Source: a virus (taxonomy: Duplodnaviria; Caudoviricetes). Taken from it: a stretch of DNA of 64,000 bases. The notes below the pieces were generated by a model. That model did not search any database and was not told the DNA's origin. It was given only the letters and a program-made list of their open reading frames with translations. The position numbers and the translations under genes are program-made. The stretch lies in IMG/VR virus record IMGVR_UViG_3300028832_000096. One strand, written 5' to 3'. Below, piece after piece: positions 1-64,000 of the stretch (the first letter of the stretch is position 1; every line of letters begins with the position of its first letter).

Positions 1-958
1 GGACAAGATATTTTGTTTTACTAAGGTTCCATTCAATACCTCTGATTACTGTTTCCTTAGTTTCTGCAGGGAACTTAAATGCAGTTGAATCGTAGTCTAT
101 ATAAGCTCCGACATTCTGTGATACAAACTTAATATTATTAGAGGTAATAACAATTCCATCAGCAGGATACTGGTTGTACCAGCTATCTCTACATACTTTC
201 ATATCATTCATGAACTGAGTATCATCAGTATAGGTGATTCCACCTATAGGTACTACATTGTCTTCTCCATAATTAGTTATAAGCCAACTATGCATTGATT
301 GATAATCAGAAAAAGGATAAAGAGGGAATGGATATGACTGCATAGATTCAATGCCAATCACTCTATAGGTGATAATATCTAAATACTTAAGGTCATCGCT
401 AACCTCGTTCATTCCCATTAATCCTGCAGTGCTATTTCTAGCGTTTTCTGCATTTTCTCTAGTAGCTGAAAATTCATCGAACTTTGCAAAGGACATAAGA
501 ATTTCTCCTCTTACTGCTCCGGTGAATTCTTTATCGGCTATCTGAAAATAACTAGGAGCGATTTTCTTAACCTTATTAGTGATGTCGATTCCGATGTTAT
601 CACTTCCTCTAGTTAAAGCCTGATACATGATGCCATTTCTATAATACATTACGCAGCTTATACCATCTAACTTAAGAGATGTGCATACTGCGATATTTCT
701 AAGTGACTTAGGAAATTCATTCCAATCGTGGCACTTAGGCAAACTTCCTACTATTCCATATCTGTGCTGAAATTTCTGACCTGAAGTAAGGTTCACATCA
801 TATCCATGACCAACACCAAGCAATGGTGAGTTAGGATTTTCAGCTCTTTCCTCTTCGAGCAATGCATCAAACTCTGCATCTGTAAGAGGAGATGTTCCGT
901 TTGAATAATAGGCCTGTGATGCCTTCTTGATAAGTTCCTGTCTTGATACGCTATCCAT
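1..958 (-). CDS. ligA: NAD-dependent DNA ligase (N-terminal part; runs off window start)
   Basis: Manually translated: MDSVSRQELIKKASQAYYSNGTSPLTDAEFDAL...SLKLDGISCVMYY...ALTRG..GIDIT; KxDG adenylation motif; AAGGAG RBS within 961-970. Confidence 0.92.
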   Translation of the reverse strand, partial: MDSVSRQELIKKASQAYYSNGTSPLTDAEFDALLEEERAENPNSPLLGVGHGYDVNLTSGQKFQHRYGIVGSLPKCHDWNEFPKSLRNIAVCTSLKLDGISCVMYYRNGIMYQALTRGSDNIGIDITNKVKKIAPSYFQIADKEFTGAVRGEILMSFAKFDEFSATRENAENARNSTAGLMGMNEVSDDLKYLDIITYRVIGIESMQSYPFPLYPFSDYQSMHSWLITNYGEDNVVPIGGITYTDDTQFMNDMKVCRDSWYNQYPADGIVITSNNIKFVSQNVGAYIDYDSTAFKFPAETKETVIRGIEWNLSKTKYLV

Positions 959-969
959 ATTGTTCTCCT

Positions 970-1200
970 TTATAAATCTCTTATCTGGTTATCTAAATCT
1001 AATATAATTTCTACATACATCAGCAATTCGTCTGAGGGAGTGCTGCTCCAAGTGTCATCTGCAATTCTATAAGCAACTTCAAGTATTCTAAAAGCACCTC
1101 TGTGATTTAAGTGTATTATTTCATCTTTGCGCGGAATCACCGATGATTCGTATCGAACGAAAGGATTTTCATATCTATCGCAAATAACGATATTAGCCAT
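970..1200 (-). CDS. hypothetical protein
   Basis: ORF with AGGAGG RBS and motif-A promoter directly upstream. Confidence 0.7.
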   Translation of the reverse strand: MANIVICDRYENPFVRYESSVIPRKDEIIHLNHRGAFRILEVAYRIADDTWSSTPSDELLMYVEIILDLDNQIRDL

Positions 1201-1224
1201 TTCTTATGTCCTCCTATATGTACT

Positions 1225-1234
1225 ATAACGATTC
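1225..1234 (-). promoter_or_regulatory. phage promoter motif A (GAATCGTTAT)
   Basis: Intergenic copies at 1225, 9059, 9815, 10794, 13862, 18146, 19954, 25681, 32939, 37688, 55141 (minus) and 46235 (plus); always oriented toward the downstream genes. Confidence 0.75.
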
Positions 1235-1242
1235 GCAATAAA

Positions 1243-1276
1243 ATATCTCGCAAGTAGATGGGAACTTGCGAGATAT
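1243..1276 (-). terminator. intrinsic terminator
   Basis: 13-bp perfect stem ATATCTCGCAAGT/ACTTGCGAGATAT followed by TTTATT on minus strand. Confidence 0.75.
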
Positions 1277-1335
1277 CGGCGCAGGAGGTCTGAACCATAA
1301 ATGTCACAGCTATTTGGGTTCATATGTGACTGCAA
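1243..1335 (-). ncRNA. candidate small RNA (pseudoknot + anti-SD ACCUCCU + terminator)
   Basis: Motif-B promoter at 1344-1349; GUCACA/UGUGAC stem whose loop UGAACC pairs with downstream GGUUCA; no ORF. Confidence 0.4.
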
Positions 1336-1350
1336 TAATAATTAAGGTTG

Positions 1351-3150
1351 TTAAATCAGAATCATTATATCTCTGGCTTTTTCACAGTCCTTAACTCCTG
1401 CGAACACAAACTGAATATCAGTTAACTGACGCAGTGCAGTAAATGTGCTTTCAATAGATTCGGAATCCAGATGGTCAAACATATCGTCACAGAGCATCAA
1501 CTTGAGTGGTGATTTGTTATTATGTGTAATACATATCATTAATGCAAGTGTGTAAAGGCACTTTTCACCGGACGACAACAAGTCATAAGGAATATAGATA
1601 CCATCTCTGATTAGTCCAAAGCTGAAAGAATTCGCTTTGTTAGATATATTGAAATGTGCTTTGAGCTTGTCGTTTCCATACATCTGCTGAATATAGCCGG
1701 TCATTGTTTTTGCTAGTTCATCAAACGGTGCTATCATGAGTGTAGTCTGCAAGCCGTTAGTATCTGTTTTCTTAACCCAGTTTGCTAATGCCTGTCCTTG
1801 CAATTCTGCTTCAAACTTCAACTTTGTTATAGTGTCGATAGTTTCGTTGTACTTGATGTTTGCTTCAAGCTTTGTTTTGCTATTAGTGAGATTAGTTATT
1901 TCTATGTCTAAGTCCATAACAGACTTTTCTGTGTTAGGCTTCTGAGGAAGGTCTCCCATTGTCTTCTGAATAGTTACTAACCTGTTCCAAGTTGTCTGGA
2001 AGTCCTGAATCTTAGATTCGGTTTGCCTAATGCTTATCTGAATTGAATTCAGTTCTGTATTCAATTTGTCTAATTCTGCACTAGACTCTAACATAGCTGC
2101 TTTTCGCTCAACTGCTTCATTGCGTAATACATCAATTTTGTTAGCAATGGATTTACATTCTTCCTTAGTGTAAGGACATACTCCCTTGCTGTTGATTATA
2201 GAAGTGGAAGCCTGGTCCAATGCTTTACTTGCAGCAATTTCATTATTCTTTTCAGCGACCTTAGCGGAAATTGTAGAATACTGCTGCTTCAATTCAGCAA
2301 GTGAAAGCGTAAGTGAATCATATCCGTTCTTGCCTCCAAGGTCATTGATGTCCTTTTCAAGTCGAGCATACTCGTCTTTAGCAGCTCTAGTAGCATTCTC
2401 CGCTGATGTATACTTAATTAACTGGTCTCTGATTGCATTAAGCGAAAGCAAATTAGATTCAATCTCCTGAAGATTTGTAGGACCTACATAATCATCATAA
2501 TAGATGAGGGAATCTATTGTGTTTTGCAACCTCTGCAATTCTGACTTGTTGAATGACTGCTCTGCTTTGAATTTTTCATTAGCAGCAATTACCTGGTCAA
2601 GAACGCTATCACTTGGCAGGTCTTTAATAAGTCCCATACCATAATCAATGATTTCATCTCTATCTTGGAAGTTACAATCAAGTATACTTTCAGTAAGAAT
2701 CTGATGCCAATCTATTGAACCATTTGATGTAGGCAAAATGTTTTTGATAAAGTATTCTTTTAGCTTATTAGCGGTCTGCCCTACAAATTCATTAAAGTTG
2801 AAAATAGGAATTTCAAGTTCAGAAATAACATCAATAAGGTTAAAATCACTAGGAATTGTCGAAACCTTAGTAGCCTTTTCGTCAATAGCTCTTTCAATAA
2901 CAACATCGTTGTCATTAGCTGATAATGTAAGGCGAACTACTATCTTTCTTCTAGGTGAATGTCTCAGTAATGCTTCTCTTGAATTCTTAGCTGTTCCTGG
3001 AATATATCCAAGCAAAGCAAGCTGAATTGCTTGCAATACTGTAGATTTTCCAACACCATTGCGACCAAATAAATAAGCAATATCACCAAATTGATACGTC
3101 TTATTGACCGCATTGTGTAAGCCGTCTATATAAATTGATTTGATTTTCAT
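1351..3150 (-). CDS. SbcC/Rad50-like SMC ATPase
   Basis: Walker A GRNGVGKS, long coiled coil with central CPxxxxxC hook-like motif, signature LSSGEK, Walker B/D-loop LMLCDDMFDHLD. Confidence 0.88.
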   Translation of the reverse strand: MKIKSIYIDGLHNAVNKTYQFGDIAYLFGRNGVGKSTVLQAIQLALLGYIPGTAKNSREALLRHSPRRKIVVRLTLSANDNDVVIERAIDEKATKVSTIPSDFNLIDVISELEIPIFNFNEFVGQTANKLKEYFIKNILPTSNGSIDWHQILTESILDCNFQDRDEIIDYGMGLIKDLPSDSVLDQVIAANEKFKAEQSFNKSELQRLQNTIDSLIYYDDYVGPTNLQEIESNLLSLNAIRDQLIKYTSAENATRAAKDEYARLEKDINDLGGKNGYDSLTLSLAELKQQYSTISAKVAEKNNEIAASKALDQASTSIINSKGVCPYTKEECKSIANKIDVLRNEAVERKAAMLESSAELDKLNTELNSIQISIRQTESKIQDFQTTWNRLVTIQKTMGDLPQKPNTEKSVMDLDIEITNLTNSKTKLEANIKYNETIDTITKLKFEAELQGQALANWVKKTDTNGLQTTLMIAPFDELAKTMTGYIQQMYGNDKLKAHFNISNKANSFSFGLIRDGIYIPYDLLSSGEKCLYTLALMICITHNNKSPLKLMLCDDMFDHLDSESIESTFTALRQLTDIQFVFAGVKDCEKARDIMILI

Positions 3151-3364
3151 TCGGTACCTCCGTCAATTTGAACTGTGTTGTAAAATTAGTGCCACAAAAC
3201 TTGCAACTACCACTACCATATTTAAGCTCTAACTGACCTCCACATTTAGGGCAGGTCATAGCGTACACTTCAACTACTTCGCACTGAAGCTTATACCGCT
3301 TACCGTCAGGAGTGCATACTGTATTAATGTAACCGTCAAATTCTTTACCATCTTTATCAATCAT
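3101..3364 (-). CDS. zinc-ribbon protein
   Basis: CPKCGG...CKFCG. Confidence 0.6.
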   Translation of the reverse strand: MIDKDGKEFDGYINTVCTPDGKRYKLQCEVVEVYAMTCPKCGGQLELKYGSGSCKFCGTNFTTQFKLTEVPNENQINLYRRLTQCGQ

Positions 3365-3681
3365 CTTAGTACATCCTCAATAGGCAGACCTACGCGAATA
3401 CCGCAATTAGGACAAAATTTAGAACCTCTAGCTGCGTTAGCTTTTTTACATTTAGGACAGATATACTGAGTCCCACCTCTGTCTGTTTTAACTACCTCCC
3501 AAGATAGCCAAGTACTATTTACAGCATCGTTCATCTTTTTCCAGCAGTCATCACAAGCTGTATAGATAGGACCTATGCTATCTAATACTAAAGGAGCTAA
3601 TCCTTTACAGTAACCGATACAGTGATAATATGAATTAAGCTTTAACTCAGTGTGACAATAATCACAATGTATAGCAATCAT
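3361..3681 (-). CDS. zinc-finger protein
   Basis: CDYC, CDDC, CPKC, CPNCG. Confidence 0.65.
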   Translation of the reverse strand: MIAIHCDYCHTELKLNSYYHCIGYCKGLAPLVLDSIGPIYTACDDCWKKMNDAVNSTWLSWEVVKTDRGGTQYICPKCKKANAARGSKFCPNCGIRVGLPIEDVLR

Positions 3682-3841
3682 ATACTACCTCCGTGATTGT
3701 TTTTGGTTGGAATACTTCTACCCAACTCATCAGCAAGCTCCTTGCACTGCTTTTTAAATTCTTCAGGGTCACTGCTTGCCTTATTGCCGGTCAAGTATTC
3801 ATAGAGTTCAATTCTGAAAGCCTCATCAGCATCTGGATACA

Positions 3842-4168
3842 TTATGCTACCTCGTTGTATAATCTAACTTTACTTCTATCTTTATTAAACTCTAAAAACA
3901 TATGTGTTTCAGGGTCATGCAGTGTAATTGTAGAATAGTCGTCCAAGATAATGTTATTGTCCAATCTAACAAAACGATTCAAAGGAATCATAACATTATT
4001 TATTTTGAACCAGGTCATATTAAGTTTGTCGGAATCACTGTTATAGTTGTCTGCAAATTCAGCGAATCTATTTTTTCTAGATACGATAGTATACTCTACA
4101 GAATTCCATCTGCTAGCCCGCTCGAATTTTCTGCCACTATTTCTTTCAACAAGAACTTTACCCAACAC
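3842..4168 (-). CDS. hypothetical protein
   Basis: ORF with GGAGGT RBS, in operon. Confidence 0.6.
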   Translation of the reverse strand: MLGKVLVERNSGRKFERASRWNSVEYTIVSRKNRFAEFADNYNSDSDKLNMTWFKINNVMIPLNRFVRLDNNIILDDYSTITLHDPETHMFLEFNKDRSKVRLYNEVA

Positions 4169-4179
4169 AAGTTACCTCC

Positions 4180-4803
4180 TTAGTCACCAAATGTGCCTTC
4201 CATGATAGTGAGATTAATCCCGCGATGAATAAGTGTTTCCCAATCGCACGCAATAAATACTGCACCACCCTGACTGTTTCTCCTTATATCTAATTCTCCG
4301 ATAGATGTATCGTATCTGAGCATATCAAAGAAATCTTCTTCGTCTTTAAATGTTCTTGAAGACAACTGGTCTTTGATGTAATTGAACAATTCTACTGTTC
4401 TTATAACACCGACTGTACACTGAATTAATCCATTTACAGGAAATACATAGGCCTGTATAGTCCAAGTAGGATACATATCTCCATTCTGTATAGCTAACAG
4501 ACGCTTTTTTAATTCTGTATCAAAATTACCTCTATCTGTCAAAGCCCTAACAGTAAACGTATGCCAACAAGGACCATGCTGAATTCTGCTTGCAATTCCT
4601 TGAACTGTTTGATGCTGCTTGTCGATAGTTACCATATCAATTCCAGCAAACTGGTCCATCTTTGCTTTCAAGTCATCGCTATCTCCTTCGCAAACAACTA
4701 CATATGAATCTTTTGGGTCAAACATACCTGAATCATATAACTGCGGTTCTACATACTTTTGAAAATCTGCTGTAGCAGCTGTTAACTTATCTAATGTAAA
4801 CAT
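4180..4803 (-). CDS. hypothetical protein (possibly PD-(D/E)XK nuclease-like)
   Basis: DxxAGID...GIASRIQ...FTVR pattern; fold assignment tentative. Confidence 0.5.
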   Translation of the reverse strand: MFTLDKLTAATADFQKYVEPQLYDSGMFDPKDSYVVVCEGDSDDLKAKMDQFAGIDMVTIDKQHQTVQGIASRIQHGPCWHTFTVRALTDRGNFDTELKKRLLAIQNGDMYPTWTIQAYVFPVNGLIQCTVGVIRTVELFNYIKDQLSSRTFKDEEDFFDMLRYDTSIGELDIRRNSQGGAVFIACDWETLIHRGINLTIMEGTFGD

Positions 4804-4811
4804 CTATCACC

Positions 4812-6410
4812 TCAAAACCATTTGGCTATCTTATACACATATAAACGATTCTTAGCTCGTGTAATCGCTACATAGTAAAGATTACTCATCTCTTCACTGC
4901 TGTCGATTTGGAATGAATACGAACCAACATTCATAACGAATACATTATCATATTCCAGACCCTTTACAGAGTGTATAGTTCCTACATAAAGCTCAGACGA
5001 TTTGATTTCGGTAGCAGTTTCTTTGATATAATCTAAGAAATCTCGTCCAAACAATTCTTTATCTGGAACAGCGATACCTTTTACTTTAAGTAATTCCTCA
5101 GCTTCTTTAATCTTCTTAGCAATAGGCTTCGGGTCAGTTGCAATTGTTCTCAACTTGTTTATTTTCTTAGCATCGCTATCTATCTTAGTATTGTTGCCAT
5201 AAGTCTTAAGGAACCAATTGATGTCAGGAGCGCGCTGTGCTGATAACCTGATATACTCACCATACTTGTTAGATGTAAGATAGGAAGCTAACCAACCAAT
5301 CATGTATTCATCTGAAACAGCGCATTCAAGTAGATGTACTGTTTTAGTGTCTCGGCTTGAAGTATATTCGACATCATTTTTATTAAGATAAGAAGTTACT
5401 TCACTAAGCTCTTTATTAGTTCTTACAAGAATTGCAGAAGTTCCTGAAAGATTAGAAAGTTCTTTTAATACATCATCAATGCTATCTGTATTAATTGCTT
5501 CATATCTAGAAGGACCATCGACTATCTTAGTTACTACCTTTTCACCATCTCTAGTTCCTTTCATCTCAATGCGGTAAGAATCATCAGCATAACTTGCACT
5601 GAATGTATTTGCAAATTCACATATCTGATTTGTGGAACGATAGTTAGTGAAGAGTGTTATTTTCTCCCAACCTTCACTTCCTGAAAGGGCCTTGATATAG
5701 GTATTATCAGTGCCGCGGAAAGAATAAATGTTCTGCAAAGTATCTCCAACGAAGAAGAAATTTGTATCAGTAAATGAATTAAGGAACTTAATCTGATGTG
5801 CATCTGTATCCTGGAACTCATCTACAAATATGTATTTATACTGCATCTTGTAAGGTTTTGTAGAAATATGGTCAGCAGCAAACAGGTCTGCAACCTCACT
5901 ATTGAGTTTGTCAAATGTTATCAAGTTATCTTGACGAAGCAATCTGTAAACTGCTTTATCAAACAACTCAGCTTGGAACTGTTCCTTCTTAGACAACGCA
6001 TCTCTATGTGCTAACTGGTCGGAAGATAAAGTAATCTTGCACTGTGCTTTTGCTTTTTCAATTATCTCTTTTTCTTGAGCTTCCGATGCAATGTCCGGAA
6101 TACTCTCATAACCTAATCCAGAACGAATTGCAGGGTCTTTGCAAACAATTGAATAGCAGAATGAGTGAAATGTCCTGAATTCAGGCGTTAGCTGACCTAC
6201 ATGCTTAGTTTCGTATCTTTCACGCATCTCAGCACCTGCAGCATTTGTAAATGTTAACGCCAAAATAGCAGATGGAAGAACTCCATCGTCAACTAACTTA
6301 GATATTCTTTCGAGAAGAGTGAAACTTTTTCCGGCACCTGCTCCTGCCAAACAAAGTATTCTATCTGACTTAGAATTTATCGCCTGTAATTGTTCTTTAT
6401 TTGCGCCCAT
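4812..6410 (-). CDS. UvrD/PcrA-like SF1 DNA helicase
   Basis: AGAGAGKS, LTFTNAA, TFHSF, VDEFQD, VGDTLQNIYSFRG, NYRS, TIHSVKGLEY, YVAITRAK. Confidence 0.95.
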   Translation of the reverse strand: MGANKEQLQAINSKSDRILCLAGAGAGKSFTLLERISKLVDDGVLPSAILALTFTNAAGAEMRERYETKHVGQLTPEFRTFHSFCYSIVCKDPAIRSGLGYESIPDIASEAQEKEIIEKAKAQCKITLSSDQLAHRDALSKKEQFQAELFDKAVYRLLRQDNLITFDKLNSEVADLFAADHISTKPYKMQYKYIFVDEFQDTDAHQIKFLNSFTDTNFFFVGDTLQNIYSFRGTDNTYIKALSGSEGWEKITLFTNYRSTNQICEFANTFSASYADDSYRIEMKGTRDGEKVVTKIVDGPSRYEAINTDSIDDVLKELSNLSGTSAILVRTNKELSEVTSYLNKNDVEYTSSRDTKTVHLLECAVSDEYMIGWLASYLTSNKYGEYIRLSAQRAPDINWFLKTYGNNTKIDSDAKKINKLRTIATDPKPIAKKIKEAEELLKVKGIAVPDKELFGRDFLDYIKETATEIKSSELYVGTIHSVKGLEYDNVFVMNVGSYSFQIDSSEEMSNLYYVAITRAKNRLYVYKIAKWF

Positions 6411-6855
6411 TAGGGACCTCCAACTTCATTAATGCTCCGCAGTTTTCGCACTTTGGAGTATATCCTTCTTTATCTGTAGTATAATGAGTTCCACAACAAG
6501 GGCATACATATTCTCTTACAAGAGGATTGGTTACTTGTGCATCATCTTCAGGCGAACCTTCTTTAAGATAGTAATCTACCTCTGCGTGAAATCTATTAAC
6601 AATAACATCTATTGGCGCATCGCCAAATGTAAATTCTCTACCGTCAATTGCAAAAGAGAGTTTTACAGGTGCGTGGTATATTACATCTAATAACTGCCCA
6701 CGTTCACCTCGTATAGGTTCCTCATACAAATCTTTATAAGCTAAACAATATAACCCATCGATTGAATAATCTGAGCAAACATCCTTGATATAAAATCCTT
6801 TATATTTCAAGTTACGCCAATTTATCGTTCTTATAGAGTTGTCAAATACATTCAT
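6397..6855 (-). CDS. zinc-ribbon protein
   Basis: C-terminal CPCCG...CENCGALM. Confidence 0.65.
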   Translation of the reverse strand: MNVFDNSIRTINWRNLKYKGFYIKDVCSDYSIDGLYCLAYKDLYEEPIRGERGQLLDVIYHAPVKLSFAIDGREFTFGDAPIDVIVNRFHAEVDYYLKEGSPEDDAQVTNPLVREYVCPCCGTHYTTDKEGYTPKCENCGALMKLEVPNGRK

Positions 6856-6857
6856 TA

Positions 6858-7169
6858 TTATGCCTCAAACCCTGTTTTGCTATTGAATAATTCTGTATAG
6901 TTACTAACGATATAGTACGACCTATTTTCTTCAGGTTCGTAATATCTTGAACCGGGTGCGCTTCCATATATCCAAGTTCTTGCAACAATGCTATAAGGCC
7001 ATCTATTTGCAAGCTCAAAATCATTAAATGTAACAAGTGGAGGGTCACAGGTCTGCATAACATTGCTGTCCAGATTACGAGGATAGTTATCAAGAAACTT
7101 GTCAAACTCCTCTTTAGTTACTCTAATTTCATTAGGCTCTGCAGTATAAAACAATTTCCTATCTAACAT
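6858..7169 (-). CDS. hypothetical protein
   Basis: In-operon ORF. Confidence 0.55.
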   Translation of the reverse strand: MLDRKLFYTAEPNEIRVTKEEFDKFLDNYPRNLDSNVMQTCDPPLVTFNDFELANRWPYSIVARTWIYGSAPGSRYYEPEENRSYYIVSNYTELFNSKTGFEA

Positions 7170-7170
7170 A

Positions 7171-7356
7171 TTAATCCTTTTTATTATTTGTAATATTTAA
7201 AGACAATAAAAGTATATCATAACACTTGGTACAGCAATGTGCAGTGATATCGGGAGTATCACCAAAATCACTATCGATATGTATTGTGAAATATAATTTA
7301 TGTCGCGTGGTTCTTTTTAATTCTTCACCACATAAAATACAAACTGCATTATTCAT
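7171..7356 (-). CDS. small Cys-rich protein
   Basis: CILC...CTKC. Confidence 0.5.
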   Translation of the reverse strand: MNNAVCILCGEELKRTTRHKLYFTIHIDSDFGDTPDITAHCCTKCYDILLLSLNITNNKKD

Positions 7357-7361
7357 AATAT

Positions 7362-8018
7362 TTAGTTTTCCTTTTTAATACCTCGCATCTTATCTTTGGT
7401 CTTCCTAGAATTTAAGATATATTCCTTGTAGTCCTCATAGGAATTAAACTTGAGCTCTTTTCCGCTGGTTATGTTAATGTTAACGATTCTATCATCGTTA
7501 CACCATTCATAATTGTTTGCAGCAATTACTACATATAAATCAACATTGAAGCGTTCTTTAGCATCAGGAATAACTACATCTAGAAATAGCCCTTTGATTT
7601 CTGCTATCTCGTCTACTGACATACCAGAATCAATCGCATCTAAAAGCAGAAAAGCGGGTTTGTCCTTATTTTCTTTAAAGAACGACGGAAGGGCAACAAC
7701 GACTTTTTCAAGTCCGCATACAATTCGTTCACCTTCAGAAGATAAGACCATTCTCGCAAGCCCATAGATATCGTCATCGACATTAAGCATGCGGTCCATT
7801 AACATTGAACCGCCCTGTCTTCTATCATTATATGTGTAATACTCAATATTAGCTTTGCGTAACTGCGGAACTAAGAAACAATCTATTAAGGTTGATTTAC
7901 CGCTTCCATTGCAACCAACTAAACTAGTAAGGCCAGGACGCAGAATAAATTCCTTGCGGCTATACAACTTCATATCATCAAAAGGTTTAGTATGAACAGT
8001 TATTTTGAATTCAGTCAT
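7362..8018 (-). CDS. ABC/AAA-type P-loop ATPase
   Basis: GCNGSGKST, SSEGE signature-like, LLLDAIDSG Walker B. Confidence 0.8.
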   Translation of the reverse strand: MTEFKITVHTKPFDDMKLYSRKEFILRPGLTSLVGCNGSGKSTLIDCFLVPQLRKANIEYYTYNDRRQGGSMLMDRMLNVDDDIYGLARMVLSSEGERIVCGLEKVVVALPSFFKENKDKPAFLLLDAIDSGMSVDEIAEIKGLFLDVVIPDAKERFNVDLYVVIAANNYEWCNDDRIVNINITSGKELKFNSYEDYKEYILNSRKTKDKMRGIKKEN

Positions 8019-9053
8019 TGTCTTTTTCCTCTAATCCAGTTATTTCATAATCATATAGCTGAAAATCGCTTCTACAATAACCTTCGCCTTCTATCATAAG
8101 ACATCTTGCGTGCTCTCTTTGTTCTGCATTAAACGAAGTATACTGAGCTATGCTGAAAGCAATTTGAAGTCTAAGGTCAGGATTATCAACATTCTTATAC
8201 CGCTCAATTATTATTCCCTTCATCTGCCATGCAGTACTCCTTATTCTAAATATATTGATGTAAGTAGTTTCCAGACAAACTGTAAAAGGCTCATAACTAA
8301 GAAGAATAGAGCTAATGCTTCAGTATAACCTATTACTTCGGCAAGTACACACCAAAGCACTGTTATCACTAATGCAGAAACAATCTCTACAGGGTCATAG
8401 GTTTCATCCATGCGGGGACTGTTTATAGGTTCAGCTGTGATGTCAAATTTGAATATCTTTTTCATATCAATCAAATATGTCCATTAGCTTTTCTATCAAC
8501 GGAATTTCTCTACCCCACACTGAATAGAAATCATATCCGCTAATACCTAAGCGAGATATTTCAGAACAAGTAATTACAACTTCATGAGTATAACTATATA
8601 CTCTAGCAATATCTTCTGCGTTATGCTTTCCAAAATAGGTTCCTATAAGCTGGAATTCAGGCTTGTTAGCCATATAAGAATCTGAATACATAGGCATTAA
8701 AGATACATCATATCGAAAAGGTCCTGAGTGTATGTAAAGAGCTTCTTGTAGGATTTATTCTGCATCTTATACACTCTGTGCGTGCTCCGTGTGAACTTTG
8801 TCATTACTATGCGGTGCTTATAAGCCCAAGCACTCAAGCAGACAAACGCAGGATAGAATATCCTTCTGATGTAATTGAAATTGATTATGCAAACTGCAAG
8901 GACAAGAGATACAAACCAAACAAGAAGGAAAGGCTTTGTATATGTCCACCATTCAGCGCATTCTTTGATTCCAGATACCGCCAGGCCTGCGATAGCTGAA
9001 ATAGTTCCCAATGTGTAAACAATGATTTTCTTTACCATATTATTCACCTCCAC
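8011..9053 (-). CDS. cluster of four small hypothetical genes (8011-8223, 8241-8474, 8467-8697, 8697-9053), two with TM segments
   Basis: Overlapping/abutting ORFs below the motif-A promoter at 9059; hydrophobic stretches in 8241 and 8697. Confidence 0.55.
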
Positions 9054-9077
9054 TGTATATAACGATTCTGATTTTAT

Positions 9078-9776
9078 TTAATAATCTCCAGCCGCTAACT
9101 GGTCTGCAAACTGTGTAAGAATAACAAGTGGAATCTTATTTCCACATCTATTCAAATCATTAATGTCGTATGAAGTTACATCATAAGTATACATGTGCCA
9201 CCTAATTGCGGCCATTTCATCAAATGAAAGATTTGTAAGCGGAGTTGTACAAAACTGTGAAAGCATCATGAGGGACTGAGGTCCATGACCTAATCCAAGA
9301 TACTTATCGCTACACTTATACGCTAACTTTTCTTCCCAAAGCTGAGTCTTAGGATTCTTCTCATTCTTAATATATGATTCATATTTACCTATCTTACACC
9401 AATCATGGGTAAGTGCTACAAGTGTAGCTGATGCAATAGCAACCTTCTGAAAACTCTTTAGAGCATGCAGCTCTATCATCTTGTTGTAAACTTTAAGGGA
9501 ATGTAACAGAAGTCCTCCGTGAAAAGACTCATGATACTTTGTAGAAGCTGGTCCAGTATAAAAATCATTTGTTCTAAGCCATTCAATGATTGCTTTGATT
9601 GTAGGTATGACTTTTTCATATTCTGCATTATTTGCTCTCAAAGCAATAGAACCTGCAATAAGACTTTCATAGATAGAAATTCGAGCCTCTTGATGGTTAT
9701 TAACAATGTCCTGTTCCTGCCCTACCATTGCGATATACTTAGGCATATCAACAGCTAAGTTATCTAGATTAATCAT
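9078..9776 (-). CDS. HD-domain phosphohydrolase
   Basis: PASTKYH...GGLLLHS...LTHDWCK...GHG...AIRWHM...QFADQ. Confidence 0.88.
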   Translation of the reverse strand: MINLDNLAVDMPKYIAMVGQEQDIVNNHQEARISIYESLIAGSIALRANNAEYEKVIPTIKAIIEWLRTNDFYTGPASTKYHESFHGGLLLHSLKVYNKMIELHALKSFQKVAIASATLVALTHDWCKIGKYESYIKNEKNPKTQLWEEKLAYKCSDKYLGLGHGPQSLMMLSQFCTTPLTNLSFDEMAAIRWHMYTYDVTSYDINDLNRCGNKIPLVILTQFADQLAAGDY

Positions 9777-9782
9777 AAAAAT

Positions 9783-9830
9783 CCTCCTGAATCGTATTGG
9801 ATGTGGTGATGTATATAACGATTCAGGAGG
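9783..9830 (-). promoter_or_regulatory. RBS-sequestering inverted repeat overlapping promoter motif A
   Basis: Perfect 13-bp IR CCTCCTGAATCGT/ACGATTCAGGAGG; the 3' arm contains the AGGAGG of the HD gene. Confidence 0.65.
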
Positions 9831-9856
9831 CTGCTATAAGTATGTACTACATATAC

Positions 9857-9862
9857 AAGGTT
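9857..9862 (-). promoter_or_regulatory. phage promoter motif B (AACCTT + A/T-rich TATA-like tail)
   Basis: Intergenic copies at 1344, 9857, 10837, 12886, 18128, 36764, 43948, 46201, 53679, 55126, 63067; variants CACCTT at ~59611 and ~62163; many precede structural genes. Confidence 0.6.
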
Positions 9863-10577
9863 AACTACATTCTGAGCACCATTTACAATGGCATCTAGTG
9901 TCTTTCAGGAAATAGTTATTGTAGTGTTTATACTTTTTGAATCGACTGGGACTGCCCTGCCTATAAGATATTGAATTAAAGTTCATCACATTATGAGGAA
10001 TCTCATTATTATGAACCATTCGATATGCTAACAGTATCGCTAATTGAGCTTTTTTGTCATTTGCATTTCCGTGAATTTCTGTTTTCTTTTGTCCTCGCAT
10101 TGTAAACTGGCCACCTTGATACATTACTTTTTTAATTGTATCAGGATACTGTTTACAATATTTCCTATTCCACACTACAGCCGCTACTAATATTTTGTCC
10201 TGCATTTTTGGACCTGCTTCACGATTAACTAATTTGACAAAGGTCTTGAAGGTATTCTTATTCATATGAAGCAGTTTTGCCTTTTGCTTCAATGAAAGCG
10301 CGTTAAGTTCGCTTTCAGTCATTGTGTAGATTGTTTTCTTAACCGGTGCTTCAATTTCATCCGGAAGGTCTGCAACAAGTTCTGCAGAGTTCTCATGTCT
10401 CGTGTTTTCTTCTAATTTTTTGTTACTTTCACTATATTTGCTACCATCTTCGTCAACACAACTAATTTGATAAGATATTATAGTACGGTCTAACCTTTCT
10501 GGGGGTTGTGGTGCTTTTACTATGGCAACAAACATCGGAAATACTGCCAATAGTTCTAGAACAGTATTAAACATCAT
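9861..10577 (-). CDS. SleB/CwlJ-like cell wall hydrolase (Hydrolase_2) with N-terminal hydrophobic anchor
   Basis: LVNREAG...VAAVVWNR...YPDTIKKVMYQGGQFT. Confidence 0.82.
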   Translation of the reverse strand: MMFNTVLELLAVFPMFVAIVKAPQPPERLDRTIISYQISCVDEDGSKYSESNKKLEENTRHENSAELVADLPDEIEAPVKKTIYTMTESELNALSLKQKAKLLHMNKNTFKTFVKLVNREAGPKMQDKILVAAVVWNRKYCKQYPDTIKKVMYQGGQFTMRGQKKTEIHGNANDKKAQLAILLAYRMVHNNEIPHNVMNFNSISYRQGSPSRFKKYKHYNNYFLKDTRCHCKWCSECS

Positions 10578-10630
10578 AGTTCTCCTTTTGTAATAAAGTG
10601 TGTGGAAATAGGGAGGAAAGAAAAAGAAAA

Positions 10631-10749
10631 GCCATTTATTCGACTAGGAGCAAAGAAATAAATGGCGAAAGACTTTACTCGAAAGTTCGCTTTATTTTCA
10701 CGGAGCGTAACTCATGGTTACATAATACACAGAGCGAACTTACAAGAGC
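10631..10749 (-). ncRNA. repeated structured RNA, copy 1 (long stem + 3' H-type pseudoknot)
   Basis: Homologous to 17812-17920 and 33528-33662, with compensatory changes. Confidence 0.7.
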
Positions 10750-10854
10750 TGTTGCTATTGGCACACGTATGCCTGAACCATGTGCCATAGAATATAACGA
10801 TTCAATTAGCGATAAAAGGCAGCTCTGTAATTAGTTAAGGTTTTGGCTGTATTT

Positions 10855-12453
10855 TCAAACCTCATATTTACATTTATTTGGGAACTTTTCTTCAAGCAAT
10901 TTAAGTAATTCTTCGCGTGTCTTTTTATAATCTTTCACTTTATCTGAGTCATTTAAACAAACTACCTGTAACATATCACTAAATAATGCCCTACGTATAT
11001 CCGTCATACTTTCGTGCATATCTATGTACATGTAACCACAGATGTCATTAACATAATTGTCTGTGTAATATTCATAATAAGGATAAATATATTGGTTCAG
11101 ATTCTTAGGCATTCTAAGCCTAGAAACGCTACGCTCTATCGCAGCTTTGCAAGCTTCACCGACAATTTCCGTTGTTGACTTACGCATAGGCATGATGCCA
11201 TGTTCAGGGCATATTAACTTACCAACAGGATACTTTTCTTTGTGGAAGGTGTTAGCAATTAAATCTAAACCATTTCGACAATGAACTCTATACAGGTTGT
11301 TAGTAGGATAGGACTCATGACGTAAGAAGTCGATATGCGGTTTACCATCAGTAAAAAAATCTCCAACAACTAATGGATTTATTGGAAACATATCATCGTT
11401 GAAGTACAAGAAATATTCTGATAGGTCAGGAATGTTATACAAGAAACATTCGATAGTGCAACTATTGAATGTAGGCAAAAACTGAGCAGGTATGAAGTCC
11501 CTATGGTAAACAATTTTAACATTTTCTTGATTAAGCCATTCAGGCGCTTGACTTTCACGAGCGAGGAGAAGTATTACATTTCGGACAAAAGGCATGTTGT
11601 CTGAAATACTTCTAAGTAAATATTTCAATGAACCCCAATCTCTAAATCTTACATTGCTTACTGTATAGATACCTGTAGTGGTTGTATAGTCCTTCATCCA
11701 CAATTTGTCTCTAGCATTTACATAAGGAATAACAACATCAATATCAGATATATCGCTACCTTCATAATGCTGTCGTTGTGTTGCTTTGATTAAAGCAGAA
11801 GTATATCTCCGCATGTAATTCCAGTTGTAAATTTGTTCTTTTGCCCAACTAGAAGGACATTGTCCAGGACCTACATACTTGAACGAAGTTTCAGTCACAC
11901 AGTCCTTTGGAAAATCAAACGCTTTATCTGGAAATTGCTGAAAACACATTGCAACAAACAAATCGTCTTCAAAGCCTTGACTGATTTCTGGATTCATGTC
12001 AGGCATATCAATTTGACTGTATATCTCCTTTGATACAGCAAGTAGCATCAAAGGGCATGCGGTATGTCGTATAACACCTATACCGCCAGGATGATTATCT
12101 ATTTCTGAAAGGTATATAGACGGGTCATCACACTGAATCATACCGTCATCATCTAGCATTATAAGATAATCATAATTTGATTTAATAAACTGTTTTCTAA
12201 GCTCTCTGCGTGCTCCTAGTATTCCGAGTTTATCATATCTTAGAATTTTCAGTTTGTTTTTAATTTCAGGTGGTTGATAGTCTTGCCAATTCTGAGCAAT
12301 TATTAGAATATCAACTTCCGGCCATAATTCCGAGAGCTTACATAGTAATTCGGAACATCTCCTACTTCTCTCACGACGTGTTTCAATATGATACTCAGTA
12401 TCATTGTTAGGGAAGTAAGATACAATTCCGAATACTTTCTTAAGTGATTGCAT
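10855..12453 (-). CDS. GT-A-like + Stealth (CpsY/SacB-like phosphotransferase) fusion, paralog 1
   Basis: N-terminal DYLIMLDDD; Stealth CR1 DIDVVIPYV, CR2 LKYLLRSI...FLPTFNSCTIE...YFNDDMF, CR4 VCLND. Confidence 0.85.
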   Translation of the reverse strand: MQSLKKVFGIVSYFPNNDTEYHIETRRERSRRCSELLCKLSELWPEVDILIIAQNWQDYQPPEIKNKLKILRYDKLGILGARRELRKQFIKSNYDYLIMLDDDGMIQCDDPSIYLSEIDNHPGGIGVIRHTACPLMLLAVSKEIYSQIDMPDMNPEISQGFEDDLFVAMCFQQFPDKAFDFPKDCVTETSFKYVGPGQCPSSWAKEQIYNWNYMRRYTSALIKATQRQHYEGSDISDIDVVIPYVNARDKLWMKDYTTTTGIYTVSNVRFRDWGSLKYLLRSISDNMPFVRNVILLLARESQAPEWLNQENVKIVYHRDFIPAQFLPTFNSCTIECFLYNIPDLSEYFLYFNDDMFPINPLVVGDFFTDGKPHIDFLRHESYPTNNLYRVHCRNGLDLIANTFHKEKYPVGKLICPEHGIMPMRKSTTEIVGEACKAAIERSVSRLRMPKNLNQYIYPYYEYYTDNYVNDICGYMYIDMHESMTDIRRALFSDMLQVVCLNDSDKVKDYKKTREELLKLLEEKFPNKCKYEV

Positions 12454-12478
12454 TGTTAACTAAGGAGTTCTCCTAGTG

Positions 12479-12835
12479 TTACTCCTCTTCCTCGGGATAA
12501 TCTTTAATTATCCATCTGAGAAGCTGAGTTGTGTCCTTATTGCAAAGCGGGCAGATGCCATTGATGCTATCAACTTCCTGCTCAGATGCAATCATAGCTG
12601 AAATGAAAATACCTTTGCAGTTATCGCATTCTGCGATAAGATGGTTTACAATATTGTTATCGACGTCAATAGCAACGTCATCTTCCTCAATATTTTCGCC
12701 CTCTTCAATAGCTTCCTCTTCTTCTACGTCTTCACCAATAGTTTCCTCAGGTGCATCCATTACGTCATCAAAGAGAGACTCGTCTTCTGAAAAGTCGTCA
12801 TCCGCAGCAAAAATAGGTCTTTTTGTAATCTTCAT
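12479..12835 (-). CDS. acidic zinc-finger protein with MK..IFAA leader
   Basis: D/E-rich N-half, CDNC...CPLC; motif-B promoter upstream. Confidence 0.65.
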   Translation of the reverse strand: MKITKRPIFAADDDFSEDESLFDDVMDAPEETIGEDVEEEEAIEEGENIEEDDVAIDVDNNIVNHLIAECDNCKGIFISAMIASEQEVDSINGICPLCNKDTTQLLRWIIKDYPEEEE

Positions 12836-12892
12836 TTGTTATGCCTCCATACATACTGAACCAATCAGTTAGGATAATTGTATAAAAGGTTA

Positions 12893-13816
12893 TCAAACTG
12901 CAACTACTCTATTGAAAATCTGATTAAGTGCTACAGAAAGAAGTGTAGTATTTACAAACATTGCGTCTGCTGTAGGCTTACGCTGACTTACATGATGAGT
13001 AAGATAATCGGCCGCACCGTTGATAACACCCCAAGCGGTTCCATTGAAGTTCTGATTGTCATCACTCTTGTAGCATGAAAGGAACTCCGCTCTGTTCATT
13101 TCAAAGTTAGTTACCTGACGATTAGTCATCTTCTCAGGGTCATACTTGAATACTTCGTTGAAAATCTTGATAATCTGGTCCTGAGAAATCTTCTTCTTAG
13201 CAAGCTCCTCGGCCGTATCTTCAAATGTAGACATATAAGTTGCTACATCATGCATCATGTTTCTTGCAGTAACAAGCCTTGTATCCATCTTAGACGAATG
13301 AACGATTCTTACTGTGTTAGATGCTTCTCTGAAAGCAAGGTTAAACTGATTCTGGCAAACAATTCTCAAAGGAGAAATTGTAGCTTTGACGGAATTCATA
13401 CCGTCATGAGAATTCTGGAATATGATATAAGGAGTGATAGCATCACCAAGAAGTGTGATATCAGGAATCTTAGCGATAATGTAAACAAGGCCTTTAGTGC
13501 TTCCATTAGAAATTTCGCCTGCTTTAACATACTGGAAACCTTCGTTGTCGTTTCCGATATAGTCGATAAAGTTGAAGGCGTCTCTATTCTGGCAGATTTC
13601 GTACTTAGATGAAACTGCGTTGTAAACAAAGCCAGTAGACTCATTAACAGTAAGAACCTTATCCGGATAGTCGTAATAAGTTTCACCGTCAGGTCCAAGA
13701 TACTTGATACCTTTCTTAATGACATTGTAATTCAGCCCTGCTGCATTGAGGACTTCTTCAGAAGTCTTGCAAGCTGAAATGTCGGTTCCGATTGATGCAA
13801 AAGTTGATGTACGCAT
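12893..13816 (-). CDS. DUF932 (phage/plasmid TIGR03299-like) protein
   Basis: AGLNYNV, VSSKYEICQN, NSHDG, RIVCQNQ, GTAWGVING; start moved to 13816 (GGAGG RBS) because the ORF-track ATG lies inside promoter motif A. Confidence 0.8.
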   Translation of the reverse strand: MRTSTFASIGTDISACKTSEEVLNAAGLNYNVIKKGIKYLGPDGETYYDYPDKVLTVNESTGFVYNAVSSKYEICQNRDAFNFIDYIGNDNEGFQYVKAGEISNGSTKGLVYIIAKIPDITLLGDAITPYIIFQNSHDGMNSVKATISPLRIVCQNQFNLAFREASNTVRIVHSSKMDTRLVTARNMMHDVATYMSTFEDTAEELAKKKISQDQIIKIFNEVFKYDPEKMTNRQVTNFEMNRAEFLSCYKSDDNQNFNGTAWGVINGAADYLTHHVSQRKPTADAMFVNTTLLSVALNQIFNRVVAV

Positions 13817-13881
13817 ATTGATGCCTCCTTTAGATGAGTGTATTTTTCTTCTACATCGTACATAACGATTCAAATGATACT

Positions 13882-13907
13882 AAAAATAAAAGAGGCCTAG
13901 TGGCCTC
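13882..13907 (-). terminator. intrinsic terminator
   Basis: GAGGCC/GGCCTC stem + T-rich tail on minus. Confidence 0.6.
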
Positions 13908-14057
13908 CTTTAATATAAATACATACATAATTATTGCTGAGGTTCAGCCGGTTTTTCTTTGATACATCTGCCTAATACACAAGTATGACGATACAAATCT
14001 TTTGTTATTTTTTCGCTATAATGATACTGGCATTTCTTGCAGTCATCTGTGAATAAT

Positions 14058-14327
14058 TTATTGTTCATAGAATGTGTTGAATTCACTAGTAACCGCACCA
14101 TCTTTCATTGCTGCTTGATAGATTTCGCAACCATCTTCTTCTGCGATATAAGCAGCTAAGAATGTATCTAAATCATTTGCTTTAGTATGTAAAGTTGTTT
14201 TATGGGCTTCCCAGTAAGAGTTTAACCAATCACCGGAAACTACAAAATTGACTTCTCCAATAGGGTCATCGGAATCTTTGGTATAAATCCACATTCTATT
14301 TAATTCATACTCAAATTTGACAGTCAT
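14058..14327 (-). CDS. hypothetical protein
   Basis: AGGAG RBS. Confidence 0.6.
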   Translation of the reverse strand: MTVKFEYELNRMWIYTKDSDDPIGEVNFVVSGDWLNSYWEAHKTTLHTKANDLDTFLAAYIAEEDGCEIYQAAMKDGAVTSEFNTFYEQ

Positions 14328-14341
14328 AGAAATCTCCTGTA

Positions 14342-14785
14342 TTAGGCTTCATCAGATTTAACTGAAACATCGTCTGCTATTTCTTCGGGCTCACTTGCAG
14401 GTTCTGGTTTACGAGATACTAATATGTGGGCGGCTGTAAGAAGATAAGCACAATACATATTGATATCAAATGTGTTTCCAGGTTTAATAGATGCAAACAG
14501 CATCTTAGCAGCATTTGTTGTCATTTCTCCTAAAGTCATTCCATTAGGAATTTTTACATCTTCAGGAATACCGAGGATAGTATCAACTAAATCTACTTCA
14601 GCATAACTGCAAGCGTAGATTACAGAATGATAAAGAGAAATGACATCTCCGTTATTTTGAAAGTTTGCAAGTTCAATCATCGCACGACGGCCAGATGCTT
14701 TCTGCTCGTTGCTAATGAAATTGCCCTCATCGTCTTTGATTGCATCAGGCATGTAAGGAATGAGCATGTCGTAAAAAAGTTCCAT
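14342..14785 (-). CDS. hypothetical protein
   Basis: AGGAGG RBS. Confidence 0.65.
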   Translation of the reverse strand: MELFYDMLIPYMPDAIKDDEGNFISNEQKASGRRAMIELANFQNNGDVISLYHSVIYACSYAEVDLVDTILGIPEDVKIPNGMTLGEMTTNAAKMLFASIKPGNTFDINMYCAYLLTAAHILVSRKPEPASEPEEIADDVSVKSDEA

Positions 14786-14808
14786 AGTGTCCTCCTATTT
14801 ATTAAATA

Positions 14809-16638
14809 TTATTTAGTGTTTCCAAACAAAATCTCAAATAATTCAGGATTATTCTTAAATGACAATTTATTATCGACTATATACTTTGCAATTCCGTCTT
14901 TGTCCTGAATTAATTTATATACTTTCTCATCTACGGTATCTTTAGTAATGATGCTGTAGATGTTTACAGTACTATTAGTACCTGCCCTATGACATCTGTC
15001 TTCTGCTTGCTCCATCGTGGCAGGGTTCCAAGGTAAGTCGTAGAATATTACATTATTTGCAACAGTAAGTGTATGTGATACTCCTAATGCTCCGATAGTA
15101 CCTATCATGATTTTGCGCTCAGGGTCTTGTATAAACTGGTGTTTCTGCTCTTCTCTATCATTTGTATTAACACCAGTATAACAACAAATGTTCTTATGAT
15201 ACAAAGCAAGAAAGCGATAAATAGTCCTGAGCGACTCAACCCAGTTAGAAAATATTACAACTTTCTCACCGCTCGAAACAATTGTATCTACTAAGTCCAG
15301 CAATCTTGTCATTTTAGAGTTCTTAGTTAGATATGCTCTATCAATTTTAAGAGATGTATCAACTAATTCGGGACTTCCATTTACTTGGCGAAGTTTCAAT
15401 AACCGAACCATAGGATTAACTGCGGTCAATATTTCTTCTCTATGCGCTTTAGTATCAGCTAATACTTCTTCATAGAGTTTTGCTTGATAAGTAGTATTTT
15501 CAACATATTCAATTGTATGTATTTTAGGCGGAAGGTCTAATACATCTTTCTTCAATCGTCTTAGCATATTATTCTGCAAGAGATGTTTAAGTTGCGGGAT
15601 ATTCTTATACGCAATTATATCGTGATTACCGAAACCGCCATATACACAGAAATTCTGACACCACAACTGATAATTGTTAAATGTATGACCATCTACAAGT
15701 TTAAGCGGAGTAAATACATCTGTAGGTTTGTTTACAATAGGTGTGCCGGTCATAGGTAACCAAAGAATCTTAGACCCTTCAGTATCCTTTTTCAACTTAA
15801 GTACTTGACGGCCTTGTTTAGAAGAGGGAGAAATTCCTCTATGACATTCATCTAAAATAACCATCCCGATATAACCTTTGTTGAAAAGTTTTGTAAGCTG
15901 CTCTCTAAACAGATAATGTCTGTCTTTGCGCATGTGTAAAACTTCAACATTTGTTACTAAAAAGAAAGGAAGCGGTGGTTGGTCCTTCTTTCCATACATA
16001 TGGCCACAAATCAAATCATCTAACTTCTCTTTACTGCCACCATCATATCTTACAGTTCCATCACGCTTCAGGCGAGAACCTAAAAGATAAGGTACTTCTT
16101 GTCCATTAGAATGTTTCTTGATGTCCTCTATCCAGTTAAATTTAGCTGAGTTTACACAAGCAATAATTAAACAGTGTTTTATTTTATTAACTTTGCGATT
16201 ATACAATGCAAGATTCATCGCTTGCAAGGTCTTTCCAAGACCAGGTTCATCTGCAAGTATGAACCCGCTAAACAGACCTCTATTCTGTCTATCGATAGAA
16301 TACCGCATAAAATCAAGCTGATGATTAAATAAATGATAACCATCTTGAACACTTAGCGGTACTTTAGATAAATCAATATTAGGAATTGCAGATTCTGGTG
16401 TAGCATCAATATTAGCGTTTTGATTTATATGCTCAGCAGAATAAACTTGAAGTTGATTTTCATATTGCGAACCACGCAGTTGTGAAATTAAGAAACCTAA
16501 TCTGTCAAGTGGAATAGTCCAATACTTATTATCGTTATCCCATCTACGACCCGGAACGCTTTTTATAATATAAAGCAATTGCGGGTTATATGGAAATCTA
16601 ATAATATAGACATCTTGATTTTGTACTGCAGTTATCAT
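14809..16638 (-). CDS. SNF2/SWI2-family helicase (HARP-like N-terminus)
   Basis: LADEPGLGKT, LDECH, MTGTPIVN, MLRRLK, KVVIFS, WNPATMEQAEDRCHRAG. Confidence 0.93.
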   Translation of the reverse strand: MITAVQNQDVYIIRFPYNPQLLYIIKSVPGRRWDNDNKYWTIPLDRLGFLISQLRGSQYENQLQVYSAEHINQNANIDATPESAIPNIDLSKVPLSVQDGYHLFNHQLDFMRYSIDRQNRGLFSGFILADEPGLGKTLQAMNLALYNRKVNKIKHCLIIACVNSAKFNWIEDIKKHSNGQEVPYLLGSRLKRDGTVRYDGGSKEKLDDLICGHMYGKKDQPPLPFFLVTNVEVLHMRKDRHYLFREQLTKLFNKGYIGMVILDECHRGISPSSKQGRQVLKLKKDTEGSKILWLPMTGTPIVNKPTDVFTPLKLVDGHTFNNYQLWCQNFCVYGGFGNHDIIAYKNIPQLKHLLQNNMLRRLKKDVLDLPPKIHTIEYVENTTYQAKLYEEVLADTKAHREEILTAVNPMVRLLKLRQVNGSPELVDTSLKIDRAYLTKNSKMTRLLDLVDTIVSSGEKVVIFSNWVESLRTIYRFLALYHKNICCYTGVNTNDREEQKHQFIQDPERKIMIGTIGALGVSHTLTVANNVIFYDLPWNPATMEQAEDRCHRAGTNSTVNIYSIITKDTVDEKVYKLIQDKDGIAKYIVDNKLSFKNNPELFEILFGNTK

Positions 16639-16744
16639 TAATTACACCTTGTACTACCTTGAGATTTAAGCGAGATTTAATTTTTGCTAATTTACTACAT
16701 AAAGTATAGTAAATCTATAATAGCGCCTTAGCTCGCCTAAGTTA

Positions 16745-17398
16745 TCACCAAACGAAGCTATGGTTAAATTCTTCGCCATTATCAATGATGATATCTTGTG
16801 CTGTGCAGCTCTTATTTATTACTGCGAGGAAATAAATCCAATCGGCTGCTTCATCTGAAGTAGCCCATTTATGCAATGGCGTCATACTCATTATCTTATT
16901 CCATTTCTTAGTGTCATTAATTACATTCCAGTTAACAGGAGATAAAACACCGCCAAAACTTAAACTATTGCAAGTAGCGCCATACTTAGCAATTTCTTTC
17001 GCTGTGTATTTTGTATAAGCAATTACGCCACCTTTGCTTGCTACATACTCACCAAAATCTGCACCTGTTGTTCCAGAAGCAGCTGCTTGATTAACTACTG
17101 ATTTAATATCTTTGTTATTGAGTGCATACTTTTCAGTACAGTTGATTAGACCTCTAAGGTTTACATCAATATCAGTTTCCGTACCTTGCACACCTGCATT
17201 GTTGATTAATATATTTACTTCTTTAATATCAGGGAGTTCGTCTTTCTTGGAAACATCAGCAACTACATGCGTATAGTTATCATCAATGATGTTAGACGGA
17301 GCTACATCAATTCCGATAACTACATGACCCTCTGATAAAAACTTAATAGCAGTTTCTCTGCCCATTCCGCGAGATGTGCCGGTTATTACTACGTTCAT
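16745..17398 (-). CDS. short-chain dehydrogenase/reductase
   Basis: TGTSRGMG, NNAG, YVASK. Confidence 0.9.
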   Translation of the reverse strand: MNVVITGTSRGMGRETAIKFLSEGHVVIGIDVAPSNIIDDNYTHVVADVSKKDELPDIKEVNILINNAGVQGTETDIDVNLRGLINCTEKYALNNKDIKSVVNQAAASGTTGADFGEYVASKGGVIAYTKYTAKEIAKYGATCNSLSFGGVLSPVNWNVINDTKKWNKIMSMTPLHKWATSDEAADWIYFLAVINKSCTAQDIIIDNGEEFNHSFVW

Positions 17399-17408
17399 AA
17401 GTAACTCC

Positions 17409-17702
17409 TTAGTTAGGTAAAATCAATTTTGATTTCTTGAGGAGGGCCTGGTGAACAAGTCCTTCTAATCTCCTTAATGCTTCTGCATCATAATCTTGAA
17501 GCGCAACTGCAATCTTATCATTAGTTTCAGGCAAACAGAGGCACTTACATCCATTGTCCTGACAATAACTAATTAAATCTTGCAATGCGTCTGATGTCAT
17601 ATCAGGGTCTTTTGTTGAATCATATGTAACGAAGATAAATTCACCTTCCTCACACTTGATTAGTTTCTTCAATACGTCGTTGTTGATTTCTTGTATTTCC
17701 AT
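17409..17702 (-). CDS. hypothetical protein
   Basis: AAGGAG RBS. Confidence 0.6.
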   Translation of the reverse strand: MEIQEINNDVLKKLIKCEEGEFIFVTYDSTKDPDMTSDALQDLISYCQDNGCKCLCLPETNDKIAVALQDYDAEALRRLEGLVHQALLKKSKLILPN

Positions 17703-17729
17703 AAGTAACTCCTTATAGTAAATCTATTT

Positions 17730-17803
17730 TGGCTGAGGTACGTGGAGTCGAACCACGATTCACAGAGTCAAAGTCTGCTGTACTACCGTTATACGATACC
17801 TCA
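17730..17803 (-). tRNA. tRNA-Gln(UUG)
   Basis: UGAGGUA/UACCUCA acceptor, anticodon loop CUUUGAC, UUCGACU T-loop, encoded CCA. Confidence 0.95.
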
Positions 17804-17811
17804 GTATATGA

Positions 17812-17920
17812 CTACTTATTCGACAAGGGATACAGAATAAGTAGACGAAGACTGTATCCGAAAGTTCGCTTGAGGTTTTCTCGGAGCACATACCGGAAAT
17901 TACAGAGCGAGCTTACAAGA
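17812..17920 (-). ncRNA. repeated structured RNA, copy 2
   Basis: Same architecture as copies 1 and 3; outer pseudoknot helix covaries (CTACTTATTC/GAATAAGTAG). Confidence 0.7.
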
Positions 17921-18154
17921 CCTGCATGTCTGAAACTCTCCCAACAAGGAGTTACACCTTGTAAGCGTTTGCCTGGGAGATATATAAATTGCCTTTTGAA
18001 ACAAGATAGGGTGGTGGTTGTCTTTCGTAATTGTTCCTTGCGAAACTATCTTGTAACTTTAACCGGCAGCTCAATAGAATATTCATGAAAGGCGAGAAGA
18101 GCTTCGGAGGGCAACTATTCACTTGTAAAGGTTCAGATACATTACATAACGATT

Positions 18155-19744
18155 CTAATTTTCATACTTGCATTTTTCAGGAAATTTAGTTTCAAATATA
18201 GAAACCAATTCTCGCTGAACTGTATCATAATCGGCTACTGTTCCCATATCATTTATACAAACAATGCAAATATGTTTGCTATTTAATATTATATGACGAA
18301 TATTAAATAAGTTGTCATCAATTTCAGTATACACATAAGGGCAAAAATCATCAATGTAGTTACCTGTGAAGAATTGATAGTAATGATAGACATACTGATT
18401 GATGTTTTGCGGTGCTCTAGTTTGTGTTATGCTCTTTTCCAATACATCCTTTAGGGACTTGAATACATTCTTTACGCTAGATTTTAACATAGGCATAGCG
18501 CTGTGTTCAGTAACTATCAATTCGTTTTCATCATAATTAGGTAAATTGAGCATTGTTGTAATTGCGTTTATACTAGACCGACATTCCCAACTAAATGCAT
18601 CTTGTGATTCTAAATTACTATGCTCTTTAAATTGCAATAAGGGCTTTTCATCTACAAAGAAGTCAGACGATACCATATCATCTATCGGAAAAATATCATC
18701 ATTGAAATATATAAATTTCTCTGATAGTCCTTTGATATTAGATAAGAATGCTTCTATTGTGCAGCTATTGTATGTAGGTAGAAATTTTTCTGGTATGAAG
18801 TCTTTGTGGTAAACTATTGTAACATTAGTAATCCATTCAGGTACTTGGGTTTCATCTGAAACGATTAGTACAACATTGCGTACAAAAGGCATATATCTAT
18901 CTATACCTCTTAATAAATACTTCAGCGTGTTCCATGACCTAAATCTGTTAGAATATAATTCTGATTGTTTAGTATTTTTGATATATGCTTCTTGCCATCC
19001 AGATTTAGACGAATCTACATAAGGAATTACAATGTCGATGTCTTTCTCGTTGCTACAAGGAGCTCTTTTGTGTTTAACAGCTTGAATATATGCATTAGAT
19101 ATACAGTTCATATAGTTCCAATCAAGCTGAATATCATCTAACCAAGTAGAAGGACAACTATGATTTGGTTTATAAGAAAGGTCTGAAATACAGCCTTTAG
19201 TGAAGTCAAATGCTTTATTAGGAAATAACGCAAAACAAGATTCGGCAAATACTACATCGCCAAATCCTTCGCATTTTTCTGCATCAATATCTGGATAATC
19301 GATTAGGCTATAAATAGATTTAGAAATAGCTAAAAACGTCATAGGATGTCCTATGCGACGAACTAATCCAACCCCATCAGGGTGGTTATCAATTTCTTTA
19401 ATATAAACCGAGGGGTCTTTGCATGATATAACAGTATCGTCATCTAACATAATTAGATAATCGTATTCTGATTCTAAGAACTCCTGCCTGAGTACTTTTC
19501 TTGCACCTACTATACCAAGCCGTTTTATCTTAGAATTAACTATGCGAAGTTTGTTTTGTATTTTTGGAGGTTTATAATCTTCCCAATTCTGTGCAATTAT
19601 AATGATGTCGATAGTAGGCCATAAACTGCTCAAAGATAAAAGCAATTCGGAACATCTCTTTGTCCTTACACCTCTAACATACTTATGGTAATCAGTATCT
19701 GGGTCTGGAAAATAAGAGATTATTCCGAATACTTTCTTAATCAT
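18155..19744 (-). CDS. GT-A-like + Stealth fusion, paralog 2
   Basis: KKVFGIISYFP, DYLIMLDDD, DIDIVIPYV, FLPTYNSCTIE, YFNDDIF, VCIND; colinear with 10855-12453. Confidence 0.85.
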   Translation of the reverse strand: MIKKVFGIISYFPDPDTDYHKYVRGVRTKRCSELLLSLSSLWPTIDIIIIAQNWEDYKPPKIQNKLRIVNSKIKRLGIVGARKVLRQEFLESEYDYLIMLDDDTVISCKDPSVYIKEIDNHPDGVGLVRRIGHPMTFLAISKSIYSLIDYPDIDAEKCEGFGDVVFAESCFALFPNKAFDFTKGCISDLSYKPNHSCPSTWLDDIQLDWNYMNCISNAYIQAVKHKRAPCSNEKDIDIVIPYVDSSKSGWQEAYIKNTKQSELYSNRFRSWNTLKYLLRGIDRYMPFVRNVVLIVSDETQVPEWITNVTIVYHKDFIPEKFLPTYNSCTIEAFLSNIKGLSEKFIYFNDDIFPIDDMVSSDFFVDEKPLLQFKEHSNLESQDAFSWECRSSINAITTMLNLPNYDENELIVTEHSAMPMLKSSVKNVFKSLKDVLEKSITQTRAPQNINQYVYHYYQFFTGNYIDDFCPYVYTEIDDNLFNIRHIILNSKHICIVCINDMGTVADYDTVQRELVSIFETKFPEKCKYEN

Positions 19745-19931
19745 TCCTTGGAACTATTTCAAGTCCTTCTATAGCTGCCCATAATTTAGCAGCGGATTCT
19801 TCAGATAAATCTACAATAATAGATGTAGCAGTCACAAAATCAGATTCTGTAGTAAAAGGTTTCCAAGTTTTGCCATCATCGCTAGAATAAAATAAATTGC
19901 TGTTGGATTCGTCATTATCTTTGGGATTCAT
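19737..19931 (-). CDS. hypothetical protein
   Basis: GGAGGT RBS; one YSSDDGKTW (Asp-box-like) motif. Confidence 0.5.
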   Translation of the reverse strand: MNPKDNDESNSNLFYSSDDGKTWKPFTTESDFVTATSIIVDLSEESAAKLWAAIEGLEIVPRND

Positions 19932-19960
19932 ACTAGCACCTCCGATGCATACAATAACGA

Positions 19961-20665
19961 TTAAATATCATTAAAAAGATTAAATCCTGTGTCTTTTGAT
20001 ATGCTTTGAATATAATCATTTACAGCATCTCGCTCTTCCTTAGTGGCATCTCTGCCGTTAGGAATGACTTCGTCAGGATTCTTCAACTCGCCTGCTTGCC
20101 ACTTCCACATAATGCTGCCTTCACGTTTAGACCTATATACATATAAGGGCTTACAAAGTCTACACTGAGTATGCGGAGTTGCTCGTAACTTTTCTTGGAA
20201 TGGAACATCGGTATGATGAACTCTAGTTTCATCAAAGAATGGAACTATTTCTTGACGATAAATCGCTTTCCAAATTGCTCTAGCAGTAGGGTGAATTATT
20301 ACTACATTTTCATCAAAATCAACCCAGTCAAACAAGATTTCATCTGCTAGGTCTTTATCAATAGCGTCAATAAGTTCTTCGATGTAGTTCATCATTATCA
20401 TATCGTCGCTATCGATGAATCCTATATATTTACCTTGGGCTTCTTCTATTCCTACATTCCAAGCTGCACAAGCGCCTTGATGCTTCATAAAGTGAAGTAT
20501 ATGAATATTTGAACAGTCAAAAACATCTAATCTATCTTCGTTACAACCATCATCCACCAAAATAACTTCAACCTCGTCTGTTATTTGAAGTTGAAGTTCT
20601 TTTAACAACTTTACTGTGTATTCATAGGTGTCGTAGTATGGAATTATTAGTGAGAGTTTAATCAT
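19961..20665 (-). CDS. glycosyltransferase family 2
   Basis: LSLIIPYY, EVILVDDG, GACAAWNVG, YIGFIDSDD. Confidence 0.9.
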   Translation of the reverse strand: MIKLSLIIPYYDTYEYTVKLLKELQLQITDEVEVILVDDGCNEDRLDVFDCSNIHILHFMKHQGACAAWNVGIEEAQGKYIGFIDSDDMIMMNYIEELIDAIDKDLADEILFDWVDFDENVVIIHPTARAIWKAIYRQEIVPFFDETRVHHTDVPFQEKLRATPHTQCRLCKPLYVYRSKREGSIMWKWQAGELKNPDEVIPNGRDATKEERDAVNDYIQSISKDTGFNLFNDI

Positions 20666-22413
20666 GTTGCATCTCTGCCCCGCATTTCGGACAATAGGGG
20701 TATCCTTTCATAAACATCCCGCGTGAAAACAATGTTAAACAGTTACTGCACTTAAAACGATACCAAGATTCATCCGTATCAAGGTCTATCCACTCGCCTT
20801 GCGGTCTTTCGTTATAATGAACATAGTTAGAATAATCGTGGCAATCAACGCACTCTCGCTCATTTCCCATATTCTTACAAGCATTACAACTAAATACTGT
20901 CGGGGCATTGTCGATAGCATCAACAATATCCTTACTCCAAATATTGCGTTCTTTGAAATCCGCTTTCAAAGCATCACGGCTTATAAGGTCGTTGTTCATT
21001 TCGCACCGCCTTTCATTGAAGCTCGCCTTTTTTGTTGATACTCACGCATATAAGCCTTTTTCTTTTCTTTACGAACAACCTCTTTTTCTTCGTCAATAAG
21101 CATTTTCTTGCCACACATAGGGCAGTAATTAAAGGCAGGTTCTGTACCCTCGTTTGTTATTGTTTCAAAACCGCATTTAGGGCATTCGTATGTATCTCCC
21201 TCCCAATCGGTCAAAACATATTTCCAAAGTTTGTGCGTGCTTGCCTTTCCAAATTCAACTAATGTCATTGTCTATTGCCCTAAACCTTTCCGCTAAATAT
21301 GCAAGAATTAGATTTCTTGTGCTATCCATTGTAGGGTCAGATAGCGGTATTTCTGCTATATCAGTTAAAATGTTGTCTTTTTCTTGTTGGGTCATTTTTG
21401 TTCTCCTCTCATATCCGCTCCGCAGTTCGGGCAATAGTTGTAATTATTTTCTTTTGGTGTCCCTTCCATTAACACAAATGCGTCTTTACAAACTGAACAT
21501 TCATAATATTCGTCTGAAATGAAACTATCTGTATAAGGGTCATATCTATTCATTCTACTCCGCCTTTCATATCAGCTCGCCATTGAGATAATCGATGAAT
21601 GTTTTAGGGTAATTATCATCAATAAATTCCAAAGCCTTGATAGCAAGGTTAAATGCTTCTTTGGTATCTTCATACGGACAGCCTGCAAGCCACTTTTGAA
21701 TTTCCTTTATTGCTTCTTCATTTGTCATTTTCCGCACCGCCTTTCTTATATGGTTCGGGTAATGGTTGCCAAGCCAACATTTTTGGTTCAAAATCGTGAT
21801 TTGCTATGATTCCGCTTGAATGTGCCACTACCATTTGTTCATTTTCTAAAAATACAAGATAAAAATCTTCTTTTTCAGGTAATCTCTCACTAACAGGTAT
21901 CCACTCGCCTTTTGGTCTTTCGTGTTCGGCAACATATTTTGCAAACTGATTTAATACTTCGGGAGAGATATACGGTTCAACTGCCGGAGTATTGTCGATT
22001 AGTTTCAGAGCATACCTCAAACCTAATGCCCATTTTTCATCAATAGGCATTTCAGTTTCAACTATCTCTTCTATCTTCTTTTTCAAAGATTCACGGCTTA
22101 TAAGGTCACCTTTTGCTTCCGACAATGAAAAACTATCTGTCGAATATTCATATAAGTCGTTTCCGTCTCTGTAGTATCGGAGAATTAGCTTCATTTCTCG
22201 TAATGTCGATAAATCAACACTATCGGGAATTGTTAAAATAACTTGTTTACTCATTTTCCGCACAACCTTTCTTTATCTCAACCAGCGGACATTTACATTG
22301 TCTTTTTGTAGTAGTTATTCCTTCATGAGTAAACAAACATTCATTCCAATATTTAGGTCGAACAACAAAAGGACATTCGATACAATTTTTAGGCATTGGA
22401 ATATCAATTTGTA

Positions 22414-22821
22414 TCATTCCATACCGCCTTTCCAGTCTGAATACCAGTCTAAATAGTTGATTACAGCATCTTTGAACTTATAATCTGGTAGATGTTTAGA
22501 ACAACGCCTTTTCTCGAATAACTCTTTTGTTTCTGTTACATAAACCTCTAAAATGCCAGCTTCTTCATAGTACACAAAATATAGGGGTAAATTTTTCTTT
22601 ATAGCTGTATCTCTACATTCCGTAATGAATGGTTCTTCTATTTCTTCAGATGCCGGGGCATTTTTAATGGTATTCAGCCAATAAGAATTACAAGCGTTCC
22701 AAGCTTTAGCATAGATACGGTCTTTTGTTGTTCGATACTTTGTATCACGAACAATCTTCTCGTTCATAAATTCGGGTTTGGCATTTATCAAAGCCTCCCG
22801 GTTAATAAGGTCATTGTTCAT
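22414..22821 (-). CDS. cassette protein; C-terminal domain duplicated in 28559-28942
   Basis: PFITECR..KNLPLYF.YYEE..EVYVTETKELFEKR.CSKHL shared. Confidence 0.7.
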   Translation of the reverse strand: MNNDLINREALINAKPEFMNEKIVRDTKYRTTKDRIYAKAWNACNSYWLNTIKNAPASEEIEEPFITECRDTAIKKNLPLYFVYYEEAGILEVYVTETKELFEKRRCSKHLPDYKFKDAVINYLDWYSDWKGGME

Positions 22822-23124
22822 TCCGCACCACCTTTCTGTTCGCTTTCATATCCATAACAAACAGTTCCTTCGCACTCTCCGTTGTGAATACAAGTGGTGC
22901 AAATTGGTGTTGTTTCATTATAGTTAGACAGTATGCTCATTCCGCACCGCCTTTCATTTCTTCCTCACTTTCTTTCATAAGCCAACCGATACTGATTGAC
23001 CATACGGCAAAATTGATGAACAGATAGGTTTCGCCAAAAGAATGTGATAAACAACTTCCAAAACTCCAAGCACCTTCAAAATGTTTATCAACTTTAACAC
23101 CAAAGCCATAGTTTGATTTTTCGT

Positions 23125-23409
23125 TCATTCCGTATCATCATCCATTTCATCTAAAAGTCCACCGCACTCTACTACTACGGGAAGAATAAACTGCTTTGCC
23201 CTATTCCGCATATCTTTGCCTTCAGGATTAGCGGAGCCATCAGGATACACTTCTCTGCACTCATCAACATCTTTGTTATACATAATAGATGCTATGAAAG
23301 CATATAAATCCTCACCTTCTTCAAACTGAAATACCCGGTCTAAATAGGCTTGAAGTTTGTCGAACCTATCTTCCAGAGTAGTTAGTAGTTCCTTGTTATA
23401 GTGTGTCAT
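23125..23409 (-). CDS. stand-alone fragment resembling family A DNA polymerase fingers
   Basis: GEDLYAFIAS...ECRE.YPDG..NPEGKDMRNRAKQFIL resembles the region leading into motif B (RxxxK). Confidence 0.5.
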   Translation of the reverse strand: MTHYNKELLTTLEDRFDKLQAYLDRVFQFEEGEDLYAFIASIMYNKDVDECREVYPDGSANPEGKDMRNRAKQFILPVVVECGGLLDEMDDDTE

Positions 23410-23622
23410 TCTTCTTCTCCTTTATGCAATTCGTCGTGAATAGCCTTGAACGGAGATATTGTTGGGGCATTAGCAAGTTGTGATTGACTTATTGCTAATT
23501 TTCCGTCTTTTGTCATACAGTCCGGGTATAGTTTATCGGCGTCAATTAACCTCATGTCTGCTCTCCTTTATGCTCTCTTGCATATTCTTCCCTATGACTT
23601 GTGCAAGTCATTATTCTTCATC

Positions 23623-24054
23623 TCATTTATTATATCGAGCTTTAAGTTGGGTTATAGGAGTATTTAAGTCATCAAGGTTCTTATATATGCAATCCATTAA
23701 ATCTAATGCTAATAATTCTATGATGTATTCATCATAAATATCCCTTGACTGTAATCTGAATACTGGCAGACCTATATCTTCCTGAAAGAGGTTCGGGTCG
23801 CCTGTATCAAAACAGAGATTCCAATGAAATTCGTGATTCATACAAAAATGCAAAAACTTATAAACAGTTTCTAATTTATCAAACTTTAACCATATATGGC
23901 AGTGGCTCTTACCATGACCACAACAACTTTCGGTAGTTTCAACGCCTTCGATAGCGTTTAATGCCACACACAAATCCCTAATCGGGTAATCAATTTCCCA
24001 ATATGGGATATTTTCAGGACACATACTATCATCAAAATTTCTTATCATATACAT
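23623..24054 (-). CDS. hypothetical protein with TTESCCGH motif
   Basis: LNAIEGVETTESCCGHG (TYW3-like motif; tentative). Confidence 0.5.
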   Translation of the reverse strand: MYMIRNFDDSMCPENIPYWEIDYPIRDLCVALNAIEGVETTESCCGHGKSHCHIWLKFDKLETVYKFLHFCMNHEFHWNLCFDTGDPNLFQEDIGLPVFRLQSRDIYDEYIIELLALDLMDCIYKNLDDLNTPITQLKARYNK

Positions 24055-27000
24055 ATCTCCCTATTATTTAATCATTTTTTCTTTGTTCTTCCTGATATTC
24101 AACTCTATGACTTGTGCAAGTCATACCATAATGATTAAGAGGACAGTCCTCACACTTTTCTGTTGGACACGGAGACTGCATTAAATTTAAATTTCTTACA
24201 TCTAACATTATTCTTTATCTCTTTTATGTAATTCATCGTGAATAGCCTTGTAGGGTGATATTGTCGGAGCATTGTTGATAATGTCTTTTACGGCTTCACA
24301 ATCAAAAACCGCAAATTCATTGTATTCGTCTAATTCTTTTAACAAAGCACTACGGCTAATTAAATCATCTGTTGAGTTGTAAGGTATGCCGTTGGCGATA
24401 ACTTTATCTATTTGACTTGGATAAAGTTCTTTTACCGCGTCTTTACAAGCCTCATAGTATTTCTCGTCAACTTCGATTATCAACTTAATTTTCTTTATCA
24501 TTCTCATTCCGTATCACCTTTTCTTCCTTAAACGCAAACACCACATCAAACCCTGCCCAATCATGCATCCATTTAGACATCTCTTGCATTGTCGCTAACA
24601 CTTCCGTTGAAGATAGACCACGGCACCCATAGCCTACGGCACGACTATCTTCTGTGGTAATGCTATAATATAGACTATCTACTACTGTAATATCGAATAC
24701 AACAGGTCTTTCACTATCTGGCATATCAACCCACCTCACAATCTATCTCATTAAAAATCGGGATATATTAATCTCGGATTGATTTCGCTGCTATTGACAA
24801 GCATATAGGTCATTCCACAATGCTTACAGGTCATAGTACCCTTGTCAATTACACCACCGCAAGATTTGCACTGAAGAGCTATGATTGTCTGGCTCGGCAT
24901 ATTTGAAAAATCTGCGTGAATAGTACCTGAAGTAGTTATTACGGAATTCAAAGGGTAGCCAGAATCTTTTATAAGAAGTTCTGAAGGGTCTGCACAAGAT
25001 ACAAGTGGCTGTTCTAAAGCAATCTCCATAGCTTCCTTAAATGCCTTGGCAGATTCTTCAGTAGTAGATGCTGTTAATGCAAAAACATCTTTTAGCTGAT
25101 TAACATCGATTAAATCTAACATATCAATCTACCTCACTTCATATCATCAATATAGTAATAATAGTCATAAAACTTATTGTTATATTTCACCCAATCTTTC
25201 TTTGACTGATATAACTTAACATCTGTTCCTAATTTCTTGCTGAAATAATTAAGAAGGTACTCAATAGGCTTTTTGAAAAACGGCGAATTAGGGTCACTTA
25301 TAACAATTTCTACTCTATCTTCGTCACCATCATCTAAATATCCGTCATAACTCTCCGCCCAAATAAATTTGCCCATTTTTTTAGTTATATTAAAAAGCAA
25401 ATCATCAAGTTCATCAGTCCATATAAGGTCAAGTACAACAACCCTTGTGTCATAATTAAGTCTGATTGCTTCCTTATATTTTAGATTAGTCATATCACTC
25501 TACCTCACTTTCATCATCAGCCACTACTTCACCATCAATAATACAATCTGCTATATTTACTCCATAAGGCAAGTGCCCTCTCTGAACAGTAAAGTTGTAA
25601 ACTTCATCGGGTATTTCAATTATCAATTTCATAAGTTATTCTCTCCTTTTGGATTCTTGATATGTTGTACTTCACTTATTATAACGATTCTGATTTTAGT
25701 ATAAGTTTAGTCATCTTCAGAATCCCTTATACAATGTAATCCTTCTTGGCAAGTATCAGTCTTATGAGGACATTCATAGCACCGACCATGTTCATTGGAA
25801 GATGCTGATATATAAATATCAAACTTCGGCGGAGTATAATCTGTATCAGGTTCAGCCTTCCCTAAATCTAATGAAATATCAGCTATATTGGTCATGAGTA
25901 AATTTTGTTGACGTTCGGATAATTTCAAAAATCTCTGCACGTCAAGGCATTTGCTCATCAAAAGGACAGTTTCTTCTAACAGTTTAATTCTTTCGGAGTT
26001 TGTCATTTGACGTCTCCTTTCATATTAGATAAACAAGTACCTGCGAAAAAGCAGTAGTGTTTTAATTCAGGATTTACTTCGCCTTGATTGATGTGGTAAA
26101 ACTTGCACTTCTTGCATTCTTCGTTATCCATTAGTTTTGCCAATTCGACGCAATTATCCATATCAGCTATTGGACCTCTTTTTAATGACATTTAGCAAAT
26201 CATCCAATTTTTCTTTTGATATTCTTTTATCTACCCATAAGCCTTCCCTATATCCGGTCTTTTCAGCTGCCTCATCATAAAGGATAAAATCAAGAGAATA
26301 CTTCCCATCTTCCTTATAGATTTTAATGTTTGCTATTTCATCCATATTATTCTGTATCACCTCTCATATCTGTATTGTTATATACAGGAATACCTAAAAC
26401 TTTCATTTGATATACAAAACAATATTCCATCTTACAGTTTGGAAAAATACACTCCGATACTTCATCACTATTTTCAAAATGACCATTCATAACACACTTT
26501 GTTTTGCTCATTCCGTACCTCTTCTGCTATCTTTAATTAAAAAATCCAACCCACAACAAAGCAACAATTCAGCATTTGCCTTATCATAATTACCTATCTT
26601 GTATGCTTTACGACAAACAGAATAAGGTAATTTATATTTGTAGTGGAGTTCTCCGATATCATTATTTCGCTTACTCATTTGGTGTCACCTCATATCTACA
26701 CCGCAGTAACTGAAAAAATTTTCACCGATTTCGCCACATTTCGCCTGTCATGCTTTTCAGCCTTGCCGTTTCATTTGCCATATCTGAATATAAAAGACTT
26801 AATCTTTCGTTTTCTTTCAAAGCCTTTATTGCAAGGTCAAGAGCTTCATATTCTCGTCTATCAGTTAAAGTAACATTCATATCCTCAACTTCGTGTAAGG
26901 TGATTACCCGTTCAAGCCACTCGATTGCTTCTTCGTTAGTCATTATCTGAACCTCGCATATCTGCTCCGCAGTTTTTACAAAAGTCTGTAAAATCTAAAC

Positions 27001-28558
27001 CAATTATTTCTCCTAATGGTGTTGTCCTAAGCGACCTCTTATGACAAACAGAACACTCTCCTGAATGATGCCACTGACCTTTTGGTTTTTGTGGTTCATA
27101 CTCATAGCATTCAAAATCATCAAGAAATGCAGCACCTGTTTTAATGTCGTGGCACACATCACCGTGAATACAAGTATCACACTTCATTTTAAACTCCATA
27201 GATATGCGGTATGCATTTTTCAAAATATTCTTCACAAGTATATTCATCAATGATTTCTTTTGTGATAATTCTTTCATGAGAACCATTATATTTCACAAAC
27301 CAGCGAATAGATACAACAACATCTGTTTTTGCTAATTCAAATGCTTGCTTAATATCATCCAACTTAGGCGTATTATCTATCCAAAACGATTTAATTTCAT
27401 TCATTTTGTATCTCCTGCATCACCTGTCTCCATCTTCAAGAAACTTTAAAAAGTTCTCTCTGTTTCCAAAAATGGTATAGATTACATAATCAGCACAAAT
27501 CTTAATAGCCCTTTGCGCTTCGGGCGTTAATGAATTCTTATTGCAGTTATCTTTGCAGTCTTTCCCGTGAAATAACAGGTTCTCAAAATAATGTTCTTCG
27601 TTGCTCATTTCGTACCTCCTCTTATGTTTGTTTTGTTATCTGCATAATATGGTAATTCTTGTAATTGCTGTGTTTGATTATCGTACACCAAAGTGTAACT
27701 GTGAGAGTTTCTTCCACAATTATTACAATGCCAATGTTGACCGCTTGTATCAAAATATTCATTAACTATTGGTGAGTCACAACGAGGACACCTAAATATC
27801 ATTTCGTATCACCTCTCATATCTGTTCTTTTGAAAATTCCATTGGAGGATACTTATCGCAATCGTGAAAATAAGCAAAACTATCATAGGTTTTTGTCGAA
27901 TGTGTAGCGTGCCTTTCACAATCAGTATTAGGACATTTACTATATGCGCAGAATGTTATATCTTCACTCATTTATTATCACCTTGCTCAAACCACTTTGA
28001 AAGACTTTTCCTACACTCATTACATAAATCGAGTTTTACATCACCATAAGGGTGCATATCTTTCCAAAGAACAAATCGCCACCAATTCTCTTTATAATCA
28101 GAGTCATCGAGGAAAGTAATTTCATATAACTTCCCACACCTATCGCATTGTTTAGCACTTCCCATTTTCATCACCTCGCATATCCGCCCCGCAGTTCGGG
28201 CAGTAATTCCGCTTATCATGAATACTTTTCAAACTAAACCCACACTTGTTACAACCCCATACCATACGAGGGGTTTCTTCATCATCAAATAGTTCTTCTC
28301 TCTGAACCCACTCGCCTTTCGGCCTTTCTACGCCTAGCATTCGAGCAGTATCAAACAACTTCTTGCTTGACTGATATAATTCTTCTCTCTTTCGTTCAAT
28401 TTCTTCATCAACGGCTACTGTCGGTGCATTGTCGATTATTGCTAATATAGTTCCGCAACAATTCCATTTTGCAATATCAATATCACAATTTTTATTCCAT
28501 TGTATCTGATACTGTTCTATTTCCTTTTTCAAAGCGCTACGGCTGATTAAATCGTTGT

Positions 28559-28942
28559 TCATTCCGCACCGCCTTTCCAGTCTGAATAATCATCTAAATA
28601 ACGGGTTACAATCTCCTTGAACTCATAATTCGATAGGTGTTTGGAACAATGTCTTTTCTCAAACAACTCTTTTGTTTCTGTTACATAAACCTCAAAAATA
28701 CCGTTTTCTTCATAATATATAAAGTACAAAGGTAAATTCTTCTCTATGGCTGTAGCTCTACATTCAGTGATGAATGGTTTTTCCATTTCATTAGCTGCCG
28801 GGGCAGTATCGATAATATCTAATACTTCTTCCGTAGGAATAGTTTTTCTGCCCTTGCTATACGGGTGATAGTATTTCTCTCTGACAAAAAACTGTTCTAT
28901 CGCCTCTTTCATATACTTACGGCTGATTAAATCGTTGTTCAT
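28559..28942 (-). CDS. cassette protein, paralog of 22414-22821
   Basis: Near-identical C-terminal ~60 aa. Confidence 0.7.
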   Translation of the reverse strand: MNNDLISRKYMKEAIEQFFVREKYYHPYSKGRKTIPTEEVLDIIDTAPAANEMEKPFITECRATAIEKNLPLYFIYYEENGIFEVYVTETKELFEKRHCSKHLSNYEFKEIVTRYLDDYSDWKGGAE

Positions 28943-29638
28943 TCCGCACCGCCTTTCTGCTCTTATGCGATATGAAAATTAAAGTGTTCTACTATTTTCT
29001 CAACACATTCATTACATATATCAAGAGTCCCACGATATTTTCTGCTACTTTTCAATTCAACAGTTACAAATTGTGAATATCCATCTTCGTCATAACAGTC
29101 CCTAATGTTTATTTCCTTTTTACAAATATCACAAGTAATTTTTCTCATTATCCCACACCACCTTTCATCATCTTTGCACCGCAGTTAGGGCAATAATCAC
29201 TTAAATGTTCATAGTATTCGTAATCGTATTCATTATAATCAGCTTCGTGATGACACAAAGAACAATGATGTTCACCATAATTATTGCTTATCCACTCACC
29301 TTGCGGTCTTGAATAATTGGCTTTTCCATCAATTATTGCTTGTCTATAACCTTCTTTGAAATCAGGTAAAGGTACTGTCGGGGCGTTGTCGATAGCATTT
29401 AGAATTGCATTATCAAGTTCTGTGCCACTATAAACTAATATCAGTTGCGATATATGCTCTTTCAAATCGTCTAAATCACCTAACCTCATTCTGTTTTACC
29501 TCTACTCTATCCTTTAATGCTTGCATAGCGATTTCCAAGGCCTCAATATAGTGCTTATCAAAATCGAGCCGTTTCATAAGTGTTTTAACAGGACTTAAAT
29601 ATCGGAGTGCTTGCTTATCTGTCATTCCTTATCACCTC

Positions 29639-30139
29639 TCATACGTCCATTTTCGCTCCGCAGTTAGGACAAAAATTAAAATGAGTTGCACCGTTCCAAA
29701 AACCACAAATAGTACACTTAAACATGTCGATTGTGATGCTGTGTTCTTCGTCTTTTATCCACTTGCCTTGTGGTCTTGACGTAGCTATTCCATCTGACAG
29801 CCCATTAAAATAAGCGGTTCTATAAGGGAAATATTCACTTCCACTTATATCAACTGTCGGGGCATTGTCGATAACAAGCCCTAACATTTGCATACTAATT
29901 GAATAGTCAATTTGATGTTCTATACAAAACTCTTTTGTATATTGAACACTATCAATTTGTTCTTTCAAGGCTGCACGGTTGATAAGGTCGCTTGTAGTTT
30001 TTTCATAAGGCTTGCCGTTGCGTATTGCATTAATTACATTACTTTGTATTGTTTTGGTGTTACCTCTAAAACCGCCAACAAACGTCAAGTCTTTTATAAA
30101 CTCCAAGTCTTTTTCAGGAATATCAATTACAAGTTTCAT
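29639..30139 (-). CDS. three-module cassette protein (MKLVIDIP + DLINR..IDNAPTV + Zn ribbon)
   Basis: All three recurrent modules in one ORF. Confidence 0.7.
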   Translation of the reverse strand: MKLVIDIPEKDLEFIKDLTFVGGFRGNTKTIQSNVINAIRNGKPYEKTTSDLINRAALKEQIDSVQYTKEFCIEHQIDYSISMQMLGLVIDNAPTVDISGSEYFPYRTAYFNGLSDGIATSRPQGKWIKDEEHSITIDMFKCTICGFWNGATHFNFCPNCGAKMDV

Positions 30140-31961
30140 TCCATATCACTCCTTATATCAATCTGCCTCGGCCCTTGTATTGTAATTAGTGCCTATAAGC
30201 ACTTCAGGATTAGCGTCTTTATAAGTAAAAAGTTCAACGGAATCTCTTGTTGCATAATACCCACTAACATACATATCAGTATTATGTAGTATTACCTTTG
30301 CATTCTGAGGCATATCCTGAAGTATCTCAATTAAATCGGCTACAGACAGCCATTGGTTCTTTTTCATAAAGCCATCTCCTTTATTAAGGCATAATCCATC
30401 TGTATCGGTTTATTACATATCGGACATAGCCGGTTGTTATACCAATCGGCACAGCCTTCAGTCGGCTCAGAACAAGGTATTCGAGTTAAGGGGTTAAATC
30501 CTAATCGGCAGGAAGTAAATGCCCAATGTGAATTACATGTGCCGGGTCGGTATATCCACTTACAATAATCTGACATAATTAGTGCTCCTTATCAGCTGCA
30601 AGTACAACAGGTATCTCATCTCTGATATTCTCATATAATTTATAACGAATCCAACATCCGCTATCCCACTTCTGAAAATTAGTATCAGTTTCAAAGGCTG
30701 CGTGATACATCTTGCTATCTAATAAATCTCCATCTACCAGCTTACCATGTCCTTTTGGAAGAACAGTACCAGATTCTACTGCCTTGCGGAAAAATAAATC
30801 TTCAGAATTAGCATAATCTCCAGCATCATTTGATGCATGGGACATAATCCAGTTATATCTACCTTCCTCTATATCAATTACTATTTTCATAATTATTACT
30901 CCTTATCTGCTGGGATTATTACAGGTGCGGCATCTACACGAAATCTGCTTATAACTCCAAAATCACAATTTTGACAGGTAAAATCATACTCTGGCGGACA
31001 ATCTTTAACATTATTAGGGCATCTATAGTATGCTAATTTACTGCGGTCAATTAAATCTCCGTGGCCTTTAGGTATAATTGTCGCAGTTTGAAATGCTTCT
31101 GTTATGACTTGGTCTAACTTATCATGTTGAATAGCATACAAACCACCATGATATATAGCGTTGAAATCATCTGCTGGAAGTTCAATTACTATCTTCATTC
31201 TTATATTACCTCTTATAATATTAGTGCTATTCTACAACGAATGTTGTCTATTTTAAGTAATTCAGGTGTATTGCAAGGTATTCCAACCCATAATCTGCGA
31301 GCTTGTTTATAACAGCCTATTGCGAATTTTCCGGCTATATCTTTATCACCTTCAGATATTGTAACTTGGCACCAAGGAACAGTGAAAACTCCTGCGGGTG
31401 CTCGAGACCTTCTTATAGGGACATAATATCCTTTAGCATTCTTAATTACTTCAAGCCAATTATCGCCCATTTTTAGCTACCTCAATCTCACCCATAAGAA
31501 TTAGAGATTTTATGCCGTGACCATATTTTCTATATTTTTCTATTTCGTCTTCACGAATTAAGAAAGTACCTTTGCCAACATCTAAATAAGTATCTGTTTC
31601 TTCACACCAAACTGTATCGTGCATGCAATTTGTGTATTGCACGAATTCTATCGCATATACTTTCATCCTCATTTGGAATCTCCTTTCATGTAAGCGCCGC
31701 ACTGGTCGCAATAATGACGACTAAACCAATAGTTCTTTTGCGGAATTGTTGATGAAAACAGATAAGTTTCGCAATGACAATTAGAACATTCGCAACCAAA
31801 ATGGTCAGGATACTTATTTTCTATCCAATGACCTTGATGTTTTTCTAGTGTTGCTATTGCAAGGTCTATGGCTATTTTACGCTGTTCATCAAACCATTCA
31901 TCACCGCCACTGATATATTTCTCTTTTATCGCTTGTAGCCACTTTGCTGCTTCTGAGTTAG

Positions 31962-32891
31962 TCATGATACAGGCCTCCTAATGAAATGACCGCATTCTGT
32001 ATCATATGTATAGCCTAGATTGAATTTAATTACAGCGCTAATGATTTCATCTAATGACTGTCTTCCGAGGTTGCGAATATTTGTAAATGGCTTATCATAG
32101 TTGACGATATCATGCAATGTGTTCAACTGGCTTCTCTTCAAGCAGTTATACGTCCTGATAGAGAAATCCATATCCTCAACAATGATGTCTGAAAGAGCTA
32201 CACGTTTTACAGGTTCAGGTGTAGGCTTAAGTAATCTAACAGCTTCAAGTCCCGCAGCATACTGCTTGAGCTGCTCGTTTTCTTCCTTGAGCTGCTCGAT
32301 AGTAGTTTTTGATGCAAACAACTCTTTCAATGCAAAATGAACTTTGCGAAGAGCTTTAAATTCAATCTGTCTTACTCTTTCTCGTGTAAGTCCTAATTTC
32401 TTACCAGCTTCCTCAAGTGTAAGGCTATCTCTATAACGCATTTCGACTACAGCCTGCTCACGGTAATTAAGTCGGTCTCTGAATATTCTATCGAATTCAA
32501 AAGGAGTAACATTGCGATAACTCATATCGAATTCGTCGTCATTGTTAATGTCTTCAAAGTACGACATAATAGCTACACCTGCAAGGCTGTAGTTTACAGT
32601 AGCGATTATGAAATTGTAGGGAAAAATATCTTCGAGTGTCTGAGTGTGGTCAACCATCAATCTTGCAGCGACCACATTAGAGCAAATCTTTTCAAACTTT
32701 GCACTAAAAAGCTTTTCAAGAGCCTTCTGAGCCTTAGGGTCAGGCAAACTAACTAACTGAAGCCATTTCTGAATTGCTGCTTCTGACATTCCAAGAAGTG
32801 CAGCAAAATCTCTATATGTGAGATTATTATTCTTGCAATAAAGCCTGATATTGTTGGCCAGACACTCTTTCTGTTCTTCGGGTTTATACAT
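31962..32891 (-). CDS. XRE-HTH + sigma70 region 4 + RNAP alpha-CTD fusion regulator
   Basis: LTYRDFAALLGMSEAAIQKW (HTH); LNYREQAVVEMRY..TLEEAGKKLGLTRERVRQIEFKALRK (sigma4); DMDFSIRTYNCLKRSQLNTL..IRNLGRQSLDEI (alphaCTD). Confidence 0.88.
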   Translation of the reverse strand: MYKPEEQKECLANNIRLYCKNNNLTYRDFAALLGMSEAAIQKWLQLVSLPDPKAQKALEKLFSAKFEKICSNVVAARLMVDHTQTLEDIFPYNFIIATVNYSLAGVAIMSYFEDINNDDEFDMSYRNVTPFEFDRIFRDRLNYREQAVVEMRYRDSLTLEEAGKKLGLTRERVRQIEFKALRKVHFALKELFASKTTIEQLKEENEQLKQYAAGLEAVRLLKPTPEPVKRVALSDIIVEDMDFSIRTYNCLKRSQLNTLHDIVNYDKPFTNIRNLGRQSLDEIISAVIKFNLGYTYDTECGHFIRRPVS

Positions 32892-33095
32892 ATAGTAACT
32901 CCTCCTTTGCTTTGTGCAATATTGATGCTATGTTTACTATAACGATTTTAATTAGAAGTATCTGTTACTGAGGTTTCTGTAAGCTTATCTGCAAGGATAG
33001 TATGACATCTTGTTAACATGCCGTTAGTAACTAGAAGGAAAACTATAATTATAACTAGAATTAAAATGATTGAACCAGAATCAAACTTTGCCATA

Positions 33096-33317
33096 TTATT
33101 TCTGCCACCAACGCTTTTTCTTTGCTTTTTCAGCTTCTTCGCGTTGCTTGAGCAATTTATCCTGCTCGGCAAAGTAGGTTTGATAATAATCAAAGTTTGC
33201 AATGATATCGTCAAGTTCATTAGAGGTAAGCCCTACAGATTGTCTAATCTGGACATAATTATTTACACCGCTTGCAAATAATTTACTAACAGATTCAAAT
33301 TGATGCTTTGAGACCAT
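33096..33317 (-). CDS. hypothetical protein
   Basis: GAGG RBS; basic C-terminus KKKRWWQK. Confidence 0.55.
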   Translation of the reverse strand: MVSKHQFESVSKLFASGVNNYVQIRQSVGLTSNELDDIIANFDYYQTYFAEQDKLLKQREEAEKAKKKRWWQK

Positions 33318-33318
33318 A

Positions 33319-33504
33319 TCAATATCCTCTATCTGACGGACTAAATAAATTGTAATATTCCGGAGGTAAATTTCCTTTATTATCCGGTACGCCTAATTCA
33401 CGAGCACATTTACTGCATACTAAAGGCATTTCATCATATTCCATATTGCACCTAGTGCATTTGTATGTATGATTCTTTGTATATTTGAATCTAACTTTTG
33501 TCAT
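33319..33504 (-). CDS. small zinc-finger protein
   Basis: Start re-set to MTKVRF at 33504 (AGGAGGT RBS); CTRC...CSKC. Confidence 0.6.
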   Translation of the reverse strand: MTKVRFKYTKNHTYKCTRCNMEYDEMPLVCSKCARELGVPDNKGNLPPEYYNLFSPSDRGY

Positions 33505-33527
33505 AGCCCACCTCCTAGATAAAAGAA

Positions 33528-33662
33528 GCCATTTATTCGATATAGGATACAGAATAAATGGCGAAAGACTGTATCCGAAGGTTCGCTTATTTTGAAAGGA
33601 GCGGTTATAGGGAATGGAAAGAAACAAGACCCATAACCACTGTCGAGCAAGCCTACAAGAGC
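33528..33662 (-). ncRNA. repeated structured RNA, copy 3
   Basis: GCCATTTATTC/GAATAAATGGC and GGATACAG/CTGTATCC pseudoknot; inner hairpin fully paired with G-U only on minus. Confidence 0.7.
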
Positions 33663-33704
33663 AACAAGTAAATAGTGTTATTAACAGAAGTCTTCTGCAA
33701 CAAC

Positions 33705-33791
33705 TGGTGGGAAAGGTAGGAGTCGAACCTACCGAGTCATCTAACAACAGATTTACAGTCTGTCCCGCTACCAGCTACGGACTACTTTCCC
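33705..33791 (-). tRNA. tRNA-Tyr(GUA)
   Basis: GGGAAAG/CUUUCCC, loop CUGUAAA, long variable arm, CCA. Confidence 0.95.
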
Positions 33792-33794
33792 ATA

Positions 33795-34230
33795 AGGTAG
33801 GAGGCCTAACCTCCCTTGTCGGAGTTATCAGTCATTCTCCGAGTTCCCGCTAGCCGGCGACTGAGTACCTCCGGGCACGGTGTTCAGGTAAAAGAAGCAT
33901 CGGGCACATGTCGGCTTGCCAGTTGACATAAGGACTGTTACTACCTTAGTCGATGCTTGAGTCGGGAGCCTACTTTCCCCTGCAAGGCCCAACCTTACTT
34001 GTCTGGCATCTCACCAGAGTTCCCTCTGTCTGATTTGTATACCGCAAGTATGAGGTGGGTGGGCAGTTGCAACTCCCCAGTGCGGTTTTGCTACGATAAG
34101 ACCTGCCAAGTCTCTGTCTCTTGTATTCGTAGCCATACTCTGTATCTTGCTCACCGTTCCAAGATAGTATAAACGCCGATAAATTTCGTGTATCGGTCAC
34201 GGCTCGTTTTGGCAGGAGAGAGCGACCCCT
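33795..34230 (-). ncRNA. large ornate structured RNA (GOLLD/ROOL-class candidate)
   Basis: GC-elevated, no credible ORF, at least 10 helices and 2 pseudoknots visible, flanked by tRNA/tRNA-like units. Confidence 0.55.
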
Positions 34231-34368
34231 TGGTGAAGGGTGATAGGAGTCGCACCTATCAGTTGATAACATTCCTAGCCTAACGCAATCCCCTCAAAAA
34301 TTTCTTCTTGATTCGCTACTGCGTAGTTATCGCTATAGGATAACCCGTCTACTTTGCGGCAACCCTTC
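34231..34368 (-). ncRNA. tRNA-like RNA with greatly enlarged central domain
   Basis: GAAGGGU/ACCCUUC+ACCA acceptor, T-arm AUAGG-UGCGACU-CCUAU, ~85 nt between D and T arms. Confidence 0.65.
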
Positions 34369-34485
34369 ATGTTAATGCAGATTTGTTTGTCGTAAACCTC
34401 TTAGGTCGCGCTCACCCGTATGAATACTGTTAGAAGTTCTGCTTCTCCTAGTGACTGACTCTTATCGCTGGCTGTCACCTACTCC

Positions 34486-34525
34486 CGCCAAGGTTTTTCT
34501 AGAGAGGTACTTGGAACTACACCTC
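34486..34525 (-). ncRNA. mini-pseudoknot repeat
   Basis: GAGGU/ACCUC stem; loop CCAAG pairs with CUUGG after AAAAA. Confidence 0.55.
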
Positions 34526-34527
34526 AT

Positions 34528-34630
34528 TAGTGAAGTAGGTTAGGACTCGAACCTAACATGTCCGTGTCTTTTCGATTTAAGGTTCTTGCACGAACTAACG
34601 CCATAGTGTCTGCCGTTCCACCACTACTTC
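34528..34630 (-). ncRNA. tRNA-like RNA (Leu-type D arm, no canonical anticodon arm)
   Basis: GAAGUAG/CUACUUC acceptor, GGUGGAACGGCAGACAC D arm, GUUAGGUUCGAGUCCUAAC T arm. Confidence 0.7.
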
Positions 34631-34805
34631 ATATTTGAGGGTTCACCTTGTATCACCCACAGGTTCTCTTGTTTAACTACCGTCTTTAACCACCTTATCA
34701 ACAAGCAAGTTACAGTGGTGCAATAGTGACCGCTCACCTAATAGGCTTCTTTGTGTTTTTACTCCTCCATCCCACTATCGACTTCGAAAACCTCTAACGA
34801 GGAAA

Positions 34806-34845
34806 TGAGTTGAGTTTTTGAAGAGGTACTCCTTTGTTAAACTCT
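34806..34845 (-). ncRNA. mini-pseudoknot repeat
   Basis: AGAG/CUCU stem; GAGU pairs with ACUC after AAAAA. Confidence 0.45.
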
Positions 34846-34846
34846 T

Positions 34847-34962
34847 AGGTGAAGTAGGTTAGGACTCGAACCTAACAGGGAAATCTCCCGATTTCCTGCC
34901 TCCTATGTCATCTTAAATAAGATGCAACTCGGACGCTGTGTTTACCTATCCACCACTACTTC
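34847..34962 (-). ncRNA. tRNA-like RNA with extended anticodon arm and long variable arm
   Basis: Acceptor and T arm identical to 34528-34630; CAUCUUA/UAAGAUG hairpin replaces the anticodon loop; GGAAAUC/GAUUUCC variable arm. Confidence 0.7.
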
Positions 34963-35115
34963 ATATCTAATGTGAGTGTAAGAATAACCTAACCACGACT
35001 GGTTCGACTTGATTATTCCCATTTGTCGGTAGCACTCACAACTACCGCTGTCCTATTATCGTTGACAGGTACGCCTAACCATTATTAACGCCTTTGCGCT
35101 ACAGGGTATAGGAAT

Positions 35116-35267
35116 TGGAGACGGGAGACTAGATTTCTACTAGCAATTTCTAGGAGCTACCCCAGCCGTGTTTCACTATACCAGCTACGTATAGTGGCAA
35201 TCGCTGTATTCCATCATCGATAGCGCTACTCGACAACGGGTACAGATTACCTTTACACTACTCCCTC
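35116..35267 (-). ncRNA. tRNA-like RNA with ~70 nt D-loop insertion
   Basis: GGGAG/CUCCC acceptor + UCCA, GUGU...ACAC D stem enclosing two hairpins, T-arm-like CUAG-UAGAAAU-CUAG. Confidence 0.55.
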
Positions 35268-35304
35268 TGGTGATAAGTTTTTAAGAGAGAACCTACCAAA
35301 CTCT
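35268..35304 (-). ncRNA. CCA-tailed mini-pseudoknot
   Basis: AGAG-UUUGGUAGGUU-CUCU-CUUAAA-AACUUAUC-ACCA. Confidence 0.65.
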
Positions 35305-35471
35305 AAGGTATAATGATGTACTATGGCACATCCGAAGATGTAAAATCCACATTCATTTTGTGCGTACATCAGGCACTCACCTGACCAGCGGAGTGATATA
35401 GGTCATTGTTCCGTGACATTAGCCTTTGTCCGAACATCTCCATCTCCTAGTGGCTAACTCAATGGAGTGGT

Positions 35472-35508
35472 TGGCGATAAGTTTTTGAGAAGAACCTACC
35501 AAACTTCT
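35472..35508 (-). ncRNA. CCA-tailed mini-pseudoknot
   Basis: AGAAG-UUUGGUAGGUU-CUUCU-CAAA-AACUUAUC-GCCA. Confidence 0.65.
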
Positions 35509-35564
35509 GAATATAAGGCACATCTAAACGATTTCATAATGTATAAAATTGCTGTAAGTGCCTT

Positions 35565-35594
35565 TGGTGAGAGGTACTTGGGATTACACCTCTC
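35565..35594 (-). ncRNA. CCA-tailed minihelix
   Basis: GAGAGGU-GUAAUCCCAAGU-ACCUCUC-ACCA; related to 34486-34525. Confidence 0.5.
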
Positions 35595-35713
35595 TGGTTT
35601 AGGGCGGGTAACATAGACATAACGCTTGTCATTTCTGATACCCTGTGTCCACCCGTTCATCAAACACGTTACACTGACTTGCACTGTCAGGATTTGCGAG
35701 TGTACAACCCTAA

Positions 35714-35750
35714 TGGTGATAGGTTTTTAACAAGAACCTAACAAACTTGT
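35714..35750 (-). ncRNA. CCA-tailed mini-pseudoknot
   Basis: ACAAG-UUUGUUAGGUU-CUUGU-UAAA-AACCUAUC-ACCA; stem covaries with sister copies. Confidence 0.65.
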
Positions 35751-35786
35751 AGCTTTCATTGCCCAGGATAGCTATAACTTGGGCCT

Positions 35787-35863
35787 TGGTGGACAATCAA
35801 GGACTCGAACCTTGGACCAACCGGTTATGAGCCGGTAGCTCTGACCAACTGAGCTAATTGTCC
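35787..35863 (-). tRNA. tRNA with CAU anticodon (likely Ile2; Met not excluded)
   Basis: GGACAAU/AUUGUCC, CCGG-CUCAUAA-CCGG, CCA; resembles Firmicutes tRNA-Ile(LAU). Confidence 0.9.
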
Positions 35864-36050
35864 ATTGGTGTTGGTGTGACCTATAGATATTCTTTGTGGT
35901 CAACTTTTCTCCAACTGTGGTCGTATGATATCCTACGATTTAGTCAGATTCTCTAACCCCTGGCAGGCGGTTTCCTATAGGTATTTGCATGCTATTGTTT
36001 CTCCGATTATCTCGTTGAGCTCTACAAGATAATAAGATTCCCTACCGCCT

Positions 36051-36175
36051 TGGTAATAGATAGGCTGTTCCTCGAACTCCATTTAACTACTGCCCAGCCG
36101 TTACGCTAAGCTCTTTCGGAATTGGGATTCGTCCAAGTCTCCCCACGCCCTAAGAGGTCCGTAGCACCTATCTAC
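36051..36175 (-). ncRNA. CCA-terminated structured RNA (~125 nt)
   Basis: Terminal helix UAGAUAGG/CCUAUCUA followed by UUACCA; begins 1 nt after the tRNA-Leu CCA. Confidence 0.5.
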
Positions 36176-36176
36176 T

Positions 36177-36264
36177 TGGTGCGAATAGTCGGATTTGAAC
36201 CGACACGGATTATTAGTCCGACGGATTTTAAGTCCGTTGCGTCTGCCAATTTCGCCATACTCGC
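36177..36264 (-). tRNA. tRNA-Leu(UAA)
   Basis: GCGAGUA/UAUUCGC, loop CUUAAAA, long variable arm, CCA. Confidence 0.95.
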
Positions 36265-36282
36265 ATATTATAAATTGTCAAG

Positions 36283-36582
36283 TTACAACATCAAATCTGT
36301 ATACAATTTCTGTAAATCAGATAAGATTTCTTCTAGTTTAACCCTATCAATTTCTTTATCATTTAATGCTTTATCTAAATCGTTGATACATTCTTTATAA
36401 CGATACGCAAATCTATTAATAAGAATTTCTGCTTTTTCTTCATCTTCTTTAACGAGCATATCAAACAAATCAGCTGATTCTCTACCTAACTTATCATTGA
36501 TGATTCGTTCAAACTCTTTCTTGTCATCAGAATCTTTGTTGGTAAAGAACTTATCTCCGTCAGATGTTTCAAGATAAAACAT
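36283..36582 (-). CDS. hypothetical protein
   Basis: AAGGAG RBS, coupled to upstream ORF. Confidence 0.6.
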   Translation of the reverse strand: MFYLETSDGDKFFTNKDSDDKKEFERIINDKLGRESADLFDMLVKEDEEKAEILINRFAYRYKECINDLDKALNDKEIDRVKLEEILSDLQKLYTDLML

Positions 36583-36790
36583 TACTTAATCTCCTTTGTG
36601 CCAAAGGCACTAACATACATTTCAATCTGGAGTATAGCCATGCGGAAGGCCATCTCCATATCAGATTCACCTTCCTCATGTGCTTTGTTAGCTAAACTAG
36701 TCATGTGATGAATATATTCATCAACATCAATAAATCTTGCCATTAGGTTCTCCTTTACTATCAAAGGTTATTTTTTGACTAATTTTGCAA

Positions 36791-37282
36791 TTAGATATAC
36801 TTGTTATACTTCTCCAAAAGTTTGACGTATTGAATATAATCTGTAGGAAATAACTTATTGAGATTTTCATGCTGCATAAAGTTAACAAGATACATTAATG
36901 CGTGAGCTATATAGTATTCATCTTTGTCCTGCTTTTCAGCAACTTTTTCTCCATACTTCTTAAGAATCAAATCAAGATTTCTATTGATTTCATCGAGGTT
37001 CTCCTGCTTTGCTGCATAGTAGTTGTACACACTATTATCTGCAGAAATGAGAGGCTTATTCTTTCTATCCTTGGGTCGTGTTTCTGCAAAATATGCATCA
37101 TAGAGCTCTTTGTCTGGAATTACCTGATGTATTCTATGAAACACTTCTTCTGGTGGCAACCTTCTACTATTTACATAATCAGTAATAGTAGTTCTGTGGA
37201 CGCCTACAGTTGAGCTGAGCGCTTTATGCGTTATACCCTTCTCCTTCATAAGCCTTCTGAGTGTTTCTGCGAATGTTGCCAT
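36791..37282 (-). CDS. XRE-family HTH regulator
   Basis: FAETLRRLMKEKGITHKALSSTVGVHRTTITDYVNSRRLP. Confidence 0.8.
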   Translation of the reverse strand: MATFAETLRRLMKEKGITHKALSSTVGVHRTTITDYVNSRRLPPEEVFHRIHQVIPDKELYDAYFAETRPKDRKNKPLISADNSVYNYYAAKQENLDEINRNLDLILKKYGEKVAEKQDKDEYYIAHALMYLVNFMQHENLNKLFPTDYIQYVKLLEKYNKYI

Positions 37283-37297
37283 TAAATATTTCCTCCT

Positions 37298-37651
37298 TTA
37301 TTTGTAAAGTATTTCAACTACATTGTTTTCACTTTCGCTGACAACTTTTTCTCTATCACTCATTACGAATAATAGGAATTTACTAAGCTCTTTGTCGTGT
37401 AACGTCTGTATAGATGAAGTATCTCGGCGAATATCATCATTTACTTCATTAGCCCAGTAAAGTGTAACAGCTACCTGAGAAGTATTTGTAAAATATCTAT
37501 TATTATGATATGCCCACGAAGGCATTGTTATACGTGCTGCAACAACATATTCTGAATTCTTAATGGCTATGGCTTTTTCTATCTCCATTCTGAGTTTATT
37601 TTGATATTCTTCGCCTTTACCATTATGCCATTCATCCATTGTTATAAACAT
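37298..37651 (-). CDS. hypothetical protein
   Basis: Start re-set to MFITMDEW (AAGGAG RBS); the ORF-track ATG is inside promoter motif A. Confidence 0.55.
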   Translation of the reverse strand: MFITMDEWHNGKGEEYQNKLRMEIEKAIAIKNSEYVVAARITMPSWAYHNNRYFTNTSQVAVTLYWANEVNDDIRRDTSSIQTLHDKELSKFLLFVMSDREKVVSESENNVVEILYK

Positions 37652-37707
37652 ACATCTATCTCCTTTTGGAATATTGATACGCGTACTATAACGATTCATA
37701 CATAATT

Positions 37708-37733
37708 AAAGCGGCCAGATTTCTCTGACCGCT
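37708..37733 (-). terminator. intrinsic terminator
   Basis: AGCGGUCAGA/UCUGGCCGCU stem + UUAAUU. Confidence 0.55.
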
Positions 37734-37761
37734 CTGTGGAGTAAAAATGAGTGATAAGAAC

Positions 37762-38202
37762 TTAGATTCTAACAGATGTTCCGCCGAGGATAATCCACTT
37801 GTCTTCTCCAATCTTGCCCCAATTACCCTTTGTTTCGCTAACAACAAGTTTAGAGCCGTTAGGAATTAACTTAACCTTAGGGAAAGATAATCCAGGTCCT
37901 TTAAAGGAATAAACACCGGCACCTGATGTAATTACAATCTTGAATTCGCCTTCAGGTTTCTTCTCTTCCTTCTTAGGTTCAACCTTCTTAGGCTCTTCCT
38001 TTTTCTCTTCAACCTTTACAGGTTCTGCGACAGGCTCCTCGACCTTGGGCTCTTCTGCAACAACAGGAGCTTCCTCGACCTTAGGCTCTGCCTTCTTCTT
38101 TGTTGTAGTCTTCTTTGTTGTAGTCTTCTTAGGCTGTTCCTCAACAGCTTCAACCTGCTGAACGTCTGCCTCTGCGACTTCTGTCTTTTTCTTTGTAGCC
38201 AT
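37762..38202 (-). CDS. SH3b-like cell-wall-binding protein with K/E/P-rich linker
   Basis: KGPGLSF.KV..IPNGSKLVVSETKGNWGKI...WI. Confidence 0.7.
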   Translation of the reverse strand: MATKKKTEVAEADVQQVEAVEEQPKKTTTKKTTTKKKAEPKVEEAPVVAEEPKVEEPVAEPVKVEEKKEEPKKVEPKKEEKKPEGEFKIVITSGAGVYSFKGPGLSFPKVKLIPNGSKLVVSETKGNWGKIGEDKWIILGGTSVRI

Positions 38203-38223
38203 GTTGATTTCTCCTGTATATTT

Positions 38224-38771
38224 TTATTTTAAAGTTACACCAATACAACCTTCGCCATAAGAAGCTTCAGATAAAGCGCTTATTGAATCTACAGTGTAGT
38301 TGTTGAAAAAAGTATCAGCTTTAAATCCAGTTCCATCTAGATAGGATTCAAACATCCAGATATCATAATATTCGTTACCGCTTATAGGAAGGTCACATTC
38401 TTCCGCTAACCATTCCTCAGGTGACAAATCTTCATAACCTTCAATTTCATTACCATCTTCGTCATATGGTGCTTCATTGTATCCTGCAAAAACAGCAATA
38501 TCATAAATGATATCTTCTGTTAATGATACGAGTATAGTACCATCAAGAACGTCAAATACATTCTTAAATCTTAAGTCCATTAGAATCTACCTCCACGAGT
38601 GTTAGAATAAATCCACTGAAGCCAATCTGCCATATCTTGATATCTACCATGGTCTGATTTTTCAGAAAAATCATCAACAGCTTCATAGGTTTCATCATCC
38701 ATTCCGTCTAATATGTTAAATACATTTTTAATGGCATCTTCAAGACGCTTTACGTCTTTCCTATTTATCAT
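38224..38771 (-). CDS. two small acidic hypothetical proteins (38224-38580, 38580-38771)
   Basis: Coupled ORFs with RBS. Confidence 0.55.
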
Positions 38772-38783
38772 ATTATTCCCCCT

Positions 38784-39170
38784 TTATCTTTTGTGAGGCC
38801 TGTTATCCCACAAAATGTTTAATATTATTCTTACTCTAGACCGGCGGTATTCATCGCCTACATTGTTATAGATATAAACAAGGTTATATTTTTTAAGTGA
38901 TTCTTCGTAGGATTTAATGATAGCGGATTTAACCTCTATATCATCTATGTAAGTGATATAGTCCTTGACCCTGTCTAATCTGTGGTCTGGAAAATCTTTT
39001 GGGTCTGGTACTAATCCTCTTGCAGCATAATCAAGTGCTTGAGAATCAGTTATCCTGCATTCCAATGAAGTAGCAATCTCTCTAGCATTCTGGGCAATAG
39101 CTATTACAGCCTCATATGGCCCTAATGTTTTCTTTAATTCATTGTACGCAGGATTATTAGTTAAAGACAT
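38784..39170 (-). CDS. RNA polymerase omega-subunit-like protein (tentative)
   Basis: LKKTLGPYEAVIAIAQNAREI resembles RpoZ S(K/R)Y.LV.A.AKRAR.L. Confidence 0.45.
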   Translation of the reverse strand: MSLTNNPAYNELKKTLGPYEAVIAIAQNAREIATSLECRITDSQALDYAARGLVPDPKDFPDHRLDRVKDYITYIDDIEVKSAIIKSYEESLKKYNLVYIYNNVGDEYRRSRVRIILNILWDNRPHKR

Positions 39171-39171
39171 T

Positions 39172-39801
39172 TTAATACAAGAAATCTCTAAATATTAATT
39201 GACCATTGTTATGTTCAACAAACATCTTTTCTTGCTTATATCTTGCAGGCCTAACTGAATTAATAAGCCGCATGATATCATTCCAAGTTTTACCTGACCT
39301 CAATACATTGAACTGAATTGGATATCCACTAGTGCCGTCTTTGTCATAACACTTGTATTCAATGTTGTTTTGGTCAAGTACTTCACATAATTTTTGAGCA
39401 TCTTCTGAAGCGGTAGAAGGATACGTAAACTTAAGAATTACTTCCTTGCCGTCACTACCTTTAATACCAGATATTCTAGGTTGATAGATTTCGTAACTTA
39501 TGGAATTATCACCACGTATAGAACTTTCTTTTGGAATGAAGTAGCCACTAACTTGATAAGATTTACCTGACTCTAAATTATAGGGGTTATCAGGATTAGC
39601 TACAGTGCTATCATATATTTTACTAATCAGACACTTGTTGCCATCAGCATCTTTAAACTTTACAAATATATGATAATCACCTTTGTAATAATCGCCATCA
39701 AAAGAATATTCATAAACAAGAGATTTAGTTTCCCTATCTAACTCAATTATCTTGTTATCAAGTCCGTAGAATTTCTTAGATGATTTGATGTAGCGTTTCA
39801 T
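39172..39801 (-). CDS. leader-bearing putative internal virion protein
   Basis: MKRYIKSS leader. Confidence 0.6.
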   Translation of the reverse strand: MKRYIKSSKKFYGLDNKIIELDRETKSLVYEYSFDGDYYKGDYHIFVKFKDADGNKCLISKIYDSTVANPDNPYNLESGKSYQVSGYFIPKESSIRGDNSISYEIYQPRISGIKGSDGKEVILKFTYPSTASEDAQKLCEVLDQNNIEYKCYDKDGTSGYPIQFNVLRSGKTWNDIMRLINSVRPARYKQEKMFVEHNNGQLIFRDFLY

Positions 39802-39805
39802 ATAT

Positions 39806-40264
39806 TTAATCCTTTAGCTTACTTCTTTTAATACCATTCAAGTACTTATCACTAGTATGAGTGCTCTTAGCAGCTTCCATCGTTACACCTAAGATATTTA
39901 CTTTAAATGTATGTTCTTCATCAATGTCGTAAAAAGCTGAAAATTCTAATGGAATATAAGTATCATCTACTGAAAAAGAAGATGGAAAACAACTATCCCA
40001 TTCATATCCTTTACTTTCAAAGTACCTTATTAGTTCTTTGCAATAATCTTCTGGAGTATTATTCCAATCTCCAGTTTCTTCCATCATTCTTTCTCGCTCT
40101 TCTTCAGGTATCCAGCGAATGAACATATCTATATCTGAATCTTCATTTTGCATACCATACGCATAGCTACCGGTAACAATTACTTTATCCTTAATATCAT
40201 TAAGGATTCTTACTAGAGCTGCTTTAGAGCTTAATTTTGATGATGCATTTATATATAGTTTCAT
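39806..40264 (-). CDS. minimal nucleotidyltransferase (Pol-beta superfamily) with leader
   Basis: MKLYINASS; VTGSYAYGMQNEDSDIDMFI (GS..DxD). Confidence 0.8.
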   Translation of the reverse strand: MKLYINASSKLSSKAALVRILNDIKDKVIVTGSYAYGMQNEDSDIDMFIRWIPEEERERMMEETGDWNNTPEDYCKELIRYFESKGYEWDSCFPSSFSVDDTYIPLEFSAFYDIDEEHTFKVNILGVTMEAAKSTHTSDKYLNGIKRSKLKD

Positions 40265-40267
40265 ATA

Positions 40268-40468
40268 TCAATAAACAGAAATAATAATCCAACCAGCGTA
40301 ATTATAATCAGGCTCTATTTCCGCAACTTCTCTATAAAGCACACTATCATCACTATTATATAAATCTCGTGCTTCACCTTCAAAATACTGCTCGTTCGAT
40401 ATATTATCAAACACTGCAATACTTGTAGATAATGGAATATATTTAGTTATAAATTCCTTTAGTGACAT
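40268..40468 (-). CDS. hypothetical protein
   Basis: AGGAG RBS; similar to the N-half of 53263-53655. Confidence 0.55.
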   Translation of the reverse strand: MSLKEFITKYIPLSTSIAVFDNISNEQYFEGEARDLYNSDDSVLYREVAEIEPDYNYAGWIIISVY

Positions 40469-40515
40469 ATTAGTTCTCCTGACCTTTTACAAAGTAATTA
40501 AGATATTTATTCCAA

Positions 40516-40731
40516 TTATTTATGTCTCTGGAAATAACTCCACACTACTCCCCAAGCTACTTCGTCCAAAGTTTCGTCATAGAAGTTGCTCGCCATATCC
40601 CTTGTCACTTCAACCAATTCTGGTATAGCTGATTGCGGTATCGTCTTATTTAATCCAAAAGAAGCCATATGTTTAAGTGCACTAATTATCTCACTATCAC
40701 TGTATCTTGCAGCTCTAATGTATCGCTTCAT
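40516..40731 (-). CDS. leader-bearing small protein
   Basis: MKRYIRAA. Confidence 0.6.
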   Translation of the reverse strand: MKRYIRAARYSDSEIISALKHMASFGLNKTIPQSAIPELVEVTRDMASNFYDETLDEVAWGVVWSYFQRHK

Positions 40732-40732
40732 A

Positions 40733-42223
40733 TTATATCTCCTGTCTATTTACAAAATAATTAATCTGCTTGTTCCAGTATCTCAACCATTCATCTAATG
40801 TGCTCTGTACATCGGAAGGCTGATTACAATATGCGTAGTCGATACAATCTATGTACATCTGTACTAACGATTTGATTGTTTCTAAACTACCTTGGAAATC
40901 ATATTTTTGTACAGGAACATAATCGCAAGGGAAATCTAACTGCGGAACTGTTCCTTGCTTCTCTACAAGCAATTCACCTAATGTGTCGATTTCTTTAATG
41001 AGTTCTTCATACATTTCTTCTGCGAGAAGATGAAGTTTCATCATGTCGTTGCCGGATGACATCCAATGAATAATGTAGAGGTTTCTATATGCTCTAATAC
41101 CTGCTTTGAATACTTCACATAAGCTTGCATTAGGGTCTACTTGGCAATTATCGCATTGTTCAATATCATAACCATTTTCATCTACATCAATACCGAAGGA
41201 CTGAGGTTCCTCAGTTAAGATATTGATAAACTCCTCTTGGTTGATGATATCATCTATATCGTCTAATGTATCTGCAGGTAAGTAATTAGATTCTAATCCT
41301 AATAACTCTACAGAACCATTGATTGTTTTCAATTTAACTGAAATGTGCTTTGCACTGTTTTCCATTGATGTTTCGCCTCCATTATCTTCACTTTCAGCAG
41401 TCTGTGTTTCAGGCTGTGTTATATCAGATAAACTTGGAGCTTCTTCGCTATCTTCTGGTTTATTGCCAGGAATTAACTGGTCTAAAGAAGTTTCGTCGTT
41501 TAGTTTATCTTGGTACATTTTACCTAATTGCTGTTGGATATCAATCAATATAGGTTTAACCAAACTAAAACCAATAAACATTGCTTTATTTTCACGAGAA
41601 ATCTTTTCTTCACGAGTAGCTTGTTTATTGGTATCTTTGTTATTTACTACGTCAATGTATTTGAAAATCCACTTACCTGCATCTTCTAAACTAATGCCGT
41701 CAATTTTACCTTGGTCAAAGTTTTCAGCTTCACAATGTAATGAATAGGTAAATTTATTAAAGACAAAATCACCCCAGGTGTCAAACTTGCTATCTTCCCA
41801 AGAGTCTATCTTCTCTAAATCAATGCCAAGCATACCTTCACCACTGTGAACAGTAATGTCACCTACATAGTGTTGAACGCTTTGGTCATACTTGATTCTT
41901 CCTGAAGTTTCTGCATCTGTAAGCATATTAATTCCAGAACGAATCTTCTTATTGTTTAACGCATTAGTTGTAAGATTCTTTATGGCGTAAGTAATATCAT
42001 TGAATGCGCTATCTACATTAGTAACAGCAAGGTCTATAGTAATTGGAGTTGTATTCTCCATATCCTGGTTAGGCTTAATTACTACATGAGTAATTGCTGT
42101 TCCGGACTTTGTTTCCACATCACCGGATTCTGTAGTATAACCATCAACAATATTTCCAAGACCTTTAAATATCTTGTCGATAATGGATTTTAATTTGTTT
42201 AAATCAAATACAGTATCTGCCAT
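40733..42223 (-). CDS. large protein with C-terminal Dps/ferritin-like domain
   Basis: NLYIIHWMSSGNDMMKLHLLAEEMYEELIKEIDTLGE matches the Dps HW..G..F..LH..EE.Y..D..AE pattern. Confidence 0.72.
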   Translation of the reverse strand: MADTVFDLNKLKSIIDKIFKGLGNIVDGYTTESGDVETKSGTAITHVVIKPNQDMENTTPITIDLAVTNVDSAFNDITYAIKNLTTNALNNKKIRSGINMLTDAETSGRIKYDQSVQHYVGDITVHSGEGMLGIDLEKIDSWEDSKFDTWGDFVFNKFTYSLHCEAENFDQGKIDGISLEDAGKWIFKYIDVVNNKDTNKQATREEKISRENKAMFIGFSLVKPILIDIQQQLGKMYQDKLNDETSLDQLIPGNKPEDSEEAPSLSDITQPETQTAESEDNGGETSMENSAKHISVKLKTINGSVELLGLESNYLPADTLDDIDDIINQEEFINILTEEPQSFGIDVDENGYDIEQCDNCQVDPNASLCEVFKAGIRAYRNLYIIHWMSSGNDMMKLHLLAEEMYEELIKEIDTLGELLVEKQGTVPQLDFPCDYVPVQKYDFQGSLETIKSLVQMYIDCIDYAYCNQPSDVQSTLDEWLRYWNKQINYFVNRQEI

Positions 42224-42254
42224 AGTTATTTGTGATTCCTTTTAAAGTAAATGA

Positions 42255-42288
42255 CCCTACAGGCAATTTATCTCAATCACCTGTAGGG
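42255..42288 (-). terminator. stem-loop terminator/processing site
   Basis: CCCTACAGG/CCTGTAGGG. Confidence 0.5.
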
Positions 42289-42319
42289 CCGTGTTTACAT
42301 TGTAAGTAACTTCTAGAAA

Positions 42320-42757
42320 TTACTTGCGGATTCTGCGAGAAGCAGCAACCTTACGAGCCGGCCTTGCGAGCTTCTGAGAAGCAGCAATCTTGCGACCGCG
42401 AACTCTTGTTGATTCCTCAACAACTTCCTCATCGCCCTCAGGTGTAACGGTAATCTCGTCGTCACCAACTGTGAAAGTAACTTCTGTTGTCTCGTCGTCT
42501 ACTGTGTAGTCAACAGGCTCACCTGTAACTTCAGCAAGGACCTCAGCAACATCAGCTGCCTCGAAGAGAATCTCTTCCTCAAATGCCTCTTCCTCAATAG
42601 GTGCTTCATCAACCGGAGCTTCCTCAACATCGATATCATCAACCTGGATATCTTCGATGTCTTCATCGGAACGGATGAATCTACGAGATGCACGAACGGG
42701 GCGCTTAGCAGAAGGCTCAACCTTCTTGCTTGCACGTACTGTCTTTGTGTACTTCAT
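42320..42757 (-). CDS. acidic core/scaffold-like protein with multiple [IV]xAS motifs
   Basis: VRASK, VRASR, IAASQ, VAASR flank an E-rich core. Confidence 0.6.
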   Translation of the reverse strand: MKYTKTVRASKKVEPSAKRPVRASRRFIRSDEDIEDIQVDDIDVEEAPVDEAPIEEEAFEEEILFEAADVAEVLAEVTGEPVDYTVDDETTEVTFTVGDDEITVTPEGDEEVVEESTRVRGRKIAASQKLARPARKVAASRRIRK

Positions 42758-42773
42758 ATGAATTTCTCCTTAA

Positions 42774-43484
42774 TTAATTAAGTGCTACTAATTTGTTCTT
42801 TCTCGATTCAAGTTCTTGCCTTATTGCTTCTAACTCTGCATTAGCTTCTGTTAGTAAGGTTTCACCATCAAACGATACATTAGAACCTTCAACTCTGTAC
42901 TTACTGCGTGACCTGCCTAATGACTTTTTCATGTTAGCTTCAGACATTCTTACTAGATAGTCTACCCAAGTATCACTCTTGATTTCGCTAACATCTTGAT
43001 AATCAGGTACGTAAGTAATAGTTACTTGCGTAGGTATTGGTTCGCGATGAGATACATAAACAACTTCATTATCTACATCATGTTTCCACTGGAAATCTGT
43101 TGATAAAGTATTTCTGACCTGAGCCATTGCCATCTCGGTCATGATAGGGTCAACATTCAATGAAGAAGTTTGACCTATAGCTGAGTATGTGTTAACAGCT
43201 GCGGCGACTTGAAATACGTTTCCGCTATCTATGGAACTCATCACAAGACCAACACGAGGATATGCAGCTTGTACATTCAAGACCTTTTTGGTCTTTATTC
43301 CTAATTTGACGAGGTCAAGCCTCTTTTCAAAAGGAACTGTTATGTCTACTGGTGTCTTCATGTAGCGTTTTAACTCACGAAACGCAATGAGTACTGCTTG
43401 CTCGACTTGCATCTGTTCGGTATTGTCATTTGCTGGCGTACCTAACATGAAGCTTACTTGCTGTACAATCTCCTGCATTGTCAT
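42774..43484 (-). CDS. neck/head-completion protein (T4 gp13-like)
   Basis: C-terminal LGRSRSKY..G.NVSFDGETLLTEANAELEAIRQEL. Confidence 0.65.
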   Translation of the reverse strand: MTMQEIVQQVSFMLGTPANDNTEQMQVEQAVLIAFRELKRYMKTPVDITVPFEKRLDLVKLGIKTKKVLNVQAAYPRVGLVMSSIDSGNVFQVAAAVNTYSAIGQTSSLNVDPIMTEMAMAQVRNTLSTDFQWKHDVDNEVVYVSHREPIPTQVTITYVPDYQDVSEIKSDTWVDYLVRMSEANMKKSLGRSRSKYRVEGSNVSFDGETLLTEANAELEAIRQELESRKNKLVALN

Positions 43485-43511
43485 AAGTTAACGCTACCGC
43501 CTAATTCTAGA

Positions 43512-43859
43512 TTAAGCCTGAGAAGATTCGCCGGCAAACGTGAAGCCCTGGCTCGCAAGAGCGGGAGCAATCTCACCAACATACTGAACGTCTGCGTCAG
43601 TAGCTTCCCAAGCGTAGGAACCAGCACGCATTGCAGCTCTGAGAGCAGCGATAAGACCCGGATGAGCGACCTGAGCGTTGAAGAATGCCTCAAGGCTCAT
43701 AGCGTCACCAAATCCACCGACGTTTGTATCATAGTAAGTACCGTCAAATGCCTGAGCATCAGCAGCAGCATTTGTAGGAACAAACGTAGCACAAATCTGA
43801 GCAGCAGGTGCTACTGAAGCGTCAACGGGCGCGGTGTAAGTAATGGTAATAGTTGCCAT
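43512..43859 (-). CDS. Ala-rich virion protein (possible capsid decoration)
   Basis: Start re-set to MATITITY (AGGAGG RBS); motif-B promoter; codon usage like the capsid gene. Confidence 0.55.
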   Translation of the reverse strand: MATITITYTAPVDASVAPAAQICATFVPTNAAADAQAFDGTYYDTNVGGFGDAMSLEAFFNAQVAHPGLIAALRAAMRAGSYAWEATDADVQYVGEIAPALASQGFTFAGESSQA

Positions 43860-43961
43860 AACTTTTTGCCTCCTTGTTTTGATAAAAAATTTGATTACTT
43901 CTCGATGACCAGTCGAGAATTGCAAATTTCACTTCTTATCAGTATATAAGGTTAAAATAAA

Positions 43962-43989
43962 ATACGCTTATTATATTAAATAAGCGTAT
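43962..43989 (-). terminator. intrinsic terminator
   Basis: ATACGCTTATT/AATAAGCGTAT + T-tract. Confidence 0.55.
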
Positions 43990-44017
43990 CTAAATTAGTA
44001 TTCAGTTAACAATTTGA

Positions 44018-44881
44018 TTATTCCATCCAGGAAATATCTTCTACTTCCATGTCCTCGAGGAACTGTCTCCAAGCACAAGTTCTAGCGGAAGTTTCGTCAT
44101 TGTACTTTAAAGGTATTCCGCCTGAATTGTCAACATAGATTGTATACGGATATCTAGCAAATGTTATTTTTACTTTGCAATCAAAATAATCATCTTCATA
44201 TTTTGTGAATTCAACAGAATTAAACTTTGTAAGCTTCAATAACTTATCTTCATAGTTATCTGCAACAATCCGTCTGAGCTCTTCATCAGAAGCACCTTTA
44301 GGTGCATCAATCTTCATCCTAACGCCTACAAAATCACTTGCATCATAAGGCTTTATTTCAACAGTGTATTTTTGCGTTTTAGCTACGACAACGTCTATAA
44401 CAACTTCGTCAAATTCATAATCTCCTGCGATATAAATCATATCATCGGTTTGGTAAATTCCATTAAAAGAAATACCTGGAGTATTTTGAAGTGAAGATAA
44501 ATCAGAAATTGTGAAACCTTTAAACTTAGCCTTTTTCAATGCTTGAGATAAAACACTAAATGCTTTCTTGCCATATTGCTCACAACCGTAAACACAAAAC
44601 TGAAAAGCACCATGAAGCTTTGCGGTAACTGTTTCATCTTTGTTTTTCTCAGATGCCCAAGGACCCGCTTCTAAGTAAGCAGATATTCCGAAATCATCAG
44701 GACCGTCTAAACCGATAGATTGAACAACAGGTCTGAATTGTGAATCAAGATATTCAGCGACGTAATCACAACCTGTTTCGTCTAATTCATCTCTTTCATA
44801 CCAGTCTCTTTCATAAAGGTCGTTTAAATCAGATTCCTCTATGAATTTCTTATAGATTGGAGGTATTTTTGAATACTTCAT
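44018..44881 (-). CDS. hypothetical protein (MKYSK..P..Y leader variant)
   Basis: ORF with RBS in late cluster. Confidence 0.6.
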   Translation of the reverse strand: MKYSKIPPIYKKFIEESDLNDLYERDWYERDELDETGCDYVAEYLDSQFRPVVQSIGLDGPDDFGISAYLEAGPWASEKNKDETVTAKLHGAFQFCVYGCEQYGKKAFSVLSQALKKAKFKGFTISDLSSLQNTPGISFNGIYQTDDMIYIAGDYEFDEVVIDVVVAKTQKYTVEIKPYDASDFVGVRMKIDAPKGASDEELRRIVADNYEDKLLKLTKFNSVEFTKYEDDYFDCKVKITFARYPYTIYVDNSGGIPLKYNDETSARTCAWRQFLEDMEVEDISWME

Positions 44882-44886
44882 TAGTA

Positions 44887-45168
44887 TTACTCCTCAGGAA
44901 TAGCTTCTCCGCCGATGTTGCCGCTAATAGCTGAAATTTCTTGATTAATAGCATCGGAAAGTCTGTTGATGATTTCAAGTGCCTTTTGACAATCGCCATC
45001 TCTACAAAGCTTTTCGATACCTGCAAGTGCATAACCGAAATCGTCTTCAAGTGCGTCCTGCTGTTCCTCGACTACATCAAGCATATCAGGTTTCTTATTG
45101 TCTGCTGCTTGGATATCATCGGATGCCTTTACGTAATTAGAAGGATACTTTGTGAATGTCTTTTTCAT
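44887..45168 (-). CDS. leader-bearing small acidic protein
   Basis: MKKTFTKYPSNYVKAS. Confidence 0.65.
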   Translation of the reverse strand: MKKTFTKYPSNYVKASDDIQAADNKKPDMLDVVEEQQDALEDDFGYALAGIEKLCRDGDCQKALEIINRLSDAINQEISAISGNIGGEAIPEE

Positions 45169-45185
45169 CGTTATTTACACCTCGA

Positions 45186-46130
45186 TTACTTTAAGTATTT
45201 TTCAAATGAAGCTAAATATTCGTTGATGCTACTAGCGCAACCCTTTAAAGTTCTATAACCATTACCTTTTGTAAATTCAGCTAACTTAACAGGGTCAATA
45301 GAACCGTCTTCTTTTGTGCAAGCTTCAAGACCTTCGAGCATATCTTTATAATAGCTAATTGCCCAACGAAGATTTCCCATAGCCTTATCACCGCTGTAAG
45401 GAATTTTTCCTTTACGGACATCAATAGAATCAAACAATCTTGATTTGCAAGAATTGATTTTATCGTAATAATCATCAAGCGTTTTCTTAACTTCGTCAAG
45501 TCTGCCCTTAAGCCTATCAGGGAATCTTTTATATAATCTGGAATATAATGTCTCAGGATTAGGAATCGTATAACCTGACTTATCACGATTGCCAGGCTTA
45601 GACCATTCAGCGTCAGCGTGACGATTGCTTGTGCGTTCCCACTTATGCGTTTCGTTATTGTATGCTTCAGGAAAATCGGGAACCTGACCCATGTATTCAG
45701 GCTTAGAATCGCTCCAGCGCTTTTCATATCTAGGGTCAACATAACCTCTACCTTCACGAATATCCTTGCGCAAAGGAGCTGTCATATAAACTGTATCAAT
45801 GATGTGTTCCTGAATACGGGCTTTAGAAGCTGTAGCTAATGCTCTATACCTATCTCCTGCAGGAATGTGTCTTCCATAACCACCCATTACTTTGGGAACA
45901 TATACATACTGACCAGCAGGTGTCTTATAAGATTCACCCCAACGAGTTTCTTCCTTGTAAGTATCATCTAATAAATAAATCGGAACGCTATCAGGCTCCT
46001 CTACTTTTGAAAACTTAGCCTGCGACATTGCGTAACTCTGATTAAGGTAGCTGAGGGCTTCCTTACCGGCTTCGCTCTTTAACCAACTCGGCATTGACGA
46101 GTCATACGATGCTCTGATGTATCTCTTCAT
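45186..46130 (-). CDS. leader-bearing putative internal virion protein
   Basis: MKRYIRAS; motif-B promoter at 46201. Confidence 0.65.
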   Translation of the reverse strand: MKRYIRASYDSSMPSWLKSEAGKEALSYLNQSYAMSQAKFSKVEEPDSVPIYLLDDTYKEETRWGESYKTPAGQYVYVPKVMGGYGRHIPAGDRYRALATASKARIQEHIIDTVYMTAPLRKDIREGRGYVDPRYEKRWSDSKPEYMGQVPDFPEAYNNETHKWERTSNRHADAEWSKPGNRDKSGYTIPNPETLYSRLYKRFPDRLKGRLDEVKKTLDDYYDKINSCKSRLFDSIDVRKGKIPYSGDKAMGNLRWAISYYKDMLEGLEACTKEDGSIDPVKLAEFTKGNGYRTLKGCASSINEYLASFEKYLK

Positions 46131-46234
46131 AGACAATCTCCTTCGGGAATATAATTATGATAAACAATCTAATAATATATAGTTATCGACATTATCATTT
46201 AAGGTTATATTATCACACCAATTATAAAGAGTAT

Positions 46235-46244
46235 GAATCGTTAT
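46235..46244 (+). promoter_or_regulatory. promoter motif A on plus strand driving the inverted island
   Basis: GAATCGTTAT 23 nt before the ATG at 46267 (AGGAGG RBS). Confidence 0.75.
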
Positions 46245-46266
46245 TGTAAGTGGCAGGAGGTAAATT

Positions 46267-49200
46267 ATGAAATTCATTTTATCATTCATTTTAGTAGCTT
46301 TGAGTTGTATAGTGATGATGTTTATAAGTTACTGCATCGTTACTAATAATGTAATTAAAAGGCAACGAAAAGAGATATCTAGATTGCGTACTGAGAATAT
46401 GCGGTTAAAAACTGCACTTAAGAATAATGAAATTGTTCAGCGCATAGAAATTACAGACCATGGTGTTATCAAAGCACCTAGTTTTAGTAAATGGTGATTT
46501 ATATGGAAGATATAGATAGAAAGATTCAAAACAAGAAAAATGAAATTGCTACTTTAACTAAGATGTTAGATAATGCAAAGAAAGACCTTTGGACTTTGGA
46601 ACATATCAAGAAATCACAAGATAAGAAGTGGAGGTAACTAAAATGTATGAGATGTCACCCGATGAGGTAATCAAAGAATTGCGATATCTGCAGGACAAGA
46701 AAAACGCAGAATTTGATATGGTTACTGTAGATAGCAGATGCAGAGTAGCCCTTAATTATGCAATTAAGGCAGTTAATGCCCAGAAAAATTCAATGGTATT
46801 CTGCCCACATTGTGGAACTCGATTAGATTCGACACAGTAATGAGGTAAACTATGAAGAAAACAATTACAATGTATACATTTCATTGTACTCGCTGCAATA
46901 ATACGCTCACAGTATCTAAACCATTTCCGATGAGGCATTGTCCATTTTGCGGAGACTGCTTAGATGAAGATGATAGGAAGAAGATTTATGAATGCATAAG
47001 AACAGGATACAAAGGCTATGACAGTTAAAGAATATTGCGAACAATCTTTAAAAGAATGTGATGAGTACAAAGCTAAGTGGGAAAAGGTAAGCGGTTTTGA
47101 ACATGCTGCTACTGTATTTGAAGGAATGGCCGAAGCGTATTATGACCTTTTGCATAAGATTAAAACAGGAGAATTGACATGAGGATAATTGATAAACTTC
47201 AAGATTACTACGACTATCTTCAAGATTATGATGATAATCTTGTATTTGATAGACGAGGTTCTTATTTAGTAACAAAGCAGGATATCTGCGATGACATCGG
47301 AAGAGTTCCATATAATGAGGGCTTCACTTTTTATCTAATTAACTGCGGAGCTACTTATTGGCTGTTGTATGCTATTAAAACAAAAACCGATGGTAAGGGA
47401 GCGCTTGCTAAAGTTCTTGATTACAAATTAGGTGTTGTAGCAACTTGGAAGAATTACGATAATGAATTCGGTTTGCTTAAATTTGAGCAGATACGAATCA
47501 ATTCGATATGGGAATATAGCTGCACTACCTATGATTACAAAATTCATTGTAGATTCTTAGAAGAAGATAAACTAGCAGCAAAATCAGATGACTTGAAAAA
47601 TGCTATTATTCACAAAGATTATGTTTCTATGCATCGCTATGACATACAGACTAAATGGATTCGTGGTAATAAAGGTAATATAAAGGAAACAGAAATCACT
47701 TATCCTATTCTGAAAGCATGCGGTATCTCAAATCTTATTGAACCGGATGTAATGTATCATGCAATTGACGAATATTTTTCGCTTATGAAACAAGCATCAG
47801 AAACTACTGTTGCTGAAGGTACTACTAACGAAGATAAAATTGTAAATCACGGCTTTGATAAAAAGACATCATTTAGGGGTAATAATAAAAAATAATGAAA
47901 GTATTGATTTTATTCATATATCTTGTGATATCTATATCAATCGGCATTATTGATGTTGTTTTAGTAAAATCTCAGTATAACTATCTATCAACAGTTCCTA
48001 ATGGAGATATTGGTTATTATGTTGTGCCGAAGAAGATTATCGGTATTCATAATGTAATATTATTTCCGAGTTTATTTGTCATAGGGATATTTAGAATACT
48101 AGGTAAATTAGTGGAGGCCTAAATGACACCTGAAGAAGCTAAAAAGATTTTAATAGAAAGTAGACCTGATAGACCTCAATCTACAAACCGCAGGAAATAT
48201 CAAAGAGCAGTAGATACTATACTAGAGGCCCTAAAAGATAGAGAAGAAGGGCGATGGGTTGTAGACGAAGTGTCCGGCAATCTTGTATGTTCTTTATGTC
48301 ATACTAGTTTAGTAGATGACCCAAAATCAAATAAGTTTTGCAGGTGGTGTGGTGCGTATATGGGGGTTATAGAAAATGACGAATGATGCATTTGTTGCCT
48401 TCGCTGTTGGTATAGCGGTAGGTTTTGTGCTTGGGATAATTGCTTATGCGTTTACTACTGCGTTTAGAAACAATAGAGATTCAAATGAATATAAAATTTA
48501 TCAAGTACCTCAACCATCTAAATTGCAGAATATTGATGCTGTATTAGAATATTATGTTAAACTTAGATGCCAAGAACCTTATGGTAGTGAAAGCTATAAT
48601 AAATTAACTGAAGATATAAATAGATTGCGTTATGAAAGAGATGTAGAAATTGCAAAATTGACGAGGTTATAATATGAATAGACCACTTGAATATTATGTA
48701 TTTACAAGACCAAATGCAATGGTCGGACATAAATTTACCGACGATTTTGCTTTATGTAAGGCAAGAAGTCGTGGTGATGCTAAACGAATATTCAGTAAGT
48801 ACTATGCTGATGTTGAAGATAGTGAAATTCGTAAAATTTCGGGACTTTTAAGCGGGAAGCAAGGAAACAACTTCACTGTATTGTCAGACTACTGAGTTGC
48901 ATTGGTAATCGTTATTATAGTCATCGCAGTAATTGACGCATTGATGAGGTAATTAAATGTCTGCTAGAGATATTGTAAGCGTAATATTTAGCATAGCGGT
49001 TATTTTATTCATTGTTGTGTTTTGTATAGTAGATATATTTCAAGCCAGACGATTAAAAGATAAAGCGAGGCGAGATAAGGAGAAAAGAAATGGACGCTGA
49101 AAACATACTCGGCGTTATAATGATAGTTGTTATATTATTACTGTTTATTTGCAGCATAGTATCAATTTGGAGAAGATATAAATGATTCCACCATTATCAG

Positions 49201-52200
49201 AAACAGTTATTACATATAAGTGTAGTAAATGTGGTAGCAAAAACGCTGCTTGGTTGATGAATGTTTGTATGCATCCAATTCAATGTGGCATCTGCAATAA
49301 TAAAGAATGGATTACATCAGAACAGATTATTGATGAAAGATATAACAAACACTGCGCGGATATGAGAGGTGATACAGAATGAGTGGTGGAAGTTTTGATT
49401 ATTTGTATTGTAAAGAGCCTGGAGAGCTGTTTGAACAAGTTGAATATATCGAAGATATGAGCGAAATTGCTTTGCGATTTGGTTATGAAGATATAGCACT
49501 TGATTTAACTCGGCTTGCTGAATACATCAAGTCAGCGAAAAACAGAATAACAGTCCTACAAGAACAATTAAAAGAGGTTATGCATTCAATCGAATGGTAT
49601 GACAGTCACGATATTGGAGAAGATACACTCAAAAAGAGGTTTGAAGAATACAGAAGTGGGGCGGACCTGCGAGGTGATACGAAATGAACAACGATTTAAT
49701 TAGTCGTAATTCTGTTATTGAATTATTAAAGAAATGGTCAGATGGATATTCTTATATTGAATTACCAACCGAAGATGCAATTAAACAAATGTCCGCATTA
49801 CCTGCAGTAGAACCTGAAATCGCAGACAGTTTTTATATAATCACACATACAGGGCAAAGAGTTGAATTTGAAATGAAACGGCCAAAAGGCAAGTGGAAAG
49901 TTTATGGGAAGCAAGGTAACATTCCAATTACTGATATGTGTTCAAATTGCCGATATGAAATGAAATGGTATAAGAACAAACATAACTTCTGCCCTAACTG
50001 CGGCGCAGATATGCGAGGTGATACAGAATGAGTAAGTGCAATAATTGTATTCATAGATACGTTTGCGAATTAAAGTGTGCATACGAAGATAATGATAGGG
50101 AGTGTCTTGATTTTGATGAAGAAAGACCGCAAGGCGAGTGGTTGCACAACGGAATAAATGTTGAGGGTATGGACTTATACCGTTGCTCTATCTGTAATCG
50201 CAGTATTGTAACTTGGAGTTCAAGAATTGACGAATATCCTTATTGTCATTGTGGAGCAGATATGCAGAAAGGCGGTGTGGAATGAGTGAAATTCGTTGGA
50301 CAGACAAGGTGTATCTTGATAGTCAAGGCAACATAAGAAGTTCTGATGGTTGTCCTACTGACCAAATGACACAAGAACTGATTAACAAAGTTATGACTAA
50401 CATTGGTTGTGCAAAACCTATTGAGGGAGACGGTGCGGAATGAACAACGACTTAATTAGCCGTACTGCTTTGAAAAAAGAATTGTCAAAACGATTATGGT
50501 TTGTCAGTAGTCCAGAAACGGATGCACAAGCGATTAAGGACATTATCGACAATGCACCGACAGTTTCAGACAGATATGACGAAGGGTATGCACAAGGCTA
50601 TGTTGACGGAAATACCGGAGCAGATTGGAGAGGTGATACGGAATGAAACCAAAATGGTTATACAGGTTAGAGGCGGTAAATCCTGAAAATGGTCTTTGGT
50701 ATAATTCAAATGGTCAATTAGTTTGGGATATAGGTAAACTTGAAAACTGTACTACAAAAGATTTACCTATGGACTATGATGAGAGGTATCATAAGGACGG
50801 TAGATTTTGGTACTCATCTTGCAGTAGAAAAGAGGATTTAAGCCATTGGTATTCTTTGCAAGACGCTCTTGATTTAATTGCTAACGGATTTGTATTTACT
50901 CGTTATCTTGCAACCGAATATGTTGAGTACGATATGGAAACAACATTTATTAAGGAAACATCACTCGCAAGAGAAATCCTTAATATCAGTGATATTTGGG
51001 AAGATGGTGACGCTGAATGAGAATAGTAAATCAAACACACTATTATGACATCATAATAAATGGACAAACAGTAACTCCCTCGCAGGAATACACTACGGGT
51101 GAGATGATGTTTAACTCCCAAGCAATATTTTCTGATGTAGGTTCAGTAGAAATCATTACTGAATATGGCAAAAGGACATTCAGGAATTATGGAAATCTTA
51201 AGGCCTATGAAGATAAAATTCTTAAAGATGCAAATGGTATGCCTCAGATTATGGTAGTACATACTATGCCTCAGAATCTATACAAAGGAGAATAAAGAGA
51301 GGTGCGGAATGAAACTGATAATTGATATTCCCGAAGAACAATATAATTTCATCAAACTGTCTGATAAATCTGTTTTTGCAGATGCATCAAGTAAGGAATG
51401 TATGCTTAACTCGATTAAAAACGGCATACCGCTACCAAAGGGACACGGCAGACTTCTTGATGAAAATTATGTTATTGCAGAATTAGTCTATCGAAAGAAC
51501 TTGTTAGCAGACAATGTAAAGTGTGGTCAAGTCACAGAGATTTTCAACAATGCAGTTGTAATTGATGCAGATATGGAGAGTAACAATGAAACTAATAATT
51601 GATATTGACGAGAAAGAATATAGAACTATTCTTGCTAATGCAGAATTGTATAAAGCCACGAATTGGGGCAGTGTTAATGTATGGGACGCAATCTTAAATG
51701 CTACACCAATTTCAACAGACGGCGATTTAATTAGTCGCAGTGCTTTGAAAGAGGAAGTAAATAAGAAACGAGTTGTTGGAAGATTTAACACATTAGTGCT
51801 TATCGACAATGCGCCCTCAATAGAACCAGAAAATCGAAAGGTAGTGCGGAATGACTGATAAAGAAATTAAAGCATTGCAGCAATTTGTAGAAACTTCAAG
51901 TGCAACTGTCACAATACTGACATCCCTAATAGAGGACCTTGCACCTATTATAGGATATGACGAAGCAAATCGTTTGATGAAGATTTATATCGATGCACAA
52001 GCGAAATATGAGTGATGTAAAATGACACAGGATGAATTTGCTAAAGAAATTGGTTATAATGGTTGTCGCAATTGTGTACACCAAATATCACCTTTGAGGA
52101 TGTGCGAATGGGCAGAGCACGGTGGAGATGGCAAAATTCACTTAATATGCCCATATTGGATTAAACGAGGTAATGAAAATGAAATGTGATAAATGTTTAA

Positions 52201-52521
52201 ATTCCAGACCGATAATGTCTGAGAATGGTCTGCATAGAGTATGCGGACTCTCTAATGAAAAAGAAGCGGTGGACTGTCTCATAGGCAAAGTTGACCACAG
52301 CGTTATCTTATTCAAAGACGAAAACAAAAATGACTGAAAGAGAAGAATATTTAACAAAGTGCCTGCAGGACATATTTGAATACTGTAAGGAACACAGTCC
52401 TTACTGCGACGGTTGCATATTCTATCGACAAGTACAGATAGGTAAATCAGTACTGGGCCAATGTAGAGTACTTGATTGTCCTGAAGTATTTGGAGAAGCC
52501 AAAGAAAAACCTCCGACTTAA
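46267..52521 (+). other. inverted island of ~25 small genes of the same cassette family as 20658-31965
   Basis: MNNDLISR (49684, 50440), MKLIIDI (51309, 51586), CPNCGADM, same GAGGTGATAC..AATGA junctions. Confidence 0.8.
47179..47895 (+). CDS. hypothetical phage protein
   Basis: MRIIDKLQDYYD...KIVNHGFDKKTSFR. Confidence 0.7.
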   Translation: MRIIDKLQDYYDYLQDYDDNLVFDRRGSYLVTKQDICDDIGRVPYNEGFTFYLINCGATYWLLYAIKTKTDGKGALAKVLDYKLGVVATWKNYDNEFGLLKFEQIRINSIWEYSCTTYDYKIHCRFLEEDKLAAKSDDLKNAIIHKDYVSMHRYDIQTKWIRGNKGNIKETEITYPILKACGISNLIEPDVMYHAIDEYFSLMKQASETTVAEGTTNEDKIVNHGFDKKTSFRGNNKK

Positions 52522-52535
52522 TTAATCGGAGGTTT
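52507..52535. terminator. bidirectional terminator at convergence of island and late genes
   Basis: AAACCTCCGA/TCGGAGGTTT. Confidence 0.75.
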
Positions 52536-52560
52536 AAAATTGCTATTGTAAAGATAAGAA

Positions 52561-53226
52561 TTAAGGATTCTGAGAAAATTTAAAATTATCTAAATCAGCA
52601 ATAAGTGCATCTACATCTGAATTGGATTTGCTGCTAGAATTGAATTTCTCAAGAATACTTCTGTATTCCACCATCTTATTCTCAACATTTTCTGCTTCGC
52701 TGATAGCGTAGCGAACATATCTAACTAACTCATCACGGGATTTCTTATTACCGATAGCTAAATATCTTTCAGCTGCTTCAGCTAATCTCTCACCGGATGC
52801 GGTCCAGTTACTAAACTTTATAGAATTATAAGTTTTATTAGGGTCACGACCTTCAGCTCCGTATACATCGCTGCAAGCATCAACATCGAAATCTCCAGAA
52901 GAAGCTTGTTCCTCAAGCGCATCCCAGATTTCATCGCTTATAAGGTCGACTGCTTTAAGGCCTTTCTTAATTTTATAGCCGTAATCTTTTACCTCACTAT
53001 CAATGTGTTTAGTGAGATAATTTTTGCAAGCTTTTGCAAACTTTTCAGGAGTATTGTATTTCCAGTCATAATCTGCATCATTAACTTGTTCGATAACTCC
53101 CGTGATTAAATCAGCTTCATCTATGAAATCTGTCATATCTTCGACAGAGGATATAATTCCCTTTTCATCAAAATCCTTAGAAGCTTTTAAGTAACTGCTG
53201 GGATACTTTCTGTTTGTCCTCTTCAT
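52561..53226 (-). CDS. leader-bearing putative internal virion protein
   Basis: MKRTNRKYPSSYLKAS (start re-set, GGAGG RBS). Confidence 0.65.
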   Translation of the reverse strand: MKRTNRKYPSSYLKASKDFDEKGIISSVEDMTDFIDEADLITGVIEQVNDADYDWKYNTPEKFAKACKNYLTKHIDSEVKDYGYKIKKGLKAVDLISDEIWDALEEQASSGDFDVDACSDVYGAEGRDPNKTYNSIKFSNWTASGERLAEAAERYLAIGNKKSRDELVRYVRYAISEAENVENKMVEYRSILEKFNSSSKSNSDVDALIADLDNFKFSQNP

Positions 53227-53262
53227 TTGATTATTTCCTCCATATAAAAATTTCACTTATTT

Positions 53263-53655
53263 TCAACTGTGCATTAAATATAACCTAGCATCTTCGTCAT
53301 GGTCATATGCATCTTTTTCTTCAGCAGAAAACATTTCATTGACGCAAATTTCTCTTGCTGCATCTTCTGAATATGCTTCAACTTCAAAAGTATGATTAAT
53401 TGACCTATTAGGGCATTGAAGCAGAAATTCAAATTTAGTTAATGACTCTTTTACATATATGCCTAGTGTAGATTCATCTATTATAGATATTTCAGTTACT
53501 TTCAAATTAAGTATAGATGGAGATATATTTCCTGTAGAACCTGAATATAATATATCTCCAGAATTGTTAGAAACAATAATATTTACTGAACCTCGATTAG
53601 ATAATAAGGATAATAAATACTGTATAGTTATGTTCATAGAATATGCTCCTATCAA
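53263..53655 (-). CDS. hypothetical protein
   Basis: Motif-B promoter at 53679. Confidence 0.55.
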   Translation of the reverse strand: MIGAYSMNITIQYLLSLLSNRGSVNIIVSNNSGDILYSGSTGNISPSILNLKVTEISIIDESTLGIYVKESLTKFEFLLQCPNRSINHTFEVEAYSEDAAREICVNEMFSAEEKDAYDHDEDARLYLMHS

Positions 53656-53807
53656 TGAGTTAAATTACACAATCATAAAAGGTTATAACTATATCTATTT
53701 ACAATAGATGGTTATTTACGGATTATCTGAAGTAAAATCTATGTATTTTATAAGGATTTTAAACTCGCCTTCATATATTTTCATAGTGAGTTCTCCTTAT
53801 CTATTAA

Positions 53808-54179
53808 CTATCTGTAACGCTCTTCGGAGTTTAAACGCATCTGCTTTTTAGCCTCTTCAGCAGAAAGTGATGATATGTAATTATATAACTTCTTAAATTC
53901 TTCCGGAGTATATTTTTGATACTGTACATGGTATGTTTCGTATCCATACTTAGTCTTTGATTCTTCATCCGGCAGTAATAAAGTTACATTCAGATAATAA
54001 TGTATTTCTCCCGTTTTTGCATCTACGAGAATTTTTCCAGTATTCAACTCGATGATTATCCCATTATCAAGAGTTATCCTATCACCTGAATTAAATTTCT
54101 TAAATTGATTTGCTTTAGGTGCCGAACCATCTTTGTTAAATGATTTAAGCTCACTGCTTGCGTTTACATATATCTTCAT
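53808..54179 (-). CDS. leader-bearing protein
   Basis: MKIYVNASS. Confidence 0.65.
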   Translation of the reverse strand: MKIYVNASSELKSFNKDGSAPKANQFKKFNSGDRITLDNGIIIELNTGKILVDAKTGEIHYYLNVTLLLPDEESKTKYGYETYHVQYQKYTPEEFKKLYNYISSLSAEEAKKQMRLNSEERYR

Positions 54180-54197
54180 GCTTTTATCCTCGTAGTA

Positions 54198-54692
54198 TCA
54201 ATATTGATTAAGCTGTTCTAACACTATTTTAACAATAGCATCAACCTCTTTATTAGTTAATTCACATATACCAGAATTGCATAATGCAGTATAAGTCATC
54301 TCCTGCATTTCTTCATCAGTATAATTATTGTTTAAAAAATCTGAAACTAAGGGAGATATAACATTTTTAAATATATAAGATAATGTTTTTGTGATACAGA
54401 AGTCGGAAGATAACATATATGAAAGAATAGCATCTTGCGCAGCTGTTTTTCTATCAAATTTTCTATAAACTTCAGGACTAGCAATTACTATAGTATCGGG
54501 ATTAAAGTCACAGGGAAATACAGTGTTAGGATATAAAAATCCTTTAACGTCGTCAGAACCTCTCCACTGAATGAACCCGCGTCTAATTGCCGATAAGATA
54601 TTATAATCACCAGATAACTGAGGAAAATACCTCTTCAAACAATTAGTTAACAATGTATCACTATTAGTTGTAGCTTTTACATAAATCTTCAT
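54198..54692 (-). CDS. leader-bearing protein
   Basis: MKIYVKAT. Confidence 0.65.
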   Translation of the reverse strand: MKIYVKATTNSDTLLTNCLKRYFPQLSGDYNILSAIRRGFIQWRGSDDVKGFLYPNTVFPCDFNPDTIVIASPEVYRKFDRKTAAQDAILSYMLSSDFCITKTLSYIFKNVISPLVSDFLNNNYTDEEMQEMTYTALCNSGICELTNKEVDAIVKIVLEQLNQY

Positions 54693-54952
54693 AAATCATA
54701 TTCCCCTTTATTTAACTGCTTCTTCAAGAATTCAATAGCTTTTTCAGGACTATTGAATACCTCATCAATACCCTTCTTATCATTATATACAGTAGTCTTC
54801 TTACCAAAATCTCCGCTATAACTGCCGGATTTTCTATCGTATAAACGACCAATTTCAATAAGATAGTCGCCTACTTGCATAGAACCGCCGTTAGCCTTAA
54901 TAGCTGCTTCGGTTATCATTATATCTTTGGAAGATTTTACATATATCTTCAT
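54689..54952 (-). CDS. leader-bearing protein
   Basis: MKIYVKSS. Confidence 0.65.
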   Translation of the reverse strand: MKIYVKSSKDIMITEAAIKANGGSMQVGDYLIEIGRLYDRKSGSYSGDFGKKTTVYNDKKGIDEVFNSPEKAIEFLKKQLNKGEYDL

Positions 54953-55100
54953 ATCTCAAAAACCTCACAACTATTTACCTGCCAACAACCCATATCTTCA
55001 AGGTCTTGTTCTACTTGATAGCGGATTGTTCCTCGGTTGCTTCTTCATCATCAAAAATTGCTTCAATTTCAATAAGCAATGTTGCTTTTACTTTTTTCAT
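54949..55100 (-). pseudogene. small gene with apparent 1-nt frameshift
   Basis: MKKVKATLLIEIEAIFDDEEATEE then shifted frame TIRYQVEQDLEDMG...EI* ending in an ATGA overlap with the next gene. Confidence 0.45.
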
Positions 55101-55291
55101 GGCAATTTACCTCACACTACAATAAAAGGTTATGTACATCATAACGATTATCAATTACAAGTCCACTGCCAGGTTATCGTACCTGAATCAAATACTGATA
55201 CAAAGCCATGAGATTCCATTAGAGGTCAATTATATTTTGCTACAATGTTTAGATAATTAATCGACGTATTAATTCATTATAATCAAAATAA

Positions 55292-55319
55292 AAAAGAGCC
55301 CGATTGCTCGAGCTCTTTT
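55292..55319 (-). terminator. intrinsic terminator after capsid gene
   Basis: AAAAGAGCTCGA-GCAA-TCGGGCTCTTTTTT. Confidence 0.75.
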
Positions 55320-55398
55320 GAAATTTTGAAGTGAAATCGAATTTTATTGAAAGCGACGAAACTGGTCAGGTTACGCCGCTGTTTGTTCTGAAGGATTA

Positions 55399-56844
55399 TC
55401 AGAAAGCGCCAAGAACCTTACCAGAAACGATGGTATTCGGGTTGACGATTTTGGTTGCATACATTGTTGCAAAACCGGACTGTACAGAAGCGTTAGCAAG
55501 ACCGATATCGTCTGTCTTAATCATCGGCATATACTCACCGTAGAGAGCTGAGTTACGACGAATGTCGTTGGACTTGCAGCACATAACCCAAGTATTGACA
55601 TCGTAATAAGGGTCAACGTAGATTGTGTACTGGTCAAGTGTACCAAGCTTGTAAGGACCAACGGGCTCTTCGTTAGAAGCTGCAACGAAACCAGGAAGTC
55701 TGGAGATGAGAGAAGCAACCTTTGTACCACAGATGATTCTGTTAGGTCTAGCGAGGTTTGTTGCCTGGAAGACTGCATTAGCTGCATCATCAAGCTTGAA
55801 CTTGAAGAGGTTAAGGAAGTCAGAAGGCATTACAGCGCCGTTGAATGCAAGAGATGCATCCCAGTTGTACTGAGGAGCATATGTTGCAGCAGCTGCGAGC
55901 TGGTTGAAGCAATAGCTGTTGATTTCAGCTGTGAGCTCTGAGAAAGCAGCTTCCTTAGAAATCTCACCGATGTTTGCACCGTACTCCTGCTGAGCAGCGA
56001 ATGCAGAATAGATGGACCAATAAGAAGCGATTTCGTGTGCCTCAGCGATGAGGTTGATTTCGTCGAGCTGGAGGTAGCCCTTTGCCATCTTAGCACCGTA
56101 GTTACCATTCTGGTCAGGACCTACTGTCTCGTTGTCATACTCATAAGAAGCAGAAAGTGTTCCTGTGAGTGTGCCGATTGTACCAAGTGCGTAATCGATT
56201 GTGCCTGCTTCAGAAGAATTAGACTTCTTAATGAGCTTACCAGCACCATCATCGATATAGGTATCAGTACCATCGGAGATAGAAACTGAACCAGGGAGAA
56301 TAGGAGTATAAGCAAGTGTGCTGTTAGCAACTGCTTCGTTCCTGATTACACGACCTGTGAAGTTCGGGTCCATACCCTGACGGTTAACAAATGCAGAAGA
56401 AAGGACTGTGCCCTTAGCTGTCTCACCCTTTGTATTCTCAGCGATGAACTTGAAATAAGGGATAATCTGCTGACGAGACTTCATTGCAACAGAACCGAAA
56501 ACGTCGAGAACGAGGAGCTTCTGAACGAACATCGGGAGGAGCTCTACGAAATCGGGCTTAGCGATGATGTTGGATGTGTTTGTAGCACCCATGATAGCAG
56601 ACTGTCTACGTGTGTTGCTAACAAGCTGATTAGCGAAGATACGCTGCTCAGGTGTGAGCTGAACGGAAGCTGCTACTCTAGACATAGGACGAGCCATTCT
56701 AGAACGAGCGCCAGCGGTGATAGAAGTACCAGCATTGATGCTACGAGGAGCAGAATAGCCGATTCTAGCGGGTCTATCCATCCTCTGAGAAGCGGTAATG
56801 CTACGAGAAGGAGTAACTCTACGAGTTGTCTTTTTAATAGCCAT
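55399..56844 (-). CDS. major capsid protein (T4 gp23-like) with basic propeptide
   Basis: LLVLDVFGSVAM, IASYWSIYSAFAAQQEYG, ELTAEIN, GTLDQYTIYVDPY, YGEYMPM, SGFATMYA; directly follows the prohead protease. Confidence 0.88.
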   Translation of the reverse strand: MAIKKTTRRVTPSRSITASQRMDRPARIGYSAPRSINAGTSITAGARSRMARPMSRVAASVQLTPEQRIFANQLVSNTRRQSAIMGATNTSNIIAKPDFVELLPMFVQKLLVLDVFGSVAMKSRQQIIPYFKFIAENTKGETAKGTVLSSAFVNRQGMDPNFTGRVIRNEAVANSTLAYTPILPGSVSISDGTDTYIDDGAGKLIKKSNSSEAGTIDYALGTIGTLTGTLSASYEYDNETVGPDQNGNYGAKMAKGYLQLDEINLIAEAHEIASYWSIYSAFAAQQEYGANIGEISKEAAFSELTAEINSYCFNQLAAAATYAPQYNWDASLAFNGAVMPSDFLNLFKFKLDDAANAVFQATNLARPNRIICGTKVASLISRLPGFVAASNEEPVGPYKLGTLDQYTIYVDPYYDVNTWVMCCKSNDIRRNSALYGEYMPMIKTDDIGLANASVQSGFATMYATKIVNPNTIVSGKVLGAF

Positions 56845-56883
56845 AATTTTCTCCTAGTGTTTAATGACTTTAATATAGTGAAG

Positions 56884-58377
56884 TTAAAGTACTGCTAAAT
56901 CTCCACTATCGCCGTCTTCAGTTGCCACATCGACAGGAAATACATCTTCATCATCAAATGAAGGATTAACTCCGATGTTTCCGCTGTTTGTTGCGCCTTG
57001 GATTAAGTTTTCCAAATCGCTGACGGTAGTAGATGCAGTTACTGATAAACCAGATGCTCGAATTCCGATAGCATTTGCATAAATGTTAGCATAAGCTTGC
57101 TGATATTCATGCAACATATCTTCCATTGCGAGGATTCGCTTTTCAAGAGAACTAATCTCTTTCTTGGAAGAAGACATTTCAGCTTTGAGTTCGTTGATTT
57201 GCTCACCACGGTTTGATGCTTCTTTAGTTGCGTTGGTAGATGCTACAACAGTCTTGTTTAATCTAGAACGTAACTCTGCAATCTCTGTATCTCTTGCTTC
57301 TATGTCTGCCGAGGAACTCTCGACCTTCTGTTTATAAATAAGGTTATTTTTACGAGCAGAATTTAATTCTTGCATAATTTCAGAATTTCTTGTTTCTGCT
57401 TCGGCTAACTTAGCAGTGAGCTGCTTATTTGCAACTACTAAACTGCGCTGTTTTGTATTCAAATCTACTTTAGAGGCTACAACAGTCTCAATCTTAGATT
57501 GCATTAACTTATTCTGGCTTGCAGAAATCCTCTTAATGCTCTTAATCTGTTTGTCGTAATTAGCTTGTGTCGATGCTAAAGCAGCTTTGAGCTGTTTGTT
57601 CTCAGCAACCTGCTCCATGTACATCTCTGTAACAGCCTGAAGCTTCTTGCCCATAATCTCTTCTTTATCTTCATCGGAGCATTCAGGGCATGTATCGTCT
57701 TCAACACCGATATCTTGCTTTCTTGCTTCAAGCTTTTCATACTCTTTTGAATCAGGATTAAATTGCTTTTGCATTGCTTCGATAGCTTCTACTGTAGCAA
57801 CATTATTGATATTCTTCTCAATTGCAGCACAAACTCTCTTATATTTAACCTGGTCGTCAAGATTCTTGGAAGCAGCAATCTGCTGGAACTCAGGAACTGC
57901 GTCACCATAAGCAGGGAACGCAACTAAATCGAAACCTCTGAATACAAATGTATCAGGGTCTACATTACCTTCAGCATCTACGTCACCGGCACCTCTGATG
58001 GAGATTCCCCACTCAACACCTGCGTCCATAAATGCTTTGACAATTCTACCAACAGGAGTATCGATTAAGTCGAATGTGCCCCATACCTCATCGTCATCAT
58101 GAAGTTCCATATCAGTCATTACAATACAAGCGTCCTGGAACGTCTGTGCTCCAGGGTCTTCAGGATGTCCAAGGTAGCCGATGTAATATCTATGTTCCAT
58201 CGCATCTCTATATTCATCGGAAGCAAGCAACTTCTCAAACAACTCTCTGTTAAGCTTCATTGAATTGTTGTTGAATACTGCTGCATCACAGCACTTGCCT
58301 GTGAATGTTCCAAGAATAGAAGAAGACTTCTTAGGTTCTTCTACTACAGCTGCTGTTACTTTAGCTTTGTTAGCCAT
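56884..58377 (-). CDS. prohead protease (T4 gp21-like) fused to coiled-coil scaffold
   Basis: GYLGHP, LIDTPVGRIV, GISIRGAG, FDLVAFPA; ~250 aa coiled coil. Confidence 0.88.
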   Translation of the reverse strand: MANKAKVTAAVVEEPKKSSSILGTFTGKCCDAAVFNNNSMKLNRELFEKLLASDEYRDAMEHRYYIGYLGHPEDPGAQTFQDACIVMTDMELHDDDEVWGTFDLIDTPVGRIVKAFMDAGVEWGISIRGAGDVDAEGNVDPDTFVFRGFDLVAFPAYGDAVPEFQQIAASKNLDDQVKYKRVCAAIEKNINNVATVEAIEAMQKQFNPDSKEYEKLEARKQDIGVEDDTCPECSDEDKEEIMGKKLQAVTEMYMEQVAENKQLKAALASTQANYDKQIKSIKRISASQNKLMQSKIETVVASKVDLNTKQRSLVVANKQLTAKLAEAETRNSEIMQELNSARKNNLIYKQKVESSSADIEARDTEIAELRSRLNKTVVASTNATKEASNRGEQINELKAEMSSSKKEISSLEKRILAMEDMLHEYQQAYANIYANAIGIRASGLSVTASTTVSDLENLIQGATNSGNIGVNPSFDDEDVFPVDVATEDGDSGDLAVL

Positions 58378-58396
58378 TTATATCGCCTCCAAATTA

Positions 58397-58765
58397 TTAC
58401 TTCAAATCTCCACCAAGTAATTTACCTGTAAGTCTTACTAAGCCGCCAACTGCGAGAGTCTTAAGTGCTTCTTTAAGAAGACCACCTTCAACAACCTCAC
58501 CTTCGTCGACTTCTGTATATTCAATATCGTCAATTTCTTCAAAAGTAGTTTCATTAATATCTGCTACTTCGTCAACTACCTCAGGCTCAACTTCAATCTC
58601 TTCTGCATCAGCCTTGTTAATAGAATAAGAAGAATCTCCGATATTTACTGTGATTGTAGAACCGTCTTCATTTACGACAATGTCTTTATCAGCAAGTTCG
58701 TCAATCTGACGAAGGAAATCTAATAATGAAGCTGTTGTAAATAAAATTTCATTATCCATAATCAA
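58397..58765 (-). CDS. acidic head-associated hypothetical protein
   Basis: E/D-rich, adjacent to the protease. Confidence 0.6.
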   Translation of the reverse strand: MIMDNEILFTTASLLDFLRQIDELADKDIVVNEDGSTITVNIGDSSYSINKADAEEIEVEPEVVDEVADINETTFEEIDDIEYTEVDEGEVVEGGLLKEALKTLAVGGLVRLTGKLLGGDLK

Positions 58766-59571
58766 AACTCCCCATCGTCACCGTAATTAGGGTAGACGCT
58801 ACCGTCCCTAAGTTTATTGTATTCATCTAAAGTAATTTCATCTTCAGAAAGAATAAAAGCTAGTGCTTGACCATAAGCATCCTGTCCGTCAAAATCATAG
58901 CTACCTATAAATCTCTTATTCTTATACAGCATTATCTCGCAAAGAGTATCGCTAATTCTTTCTACAGAATATGCGCAATCTCCAATCTGATAATATGAAT
59001 AATTCTCTAAACTGCCTGCTACAATTTTTCTACCATTTGTTTTTGTAGAAGCATCAAGGAAGAAGTCCTCAAGGTCTTGCTGACTAGGATTCATTCCGCC
59101 CGAAGTCTTAGGGGTAACAGGTGATACCTCTGCAGGTACTTCAGGTGCTACCTCTTCAGGTTCTGTCTTACCATAATTGTAAGTGCCCTTTCTACGCTTA
59201 AGATAATCGTAGCATTCATAAACATCAGATACTGTAATATCACGAACTATATGACCACCCATGTAGTCAACTTCGTCCTGATTATCTCTCTTCCAAACGT
59301 CTTTGCCCTTGCCCCAATCTTCAGCCCAAATCTTGACAACTTGCTTTGCTTTATCAGCAAACCAATTTCTAACCCATTCTTCAGACTTGCCATTGAAACC
59401 ACTTCTCCAAGAAGTATCGTCAACTTGTAATTCGTTGTTCTTGTTAACATCTGCGTAGCTCCAGTACTTACTCATACCGTTGCTATTTTCCCAGATACCA
59501 TCGGATAACTGACCAAGGACGCTATCAATAACTTCTGCTCGAACGTCATTGCCTAAAGGAATTGTAATCAT
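58762..59571 (-). CDS. hypothetical protein
   Basis: GQLSDGIWENS motif; P/E-rich linker. Confidence 0.65.
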   Translation of the reverse strand: MITIPLGNDVRAEVIDSVLGQLSDGIWENSNGMSKYWSYADVNKNNELQVDDTSWRSGFNGKSEEWVRNWFADKAKQVVKIWAEDWGKGKDVWKRDNQDEVDYMGGHIVRDITVSDVYECYDYLKRRKGTYNYGKTEPEEVAPEVPAEVSPVTPKTSGGMNPSQQDLEDFFLDASTKTNGRKIVAGSLENYSYYQIGDCAYSVERISDTLCEIMLYKNKRFIGSYDFDGQDAYGQALAFILSEDEITLDEYNKLRDGSVYPNYGDDGEF

Positions 59572-59619
59572 ATATAGTATCTCCTAATATAATAAATGTT
59601 ACCTATAAATAAGGTGTTA

Positions 59620-60465
59620 TTAGCTTCTATCAAAAATTTCAGGATGGTCTGCAAGCATTTTCTCTAAATCAATTATGTTGATTCCATCCATGTATTCGTC
59701 TAAATCAAAATTAGTTATGTCGTATACATCAACATAGTCCCAATCATATCCGCCCTTAGGTGTATGTGCAAAACCTTTAAATCTAGGATATTTATTGTAT
59801 CTGGATTCATAAACTAAGTATATAGTATCAACTGTTTCAGTAAATCCGTTACTAAATTCTACTTCGGTATCTGCCTGGATATAAGTATCTTCATCAATGT
59901 CTTCGTTGTTGTGAAATGCTTCAAGGACTTTATCACATCTACTACCTGTAGATGCTTCTATGTTTGTAGCACCTTCAACAGCTCCTCCACAACAATCTAT
60001 GTACTGCTTAGAGATGTCCTCAAGTAAAGTAGGAACGTATTTCTGAAGGTCACTCGGTCTCTTAATTTTCCTGAAATCTATTGTAGTGTATGATGTAGAT
60101 TCCATATCTCCTGCGATATCAAAATCAACTTCGAGTTTGTTTCCATCGATATAGCATCTTAAATTAACAATTTCATCAGGCTGTAAGTCAAATGTTTCAC
60201 GAATCTTTTCTTCTAACGGAATTTCAATAAACTCAATTTCGTCATCTCTTGTAAAGAACTGGTCATCATCGTATCCAAACATGCCCTCGTCAGCAGTTAT
60301 CTTTGTAGATGATTCAATGCCGTCAATCTTTCTGTAATTCTGTTGCCTTACTGCATTCTTTGCGAATTCAATAGCTTCCTCAATCTCTTCTTGCGGAATA
60401 CTAGATATCGTATCAGAATTCAAAAGTAAAACGTCTAAGATGCCAACTACTTTTTCAGGTGTCAT
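59620..60465 (-). CDS. acidic multi-segment protein with internal IESST/VEGAT/IEAST motifs
   Basis: Candidate protease sites separate the domains. Confidence 0.6.
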   Translation of the reverse strand: MTPEKVVGILDVLLLNSDTISSIPQEEIEEAIEFAKNAVRQQNYRKIDGIESSTKITADEGMFGYDDDQFFTRDDEIEFIEIPLEEKIRETFDLQPDEIVNLRCYIDGNKLEVDFDIAGDMESTSYTTIDFRKIKRPSDLQKYVPTLLEDISKQYIDCCGGAVEGATNIEASTGSRCDKVLEAFHNNEDIDEDTYIQADTEVEFSNGFTETVDTIYLVYESRYNKYPRFKGFAHTPKGGYDWDYVDVYDITNFDLDEYMDGINIIDLEKMLADHPEIFDRS

Positions 60466-60478
60466 TTTAATATCTCCT

Positions 60479-62125
60479 TTATGTTGTCCAAAGGTTCCAA
60501 ACTTCTTCAGGATACTGAGAAGGATATAAGTACCTTAAACCGTTAAGTTGTTCCAAACCGCCAAGCTGTATCTTCCAAATAATCTGTGCAACCTGATTGG
60601 TTCCAATACGAATTATGTTTTTCTGAACAGCCTCTCTGTTCTCCGGATTGGTCATGTCTTTCCAAGTACCTGCATTATCACCAGAACGATATATGATAAG
60701 TACTTCTGCATCCTTTGTAGGAATATATCCATTACTAAAGACAATTGTTGTTTTTTCAGAAGTTGCTTTAAATGAATATGCAGCATCAGGAATTACATTT
60801 AAGTTAGTATAGTTTATAACAATAGAAGATTCGTCAGCAGGAGCTGTTGCAAATACTATGTTACTACCATCTATAGTATAATCAGAGGTTTCTACATTGT
60901 CTATTTTAACAGATGTAATGATATCAGCGGTTCTAAGCAATTTAAACGATGTAGTATCACCGTCACCTTGTTCGATTTGAGATGTTTCATTACAAGTAAT
61001 GGAATCTATGGATAATATCACTGCATCAAGTTCATATGTAGACTCACCAGTAGCAGTAAATATTGTTTCTGCACCTAAGATATCTACTTGGTCGTCTGTA
61101 GGCATTATTCTATAACCTGCAAGCAGTCCGTTGTCACCGCTGTTATTGTAATAAGGCTTAGACCATAATCCTGCTTCTGTTATATAGACGTAATCTCTAT
61201 CGTACTCCCACTGTTGTGTTAAGTCGTTGAAATGACGCCCTCTGAACTGTGCTAATGCACCTGTGGATATCATTGCACTGTAAATAACATCAAGTGTGTT
61301 AGGAATTTCAGATTCTACTTCAGGAATAATTCGCCTATAGGTAATCTGGCTTCTTGCAACATCTTCAGCAATAAGTTCGCAATTGATAGCATCTGTTCCA
61401 TCTACTGCGTAGATTACTGCGATTCGGCTACCTTCCGTCATCGTCGCTGTAATTGTTAATTCGTATTGATTATTATCATTGTAACCTAACGAATATTCAT
61501 TTACAGATAATACTTGACGAACAACTGAAGTGTTTTCGATATCTTGATTTACTACGCCGTCAGGGTAAACTGTAACAGAGATGATACTATCTTTATCTCC
61601 TGTAATCGGAACACCGGTCAGAATGTATTGGTCGCCTGCAGTAAAGAAGTCCTGTGATAACTTTGCCGGTTTGTCTTTGTAAGGTTGTCCTAATCCAAAC
61701 CATTCACGGTCGTTGTTACTATAAGCGTCATAACCGTCAGCGCCAAAACCGGGAGCTTGATTGATGTATTCAGAATAGCGTAATCGCGCATTAAGCTCTT
61801 TCTCTTGTGCAGTTGCATTCGCAGGAGCTATCGGAGTGTAACCAATTCCTACAGGAAGATAATCTTCAGCATCTTGTGAAGTTAAACCCATTGTGCCTAC
61901 GGAAATATACTGAGGTACCCACATAGATAAAGTGTCCTGAGATTGATTCAGAACACCATCACCAAGTAAGTAGTGAGCAATACCTGTGAGCAATGAGTTA
62001 GTAGCAGCATTATGTCCGACATGTTCTTGGACTACCTTATTGGTAGCCTCATCGATTACTCGAATCGTAACATTCTGCTTTACATCAAGTCTTTTTATTA
62101 TGTCTAATGGGTTTGTGTTATCCAT
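60479..62125 (-). CDS. structural protein (baseplate/tail-associated, tentative)
   Basis: Beta-rich, T/D-rich, GDGDTTSF repeat-like segment; late region. Confidence 0.55.
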   Translation of the reverse strand: MDNTNPLDIIKRLDVKQNVTIRVIDEATNKVVQEHVGHNAATNSLLTGIAHYLLGDGVLNQSQDTLSMWVPQYISVGTMGLTSQDAEDYLPVGIGYTPIAPANATAQEKELNARLRYSEYINQAPGFGADGYDAYSNNDREWFGLGQPYKDKPAKLSQDFFTAGDQYILTGVPITGDKDSIISVTVYPDGVVNQDIENTSVVRQVLSVNEYSLGYNDNNQYELTITATMTEGSRIAVIYAVDGTDAINCELIAEDVARSQITYRRIIPEVESEIPNTLDVIYSAMISTGALAQFRGRHFNDLTQQWEYDRDYVYITEAGLWSKPYYNNSGDNGLLAGYRIMPTDDQVDILGAETIFTATGESTYELDAVILSIDSITCNETSQIEQGDGDTTSFKLLRTADIITSVKIDNVETSDYTIDGSNIVFATAPADESSIVINYTNLNVIPDAAYSFKATSEKTTIVFSNGYIPTKDAEVLIIYRSGDNAGTWKDMTNPENREAVQKNIIRIGTNQVAQIIWKIQLGGLEQLNGLRYLYPSQYPEEVWNLWTT

Positions 62126-62175
62126 AATTAAACTTCTTCGTAATCTACTCCAAAATTATTTAAAGGTGGAAATTA

Positions 62176-62484
62176 TCACCATAAAGGTCTTCCAGGATAC
62201 TTTTCCCTGTATTCTTCCCAACCTTCACGCCACTTATTATATGCTTCGTCTGGTGATTTATAGATACGGCTCGGTTTAATCATTCCTACCTCATTATCAT
62301 AATCTTCTAACGAAACGAGAACTCTGCCATCCTTAAACCCGACTACTGTCCCCCAACTAGAACCGTTTTCTAGGTCGCCTTCACAATATACATAATCGCC
62401 AATTTTCCATTTGAAAGATAATGCAGTATCTTCCGAGCTTGCCCTTATATAACCCTGAGGATATTTAGTAAATGTTCTCTTCAT
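62176..62484 (-). CDS. leader-bearing SH3/Tudor-like small protein
   Basis: MKRTFTKYPQGYIRASS; KIGDYV...GTVVG...VLVSL. Confidence 0.6.
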   Translation of the reverse strand: MKRTFTKYPQGYIRASSEDTALSFKWKIGDYVYCEGDLENGSSWGTVVGFKDGRVLVSLEDYDNEVGMIKPSRIYKSPDEAYNKWREGWEEYREKYPGRPLW

Positions 62485-62498
62485 AAGCAACTCCTTTA

Positions 62499-62810
62499 TT
62501 ACCTGTATCTACTGCGCACAAAATAAGATATGCCTTGTGTAGTTTCGGGTACATAATATTCATCAAACTGAAACTGTGACATGTGTGCAAACTGAACAAC
62601 TATCTTTTCAGGGTTGTAACCAAGAACTCTCGCTAAGTCTTCGCCGATTTCGCGAGCTTCGTCTTTAGAGTCTGCTTCTACATACACATTATATAAAGGA
62701 ATCAAATCACTTATCATCCTGTAGAAACTAATATGCCACACATTCGCTTCTTTATTTTGATAATCAGATGCTAATATTGATGAAGGATACTTTGTAAATG
62801 TTCTTTTCAT
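62499..62810 (-). CDS. leader-bearing small protein
   Basis: MKRTFTKYPSSILAS. Confidence 0.65.
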   Translation of the reverse strand: MKRTFTKYPSSILASDYQNKEANVWHISFYRMISDLIPLYNVYVEADSKDEAREIGEDLARVLGYNPEKIVVQFAHMSQFQFDEYYVPETTQGISYFVRSRYR

Positions 62811-62815
62811 AAAAT

Positions 62816-63031
62816 TTACCTCATTCTACTAAGTATTTCATCATGTAAAATTTCTTTAGCTTGTTCGTCGTTACTTCCTATGGCAATAAGAAGAACATAT
62901 TGGTCTAACAATTCTCTATTGCTTTTAGATTTAGCAGCCTCTTTACGAGATAATCTAGTGAATTGTTCTTGTTCTCCGATATCATATGAAGCAGATATAT
63001 TGCTTGGATACTTTGTAAATTTTCTTTTCAT
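62816..63031 (-). CDS. leader-bearing small protein
   Basis: MKRKFTKYPSNISAS; motif-B promoter at 63067. Confidence 0.6.
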   Translation of the reverse strand: MKRKFTKYPSNISASYDIGEQEQFTRLSRKEAAKSKSNRELLDQYVLLIAIGSNDEQAKEILHDEILSRMR

Positions 63032-63078
63032 AGGGGTAATCTCCTTAATAATTATCATAACTATACAAGGTTTAACAG

Positions 63079-63327
63079 TTAAGGTATTTCTGATTCATCA
63101 GATTCTTCATCATGAACTGTATGTTTTGTTGTTCTGAATGAATTAACTGCATTTACTGAAACTATATAAGTATCCGGTTCAATTTCTTTATCCTCTTTGG
63201 GAGTATCTTGATTATCAATACGTCTATGAAGGTTAGGATTAGTGATACCATTAGCATCTTTCTCTAAATCTTGCTCTGTTGCTAACTTAGCTTCGCCTTG
63301 AGCGGTTTGTGGATAATTTTCTAGCAT
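63079..63327 (-). CDS. hypothetical protein
   Basis: AAGGAGG RBS. Confidence 0.55.
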   Translation of the reverse strand: MLENYPQTAQGEAKLATEQDLEKDANGITNPNLHRRIDNQDTPKEDKEIEPDTYIVSVNAVNSFRTTKHTVHDEESDESEIP

Positions 63328-63369
63328 AAATAGCCTCCTTCTTCATTTTCATTATATCAACACATTGAG

Positions 63370-64000
63370 TTATGTCGAAGATTTAGTGTATCGGAATGTT
63401 ATGTATGCGGCATAATTTGTCCAAGCTGCGAAAGTTACTATTCTAAAACTACCATCCTGCATATCAATCCTTATATCGTTAGAACCTCCTCCAGCAAATG
63501 GTATCGGTCTGTAATAGCCATCGCTAACGGTATTATAAGCAAATCCAAACGCATCAATTAACATACTAACATTAGCGGGCGTGGTAATGGTTGCAGTACC
63601 ATTAGGCAATTGAGGAACATAAATAGTTTTATCATATATCGTACTTCCATCTATCCAAGTACCGACTACCTTCTCATCTGTCGAGTAATGAACAGCAGGA
63701 ACTCCCTGAGGAGTCCATTGTCCACTACCTGCTCGGTCTGTGGTTTTGGTATATTGAATAGTTATATACCAATCTACTAATCTTGTGCCGAAAGCATTAG
63801 GATTTATAATGTTAATAACAGTATCATTAGTATAATTTATACCTAAATTGTTACCATCGCTTGCAATTCTTGGAATCGTCCAAATAGCCGCCCATTGTGG
63901 GTCGGTATCTTTTACTGTTCCTGAATAACTTATCACTCTATCAATGTTTGATATATTATGAGTTATATTAAAATTTCCTTGTACTCCGCCTGCACTGTAA
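63370..64000 (-). CDS. tail fibre/receptor-binding-like protein, C-terminal part (ORF open to window end)
   Basis: No stop upstream to 64000; tandem domains ending YITIQYTKT / YITFRYTKS with YSTDEKVVGTWIDG. Confidence 0.6.
   Translation of the reverse strand, partial: YSAGGVQGNFNITHNISNIDRVISYSGTVKDTDPQWAAIWTIPRIASDGNNLGINYTNDTVINIINPNAFGTRLVDWYITIQYTKTTDRAGSGQWTPQGVPAVHYSTDEKVVGTWIDGSTIYDKTIYVPQLPNGTATITTPANVSMLIDAFGFAYNTVSDGYYRPIPFAGGGSNDIRIDMQDGSFRIVTFAAWTNYAAYITFRYTKSST

Follow-up and report, generated by a model that had tools for sequence, protein, structure and literature searches.

Three times in the window, the 64,000-nucleotide stretch of phage DNA analysed here, one motif recurs among different neighbours. 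We asked what RNA the motif encodes, and whether this RNA acts on the transcript that carries it or as an RNA gene of its own.

The window holds three copies of an uncatalogued RNA family

A preliminary description had placed the motif at three sites on the minus strand. A covariance model located all three copies there, with scores of 105-119 bits; the best score in the rest of the window was 14.5 bits, so the window holds exactly three copies, and they are not due to chance. Their locations were right, but each copy begins 4 nt further 5' than described (10753, 17926 and 33666), because the conserved 5' segment is closed by a helix, P1, that makes a second pseudoknot. Copy 1 spans 10631..10753, copy 2 spans 17811..17926 and copy 3 spans 33528..33666, all on the minus strand. 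A recent duplication inside the window genome was considered and rejected: core similarity among the three copies is just 76-79%, and copies 1 and 3 more closely resemble those at the corresponding sites in other phages.

Homologues from other phages score 93-122 bits with the covariance model. Eighteen further distinct copies, all from related uncultured phages of ~175-200 kb, bring the total to 21. These copies are related to each other, and the RNA is about 120-140 bases long. It is an accessory element, with a copy number of 0-3 per phage and variable neighbours, and it is absent from one complete relative and from another relative whose tRNA cluster was read. No carrier outside these related large uncultured gut phages was found among the searched sets. 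The distribution is narrow, being confined to one uncultured phage family.

The motif had not been recognised as a named family, and the searches agreed. Rfam 15, searched with the window, 13 loci and two short stretches at the gathering threshold and at E up to 5-10, contained no family over the motif; on the window and loci, tRNAs alone passed the gathering threshold and the remainder were chance matches. No similar DNA was found by blastn in 50,697 GenBank phages, which returned just the tRNA-Tyr and noise at E=6. Exact-pattern scans, which diverged relatives would escape, gave one true carrier contig and otherwise chance matches in IMG/VR, and 8 matches, all chance, in GTDB genomes. No description of the motif was found in the literature. 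The study of viral structured RNA candidates by Fremin et al. 2023 (PMC10690425) drew on IMG/VR, the set in which the scans gave the one carrier contig. By these searches, the double-pseudoknot RNA is an uncatalogued family in large gut phages.

The RNA folds into two serial pseudoknots

Covariation indicates that the fold is almost certainly two serial H-type pseudoknots, P1/P2 and then P4/P5. The long loop of the 5' knot carries the hairpin P3, which is variable, and an invariant UC joins this knot to the 3' knot. On the minus strand of copy 1, P1 pairs 10749-10753 with 10728-10732, P2 pairs 10733-10741 with 10683-10691, P4 pairs 10673-10680 with 10648-10655, and P5 pairs 10658-10666 with 10631-10639. 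The same helices of copy 2, also on the minus strand, lie at 17922-17926/17901-17905, 17906-17914/17862-17870, 17852-17859/17828-17835 and 17837-17845/17811-17819. Those of copy 3, on the same strand, lie at 33662-33666/33641-33645, 33646-33654/33579-33587, 33569-33576/33545-33552 and 33554-33562/33528-33536, with P3 and its linker at 33589-33640.

Over 29 pairs, 96.2% of the cells pair, and 17 of the 29 pairs show double-sided change. None of 500 shuffles reached as high a pairing score, and slid controls gave 41-48%. P4 and P5 are the helices formerly numbered P2 and P3, with compensatory changes as described. The claim of a structured RNA with a covarying knot therefore stands, but the second, 5' knot had been overlooked; all four pairs of P1 covary, and the 5' knot is conserved as strongly as the 3' knot. 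GCUCC and the A-run, once placed in the consensus, are not invariant and belong to the variable linker. A hairpin seen in the sequence 5' of copy 1 (10755..10790, minus strand) is variable and not conserved in the family. In the core, 35 of 82 positions are invariant. Such invariance would also suit a catalytic or ligand-binding site.

G-U evidence had been said to favour the minus strand with a mixed signal. In P1, P4 and P5 of 18 copies, the minus strand gave 15 G-U against 1 A-C, and the plus-like signal was traced to one conserved C.A column in P2. This settles the minus-strand orientation, which is also that of the tRNAs, and rules out the plus-strand reading.

Loop and stem bases change together

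The pattern of changes suggests that in the 3' knot a U-rich loop is in register with the second stem's purine strand, the arrangement of a major-groove triple helix. Conservation suggests further that in both knots a pyrimidine loop may run along the major groove of the second stem to form a triple helix, and that all four helices may be stacked as one rigid rod. L1 is U-rich and 5-7 nt long, and L3 is not A-rich. The 3' loop, L1b, lies at 10668-10672 in copy 1, 17847-17851 in copy 2 and 33564-33568 in copy 3 (minus strand). All 21 copies have U.A-U at positions 1, 3 and 4. At position 5, a change of the loop U always comes with a change of the strand A: copy 2, whose L1b is UCUUC, carries C.G-C for U.A-U, and the copy L044b carries C.C-G. 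A loop A at position 2 occurs only against G-C (9/13 versus 0/8). On this reading the third strand of the 3' knot would have an RNA partner at each position. One clean triple-covarying event was seen, in the 3' knot, and the triples of the 5' knot are read from invariance alone. The correlation between loop and stem indicates that P4 and P5 coexist.

Half of the copies abut tRNAs

The contexts of the motif had been called different. They are indeed mixed, but 11 of 21 copies abut the 5' end of a tRNA at narrow spacing, three precede the same cell-wall hydrolase, and the others vary. The eleven end 5-11 nt ahead of the tRNA (15-20 nt counted from the P5b start); their tRNAs are of five types, tRNA-Gln, -Pro, -Leu, -Met and -Ile, and they take in all three copies that were found via a neighbouring protein rather than a DNA pattern. 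The leaders after the RNA are ordinary RNase P leaders that end in AY, like those of nearly all other tRNAs of the carrier phages; they and the spacing are compatible with a 3' end made by RNase P. Copy 2 is an example, with tRNA-Gln(UUG) and its encoded CCA 7 nt downstream (17730..17803, minus strand) behind an ordinary RNase P leader ending in AC. Where a tRNA precedes the RNA, the nearest copies begin 28-71 nt after its 3' end. tRNA-Tyr(GUA), with encoded CCA (33705..33791, minus strand), ends 38 nt upstream of copy 3 and is the last tRNA in the tRNA/ncRNA cluster of the window phage. A CCA end as a rule of the RNA was rejected, being present in 3 of 18 copies only.

All 10 copies without a following tRNA have a U-rich tail, with at least 5 U in 8 past P5, against 9.5% in the intergenic background; a GC-rich tRNA start confounds this comparison, and the copies are related. 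The tail of copy 1 (10621..10630, minus strand; 7 U in 8) resembles a terminator end and lies 44 nt upstream of the hydrolase start at 10577. That of copy 3 (33518..33527, minus strand; 6 U in 8) is followed by AGGAGG and a 61-aa ORF. A terminator scan did not call the U-tails, whose U-runs are interrupted, and some copies ahead of a tRNA have weak U-tails.

Every copy lies on the sense strand in intergenic DNA, most of them near the end of a tRNA cluster or between tRNAs. The RNA lies between two tRNAs at L053 and L113, flanks one tRNA on both sides at L024, and forms a tandem pair at L044; these copies have no gene to regulate. The sites L053 and L044 also bear out the earlier view that a gene-specific riboswitch is unlikely, and no consistent downstream gene or expression platform was found among the 21 copies.

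Protein genes next to the RNA

The RNA is directly upstream of the same cell-wall hydrolase in window copy 1, L049 and L071, and no promoter-like motif lies between the two in these three phages. Two of the three, the window and L049, have such a motif 26-49 nt upstream of the hydrolase-linked RNA. The motif, RATCGTTAT, is probably a phage promoter, judging by its intergenic, coding-strand placement. It occurs ~49 nt upstream of copy 1 (10794..10802, minus strand), immediately past the stop of the first glycosyltransferase-Stealth gene, and ~228 nt upstream of copy 2 (18146..18154, minus strand), past the second Stealth gene. Copies 1 and 2 each follow one of these Stealth paralogues (48% identical), and a link to them was rejected since relatives carry Stealth genes without the RNA. 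No co-occurring partner protein was found among the neighbours. A homing-endonuclease or toxin partner was likewise rejected: none is among the neighbours, and there was no Pfam or PADLOC toxin match.

Proposed processing and role

The best reading of the sequence, held tentatively, is a small, discrete, nuclease-resistant phage RNA that would be cut from tRNA transcripts and bind a protein in trans. That the RNA is discrete and processed is in itself somewhat probable. Given this, we would guess, with slightly more confidence, that it serves as a protein-binding decoy.

The RNA gene would be a movable module in or around the phage tRNA/ncRNA cluster and, judging by context, would be transcribed together with its neighbours from phage promoters. 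Its 5' end may come from a promoter or from 3' processing of an upstream tRNA. Its 3' end may be made where RNase P cuts the next tRNA, 5-11 nt past P5, or, if no tRNA follows, by termination or trimming at the U-rich tail. The triple-helical knots would then stall exonucleases, in the manner of the MALAT1 triplex after its RNase P cut and of the RydC pseudoknot in vivo. The freed RNA could bind a protein in trans; our likeliest guess is a host nuclease or anti-phage protein, for which the RNA would be a decoy. Such a trans role fits an accessory element with 0-3 copies and variable neighbours. The discrete RNA would need read-through at the hydrolase sites, where the missing promoter-like motif makes the placement fit a cis role.

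Parts of this scheme resemble known RNAs. A tRNA-like arm with CCA forms the end of T4 RNA C and of RNA D. They are small RNAs of unknown role (rnaC, rnaD) from a phage tRNA region (PMC3014915), a setting that the phage RNA shares; in contrast, the latter is multi-copy and double-pseudoknotted, without a T-arm or constant CCA end. The sRNA RydC (RF00505) is an H-type pseudoknot whose second stem precedes a U-rich 3' tail and whose fold is needed for stability in vivo (PMC4337610). The 3' knot has this layout, with the second stem before a U-rich tail in 10/10 copies without a tRNA. However, RydC, an enterobacterial RNA, depends on Hfq and combines a single knot with a 5' seed, whereas the phage RNA has two knots, a second pseudoknot as its 5' region, no conserved seed, a tRNA setting and no Rfam match. 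In MALAT1 with its ENE and mascRNA, a U.A-U triplex forms at a 3' end made by RNase P at a tRNA(-like) element (PMC8457004). The same end logic is proposed here as an analogy, not homology: MALAT1 is a eukaryotic lncRNA in which a U-rich internal loop, not an H-type knot, grips the A-rich tail. ROOL and GOLLD are multi-pseudoknot phage RNAs near tRNA islands, of unknown function (10.1101/2024.12.08.627333); they are several times longer (GOLLD often >800 nt), and the motif matches neither in Rfam. Type III antitoxin RNAs (ToxI, CptI, TenpI) are the model for the decoy idea. Their H-type pseudoknots bind and inhibit a protein, and ToxI uses loop-stem triplexes (PMC4627078). They are tandem repeats of 36-45 nt (criterion 34-57 nt) followed by a terminator and a ToxN/CptN/TenpN gene, whereas the phage RNA forms dispersed units of 120-140 nt with no toxin among its neighbours. 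CptI, with a one-base L1 and an A-rich L2 (A-minor-twist loop), is the opposite of the phage RNA and its U-rich 5-7 nt L1.

Alternative explanations

A cis-acting element for end protection or attenuation is unlikely. It might cap or roadblock its own transcript against RNase J (5') and PNPase/RNase R (3'), or P5 and the U-tail might terminate transcription unless P4 forms first, with the 5' knot or a bound factor setting the balance. RydC with a broken first helix does become a strong terminator hairpin (PMC4337610), and MFE folds of the phage RNA favour the P5 hairpin, which U-tails follow. The sense-strand, intergenic placement throughout and the three hydrolase sites also suit a cis element. 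However, there is little for copies between tRNAs, or ahead of a tRNA with a weak U-tail, to protect or attenuate, the correlation of loop with stem implies that P4 and P5 exist together, and a plain roadblock would not need so conserved a 5' knot. Self-cleavage by a new structural class of ribozyme, with serial rather than nested knots, that would cut phage tRNA/ncRNA polycistrons is a little less likely still. Self-cleaving ribozymes usually live in such a habitat, being small, multi-copy, context-independent, sometimes tandem and tRNA-associated in gut phages. The phage RNA has all these traits, with a counterpart in the theta ribozymes, which are minimal, HDV-like, multi-copy and found beside many types of tRNA in gut phages (PMC10879173). 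Its invariant unpaired bases (CGA in L3b and an A ahead of P2b) would suit catalysis, and a C.A pair present in 16 of 18 copies could hold a protonated adenine. However, theta is a nested double pseudoknot (P1-P2-P3-P1.1-P4) with its catalytic C in J4/2 and cuts at most 5 nt from the tRNA 3' end, whereas the phage knots are serial, lie mostly 5' of tRNAs and start 28-71 nt after one. The spacing to tRNAs varies on both sides, the leaders are ordinary RNase P leaders, and helices and triples account for most invariant bases. No Rfam ribozyme matched at E up to 5-10, and a descriptor run without positive control found no HDV topology on either strand of the three window copies, nor hammerhead, twister, twister-sister or glmS cores. 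Hammerhead, HDV, twister, pistol and glmS readings were rejected for both strands; the flank of copy 3 holds a single pistol-like 7-mer, read from the plus strand.

Three further proposals are quite improbable. In the manner of RydC, the C-rich linker before P2b could be an anti-Shine-Dalgarno-like strand on a stable scaffold, masking ribosome-binding sites or mimicking the 16S tail in trans. Each copy has a linker match of 4-8 nt to the 16S 3' tail (5.6 on average, against 4.1-4.2 for shuffles; 0.35% of shuffled targets equal it), but this test was picked once the data had been viewed, on copies that are related to each other. Seeds tend to be better conserved than the rest of an RNA; the linker ranks with the least conserved parts and, in some copies, has a share of its bases paired in P3, and no conserved seed-like single strand was found in the copies. 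Slightly less probable is that the RNA, in the manner of put or EAR, binds RNA polymerase in cis to carry it through terminators further along long phage operons. RNAs of the EAR type contain a pseudoknot, the copies are dispersed on the sense strand, and two lie 26-49 nt past a promoter-like motif; however, most are not promoter-proximal, U-tails of their own lie downstream, and the element is missing from relatives with the same gene order. The least probable is a small-molecule aptamer, which might sense its ligand like a riboswitch or soak up a nucleotide signal. The riboswitches SAM-II, preQ1 and guanidine-III build their pockets from triple-helical H-type knots, the architecture seen here, and the place upstream of the hydrolase is conserved in three phages. 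Against it, no Rfam riboswitch matched, there is no common downstream gene or expression platform, and the third strand of the 3' knot would already be occupied by RNA partners.

Significance of the family

In this compact new family, natural covariation in 21 copies fixes the whole secondary structure and the probable triples, so the RNA is ready for assays of cleavage, structure and nuclease resistance and for probing. Should the processing model prove true, the discrete RNA would be a bacterial-virus counterpart of the MALAT1 trick, in which an RNase P cut meets a triple-helix end, and could serve in Bacillota as a module for stabilising RNA; a self-cleaving RNA would be a new ribozyme class. 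Either way it offers a handle on the role of non-tRNA RNAs in phage tRNA clusters. In the same cluster, an unrelated RNA unit likewise abuts different tRNAs in different phages.

Occurrence of the element in the window and in related phages

The preliminary description placed three copies of an RNA element in the window, and all three were present in the sequence (copy 1, 10631-10753; copy 2, 17811-17926; copy 3, 33528-33666; all minus strand). An unfiltered search of the window with a covariance model of 18 copies returned exactly these three (105-119 bits versus at most 14.5 bits elsewhere), and the only Rfam matches were four tRNAs. The gene content is that of a large phage, with SNF2 and UvrD helicases, SbcC, a sigma/alpha-CTD regulator, a cell-wall hydrolase and two glycosyltransferase-Stealth genes, and one window protein falls in a cluster that includes a 193,604-base contig. 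Because the nearest cultured helicase is that of Clostridium phage phiCTP1 (just 35% identity) and AGGAGG sites occur, the host is probably a member of Bacillota. The sample accessions of the relatives point to the rumen as their probable origin.

Altogether 21 distinct copies were collected. L024 (L numbers denote related phage contigs), a helicase-linked complete genome of 200 kb, carries one copy on each side of tRNA-Gln, and a pattern scan of metagenomes gave 13 further copies. Three more lay on contigs retrieved by way of a 97-aa protein encoded nearby, and not by a DNA pattern, and showed the same invariant bases; these bases are therefore not an artefact of the search pattern. Most carrier contigs have genes or RNA-cluster DNA in common with the window; for L040 and L063 the overlap is confined to the motif, or to the motif and a tRNA. 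Exact-pattern scans of other IMG/VR contigs and of GTDB genomes, and blastn against GenBank phages, gave no genuine match. The element is accessory, since it is missing from a complete 175-kb relative and from a 98-kb fragment read across its tRNA cluster. Copies 1 and 3 cluster by site across phages and not by genome, so they are old paralogues, shuffled as tRNA genes are.

Two serial pseudoknots

The alignment showed that the element folds into two serial H-type pseudoknots, P1/P2 followed by P4/P5 (a and b, 5' and 3' strands). P1a (4-7 nt, last base G) comes first, followed by the loop NNCUU, GU, P2a (ARGYUYGCU) and P1b. The variable hairpin P3, a C-rich linker and an invariant A lead to P2b (AGCGAACYU) and UC. 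Then come P4a (8 nt), the loop U(C/A)UUU, P5a, 1-5 nt, P4b, an 8-nt loop with CGA at its end, and P5b, which begins A(U/G)AAA. Over 29 pairs, 96.2% of cells were paired, and double-sided change was seen in 17 pairs (P1 4/4, P2 1/10, P4 7/8, P5 5/7). None of 500 shuffles matched the observed pairing, which fell to 41-48% when the partners were slid. RNAalifold independently found P2 and P4, and added one G-C pair that would set P2 flush against P4. The P4/P5 knot had been recognized from the sequence before, but the 5' knot had been overlooked together with its helix P1.

The G-U evidence for the minus strand had been called mixed. In P1, P4 and P5 it is clear, with 15 G-U against one A-C on that strand, and the opposing signal comes down to one conserved column, C.A in P2 (16/18 copies). 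The strand of the element is that of the tRNAs.

Loop 1 of an H-type knot occupies the major groove of stem 2 and runs parallel to the 3' strand of that stem. In this register all 21 copies have U.A-U at positions 1, 3 and 4 of the 3' knot. The loop U of position 5 is altered only in the two copies whose strand A is altered as well (C.G-C in copy 2, C.C-G in L044b, one of a tandem pair), and at position 2 a loop A occurs only opposite G-C (9/13 versus 0/8). We infer that this loop forms major-groove triples with stem 2. In the 5' knot the GAA purines of P2b are invariant and their Watson-Crick partners variable; judging from invariance alone, the CUU can align along this GAA as triples.

Flanking context

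In eleven copies the distance from the start of P5b to a downstream tRNA (tRNA-Gln, -Pro, -Leu, -Met or -Ile) is 15-20 nt, or 5-11 nt from the end of the helix. Since the leaders of these tRNAs end in AY, as nearly all tRNA leaders in these phages do whether the element is present or not, they resemble ordinary substrates of RNase P. A U-rich tail (at least 5 U in the 8 nt directly past P5) follows 10/10 copies without the tRNA spacing, versus 3/8 tRNA-abutting copies tested and 9.5% of the intergenic background, a comparison that is confounded by the tRNA start and made among related copies. Five copies begin 28-71 nt past a tRNA CCA and two begin 26-49 nt past the phage promoter-like motif RATCGTTAT (see below). 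In L053 and L113 the copy is flanked by a tRNA on each side, and the two copies of L044 stand in tandem. After the window tRNA-Gln, bases 17718-17729 (minus strand) resemble the P5b end of the L024 copy at that place and could be what is left of a lost fourth copy.

Possible roles

A discrete RNA would account most simply for every context; it would be released through tRNA punctuation or termination, keep a 5-11 nt tail past P5 by either route, and be protected by its triple-helical knots. There are precedents for each part: the triplex-protected end of the lncRNA MALAT1 is made by an RNase P cut (PMC8457004), stability of the sRNA RydC requires its pseudoknot and U-tail (PMC4337610), and T4 RNAs C and D are orphan RNAs from a phage tRNA region (PMC3014915). 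If the element acts at all, its mode of action would be like that of an end-protected RNA of the RydC/MALAT1 type. We tentatively favour protein binding as a decoy, itself a guess, because there is no conserved seed and the conserved surface is rigid.

Three copies (copy 1 and those of L049 and L071) stand ahead of the same cell-wall hydrolase gene, which argues for action in cis, on stability or read-through; this reading is nevertheless rather unlikely. Self-cleavage is a little less probable again: the habitat suits a ribozyme (cf. PMC10879173), but the element has no known ribozyme core or topology, and its spacing from tRNA ends varies too much for the job of theta, the tRNA-associated HDV-like ribozymes. 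The anti-Shine-Dalgarno-like linker gives a weak lead, found post hoc, to a role that is quite improbable; antitermination and, lowest of all, ligand binding are less likely still.

The element fell outside every family tested, namely Rfam, theta/HDV, other ribozymes, type III antitoxins (cf. PMC4627078) and RydC. Its kind is already known, as structured phage RNAs of unassigned role in tRNA clusters; for its architecture no description was found in the literature searched. In short, it is real, well defined, uncatalogued and narrowly distributed.

Neighbouring RNAs and genes

Copy 3 is the end of a 2.5-kb ORF-poor cluster of structured RNA around three tRNAs (33794-36264, minus strand), large blocks of which are 80-90% conserved in L024, L052 and L067; Rfam found no family in it besides tRNA. 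Twin tRNA-like scaffolds (34528-34634 and 34850-34966, minus strand) have identical acceptor and T arms (28 and 18 nt) and different middles, both without an anticodon. A second conserved unit (about 33794-33870, minus strand; also in L067, L109, L113 and L066) consists of a CUGAUAA-loop hairpin followed by another hairpin. It is unrelated to the double pseudoknot and adjoins tRNA-Tyr or tRNA-Leu, depending on the phage. The RNA at about 33895-34052 (minus strand) is 86% conserved over 370 nt with L024 (7992-8357). It contains the short stretches GGAAAGU and GUAACAGUC, which resemble words of RNase P RNA; since Rfam gave no match here, this likeness is only a lead.

The motif RATCGTTAT (window 1233, 9067, 9823, 10802, 13870, 18154, 19962, 25689, 32947, 37696, 46236 and others) is intergenic, on the coding strand, throughout the genomes and in all relatives too, and is likely a phage-specific promoter. 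A 309-aa protein (31962-32891, minus strand) that fuses HTH, sigma-70 region 4 and RNA polymerase alpha-CTD, conserved in relatives, is a candidate transcription factor for these sites. Paralogous glycosyltransferase-like/Stealth_CR2 genes (10855-12453 and 18155-19744, minus strand; 48% identity), with the GT2 and UDP-glucose dehydrogenase genes of relatives, suggest phage glycan synthesis. The PolyA_pol/HD protein of L114 (8598-9980, plus strand) is probably a CCA-adding enzyme. The SNF2 helicase of L024 (10001-12712, plus strand) contains an intein bearing an HNH nuclease, and that of L117 (5184-8256, plus strand) is split by an intein-like segment with a DUF559 gene.

Follow-up and report, generated by a model that had tools for sequence, protein, structure and literature searches.

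What does a phage genome encode in some 2.6–2.7 kb that hold three real tRNAs and no credible protein-coding gene? The block that raises this question occupies positions 36264–33528, on the minus strand, of a 64,000-nucleotide stretch of DNA (the window) from a virus of the Caudoviricetes, IMG/VR record IMGVR_UViG_3300028832_000096. It is read from 36264 down to 33528, because the genes here are all encoded on the minus strand. Besides the tRNAs the block contains approximately 16 non-tRNA units, the majority of which have a tRNA-like shape or tail. The favoured reading, at a probability of about 0.6, is that small-RNA genes, each independent, are arrayed here and read one way together with the three tRNA genes, most of the RNAs borrowing tRNA features.

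The first-pass annotation had described a gene-free block of raised GC content with only three canonical tRNAs, otherwise filled with packed folded RNAs, and this observation is confirmed. The longest open reading frame (100 aa) equals the mean longest frame of composition-matched shuffles and is lost in homologous loci; as a hidden gene it was rejected on both counts. GC content is 0.43–0.53 inside the block against 0.29–0.39 in the flanks. The Infernal-type check against Rfam that had been proposed returned tRNAs as the sole matches, hits at E<=10 included: no other family was found in the block at the gathering threshold or at E<=10, U16 having been searched separately too, and with RF00005 no unit besides Leu, Met and Tyr scores at E<=10. 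Stop-codon recoding with suppressor tRNAs was also considered and rejected, as the standard code gives a densely coding window and no 7-nt loop is present in the odd arms. The tRNAs called by both ARAGORN and Rfam, and the trailer that ends the block, are as follows.

36177..36264, minus strand: tRNA-Leu(UAA), CCA encoded (ARAGORN; Rfam RF00005, 59 bits)
35787..35863, minus strand: tRNA-Met(CAU), CCA encoded (ARAGORN; Rfam, 72 bits)
33705..33791, minus strand: tRNA-Tyr(GUA), CCA encoded (ARAGORN; Rfam)
33528..33704, minus strand: trailer with three hairpins, the last an 11-bp stem followed by UUCUUUUAU (fold z = -5.0)

None of 200 shuffles matches the stability of the trailer fold, and its last hairpin with UUCUUUUAU reads as a putative intrinsic terminator at the block end. 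Matches to internal promoters or terminators are not above chance. Upstream of tRNA-Leu no convincing promoter could be placed; the sole good sigma-70 match there was rejected, since it would put the transcription start inside tRNA-Leu. With a terminator predicted at the end and no internal signals above chance, the term 'polycistronic operon' used in the first-pass annotation would be a plausible one.

The encoded NCCA ends that had been reported at 34231, 35116, 35268, 35472, 35565, 35714, 35866 and 36051 are present at all eight positions. The CCA trinucleotide is itself not over-represented (35 observed, 36 expected), and this candidate signal was dropped. The enriched feature is the arrangement, in which helix closure and N-CCA follow one another head-to-tail. 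Scored as a terminal helix of >=7 bp, one base and CCA, with a start <=3 nt after the preceding CCA, this pattern occurs five times against 0.24 expected, and none of 400 shuffles reaches five. The view of the block as mostly non-tRNA, structured and conserved RNAs packed tightly between tRNAs, many with acceptor-like N-CCA ends adjoining the next unit, is upheld. The leader context 'AU|G' is common to the canonical tRNAs and the tRNA-like units, and the CCA-less units (U10, U12, U14 and U16) each end where a tRNA or tRNA-like unit begins, or a few bases from that point.

Single-sequence folding z-scores of the units range from -1 to -4, the same range as for real tRNAs, and are too weak to serve as evidence of structure; since they are so modest, the structural evidence was drawn from related loci. 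Units recur in 20 such loci (L001–L020), representing at least 12 different phage contigs, in differing order and with the breaks falling at unit boundaries. The same units adjoin different tRNAs elsewhere, or none, and L018–L020 carry units without any tRNA. Covariation outside the tRNAs, which had been proposed as a check, is seen in units C, A, U8, U9 and U14, in the core of U16 and in the F1 pseudoknot, although some of the covariation counts may reflect shared ancestry because the alignments hold 2–10 related sequences each. When the entire block was compared by blastn with 50,697 phage records, the tRNAs were the sole matches; U14, unit A and U16 gave no blastn match in deposited phages, and a 22-mer of U14 is absent from bacterial genomes. 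The tRNA-Leu-like frame described below was located in eight further viral contigs and three metagenome-assembled (MAG) contigs, the latter being all that a search for the frame motif across bacterial genomes returned. No description of such an array or of the pseudoknot module was found in the literature.

Four of the RNAs are shaped like tRNA without an anticodon loop. Three of them (A, B and C) possess a D arm like that of tRNA-Leu; the fourth, U9, is degenerate.

34848..34962, minus strand: unit C, tRNA-Leu-frame RNA, tail ACCU (alignment A6)
34530..34630, minus strand: unit B, tRNA-Leu-frame RNA, tail ACUA (comparison with C)
34231..34368, minus strand: unit A, 138-nt tRNA-like RNA, A-CCA end (alignment A2)
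35116..35267, minus strand: U9, 152-nt tRNA-like RNA, U-CCA end (homologue in L016)

The layout shared by A, B and C consists of a 7-bp acceptor, U8, a 3-bp D arm nearest to that of tRNA-Leu, a variable insert, a T arm and a discriminator A; acceptor, D arm, T arm and discriminator are degenerate in U9. In unit C the 7-bp acceptor and 3-bp D stem are joined by a 6-bp T stem and a 7-bp variable arm, and an extended two-helix arm replaces the anticodon arm. In alignment A6, 12 of its 34 pairs show compensatory changes and 97.6% are paired (0/500 shuffles match), and a type-C acceptor in L004 (UCUCUCG/CGAGAGA) preserves pairing with five of seven pairs changed. Unit B has the acceptor and T arm of C with a unique insert, so that the two share a frame around non-homologous inserts; no informative homologue was found for the insert of B. 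Unit A combines the acceptor GAAGGGU/ACCCUUC and a T arm with a UGCGACU loop with a long three-helix insert (11/36 pairs compensatory in A2; 0/500 shuffles match). The 7-bp acceptor of U9 contains a bulge and its T arm is degenerate; compared with its homologue on a 467-kb phage contig (L016), 11 of 45 pairs are compensatory, three of the seven acceptor pairs among them.

Across the 24 tRNA-frame units compared, the inserts measure 59–124 nt and the discriminator is A in 22. In 13 of them CAA, CUA, CCU or similar stands in place of CCA, which means that not all units require a CCA end. In most frames the T stem is 6 bp long, so that the stack comes to 13 bp, and many carry UGC rather than UUC in the T loop. 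Within the block the frames make up about one quarter of the array, interleaved with the other RNA classes. No non-tRNA unit has a canonical cloverleaf with a 5-bp anticodon stem and 7-nt loop. ARAGORN, run with introns or low thresholds, called C a 'tRNA-Met with a 22-nt intron' and made many mitochondrial tRNA and tmRNA calls. The intron call was rejected because the arm forced into the anticodon role is a covarying hairpin of 6–7 bp with a 4–5 nt loop. A tmRNA call was likewise set aside, appearing at the 70% score threshold only, among dozens of spurious calls; models of tmRNA, YrlA (Y RNA-like) and RNase P RNA gave no match at E<=10.

Three further RNAs end in an H-type pseudoknot (F1) whose stems stack to a 12-bp 'minihelix', the length of the acceptor/T minihelix of tRNA, followed by R-CCA.

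35714..35786, minus strand: U5, 73 nt, a 5' hairpin or pseudoknot followed by F1, A-CCA (F1 family pair tables)
35472..35564, minus strand: U7, 93 nt, hairpin AAGGCAC/GUGCCUU followed by F1, G-CCA (fold; F1 pair tables)
35268..35471, minus strand: U8, 204 nt, a 165-nt multi-helix body with a UUCG hairpin followed by F1, A-CCA (alignment A9)

The F1 module is approximately 37 nt long, with a 4-bp stem S1 and an 8-bp stem S2 in U5, and has no further arms. Its outer S1 pair varies between AU, UA, GC and CG, S2 is paired at all eight positions in 10 copies, and the R-CCA is invariant in 14 copies. In the three sequences of A9, 9 of the 49 pairs of U8 are compensatory. The helices that the first-pass annotation had placed around 35310–35471, including the UUCG hairpin, are supported by this covariation, and the consensus fold at 35372–35470, where double pseudoknots had been suggested, is nested.

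A third class is closed by a terminal stem followed by N-CCA. The stem is of 7–10 bp in four RNAs and of 5 bp in the fifth, U3b.

36051..36176, minus strand: U2, 126 nt, 10-bp terminal stem, A-CCA (closure scan, fold)
35961..36050, minus strand: U3a, 90 nt, 7-bp stem AGGCGGU/ACCGCCU, G-CCA (closure scan, fold)
35866..35960, minus strand: U3b, 95 nt, 3' hairpin GUUGG/CCAAC, then ACCA (closure scan, fold)
35595..35713, minus strand: U6, 119 nt, 7-bp closing stem, A-CCA (closure scan, fold)
35565..35594, minus strand: U6b, 30-nt hairpin, 7–8 bp stem, ACCA (fold z = -3.4; closure scan)

U2 begins 1 nt after the CCA of tRNA-Leu. Its sole homologue, in L010, is 97% identical, for which reason it gives no covariation test. 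U3a has partial homologues in L002 and L004. The 5' domain of U3b is kept in L002 and L010, and its 5-bp closure is within the range of chance. The related loci yielded no homologue of U6 and no informative one of U2. U6b and the 5' hairpin of U14 are related to each other.

The remaining class consists of the four units that lack CCA.

34963..35115, minus strand: U10, 153 nt, adjoins unit C (alignment A5)
34631..34847, minus strand: U12, 217 nt, adjoins unit B (alignment A8, module map)
34369..34529, minus strand: U14, 161 nt (alignment A1, module map)
33795..34230, minus strand: U16, 436 nt (alignments A3, A7)

Compensatory pairs number 7 of 28 in U10 (A5, with L002 and L003) and 5 of 29 in U12 (A8, three sequences), the L003 copy of U12 adjoining tRNA-Trp. 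U14 has a 5' hairpin and a central hairpin, both of which covary, and its 3' segment of approximately 75 nt is nearly invariant in eight loci. It adjoins a tRNA-frame unit in at least seven of these eight, and in L010 the next unit lies about 30 nt further on. U16 ends 3 nt short of tRNA-Tyr and contains a pseudoknotted core of approximately 115 nt (34094–33960), kept in 10 loci and partly repeated near the 3' end. In this core (A3, A7) 12 of 26 pairs are compensatory, those of a 4-bp pseudoknot included, and none of 500 shuffles matches. Overall U16 is 86% identical to its counterpart in L001, where the neighbouring protein is 48% identical. A likeness of U16 to RNase P RNA (GGAAAGU.GGCUCC and GGUAGUAACAGUCC) was rejected; no model matches, and the first of the two motifs forms a hairpin that covaries.

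Processing by tRNA-maturation enzymes can with good reason be inferred from the unit layout and from the precedents of phages T4 and T5; the T4 species rnaC and rnaD are cut from a tRNA precursor. Acceptor-like N-CCA ends, abutting units and the shared leader are what would be expected of release by RNase P and 3' tRNA maturation. In the proposed scheme the host tRNA-maturation machinery would cut a long transcript at its tRNA-like joints, RNase P acting at the 5' end of each acceptor, and the 3' ends would be finished by an endonuclease or RNase Z, exonucleases and the CCA-adding enzyme. The 3' ends of U10, U12, U14 and U16 would arise from the RNase P cut at the following tRNA or tRNA-like unit. 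Four of the products would keep an acceptor and T arm (three of them also a Leu-like D arm), with an unrelated folded insert in place of the anticodon arm, and the outcome would be approximately 16 stable RNAs besides the tRNAs.

Other explanations would deny the units this independence. The block might encode a single very large RNA, or a few, each built of many domains like ROOL and GOLLD, with embedded tRNAs and with the 'units' as assembly domains. Both of these families are located close to phage tRNA islands and the GOLLD linker can carry tRNAs (PMC12286853), U16 is 436 nt long with a repeated pseudoknotted core, and internal terminators and promoters are not above chance. Yet neither family is matched in Rfam, even at E<=10, the units are reshuffled singly between phages, and most have their own acceptor-like closure and CCA; this reading is unlikely. 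A purely cis-acting role for the non-tRNA stretches, as leaders, spacers or processing signals that tune only the maturation or expression of the three tRNAs, is distinctly doubtful. U10, U12, U14 and U16 do always lie directly upstream of a tRNA or tRNA-like unit, and the tRNA-like t-elements of plant mitochondria serve as processing signals (PMC1920247). Against this, some 2.3 kb of conserved structure is disproportionate for three tRNAs, the same units occur beside different tRNAs or none (as in L018–L020), and separate functions are suggested by the covarying inserts and by the 75 nt of U14 that hardly vary. That the units are no more than junk spacers and degenerated tRNA genes is highly improbable. 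With relaxed thresholds ARAGORN does report several 'tRNAs with introns', and the frames clearly descend from class II tRNA, but the many compensatory changes, conservation exceeding that of neighbouring proteins and the retained CCA ends tell the opposite, and covariation, as read from the alignments, already contradicts decay.

The non-tRNA units are incapable of decoding. The earlier suggestion that they are decoys for anticodon nucleases is unlikely, because no non-tRNA unit has a 7-nt anticodon loop. A best guess is that they may be carriers or mimics in the shape of tRNA, engaging factors of the host or the phage that read the acceptor end or the elbow. A more specific and rather unlikely version is that such mimics, namely the 12-bp pseudoknot minihelices with CCA, the stem-closed CCA RNAs and the anticodon-less tRNA-Leu frames, soak up or redirect host factors, the frames serving as self-processing carriers of exchangeable inserts. 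On that same speculative footing the candidate targets would be defence toxins that modify or cleave CCA ends, RNase P, the CCA-adding enzyme and LeuRS, and the set, if the proposal were true, would represent a toolkit of RNAs for counter-defence or host takeover, of which no equivalent has been described. Leucyl-tRNA synthetase also enters an alternative of low probability, in which the tRNA-frame RNAs would be aminoacylated, probably by LeuRS, and would take part in or act upon translation, or take part in aminoacyl transfer; titration of a synthetase or EF-Tu, or donation of leucine, would be examples. LeuRS does not read the anticodon, and its identity elements in E. coli are A73 and tertiary elements of the D arm, in line with the Leu-like D arm, the predominant discriminator A and the intact acceptor and T arm of the frames. 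Half of the frames lack an encoded CCA, however, and the 6-bp T stem of most and the UGC in many T loops also speak against charging.

Among known systems the closest parallels are the stable RNAs of phage tRNA regions, of which, to our knowledge, a few have been known for some fifty years without their function having been worked out. T5 (NC_005859) has eight annotated (RNA1, RNA2, RNA3, RNAI, RNAIII, RNAIV, RNA2H and RNAX), non-coding, 73–719 nt long, on the tRNA strand and directly adjoining tRNAs. Arms resembling the D and T arms of tRNA, together with an acceptor, are present in RNA1 and RNA2, which lack an anticodon. RNAI has a 3' stem followed by G-CCA, and RNAIII, RNAIV and RNA2H have long closing terminal stems. 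In T4 (NC_000866), rnaC and rnaD (species 1 and 2) are small stable RNAs lying head-to-tail after tRNA-Arg, the former possessing a T arm and part of an acceptor. The units of the block are likewise non-coding, on the same strand as the phage tRNA genes and adjoining them. In contrast, the stable RNAs of neither phage have sequence similarity to the units of the block, for which blastn against the phage records matched tRNAs only. The T5 RNAs are scattered among 24 tRNAs and small ORFs, whereas approximately 16 RNAs surround three tRNAs here with no intervening ORF; T4 has only two such RNAs and no pseudoknot–CCA module, and no CCA-ended pseudoknot was noticed in those of T5. The block is of the same kind as the tRNA-region stable RNAs of T4 and T5, denser and with different sequences.

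The locus concentrates approximately 16 such RNAs in 2.6 kb, most with covariation-backed structures and clear unit boundaries from related phages, and offers a compact test bed for phage stable RNAs, which annotation pipelines leave blank or mis-call as odd tRNAs. Its motifs new to Rfam are the CCA-ended pseudoknot minihelix in a DNA phage, the ~115-nt pseudoknotted core (10 loci) and the near-invariant 75-nt element. ROOL and GOLLD are similarly phage-encoded, near tRNA islands and rich in pseudoknots (PMC12286853), but no covariance model matches and the units of the block are smaller and individually mobile. F1 resembles the TYMV-type tRNA-like structure in its R-CCA end, pseudoknotted acceptor-like helix and 12-bp stack, and no Rfam family of tRNA-like structures matches the block. 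Unlike the TYMV type, which occupies the 3' terminus of plant RNA virus genomes, F1 is only ~37 nt long, has no T/D elbow or anticodon-like arm, and occurs in several copies per genome in a DNA phage.

The array at 36264-33528 (minus strand), which consists of three tRNAs and about 16 non-tRNA units, is an unusually dense new form of a known but unexplained type of phage locus. The phage fragment in which it lies encodes a major head protein, helicases and an SbcC-like protein, with all genes on the minus strand. Read on that strand, the block has a GC content of 0.43-0.53, compared with 0.29-0.39 in both flanks. ARAGORN and Rfam identify tRNA-Leu(UAA), tRNA-Met(CAU) and tRNA-Tyr(GUA) as its only tRNAs, and the Rfam covariance search proposed in the first-pass annotation returns tRNAs only, with nothing credible added in the block by a permissive scan at E<=10. 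The longest ORF (100 aa) equals the mean longest ORF of shuffled sequence and is absent from the homologous loci. The trailer past tRNA-Tyr is strongly folded (z = -5.0) and is closed by an 11-bp hairpin and a U tract immediately ahead of the next gene. Together with the covariation described below, the ORF shuffles, GC content and tRNA searches confirm the earlier description of an ORF-free, GC-raised block of packed structured RNAs with three tRNAs.

The non-tRNA units tile the sequence between and after the tRNAs and fall into four classes.

Classes of non-tRNA unit in the array (36264-33528)
Class (i), minus strand: tRNA-frame RNAs; A, B, C and the degenerate U9
Class (ii), minus strand: RNAs ending in the pseudoknot module F1; U5, U7 and U8
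Class (iii), minus strand: RNAs ending in a terminal stem, one base and CCA; U2, U3a, U6, U6b and, weakly, U3b
Class (iv), minus strand: CCA-less RNAs; U10, U12, U14 and U16

The tRNA-frame units contain a 7-bp acceptor, U8 (here the tRNA position), a 3-bp D stem, a tRNA-Leu-like D loop, a T arm and a discriminator A, and unrelated structure of 59-124 nt takes the position of the anticodon arm. The F1 module, an H-type pseudoknot, is formed from a 4-bp stem (S1), a UUU loop, an 8-bp stem (S2) that runs straight into S1b, an A-rich loop and R-CCA; stacked on each other, S1 and S2 add up to 12 bp, as many as in a tRNA acceptor/T minihelix. In class (iii) the terminal stems are 7-10 bp in U2, U3a, U6 and U6b, and that of U3b is only 5 bp, within the range of chance. 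Each CCA-less unit runs up to the 5' end of a tRNA or tRNA-frame unit, stopping no more than a few bases from it.

The trinucleotide CCA is not enriched in the block (35 observed against 36 expected), and the single-sequence folding z-scores of the units are modest, overlapping the values of true tRNAs. The arrangement of the units is nevertheless non-random. A scan for terminal helices with 7 bp or more, followed by N and CCA and starting no more than 3 nt after a preceding CCA, gives 5 instances against 0.24 expected, a number reached by none of 400 shuffles. U9 is a further instance, overlooked by the scan because its acceptor is bulged.

Related arrays (L001-L020) were gathered from IMG/VR and metagenome contigs by motif and protein scans. 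The units recur across them in altered order with breakpoints at unit boundaries, and covariation is strong for most units. In unit C 12 of 34 pairs are compensatory and 97.6% of cells are paired, a level matched in 0 of 500 shuffles; one relative has 5 of the 7 acceptor pairs altered with pairing retained. Compensatory pairs number 11 of 36 in unit A, 9 of 49 in U8 (three sequences), 11 of 45 in U9 (compared with a copy on a phage contig of 467 kb) and 12 of 26 in the U16 core (10 loci), where they include a pseudoknot of 4 bp with CCUC/GAGG replaced by CGCU/AGCG. Among in-register copies of F1, pairing is complete for S1 in 9 of 10 and for S2 in all 10, with the outer S1 pair varying between A-U, U-A, G-C, C-G and U-G. 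Across the U16 core, the window and L001 share 86% DNA identity, compared with 48% for the adjacent protein; every coding segment common to both is less similar than this core. The comparison across related arrays yielded no informative homologues for U2, U6 or the insert of B.

In U14 the 5' hairpin and the central hairpin both covary. About 75 nt of its 3' part (34369-34445, minus strand) show almost no variation among eight phage loci, unlike the 5' half, which diverges by 15-25%. This stretch adjoins a tRNA-frame RNA in at least seven of the eight loci; it has no match to known families and no target was found for it.

The tRNA-frame was independently confirmed in another 8 viral contigs and in 3 contigs from MAGs. 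L018, L019 and L020 each carry a tRNA-Leu-frame RNA of about 197 nt (for example L019 8010-8206) that lacks an encoded CCA and has no tRNA gene within several kb; the tRNA-Leu frame can therefore exist outside tRNA clusters. ARAGORN names short members 'tRNA-??? (4-base anticodon)' (L012 3305-3401, minus strand) and 'tRNA-Ile(tat), 95 nt' (L002 4921-5015, minus strand), labels that look like mis-annotations which automatic pipelines would spread. In L001 a protein-coding ORF lies within the RNA array (5285-6000), between a U16-like RNA and tRNA-Leu, so gene insertions at unit boundaries are tolerated, as in T5.

All three canonical tRNAs have an encoded CCA, and A-U precedes each of them as well as the tRNA-frame units. 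CCA-ended units begin 0-2 nt past the preceding CCA, and CCA-less units end where a tRNA-like 5' end starts. By known enzyme specificities and the T4 and T5 precedents, this layout is the one to be expected from a probable route of processing by RNase P and 3' pathways. RNase P would cleave the 5' side of every acceptor and ordinary 3' maturation would complete the units, with B (ACUA) and C (ACCU) presumably undergoing RNase Z cleavage and then CCA addition. The first-pass interpretation is partly supported: it holds for the packed structured RNAs and their processing-like layout; its suggestion of decoys for anticodon nucleases is unlikely, since the non-tRNA RNAs cannot decode. These RNAs may mimic the acceptor end or elbow of a tRNA.

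Stable RNAs of a similar kind are present in the tRNA regions of T5 and T4. The T5 record (NC_005859) places RNAIII, RNAI, RNA1, RNA2H, RNAIV, RNA2, RNA3 and the 719-nt RNAX between tRNAs, several of them adjoining tRNAs. RNA1 carries the annotation 'tRNA-like stable RNA with unknown functions'; both it and RNA2 lack an anticodon and possess D and T arms. RNAI terminates in a stem followed by G-CCA. In the T4 record (NC_000866) rnaD and rnaC immediately follow tRNA-Arg. None of these RNAs has an Rfam family, and the missing Rfam matches of the array therefore say little about newness of kind; several RNA motifs of the array are likewise missing from Rfam. ROOL and GOLLD have been reported close to phage tRNA islands (PMC12286853), and neither matches the array at E<=10. 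No paper was found in the literature on a pseudoknot-CCA module in a DNA phage or on a comparably dense array.

Several protein genes, all on the minus strand, may also be mentioned. At 39806-40264, 3.5 kb upstream of the array, a 152-aa protein matches Pfam NTP_transf_2 (30.8 bits; cut-off 21), a Pol-beta-type nucleotidyltransferase domain, and shows faint similarity to archaeal CCA-adding enzyme and the MntA antitoxin. Its activity could be directed at RNA 3' ends or against a HEPN toxin. Immediately downstream of its gene, 39172-39801 encodes a 209-aa protein without a family. The 309-aa protein encoded 0.6 kb downstream of the array (31962-32891) contains both an XRE-type HTH and a sigma-70 region-4-like segment, matches sigma factors and regulators among the PHROGs, and is conserved in L001 with 48% identity. 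Further away, two proteins of about 530 aa (10855-12453 and 18155-19744) match phrog_7999, a PHROG of unknown function, over the same residues and are therefore probable paralogues.

Follow-up and report, generated by a model that had tools for sequence, protein, structure and literature searches.

The window, i.e. the whole stretch of 64,000 nucleotides analyzed here, is part of a large T4-like phage, in which a Gp23 capsid protein and a prohead protease were found. Between positions ~33700 and 36270, its minus strand carries an array devoid of protein genes, consisting of three tRNA genes, two tRNA-like genes, and numerous further modules packed together, all of which are described below on this strand. 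The first tRNA gene of the array is that of tRNA-Leu(TAA) (36177–36264) and the last that of tRNA-Tyr(GTA) (33705–33791), while a tRNA with a CAT anticodon lies at 35787–35863. After a putative promoter and ahead of the array, a leader motif (36271–36284) which we take to be boxA-like recurs in the leaders of related arrays (L002, L048, L050, L064, L071, L096, and L104), which suggests rRNA-type antitermination of the phage ncRNA operon. The tRNAs were the sole matches in an Rfam search, both at E up to 10 and at the gathering score, and no intrinsic terminator was called on the minus strand of the array by a pattern-based method. Near-identical pieces of the window occur in two bovine-gut metatranscriptomes, as assembled contigs carrying no information on ends, strand, or level, and the shares are small (0.05–0.07).

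In the two tRNA-like genes (34528–34630 and 34847–34962; families D2 and D10), a cargo replaces the anticodon arm: the acceptor stem, D arm, and T arm are common to both, the cargo is unrelated, and many relatives occur across the loci. Apart from the pseudoknot described below, the module at 33990–34090 is shared more widely than any other in the array, with BLAST matches in 18–24 loci and no Rfam match. Two short CCA-ended units (34230–34296 and 35864–35915) have acceptor-like closing stems, and the former includes a T-arm-like hairpin without any anticodon arm. Small putative pseudoknots (36150–36176, 35751–35785, and 34200–34228) begin a few bases from the CCA ends of tRNAs or tRNA-like genes and possibly protect the 5' end of the next module. 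Outside the array, also on the minus strand, a minimal nucleotidyltransferase (PF01909; 39806–40264) is encoded 3.5 kb upstream, which might be connected with counter-defence or the metabolism of RNA 3' ends, and a fusion of an HTH, a sigma-70 region 4, and an RNA polymerase alpha-CTD (31962–32891) just 3' of the array. Two Stealth-family (CR2) genes (10855–12453 and 18155–19744, minus strand) and a family-2 glycosyltransferase (19961–20665) are also present.

Three close copies of an H-type pseudoknot ending in RCCA were found in the array, which confirms the positions given by a previous sequence-only reading of this DNA; their stems covary across the family to which they belong. In each copy, stem 1 (4–5 bp) is followed by UUU, the first strand of stem 2 (8 positions), the stem-1 partner without any linker, a loop of 4–6 nt with A's at its end, the stem-2 partner, and RCCA. 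Copy 1 (35714–35750; 56.6 bits), matched by a near-identical contig from a bovine-gut RNA library, ends in ACCA and has a 5-bp stem 1, the UUU loop, and a stem 2 of seven pairs plus one U-U mismatch; copy 2 (35472–35508; 55.9 bits) ends in GCCA, with stems of 5 and 8 bp; copy 3 (35268–35304; 58.8 bits) ends in ACCA, with stems of 4 and 8 bp. With the covariance model of the family, these copies scored 56–59 bits and the rest of the window no more than 13. A strict, sequence-light descriptor (UUU loop, stems of 4–6 bp and 8 bp, NCCA) matched exactly these three copies in the 64 kb, all less than 500 bp apart, as against 0.08 matches per window, with a maximum of 1, in 100 dinucleotide shuffles.

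The starts of the copies are 204 and 242 nt apart, and unrelated modules lie in between. Copy 1 is preceded by the small putative pseudoknot at 35751–35785, which comes right after the CCA of a tRNA, lacks a CCA of its own, and has BLAST matches in three loci. The unit before copy 2 (35510–35562), found in 15 loci, has a conserved 7-bp stem and a variable AU-rich loop and no CCA, and in its relatives the pseudoknot often comes next. Copy 3 follows a conserved ~165-nt module without CCA (35306–35470; 9–12 loci), after which a tRNA comes instead of the pseudoknot in three relatives.

Three looser relatives had also been assigned to these copies. Their sequences exist, yet none of them matches the covariance model, and the six elements do not form one family. 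The element at 34806–34845 is a conserved CCA-less variant which keeps stem 1, UUU, and the stem-2 junction and forms the 5' end of a longer, likewise conserved module; it has homologues in L044, L049, and L071, with one compensatory change, and is not a member proper. The hairpin at 35565–35594, for which no homologue was found, is a plain one followed by ACCA, without the second stem, and resembles the first stem of the family of the third element. The latter (34486–34525) belongs to a different pseudoknot family, and a conserved RNA of ~160 nt (34365–34525) begins with it. Relatives of this RNA (L001:1101–1265, L002, L003, L045, L048, and L072) always lie directly 3' of a tRNA or tRNA-like end; the 5' pseudoknot covaries, the ~80-nt 3' half is almost invariant, and there is no Rfam match. 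This degree of conservation suggests that the ~160-nt RNA is a candidate for a catalytic or binding role.

An RNA family with a conserved CCA

The three copies belong to an undescribed RNA family, of which 102 distinct copies were gathered by model search and by scanning collections of viral, metagenome, and genome sequences for the pattern. Pattern matches whose stem 1 did not exceed 2 bp, or which lay antisense within ORFs, were dropped as chance matches (L013, L021, L029, and L018), and the membership of L005 and L006 is doubtful. In the core alignment, 97.7% of the cells are paired over both stems, as against 46–60% in slid controls, and double changes are seen at five pairs; the wider set has them at six of the eight stem-2 pairs. 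Because some sequences in these alignments are related to one another and some members had been picked by pattern, most weight was given to the members found otherwise: the copies found by the model alone contribute changes such as U-A to C-G, L132 contributes an A-U to G-C change, and stem 2 is rewritten in L145 and L149.

Nearly invariant are the UUU loop, the A-run, and the CCA, as are three pairs at the helical junction (two U-A and one G-C) and the first pair, which is G-C or G-U; judging from known H-type pseudoknots, this is the set that a triple-helical knot would require. The first pair is G-C in 88 of the 102 copies, with U at −1. The second pair is loose (G-U, U-U, A-U, C-G, or G-C), and the discriminator base may be A, G, or U. 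In some copies, loop 3 accommodates a 45-nt hairpin (L087:11272–11353, L059:2373–2455, L049:3732–3817, L083:2898–2983, L080:1870–1955, and L064:84–169), and in these variants the knot serves as a scaffold for cargo.

RCCA ends 94 of the 102 copies, a figure due partly to the way in which the set was selected, and a purine precedes the CCA in nearly all the array copies. The CCA is under selection when judged by tests which do not require it. The four matches to the first CCA-free pattern were all followed by ACCA. In a CCA-free scan of viral sequences, 10 well-paired sense-strand copies had RCCA and four did not, these four coming from phages of unrelated gene context. Among the divergent copies found by the model alone, which gives the CCA some weight, 29 of 33 end in RCCA. 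Junctions retrieved by protein homology alone carry ACCA or UCCA ends even where stem 2 has been rewritten (L183, L145/L182, and L149), UCCA being found in two lineages (L145 and L149). A few distant copies have no CCA (L017, L025, L031, and L074).

No paper containing the sequence was found in the literature, where an earlier listing as an anonymous candidate is possible, and the isolate phage genomes gave no full-length match; a partial match in a Lak phage is not the motif. The preQ1-I riboswitch, the pistol ribozyme, and HDV-like or theta ribozymes were considered, and Rfam gives them no support.

Placement in arrays and behind tail genes

Most of the family occurs in tRNA/ncRNA arrays of rumen-type phages, on the same strand as the tRNAs and in up to five or six copies per array. 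The modules of these arrays are shuffled, with CCA as the boundary: in nearly every case, a downstream module either follows an NCCA end of some kind or is itself tRNA-like. Several upstream modules without a CCA of their own always have the pseudoknot at their end (10/10, 4/4, 4/4, 3/3, and 3/3). What lies upstream of the pseudoknots is an unrelated module, a tRNA end, a leader, or the end of an ORF, and no equivalents of a T arm, D arm, or anticodon were found there. About 31 of the 102 copies have little or no upstream RNA to protect: 20 begin within 5 nt of a CCA (a few of them by chance), four come after a CCA-less tRNA-like end, and seven right after a leader. Circularly permuted tRNA-like elements were also observed (L001:735–912, plus strand; upstream of L062:4147, minus strand; L084:161, plus strand; L117:1417, minus strand), in which the T arm and the acceptor 3' strand come first, followed by the acceptor 5' strand and the D arm, with pseudoknot-CCA after each; they recall permuted tRNA genes or the Y RNA YrlA.

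The second context is mRNA, where the element lies on the sense strand, ~40 nt or less past the stop codon (L100, L119, L017, L025, L031, and L092). It is best seen in prophages with Peptostreptococcaceae hosts, at the junction which follows their major-tail gene (phrog_88). At the orthologous junctions, apart from a few which are incomplete or unclassified, ~20 distinct relatives carry a hairpin plus U-tract (a pattern-based terminator call) and seven carry pseudoknot-NCCA, at three positions in the protein tree, while both elements together occur in none. L143/L147, which have the pseudoknot, are nested among terminator carriers and have L178 as their sister (support 98/91). The pattern-based calls gave no intrinsic terminator at the pseudoknot junctions, no U-tract follows the element, and Rfam gave no match at the tail junctions. 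This alternation with terminators is that of one prophage family, which is not that of the phage in the window. In host chromosomes, the element was found in three of 112 genomes of one family, twice at prophage tail junctions and once in a phage-like gene context, and when 401 Clostridia genomes were scanned by pattern, the matches were at about background level, so that the element is not a housekeeping RNA in the genomes searched.

Candidate functions

Placed at RNA boundaries, the element builds two stems, together ~12–14 bp, from local sequence only, followed by NCCA, and it replaces intrinsic terminators at a single set of orthologous mRNA junctions. Whereas an ordinary acceptor stem forms by pairing between the 5' and the 3' end of an RNA, the pseudoknot needs no such pairing, so that it could be appended to any RNA: it would provide a helix of about the length of a tRNA acceptor plus T stem without calling on the 5' end. 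These features suggest a minimal acceptor mimic of the TYMV type which acts as a portable tRNA-like 3' end, is matured by host tRNA enzymes, and protects the RNA upstream, a reading to which we give about an even chance. The steps of processing and protection, and the enzymes involved, are what we infer from the comparisons. The two stems would stack coaxially, the UUU loop would form U.A-U triples with the near-invariant U-A pairs of the junction, and the A-run would pack on stem 1, which would make the knot very stable. The host tRNA 3'-maturation machinery might then cut the AU-rich spacer, or cut at the next tRNA, and trim to the CCA. The upstream RNA, be it a phage ncRNA module or an mRNA, would end in the knot plus a 4-nt CCA overhang, which 3' exonucleases would grip poorly and the CCA-adding enzyme could repair, and would be uncoupled from the downstream RNA. 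The broader claim that the element is a signal read by tRNA-processing enzymes is probably correct, and Firmicutes phages may well use this pseudoknot-CCA mimic as a terminator-independent way of making and protecting the 3' ends of both mRNAs and ncRNAs, a statement for which we find the balance even.

Against such a protective end weigh the ~31 copies with hardly any RNA upstream, the few distant copies without CCA, and the fact that the swap with terminators was called by pattern in a single prophage family. The replacement of the pseudoknot by a tRNA after three relatives of the 35306–35470 module also weighs against it and would fit a site for RNase P equally well. The element might be a punctuation mark, or "micro-tRNA" gene: host RNase P would bind the RCCA and cut after UUU, separating the neighbours and freeing a ~30-nt hairpin-CCA. 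In vitro, RNase P cleaves loop 1 of H-type pseudoknots with RCCA, and a U at −1 gives the best cleavage (PMC12710915). The RNase P determinants are found here, namely U at −1, the G-C first pair in 88/102, and, in almost every array copy, a purine preceding the CCA; the element also occupies tRNA-gene slots and ~30% of its copies stand alone. In the same study, cleavage of pseudoknots was slower than that of hairpins by a factor of 7 to 350 (PMC12710915), and the UCCA ends of two lineages do not fit this scheme. At the tail junction, a cut in loop 1 would presumably leave the upstream mRNA unprotected and protect the downstream one, which is the opposite of the effect of the terminator replaced. 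We regard RNase P punctuation, the main rival, as rather unlikely on the whole.

The stand-alone copies also leave room for a proposal of the sequence-only reading, that of an aminoacylatable or CCA decoy. A free ~37-nt acceptor end or aminoacyl carrier would absorb host defences which attack CCA, for example nucleotidyltransferases (AbiEii/MenT) or toxins of the CapRel/FaRel type. The 3'-CCA of the acceptor end is what AbiE-type toxins modify, and a decoy role has been suggested for phage tRNAs (PMC7725324). The element is multi-copy, often stands alone in tRNA arrays, and conserves its CCA. The identity positions of the acceptor vary, however (discriminator A, G, or U; variable second pair), and give no uniform synthetase identity, and most copies end another RNA. 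The single copies at terminator positions of tail operons are left unexplained, and no connection with a defence system was found. This function, possible for the stand-alone copies, is unlikely for the family. The portable 3' end, RNase P processing, and decoy readings are partly compatible and not fully exclusive.

The swap with terminators at the same position might point to a U-tract-independent transcription terminator or pause element in which the CCA is secondary. This is very improbable: the element is not followed by any U-tract, the CCA would be left unexplained, and several copies lie inside or at the very start of tight arrays, where termination would silence the downstream tRNAs.

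The sequence-only reading had further proposed mimics of type III antitoxins, and this claim did not find support. ToxI, AbiQ, CptI, and the phage pseudo-ToxI resemble the element in their length (34–36 nt) and H-type topology, but they lack CCA and consist of repeats in tandem which the toxin cuts and which have single-stranded tails (PMC5086642). Type III toxins cut A-rich sites, and it is in the tails of the tandem antitoxin repeats that the toxin cuts (PMC5086642; PMC12373285); an A-run is present here, but it is internal (loop 3 plus stem 2) instead of lying in a cleavable tail, and the 3' tail is the conserved NCCA. The copies are dispersed and do not form any tandem array of 34–50-nt repeats, they also occur at terminator positions of tail operons, and Rfam gave no ToxI-type antitoxin match even at E up to 10, which makes antitoxin mimicry highly improbable. 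A compact pseudoknot shortly past the stop of the major tail gene, where recoding is known to occur in phages, might also call to mind a stimulator of frameshifting or readthrough extending the upstream protein. The probability of this is close to nil, given that the spacing between stop and knot ranges over 8 nt, only one case out of six has a slippery heptamer, no frame is open in common, and most copies have no nearby ORF.

Comparison with known systems

The portable 3' end which we favor has a parallel at the tail junctions, where intrinsic (Rho-independent) terminators after phage major structural genes occupy the same position in orthologous operons and plausibly have the same outcome, i.e. 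a stable upstream mRNA and less downstream RNA. The element differs from them in that it has no U-tract, carries a pseudoknot and a CCA, and probably acts after transcription. If it does act as a 3' cap, it would be a new way to end bacterial mRNAs and a tiny portable stabilizer for RNA expression.

tRNA-like maturation signals include mascRNA/MALAT1, tRNA punctuation, and RNase P-processed phage RNAs such as C4, all of which are cloverleaf or hairpin mimics. What they have in common with the phage element is that a tRNA mimic sets the ends of a neighbouring RNA; unlike them, the element is a 37-nt pseudoknot without arms. It helps to explain the maturation and the module shuffling of phage ncRNA arrays.

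Pseudoknots with CCA ends are known tRNA mimics of plant viruses (PMC12710915), and the comparison with these structures made in the sequence-only reading holds at the level of the architecture: a pseudoknotted acceptor helix, NCCA, and covariation. The acceptor arm of TYMV and TMV is likewise an H-type pseudoknot in which local sequence forms an acceptor-like helix, with NCCA and a U 5' of the first acceptor base (PMC12710915). The parallel does not extend upstream: the phage element has no T arm, D arm, or anticodon domain, and its terminal stem is 8 bp long. It is, in addition, encoded internally and in several copies by DNA phages of bacteria and shows no consistent aminoacylation identity. 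Since the other arms are lacking, the element is not a member of the plant-virus tRNA-like family. Such pseudoknotted acceptor mimics have been known from plant RNA viruses, and the targeting of pseudoknots by RNase P in vivo was still called open in 2025 (PMC12710915); a natural 37-nt family with ~100 variants, and with terminator and pseudoknot alleles at one junction, provides a direct test bed for this question. If the reading proposed here is correct, the element would represent the counterpart, in bacteria, of the tRNA-like ends of plant viruses, as well as a natural example of pseudoknots handled in vivo by the tRNA-processing machinery.

Follow-up and report, generated by a model that had tools for sequence, protein, structure and literature searches.

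Why should otherwise unrelated late genes of one phage start with the same short basic peptide? The question is raised by a 64,000-nt stretch of DNA (the window) from the uncultured phage IMGVR_UViG_3300028832_000096, for which 135 proteins were called. A preliminary description had noticed ~15 such leaders of two related types and had proposed that they load a variable set of cargo into the head. All 14 leader starts listed there were present on the minus strand, each with a Shine-Dalgarno-like GGAG/GAGG 6–10 nt 5′ of it. The leaders do sit on true gene starts; the count came down to 12 strict tags and two variants (Table 1).

Table 1. Tagged genes, variant-leader genes and head genes of the window; ↓ marks the predicted cut.
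Coordinates	Strand	Feature	Length (aa)	Leader	Remarks
12479..12835	-	Variant-leader gene, very acidic	118	MKITKRPIFA↓A
39172..39801	-	Tagged gene	209	Short, MKRYIKS↓S
39806..40264	-	Nucleotidyltransferase (NTP_transf_2)	152	Short, MKLYINA↓S	GS...DxD motif; Pfam PF01909, 4e-7
40516..40731	-	Tagged gene	71	Short, MKRYIRA↓A
42320..42757	-	Variant-tag gene, acidic core	145	MKYTKTVRAS
44887..45168	-	Tagged gene	93	Long, MKKTFTKYPSNYVKA↓S
45186..46130	-	Tagged gene	314	Short, MKRYIRA↓S	True start 46130, not TTG at 46136
52561..53226	-	Tagged gene, two modules	221	Long, MKRTNRKYPSSYLKA↓S
53808..54179	-	Tagged gene	123	Short, MKIYVNA↓S
54198..54692	-	Tagged gene	164	Short, MKIYVKA↓T
54689..54952	-	Tagged gene	87	Short, MKIYVKS↓S
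55399..56844	-	Major capsid protein, T4 gp23 family			Pfam Gp23 4e-21; phrog_138
56884..58377	-	Prohead protease fused to coiled-coil scaffold			Peptidase_S77; phrog_207
58397..58765	-	Small acidic protein, just upstream of the protease		Untagged here	Conserved across the clade
62176..62484	-	Tagged gene	102	Long, MKRTFTKYPQGYIRA↓S
62499..62810	-	Tagged gene	103	Long, MKRTFTKYPSSILA↓S
62816..63031	-	Tagged gene	71	Long, MKRKFTKYPSNISA↓S	True start 63031

A shared N-terminal tag on unrelated late-region genes

The window was scanned in six frames for the patterns MK.[YF][IVL].[AS][SAT] (short tag) and MK[RK]...KYP.{2,6}[AS][SAT] (long tag). Seven short and five long tags were found, each at a gene start, all on the minus strand and around the head genes (39–63 kb); neither pattern matched in any other frame or on the plus strand of the window. 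Shuffling the residues of the 135 called proteins yielded 0.0185 matches on average (at most 1), compared with the 12 found. The tag was restricted to one region: 10 of the 27 called minus-strand genes between 38.7 and 64 kb carried it (37% of the called late-region genes in the window), as opposed to none of 98 elsewhere (Fisher p = 5e-8). The untagged part codes for SMC-like, UvrD, SNF2, Stealth and sigma-like proteins. The preliminary description had set the leaders against the N-termini of early genes. For the full tag this distinction stood, as none of the 98 other called genes, including those for early functions and DNA metabolism, had a strict tag. The bare four-residue end motif showed no general N-terminal enrichment, with a per-position frequency of 0.0089 over residues 1–20 and 0.0087 elsewhere. 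N-terminal enrichment is therefore a property of the full tag only. Nor was the bare motif depleted within the cargo proteins. As it is common, and neither enriched at N-termini nor depleted from cargo, recognition must depend on its context, and the bond marked as scissile in Table 1 is a guess.

The short tag comprises seven residues, M-K-x-Y-[IV]-x-[AS], and the long tag is the short one with an 8-residue insert after residue 3, so that the two types are indeed related; all 14 leaders (the variants start at 42757 and 12835) end, as described, in [IVL]-x-[AS]-[SAT]. Codons vary freely between the tags (Tyr TAC/TAT; Ile ATC/ATA/ATT; Ser TCA/AGC/TCT/TCG; Arg CGC/CGA/AGA), and the DNA 5′ of the tagged starts is not conserved. 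Thus, the tag is conserved as a peptide and not as a DNA repeat. That its bearers are unrelated was confirmed by BLASTP, which found no pairwise similarity among the 14 proteins after removal of the tag (all E > 0.1). Their mature parts are mostly acidic (pI 4.1–6.2). For the 39172..39801 protein, no match was found in Pfam or PHROG, and fold leads were weak. The weakest member of the set, 12479..12835, lies outside the head region; its product resembles a protein of a relative (L015) starting MKRKITSSKVPVTAA↓E. Two other N-terminal families in the window, MNNDLISR (six genes) and MK[LI][VI]I[DE][IL] (five genes), look like paralogs.

Such a leader could serve as a translation-start or stability element, or as the site of a host protease such as Prp. 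Lysine often follows the initial Met in well-expressed genes, and the nearest cultured relatives infect Firmicutes, which have Prp (PMC9261936). In staphylococcal phage 80alpha, this host cysteine protease cuts L27-like leaders on the capsid and scaffold proteins at F↓A, so that non-homologous proteins share one short N-terminal leader, as here, which is removed there during assembly (PMC5744158). However, the free codon choice argues against a signal at the mRNA level, start-codon context cannot explain the end motif inside the scaffold (see below), and the tag is absent from 98 other genes, among them presumably well-expressed ones. Unlike 80alpha, which has no phage protease, the phage studied here codes for its own, the predicted substrates of which carry the end motif of the tag. 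A Prp/L27-type leader was rejected, as Prp needs F↓A within an L27-like motif (PMC5744158), and F↓A is found in none of the strict tags, only in the weak variant at 12835. We therefore regard an element of expression or host processing as very unlikely.

Head genes and candidate cleavage sites

The window encodes a head system of the T4 type, with a capsid protein that belongs to the gp23 family and a protease that belongs to the gp21 family. The AlphaFold model of the capsid protein was poor (pLDDT 58) and its alignment to T4 gp23 weak (E 0.14). The first ~90 residues of the protein form a variable, basic region in which candidate sites recur, namely SITA↓S, SINA↓G, SITA↓G, RVAA↓S and AIMG↓A; among 44 capsid orthologs, such candidate sites are kept within otherwise variable sequence. 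The protease domain (residues 1 to ~166, gp21/S77 type) is followed by the scaffold (residues ~170–497). Its model (pLDDT 82) matched T4 gp21 best (5jbl, E 3e-6, TM 0.60–0.65), followed by herpesvirus assemblins (E 7e-3 and worse), and a profile alignment to T4 gp21 (E 1.6e-4) paired H71 with H85 and S126 with S140. Both residues are invariant among the orthologs; for the third member of a Ser-His-His triad as in assemblins, the ortholog alignment contained no invariant second His after S126.

The protease-scaffold protein has candidate sites near its N end (VTAA), behind the protease domain (IAA↓S, invariant) and ∼50 residues short of its acidic C end (SVTA↓S); the others are RISA↓S, two copies of TVVA↓S, and GIRA↓S. 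Across 27 orthologs, A168-A169 is invariant, S170 nearly so, and V-T-A-S-T lies ∼50 residues from the C end. The scaffold part contains 12 [IVL].[AS][SATG] sites, compared with 4.0 expected (p<0.0005), and [IVL].E is not enriched there. The 31 [IVL].AS sites in the 135 window proteins include seven in the protease-scaffold, four in the capsid protein and four in the acidic 42320..42757 protein; the remaining ones are mostly the tags. In two complete relatives, the protease-scaffold likewise ranks top. The four sites of the 42320..42757 protein (0.16 expected, p<5e-5) enclose its acidic core, two on the N-terminal side (TVRA↓S, PVRA↓S) and two on the C-terminal side (KIAA↓S, KVAA↓S), and its positional orthologs in relatives also have basic leaders ending in [IV]xA. 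The protein is probably a prohead core-type substrate from which both ends are removed.

Were the tag an address for a site other than the capsid (tail, baseplate or a host structure), or did it direct proteins to the prohead without being cut, its occurrence in the late/structural region, which in relatives includes tail and baseplate genes, would be explained as well. Against this speaks the distribution of the end motif, which is concentrated in the scaffold, the protease itself and the propeptide of the capsid protein and not in adaptor-like or large structural proteins; so does the fact that, in long-tag and short-tag homologs alike, the mature domain they share begins precisely where the cut is predicted. 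Another destination is thus quite unlikely.

The site that ends the protease domain reads IAA↓S in 79 clusters of the phage's clade, [LVI]xE↓S in 55 clusters of the sister group and ITE187↓S in T4. Correspondingly, scaffolds of the clade contain 6.4 Ala sites compared with 1.7 expected (Z 3.9), and those of the sister group 18.8 Glu sites compared with 10.3 expected (Z 3.3). Near the catalytic H71, at position 75 of the window's protease, each of the 55 Glu-type sequences counted, T4 (R88) among them, has Arg, and none of the 81 Ala/Ser-type sequences does. In T4, this Arg presumably lines the S1 pocket. Thus, the protease of the clade appears to have switched from cutting after Glu to cutting after Ala/Ser; the correlation between this exchange and the loss of Arg counts as a single evolutionary event, since only two clades are separated by it. 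In the tags, the cut is likewise predicted to fall after Ala/Ser within [IVL]-x-[AS]↓[SAT] and not after Glu. Cleavage of the T4 type (L/I-x-E) was rejected because Glu is missing from the tags, the scaffold shows no enrichment of [IVL].E and, at the homologous autoprocessing site, Ala takes the place of the Glu of T4 and the sister group.

Portability of the tag and its spread among relatives

That the tag is portable, as had been proposed, is evident from several families. Of the 107 homologs of the nucleotidyltransferase, the 12 closest alone have a tag; it is missing from those farther away, about 90 in number. The two modules of the 52561..53226 protein meet at a conserved GDFDVDA(C/S) junction, at which homologs shuffle them, and the first module stands behind a long tag in three proteins and behind a short tag in three. 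The small core-like protein encoded at 58397..58765 starts with MKKRYIRSA in one lineage of relatives (L022/L023) and with MIDLKKVIHAA in another (L004), and was counted as tagged in one lineage only. The tag is modular: different proteins have acquired, exchanged or lost it.

The clade consists of large, uncultured gut or rumen phages (roughly 125–250 kb), and the capsid proteins of the closest cultured phages are only 24–28% identical. Genomes of relatives have between 0 and 25 tags each, nearly all of them on the coding strand, compared with 0–1 in controls. The tagged set differs between close relatives, in agreement with the claim of a variable cargo, and the tag is kept across phages whose capsid proteins are only 55–65% identical. 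The ortholog of the 45186..46130 protein in one relative (L003) is also tagged (MKMYIKAA), and another genome (G010) uses the variant MKRV[IV]R[SA]S. In the relative G008, 22 of 217 called genes (about 10%) are tagged, most of them at least 55 kb away from the head genes. Thus, the tag is widespread yet lineage-specific.

It is hardly likely that the shared N-termini are a mere, functionless trace of common descent or of the recombination of a gene-start cassette. Several tagged genes of G008 are clear paralogs, and the other N-terminal families of the window have the same appearance. However, the mature parts of the tagged proteins are unrelated, the DNA around their starts is unconserved, the tag was gained by pre-existing families, and it has been under selection at the amino acid level across the divergence described above.

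Known systems and the proposed role of the leaders

Internal proteins IPI–III and Alt of T4 carry a capsid-targeting sequence (CTS), which the prohead protease gp21 cleaves off (Mullaney and Black 1996, reviewed in PMC9026906). The leader of IPII and IPIII is MKTYQEFIAE↓A (read from AF158101); residues 4 and 7 of the CTS govern targeting, 8 and 10 processing (PMC9026906). The tag resembles the CTS in being a short N-terminal leader on unrelated proteins that starts with M-K-x-Y and ends in the cut motif (here a predicted one) of the phage protease, with Ile at P3. Both phages combine a gp21-family protease with a gp23-family capsid protein, both have a cargo set that varies between relatives, and both proteases contain the motif at their own N end (MANKAKVTAA here, LIE-9 in T4; PMC9026906) and at the end of the catalytic domain. 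The tag differs in its length (seven residues instead of 10), its predicted P1 residue (Ala/Ser instead of Glu), its second form with an 8-residue insert and its much heavier use; moreover, the protease is fused to the scaffold, whereas T4 has a separate gp22.

Two further systems resemble the predicted processing. Herpesvirus assemblin is part of a UL26-type protease-scaffold fusion with a release (R) and a maturational (M) site, predicted in pseudorabies virus as YLQA-T and VQA-S (PMC4498786). It shares with the protein described here a related fold (ranked just below T4 gp21 among the model matches), the order of N-terminal protease, site immediately after it, scaffold, and site near the C end that would free the scaffold from the capsid protein (candidates here: the conserved IAA↓S and V-T-A-S↓T), as well as the predicted cut rule, hydrophobic-x-Ala↓Ser/Thr. 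A Tyr precedes the R site as it does in the tags (Y-[IV]-[KR]-A↓S). To our knowledge, herpesviruses have no short N-terminal cargo tag. Membership in the assemblin family (MEROPS S21) was rejected, as Pfam gave only Peptidase_S77 and assemblins were weaker fold matches than T4 gp21. Since the sister group and T4 use Glu, the assemblin-like specificity would most simply be a secondary switch inside the phage family. In the giant phages phiKZ, 201phi2-1 and SPN3US, propeptides of head and ejection proteins are cut by gp21-like proteases at S/A-x-E (PMC5694885, PMC10052503). As predicted here, a protease related to that of T4 acts on many proteins inside the head, with several sites per propeptide, and cuts its own C end. 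Their proteases cut after Glu, however, most of their head proteins are uncut, and their propeptides are mostly long (up to ∼125 residues), without a uniform short tag.

The same site evidence would be expected if the leaders were propeptides for the prohead protease and not an address label, the cargo entering via its mature parts; they might then hold enzymes inactive or soluble until the capsid closes. Many head proteins of SPN3US enter uncut, propeptide lengths vary widely (PMC10052503, PMC5694885), and the acidic mature parts could themselves favor basic partners. On the other hand, M-K-x-Y is conserved although a cut at [IV]-x-A↓S does not need it, and it is absent from the candidate sites of scaffold and capsid protein; it corresponds to positions 1, 2 and 4 of the T4 leader, of which position 4 governs targeting (PMC9026906). 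In addition, a docking surface of its own on each of fourteen unrelated folds is unlikely. A role as propeptide without address is therefore rather improbable.

The explanation we favor, with a probability of roughly 0.6, is that the leaders are T4-type capsid-targeting propeptides, cut after Ala/Ser by the phage's own gp21-family protease. It builds on the tag, its portability, the family of the protease, and the Ala/Ser sites with their concentration and homology, all of which can be read from the sequence; by analogy with T4, we infer removal of the tag, tag-driven entry into the prohead and injection of the cargo. That a capsid-targeting sequence can serve an expandable set of cargo proteins has been established before, in T-even phages (PMC9026906). 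Here, the capsid protein and the protease-scaffold would build the head, and during prohead assembly, the front of the tag, M-K-x-Y (compare MKTYQEFIAE of T4), would dock the protein on the scaffold core. Its back, [IV]-x-[AS]↓[SAT], would be the clip site for the protease, used once the shell has closed. Thereafter, the mature protein would remain beside the DNA inside the head and would probably be ejected into the host.

Tags on head-region proteins of the window

All 14 leader-bearing starts named in the preliminary description were present on the minus strand and preceded by a GGAG-type ribosome-binding site. When the window was scanned in six frames with two strict patterns, one for the short tag (M-K-x-Y-[IV]-x-[AS]) and one for the long tag, seven short and five long tags were found, only at these starts, while the average over residue-shuffled versions of the 135 called proteins was 0.0185 tags. 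At the conserved residues, synonymous codons are used freely among the tag genes and the DNA upstream lacks conservation, which points to selection on the peptide; by the same two observations, an origin of the shared leader from a repeated DNA element or a promoter cassette was rejected. The proteins had also been described as otherwise unrelated and, with the leaders removed, no pairwise similarity was indeed detected among the 14; simple paralogy, by which the leaders would have been inherited together with the proteins, ranks below the reading of the tag as a T4-like capsid-targeting propeptide. No function emerged for two of the predicted cargo proteins from searches of the ESM Atlas.

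A strict tag is carried by 10 of the 27 called minus-strand genes between 38.7 and 64 kb, while the other 98 called genes have none (Fisher p = 5e-8); these include the 1-38 kb block and a plus-strand block at 46-52 kb. Among the products of the 1-38 kb genes are SMC-like, UvrD, SNF2, Stealth, DUF932 and sigma-like proteins. An equal frequency of the motif at the N-termini of early non-virion genes had been named beforehand as an argument against a head-loading function; the early-type genes of the window lack the tag. Every tag finishes in [IVL]-x-[AS]|[SAT] (the bar marks the predicted cut). Processing by the host protease Prp is ranked lower than cleavage by the phage's own protease, as Prp cleaves at F|A (PMC5744158) and the strict tags are without this motif; the same low rank is given to a role of the leader as a translation signal. 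Two further notions were rejected, namely, that the bare motif [IVLF]-x-[AS]-[SATG] is enriched at N-termini, and that cargo proteins avoid internal sites (0.28 vs 0.25 per 100 aa).

Other features of the window are collected in the table. The start MNNDLISR(x)ALK recurs on six small early-region genes as a second N-terminal module of seemingly ~15 residues, found on both strands and unrelated to the head tag. Another family of small genes, with the common start MK[LI][VI]I[DE][IL]P(E/A), is probably a paralog family of the early regions. A 309-aa protein combines HTH_3, sigma-70 region 4 and the RNA polymerase alpha C-terminal domain, an unusual fusion that might rewire host transcription.

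Features of the window and of one relative
Feature	Position	Strand	Remark
Paralogous ~530-aa protein	10855-12453	-	common N-terminal motif FGI(V/I)SYFP; Stealth CR2 domain (sugar-phosphate transferase type), the one paralog tested
Paralogous ~530-aa protein	18155-19744	-	common N-terminal motif FGI(V/I)SYFP
tRNA-Gln	17730-17803		
MNNDLISR(x)ALK genes	20658-20999, 22414-22821, 28152-28562, 28559-28942	-	shared N-terminus
MNNDLISR(x)ALK genes	49684-50031, 50440-50646	+	shared N-terminus
MK[LI][VI]I[DE][IL]P(E/A) genes	25495-25632, 29639-30139, 30579-30890, 30896-31198	-	shared N-terminus
MK[LI][VI]I[DE][IL]P(E/A) genes	51309-51602, 51562-51858	+	shared N-terminus
HTH_3/sigma-70/alpha-CTD protein	31962-32891	-	Pfam 9e-18 and 2e-15
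GC-rich, ORF-poor region	33700-36270		tRNA-Tyr, tRNA-Met, tRNA-Leu
Nucleotidyltransferase	39806-40264		Pfam PF01909; tagged
145-residue acidic protein	42320-42757		
Tagged modular protein	52561-53226		homologs P0108-P0113
T4 gp23-family capsid protein	55399-56844		Pfam 4e-21
gp21-type protease fused to long coiled coil	56884-58377		Pfam S77, phrog_207
MKRV[IV]R[SA]S proteins (n=6) of relative G010 (contig of L040)	e.g. 195-515, 130823-131026, 148741-149010, 150241-150573		no MKxY tags in G010

Distribution and portability of the tag

The window belongs to a large, uncultured phage, and its nearest relative in IMG/VR is a 200-kb contig whose capsid protein is 85% identical. The head-region DNA had no match among cultured phages, and the best cultured capsid-protein matches (Bacillus HSE3, Listeria LIS04 and Streptococcus GXN1) were 24-28% identical. 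Genomes of relatives contained between 0 and 25 tags, nearly all on the coding strand (0-1 in reversed-pattern controls). That tag number tracks genome size was rejected: 11-25 tags were present in genomes of 159-171 kb, 0-1 in others of 158-166 kb, and 17 in a 253-kb genome. Some seemingly tag-free genomes carry a variant tag, as exemplified by G010 with MKRV[IV]R[SA]S, which indicates that the consensus drifts between lineages (Tyr4 to Val). A back-translated long-tag pattern had no match in IMG/VR; it was over-strict, relatives having MKRRF or MKRKF.

Among 107 homologs of the tagged nucleotidyltransferase, the 12 closest (70% identity or more) are tagged. The remaining ones share the catalytic domain but have unrelated N-termini, including one in G011, a tag-using member of the clade, and one in G017, a phage in which no such protease was found. 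A profile search yielded three nucleotidyltransferase loci and an IMG/VR search with a single homolog none; the gene is missing from five relatives. Many untagged homologs (P0042-P0058 and others) begin with MEI(N/S)R(I/L)YE, finishing in [IL]-x-E, which could be a Glu-type tag of phages with Glu-cutting proteases.

The first module of the tagged modular protein is preceded by the long tag in three proteins and by the short tag in three others. In the alignment, the long tag corresponds to the short one with eight extra residues inserted after M-K-x, and the mature parts are homologous from exactly the predicted cut onwards. The downstream modules are swapped at a GDFDVDA(C/S) junction that is invariant and precedes VY(G/A)A; it looks like an internal cut site between two cargo modules of a small polyprotein. 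A small acidic protein encoded upstream of the protease is untagged in the window and tagged in one lineage.

The tag end motif in head proteins and the predicted specificity of the protease

The model of the protease domain (pLDDT 82) matched T4 gp21 best (5jbl, E 3e-6, TM 0.60-0.65), herpesvirus assemblins being next. A profile of 27 orthologs aligned to T4 gp21 (E 1.6e-4), with H71 and S126 opposite T4 H85 and S140, respectively. PDB sequence searches with the capsid protein, the protease and the protease profile returned nothing useful; the fold search alone matched.

The scaffold part of the fusion contains the tag-end motif 12 times versus 4.0 expected (p<0.0005) and its strict form six times versus 1.1, and the T4-type [IVL]-x-E was not enriched in the window scaffold. 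Over all window proteins, 31 [IVL]-x-A-S sites were counted. The protease-scaffold contains seven of them, and the capsid protein and the 145-residue acidic protein four each; for the acidic protein, 0.16 were expected (p<5e-5), and its acidic core is flanked by two sites at either end. Most sites outside these three proteins are the tags themselves. In two complete relatives, the protease-scaffold ranked first for such sites among 217 and 232 genes. The sites of the fusion are fixed in position within variable sequence (27 aligned orthologs): A168-A169 is invariant and S170 nearly so, directly after the protease domain, R-I-x-A-x-Q and T-V-x-A follow near 284 and 377, and V-T-A-S-T lies ~50 residues before the acidic C end, which closes with LVTL. 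The exact scissile bond in these predicted sites is assumed by analogy. In 44 capsid-protein orthologs, the first ~90 residues are highly variable, but repeated [IV]-x-[AS]-[GSA] in a basic context is always kept, once directly before a conserved LTPEQ helix; I-x-A-A-T-N-T is conserved as well. RVAA59|S and IMG86|A are possible maturation cuts; the cut was not placeable by AlphaFold (pLDDT 58) or by profile alignment to T4 gp23, which failed globally and was weak locally.

The protease profile was searched against 1.84 billion representatives. It recovered ~80 clusters (defined at 50% identity) at E 1e-60 or better, which constitute the clade, and then a distinct sister group at about 1e-30. 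Scaffolds of the clade (n=79) contain 6.4 Ala sites versus 1.7 expected (mean Z 3.9), with Glu sites at chance, whereas those of the sister group (n=55) contain 18.8 Glu sites versus 10.3 (Z 3.3) and 0.6 Ala sites versus 1.0. At the homologous site that follows the protease domain, the sequence is IAA|S in the clade, as against [LVI]-x-E|S in the sister group and I-T-E187|S in T4. The Ala/Ser-site pattern is absent from Bacillus HSE3, the nearest cultured phage. Few alignment columns separate the groups; one of them is position 75 of the window protease, just past the catalytic His, which is Arg in 55 of 55 Glu-type sequences counted, including T4 (R88), and in none of 81 Ala/Ser-type sequences. 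This difference is one evolutionary event between two clades, not a series of repeated events. We infer that the Arg contacts the Glu at P1, the residue before the cut. P0226, a sister-group protease representative, scores with the Glu-type group, yet its autoprocessing site is I-A-S|S and the Arg is missing; it may represent either an intermediate state or a further switch.

Relation to T4 and to herpesvirus assemblins

In T4, phiKZ, 201phi2-1 and SPN3US alike, cleavage is after Glu (PMC5694885); a protease of this family that cuts after Ala/Ser would therefore be new. Both the predicted cut rule and the order of protease, site, scaffold and a further site close to the C end recall herpesvirus UL26, whose R and M sites are YLQA-T and VQA-S (PMC4498786).

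In the T4 genome, the leader of IPII and IPIII reads MKTYQEFIAE|A, which has M1, K2, Y4 and Ile at P3 in common with MKRYIKA|S. Targeting in T4 depends on residues 4 and 7 of the leader and processing on residues 8 and 10; the leader by itself takes foreign proteins into the head (PMC9026906). A cleaved propeptide without address function, or a tag directing its proteins to a different destination, is ranked lower than capsid targeting. T-even relatives have differing internal proteins behind CTS-like leaders (PMC9026906), and an expandable cargo set is thus established knowledge; new here are the clade, the shorter tag with its insert form, its heavy use and the predicted Ala/Ser cut.

Taken together, we tentatively propose, at a probability of roughly one in three, that the clade, made up of gut or rumen phages, changed the specificity of a T4-type prohead protease from Glu to Ala/Ser, possibly via loss of the Arg beside the catalytic His, and that the resulting cut rule came to resemble that of herpesvirus assemblin independently. 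This protease would be paired with a minimal, two-part address-and-release tag of seven residues, by which each genome would have as many as two dozen different enzymes and anti-defence effectors loaded, clipped and injected, a number of them as polyproteins of several modules with this motif as their cut site. Such an encapsidation and release tag might be of use in packaging proteins into phage capsids. On this reading, the two sister groups would provide a natural experiment on prohead-protease specificity, their substrates having switched jointly from Glu to Ala/Ser and a single residue being the candidate, and the Ala/Ser rule would parallel that of the assemblins inside a protease lineage common to phages and herpesviruses. 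If the proposal is true, the T4 capsid-targeting principle reaches, with a shorter tag, an abundant clade of uncultured phages, and dozens of function-unknown proteins would be likely virion-delivered cargo and a sensible hunting ground for early-acting anti-defence factors.
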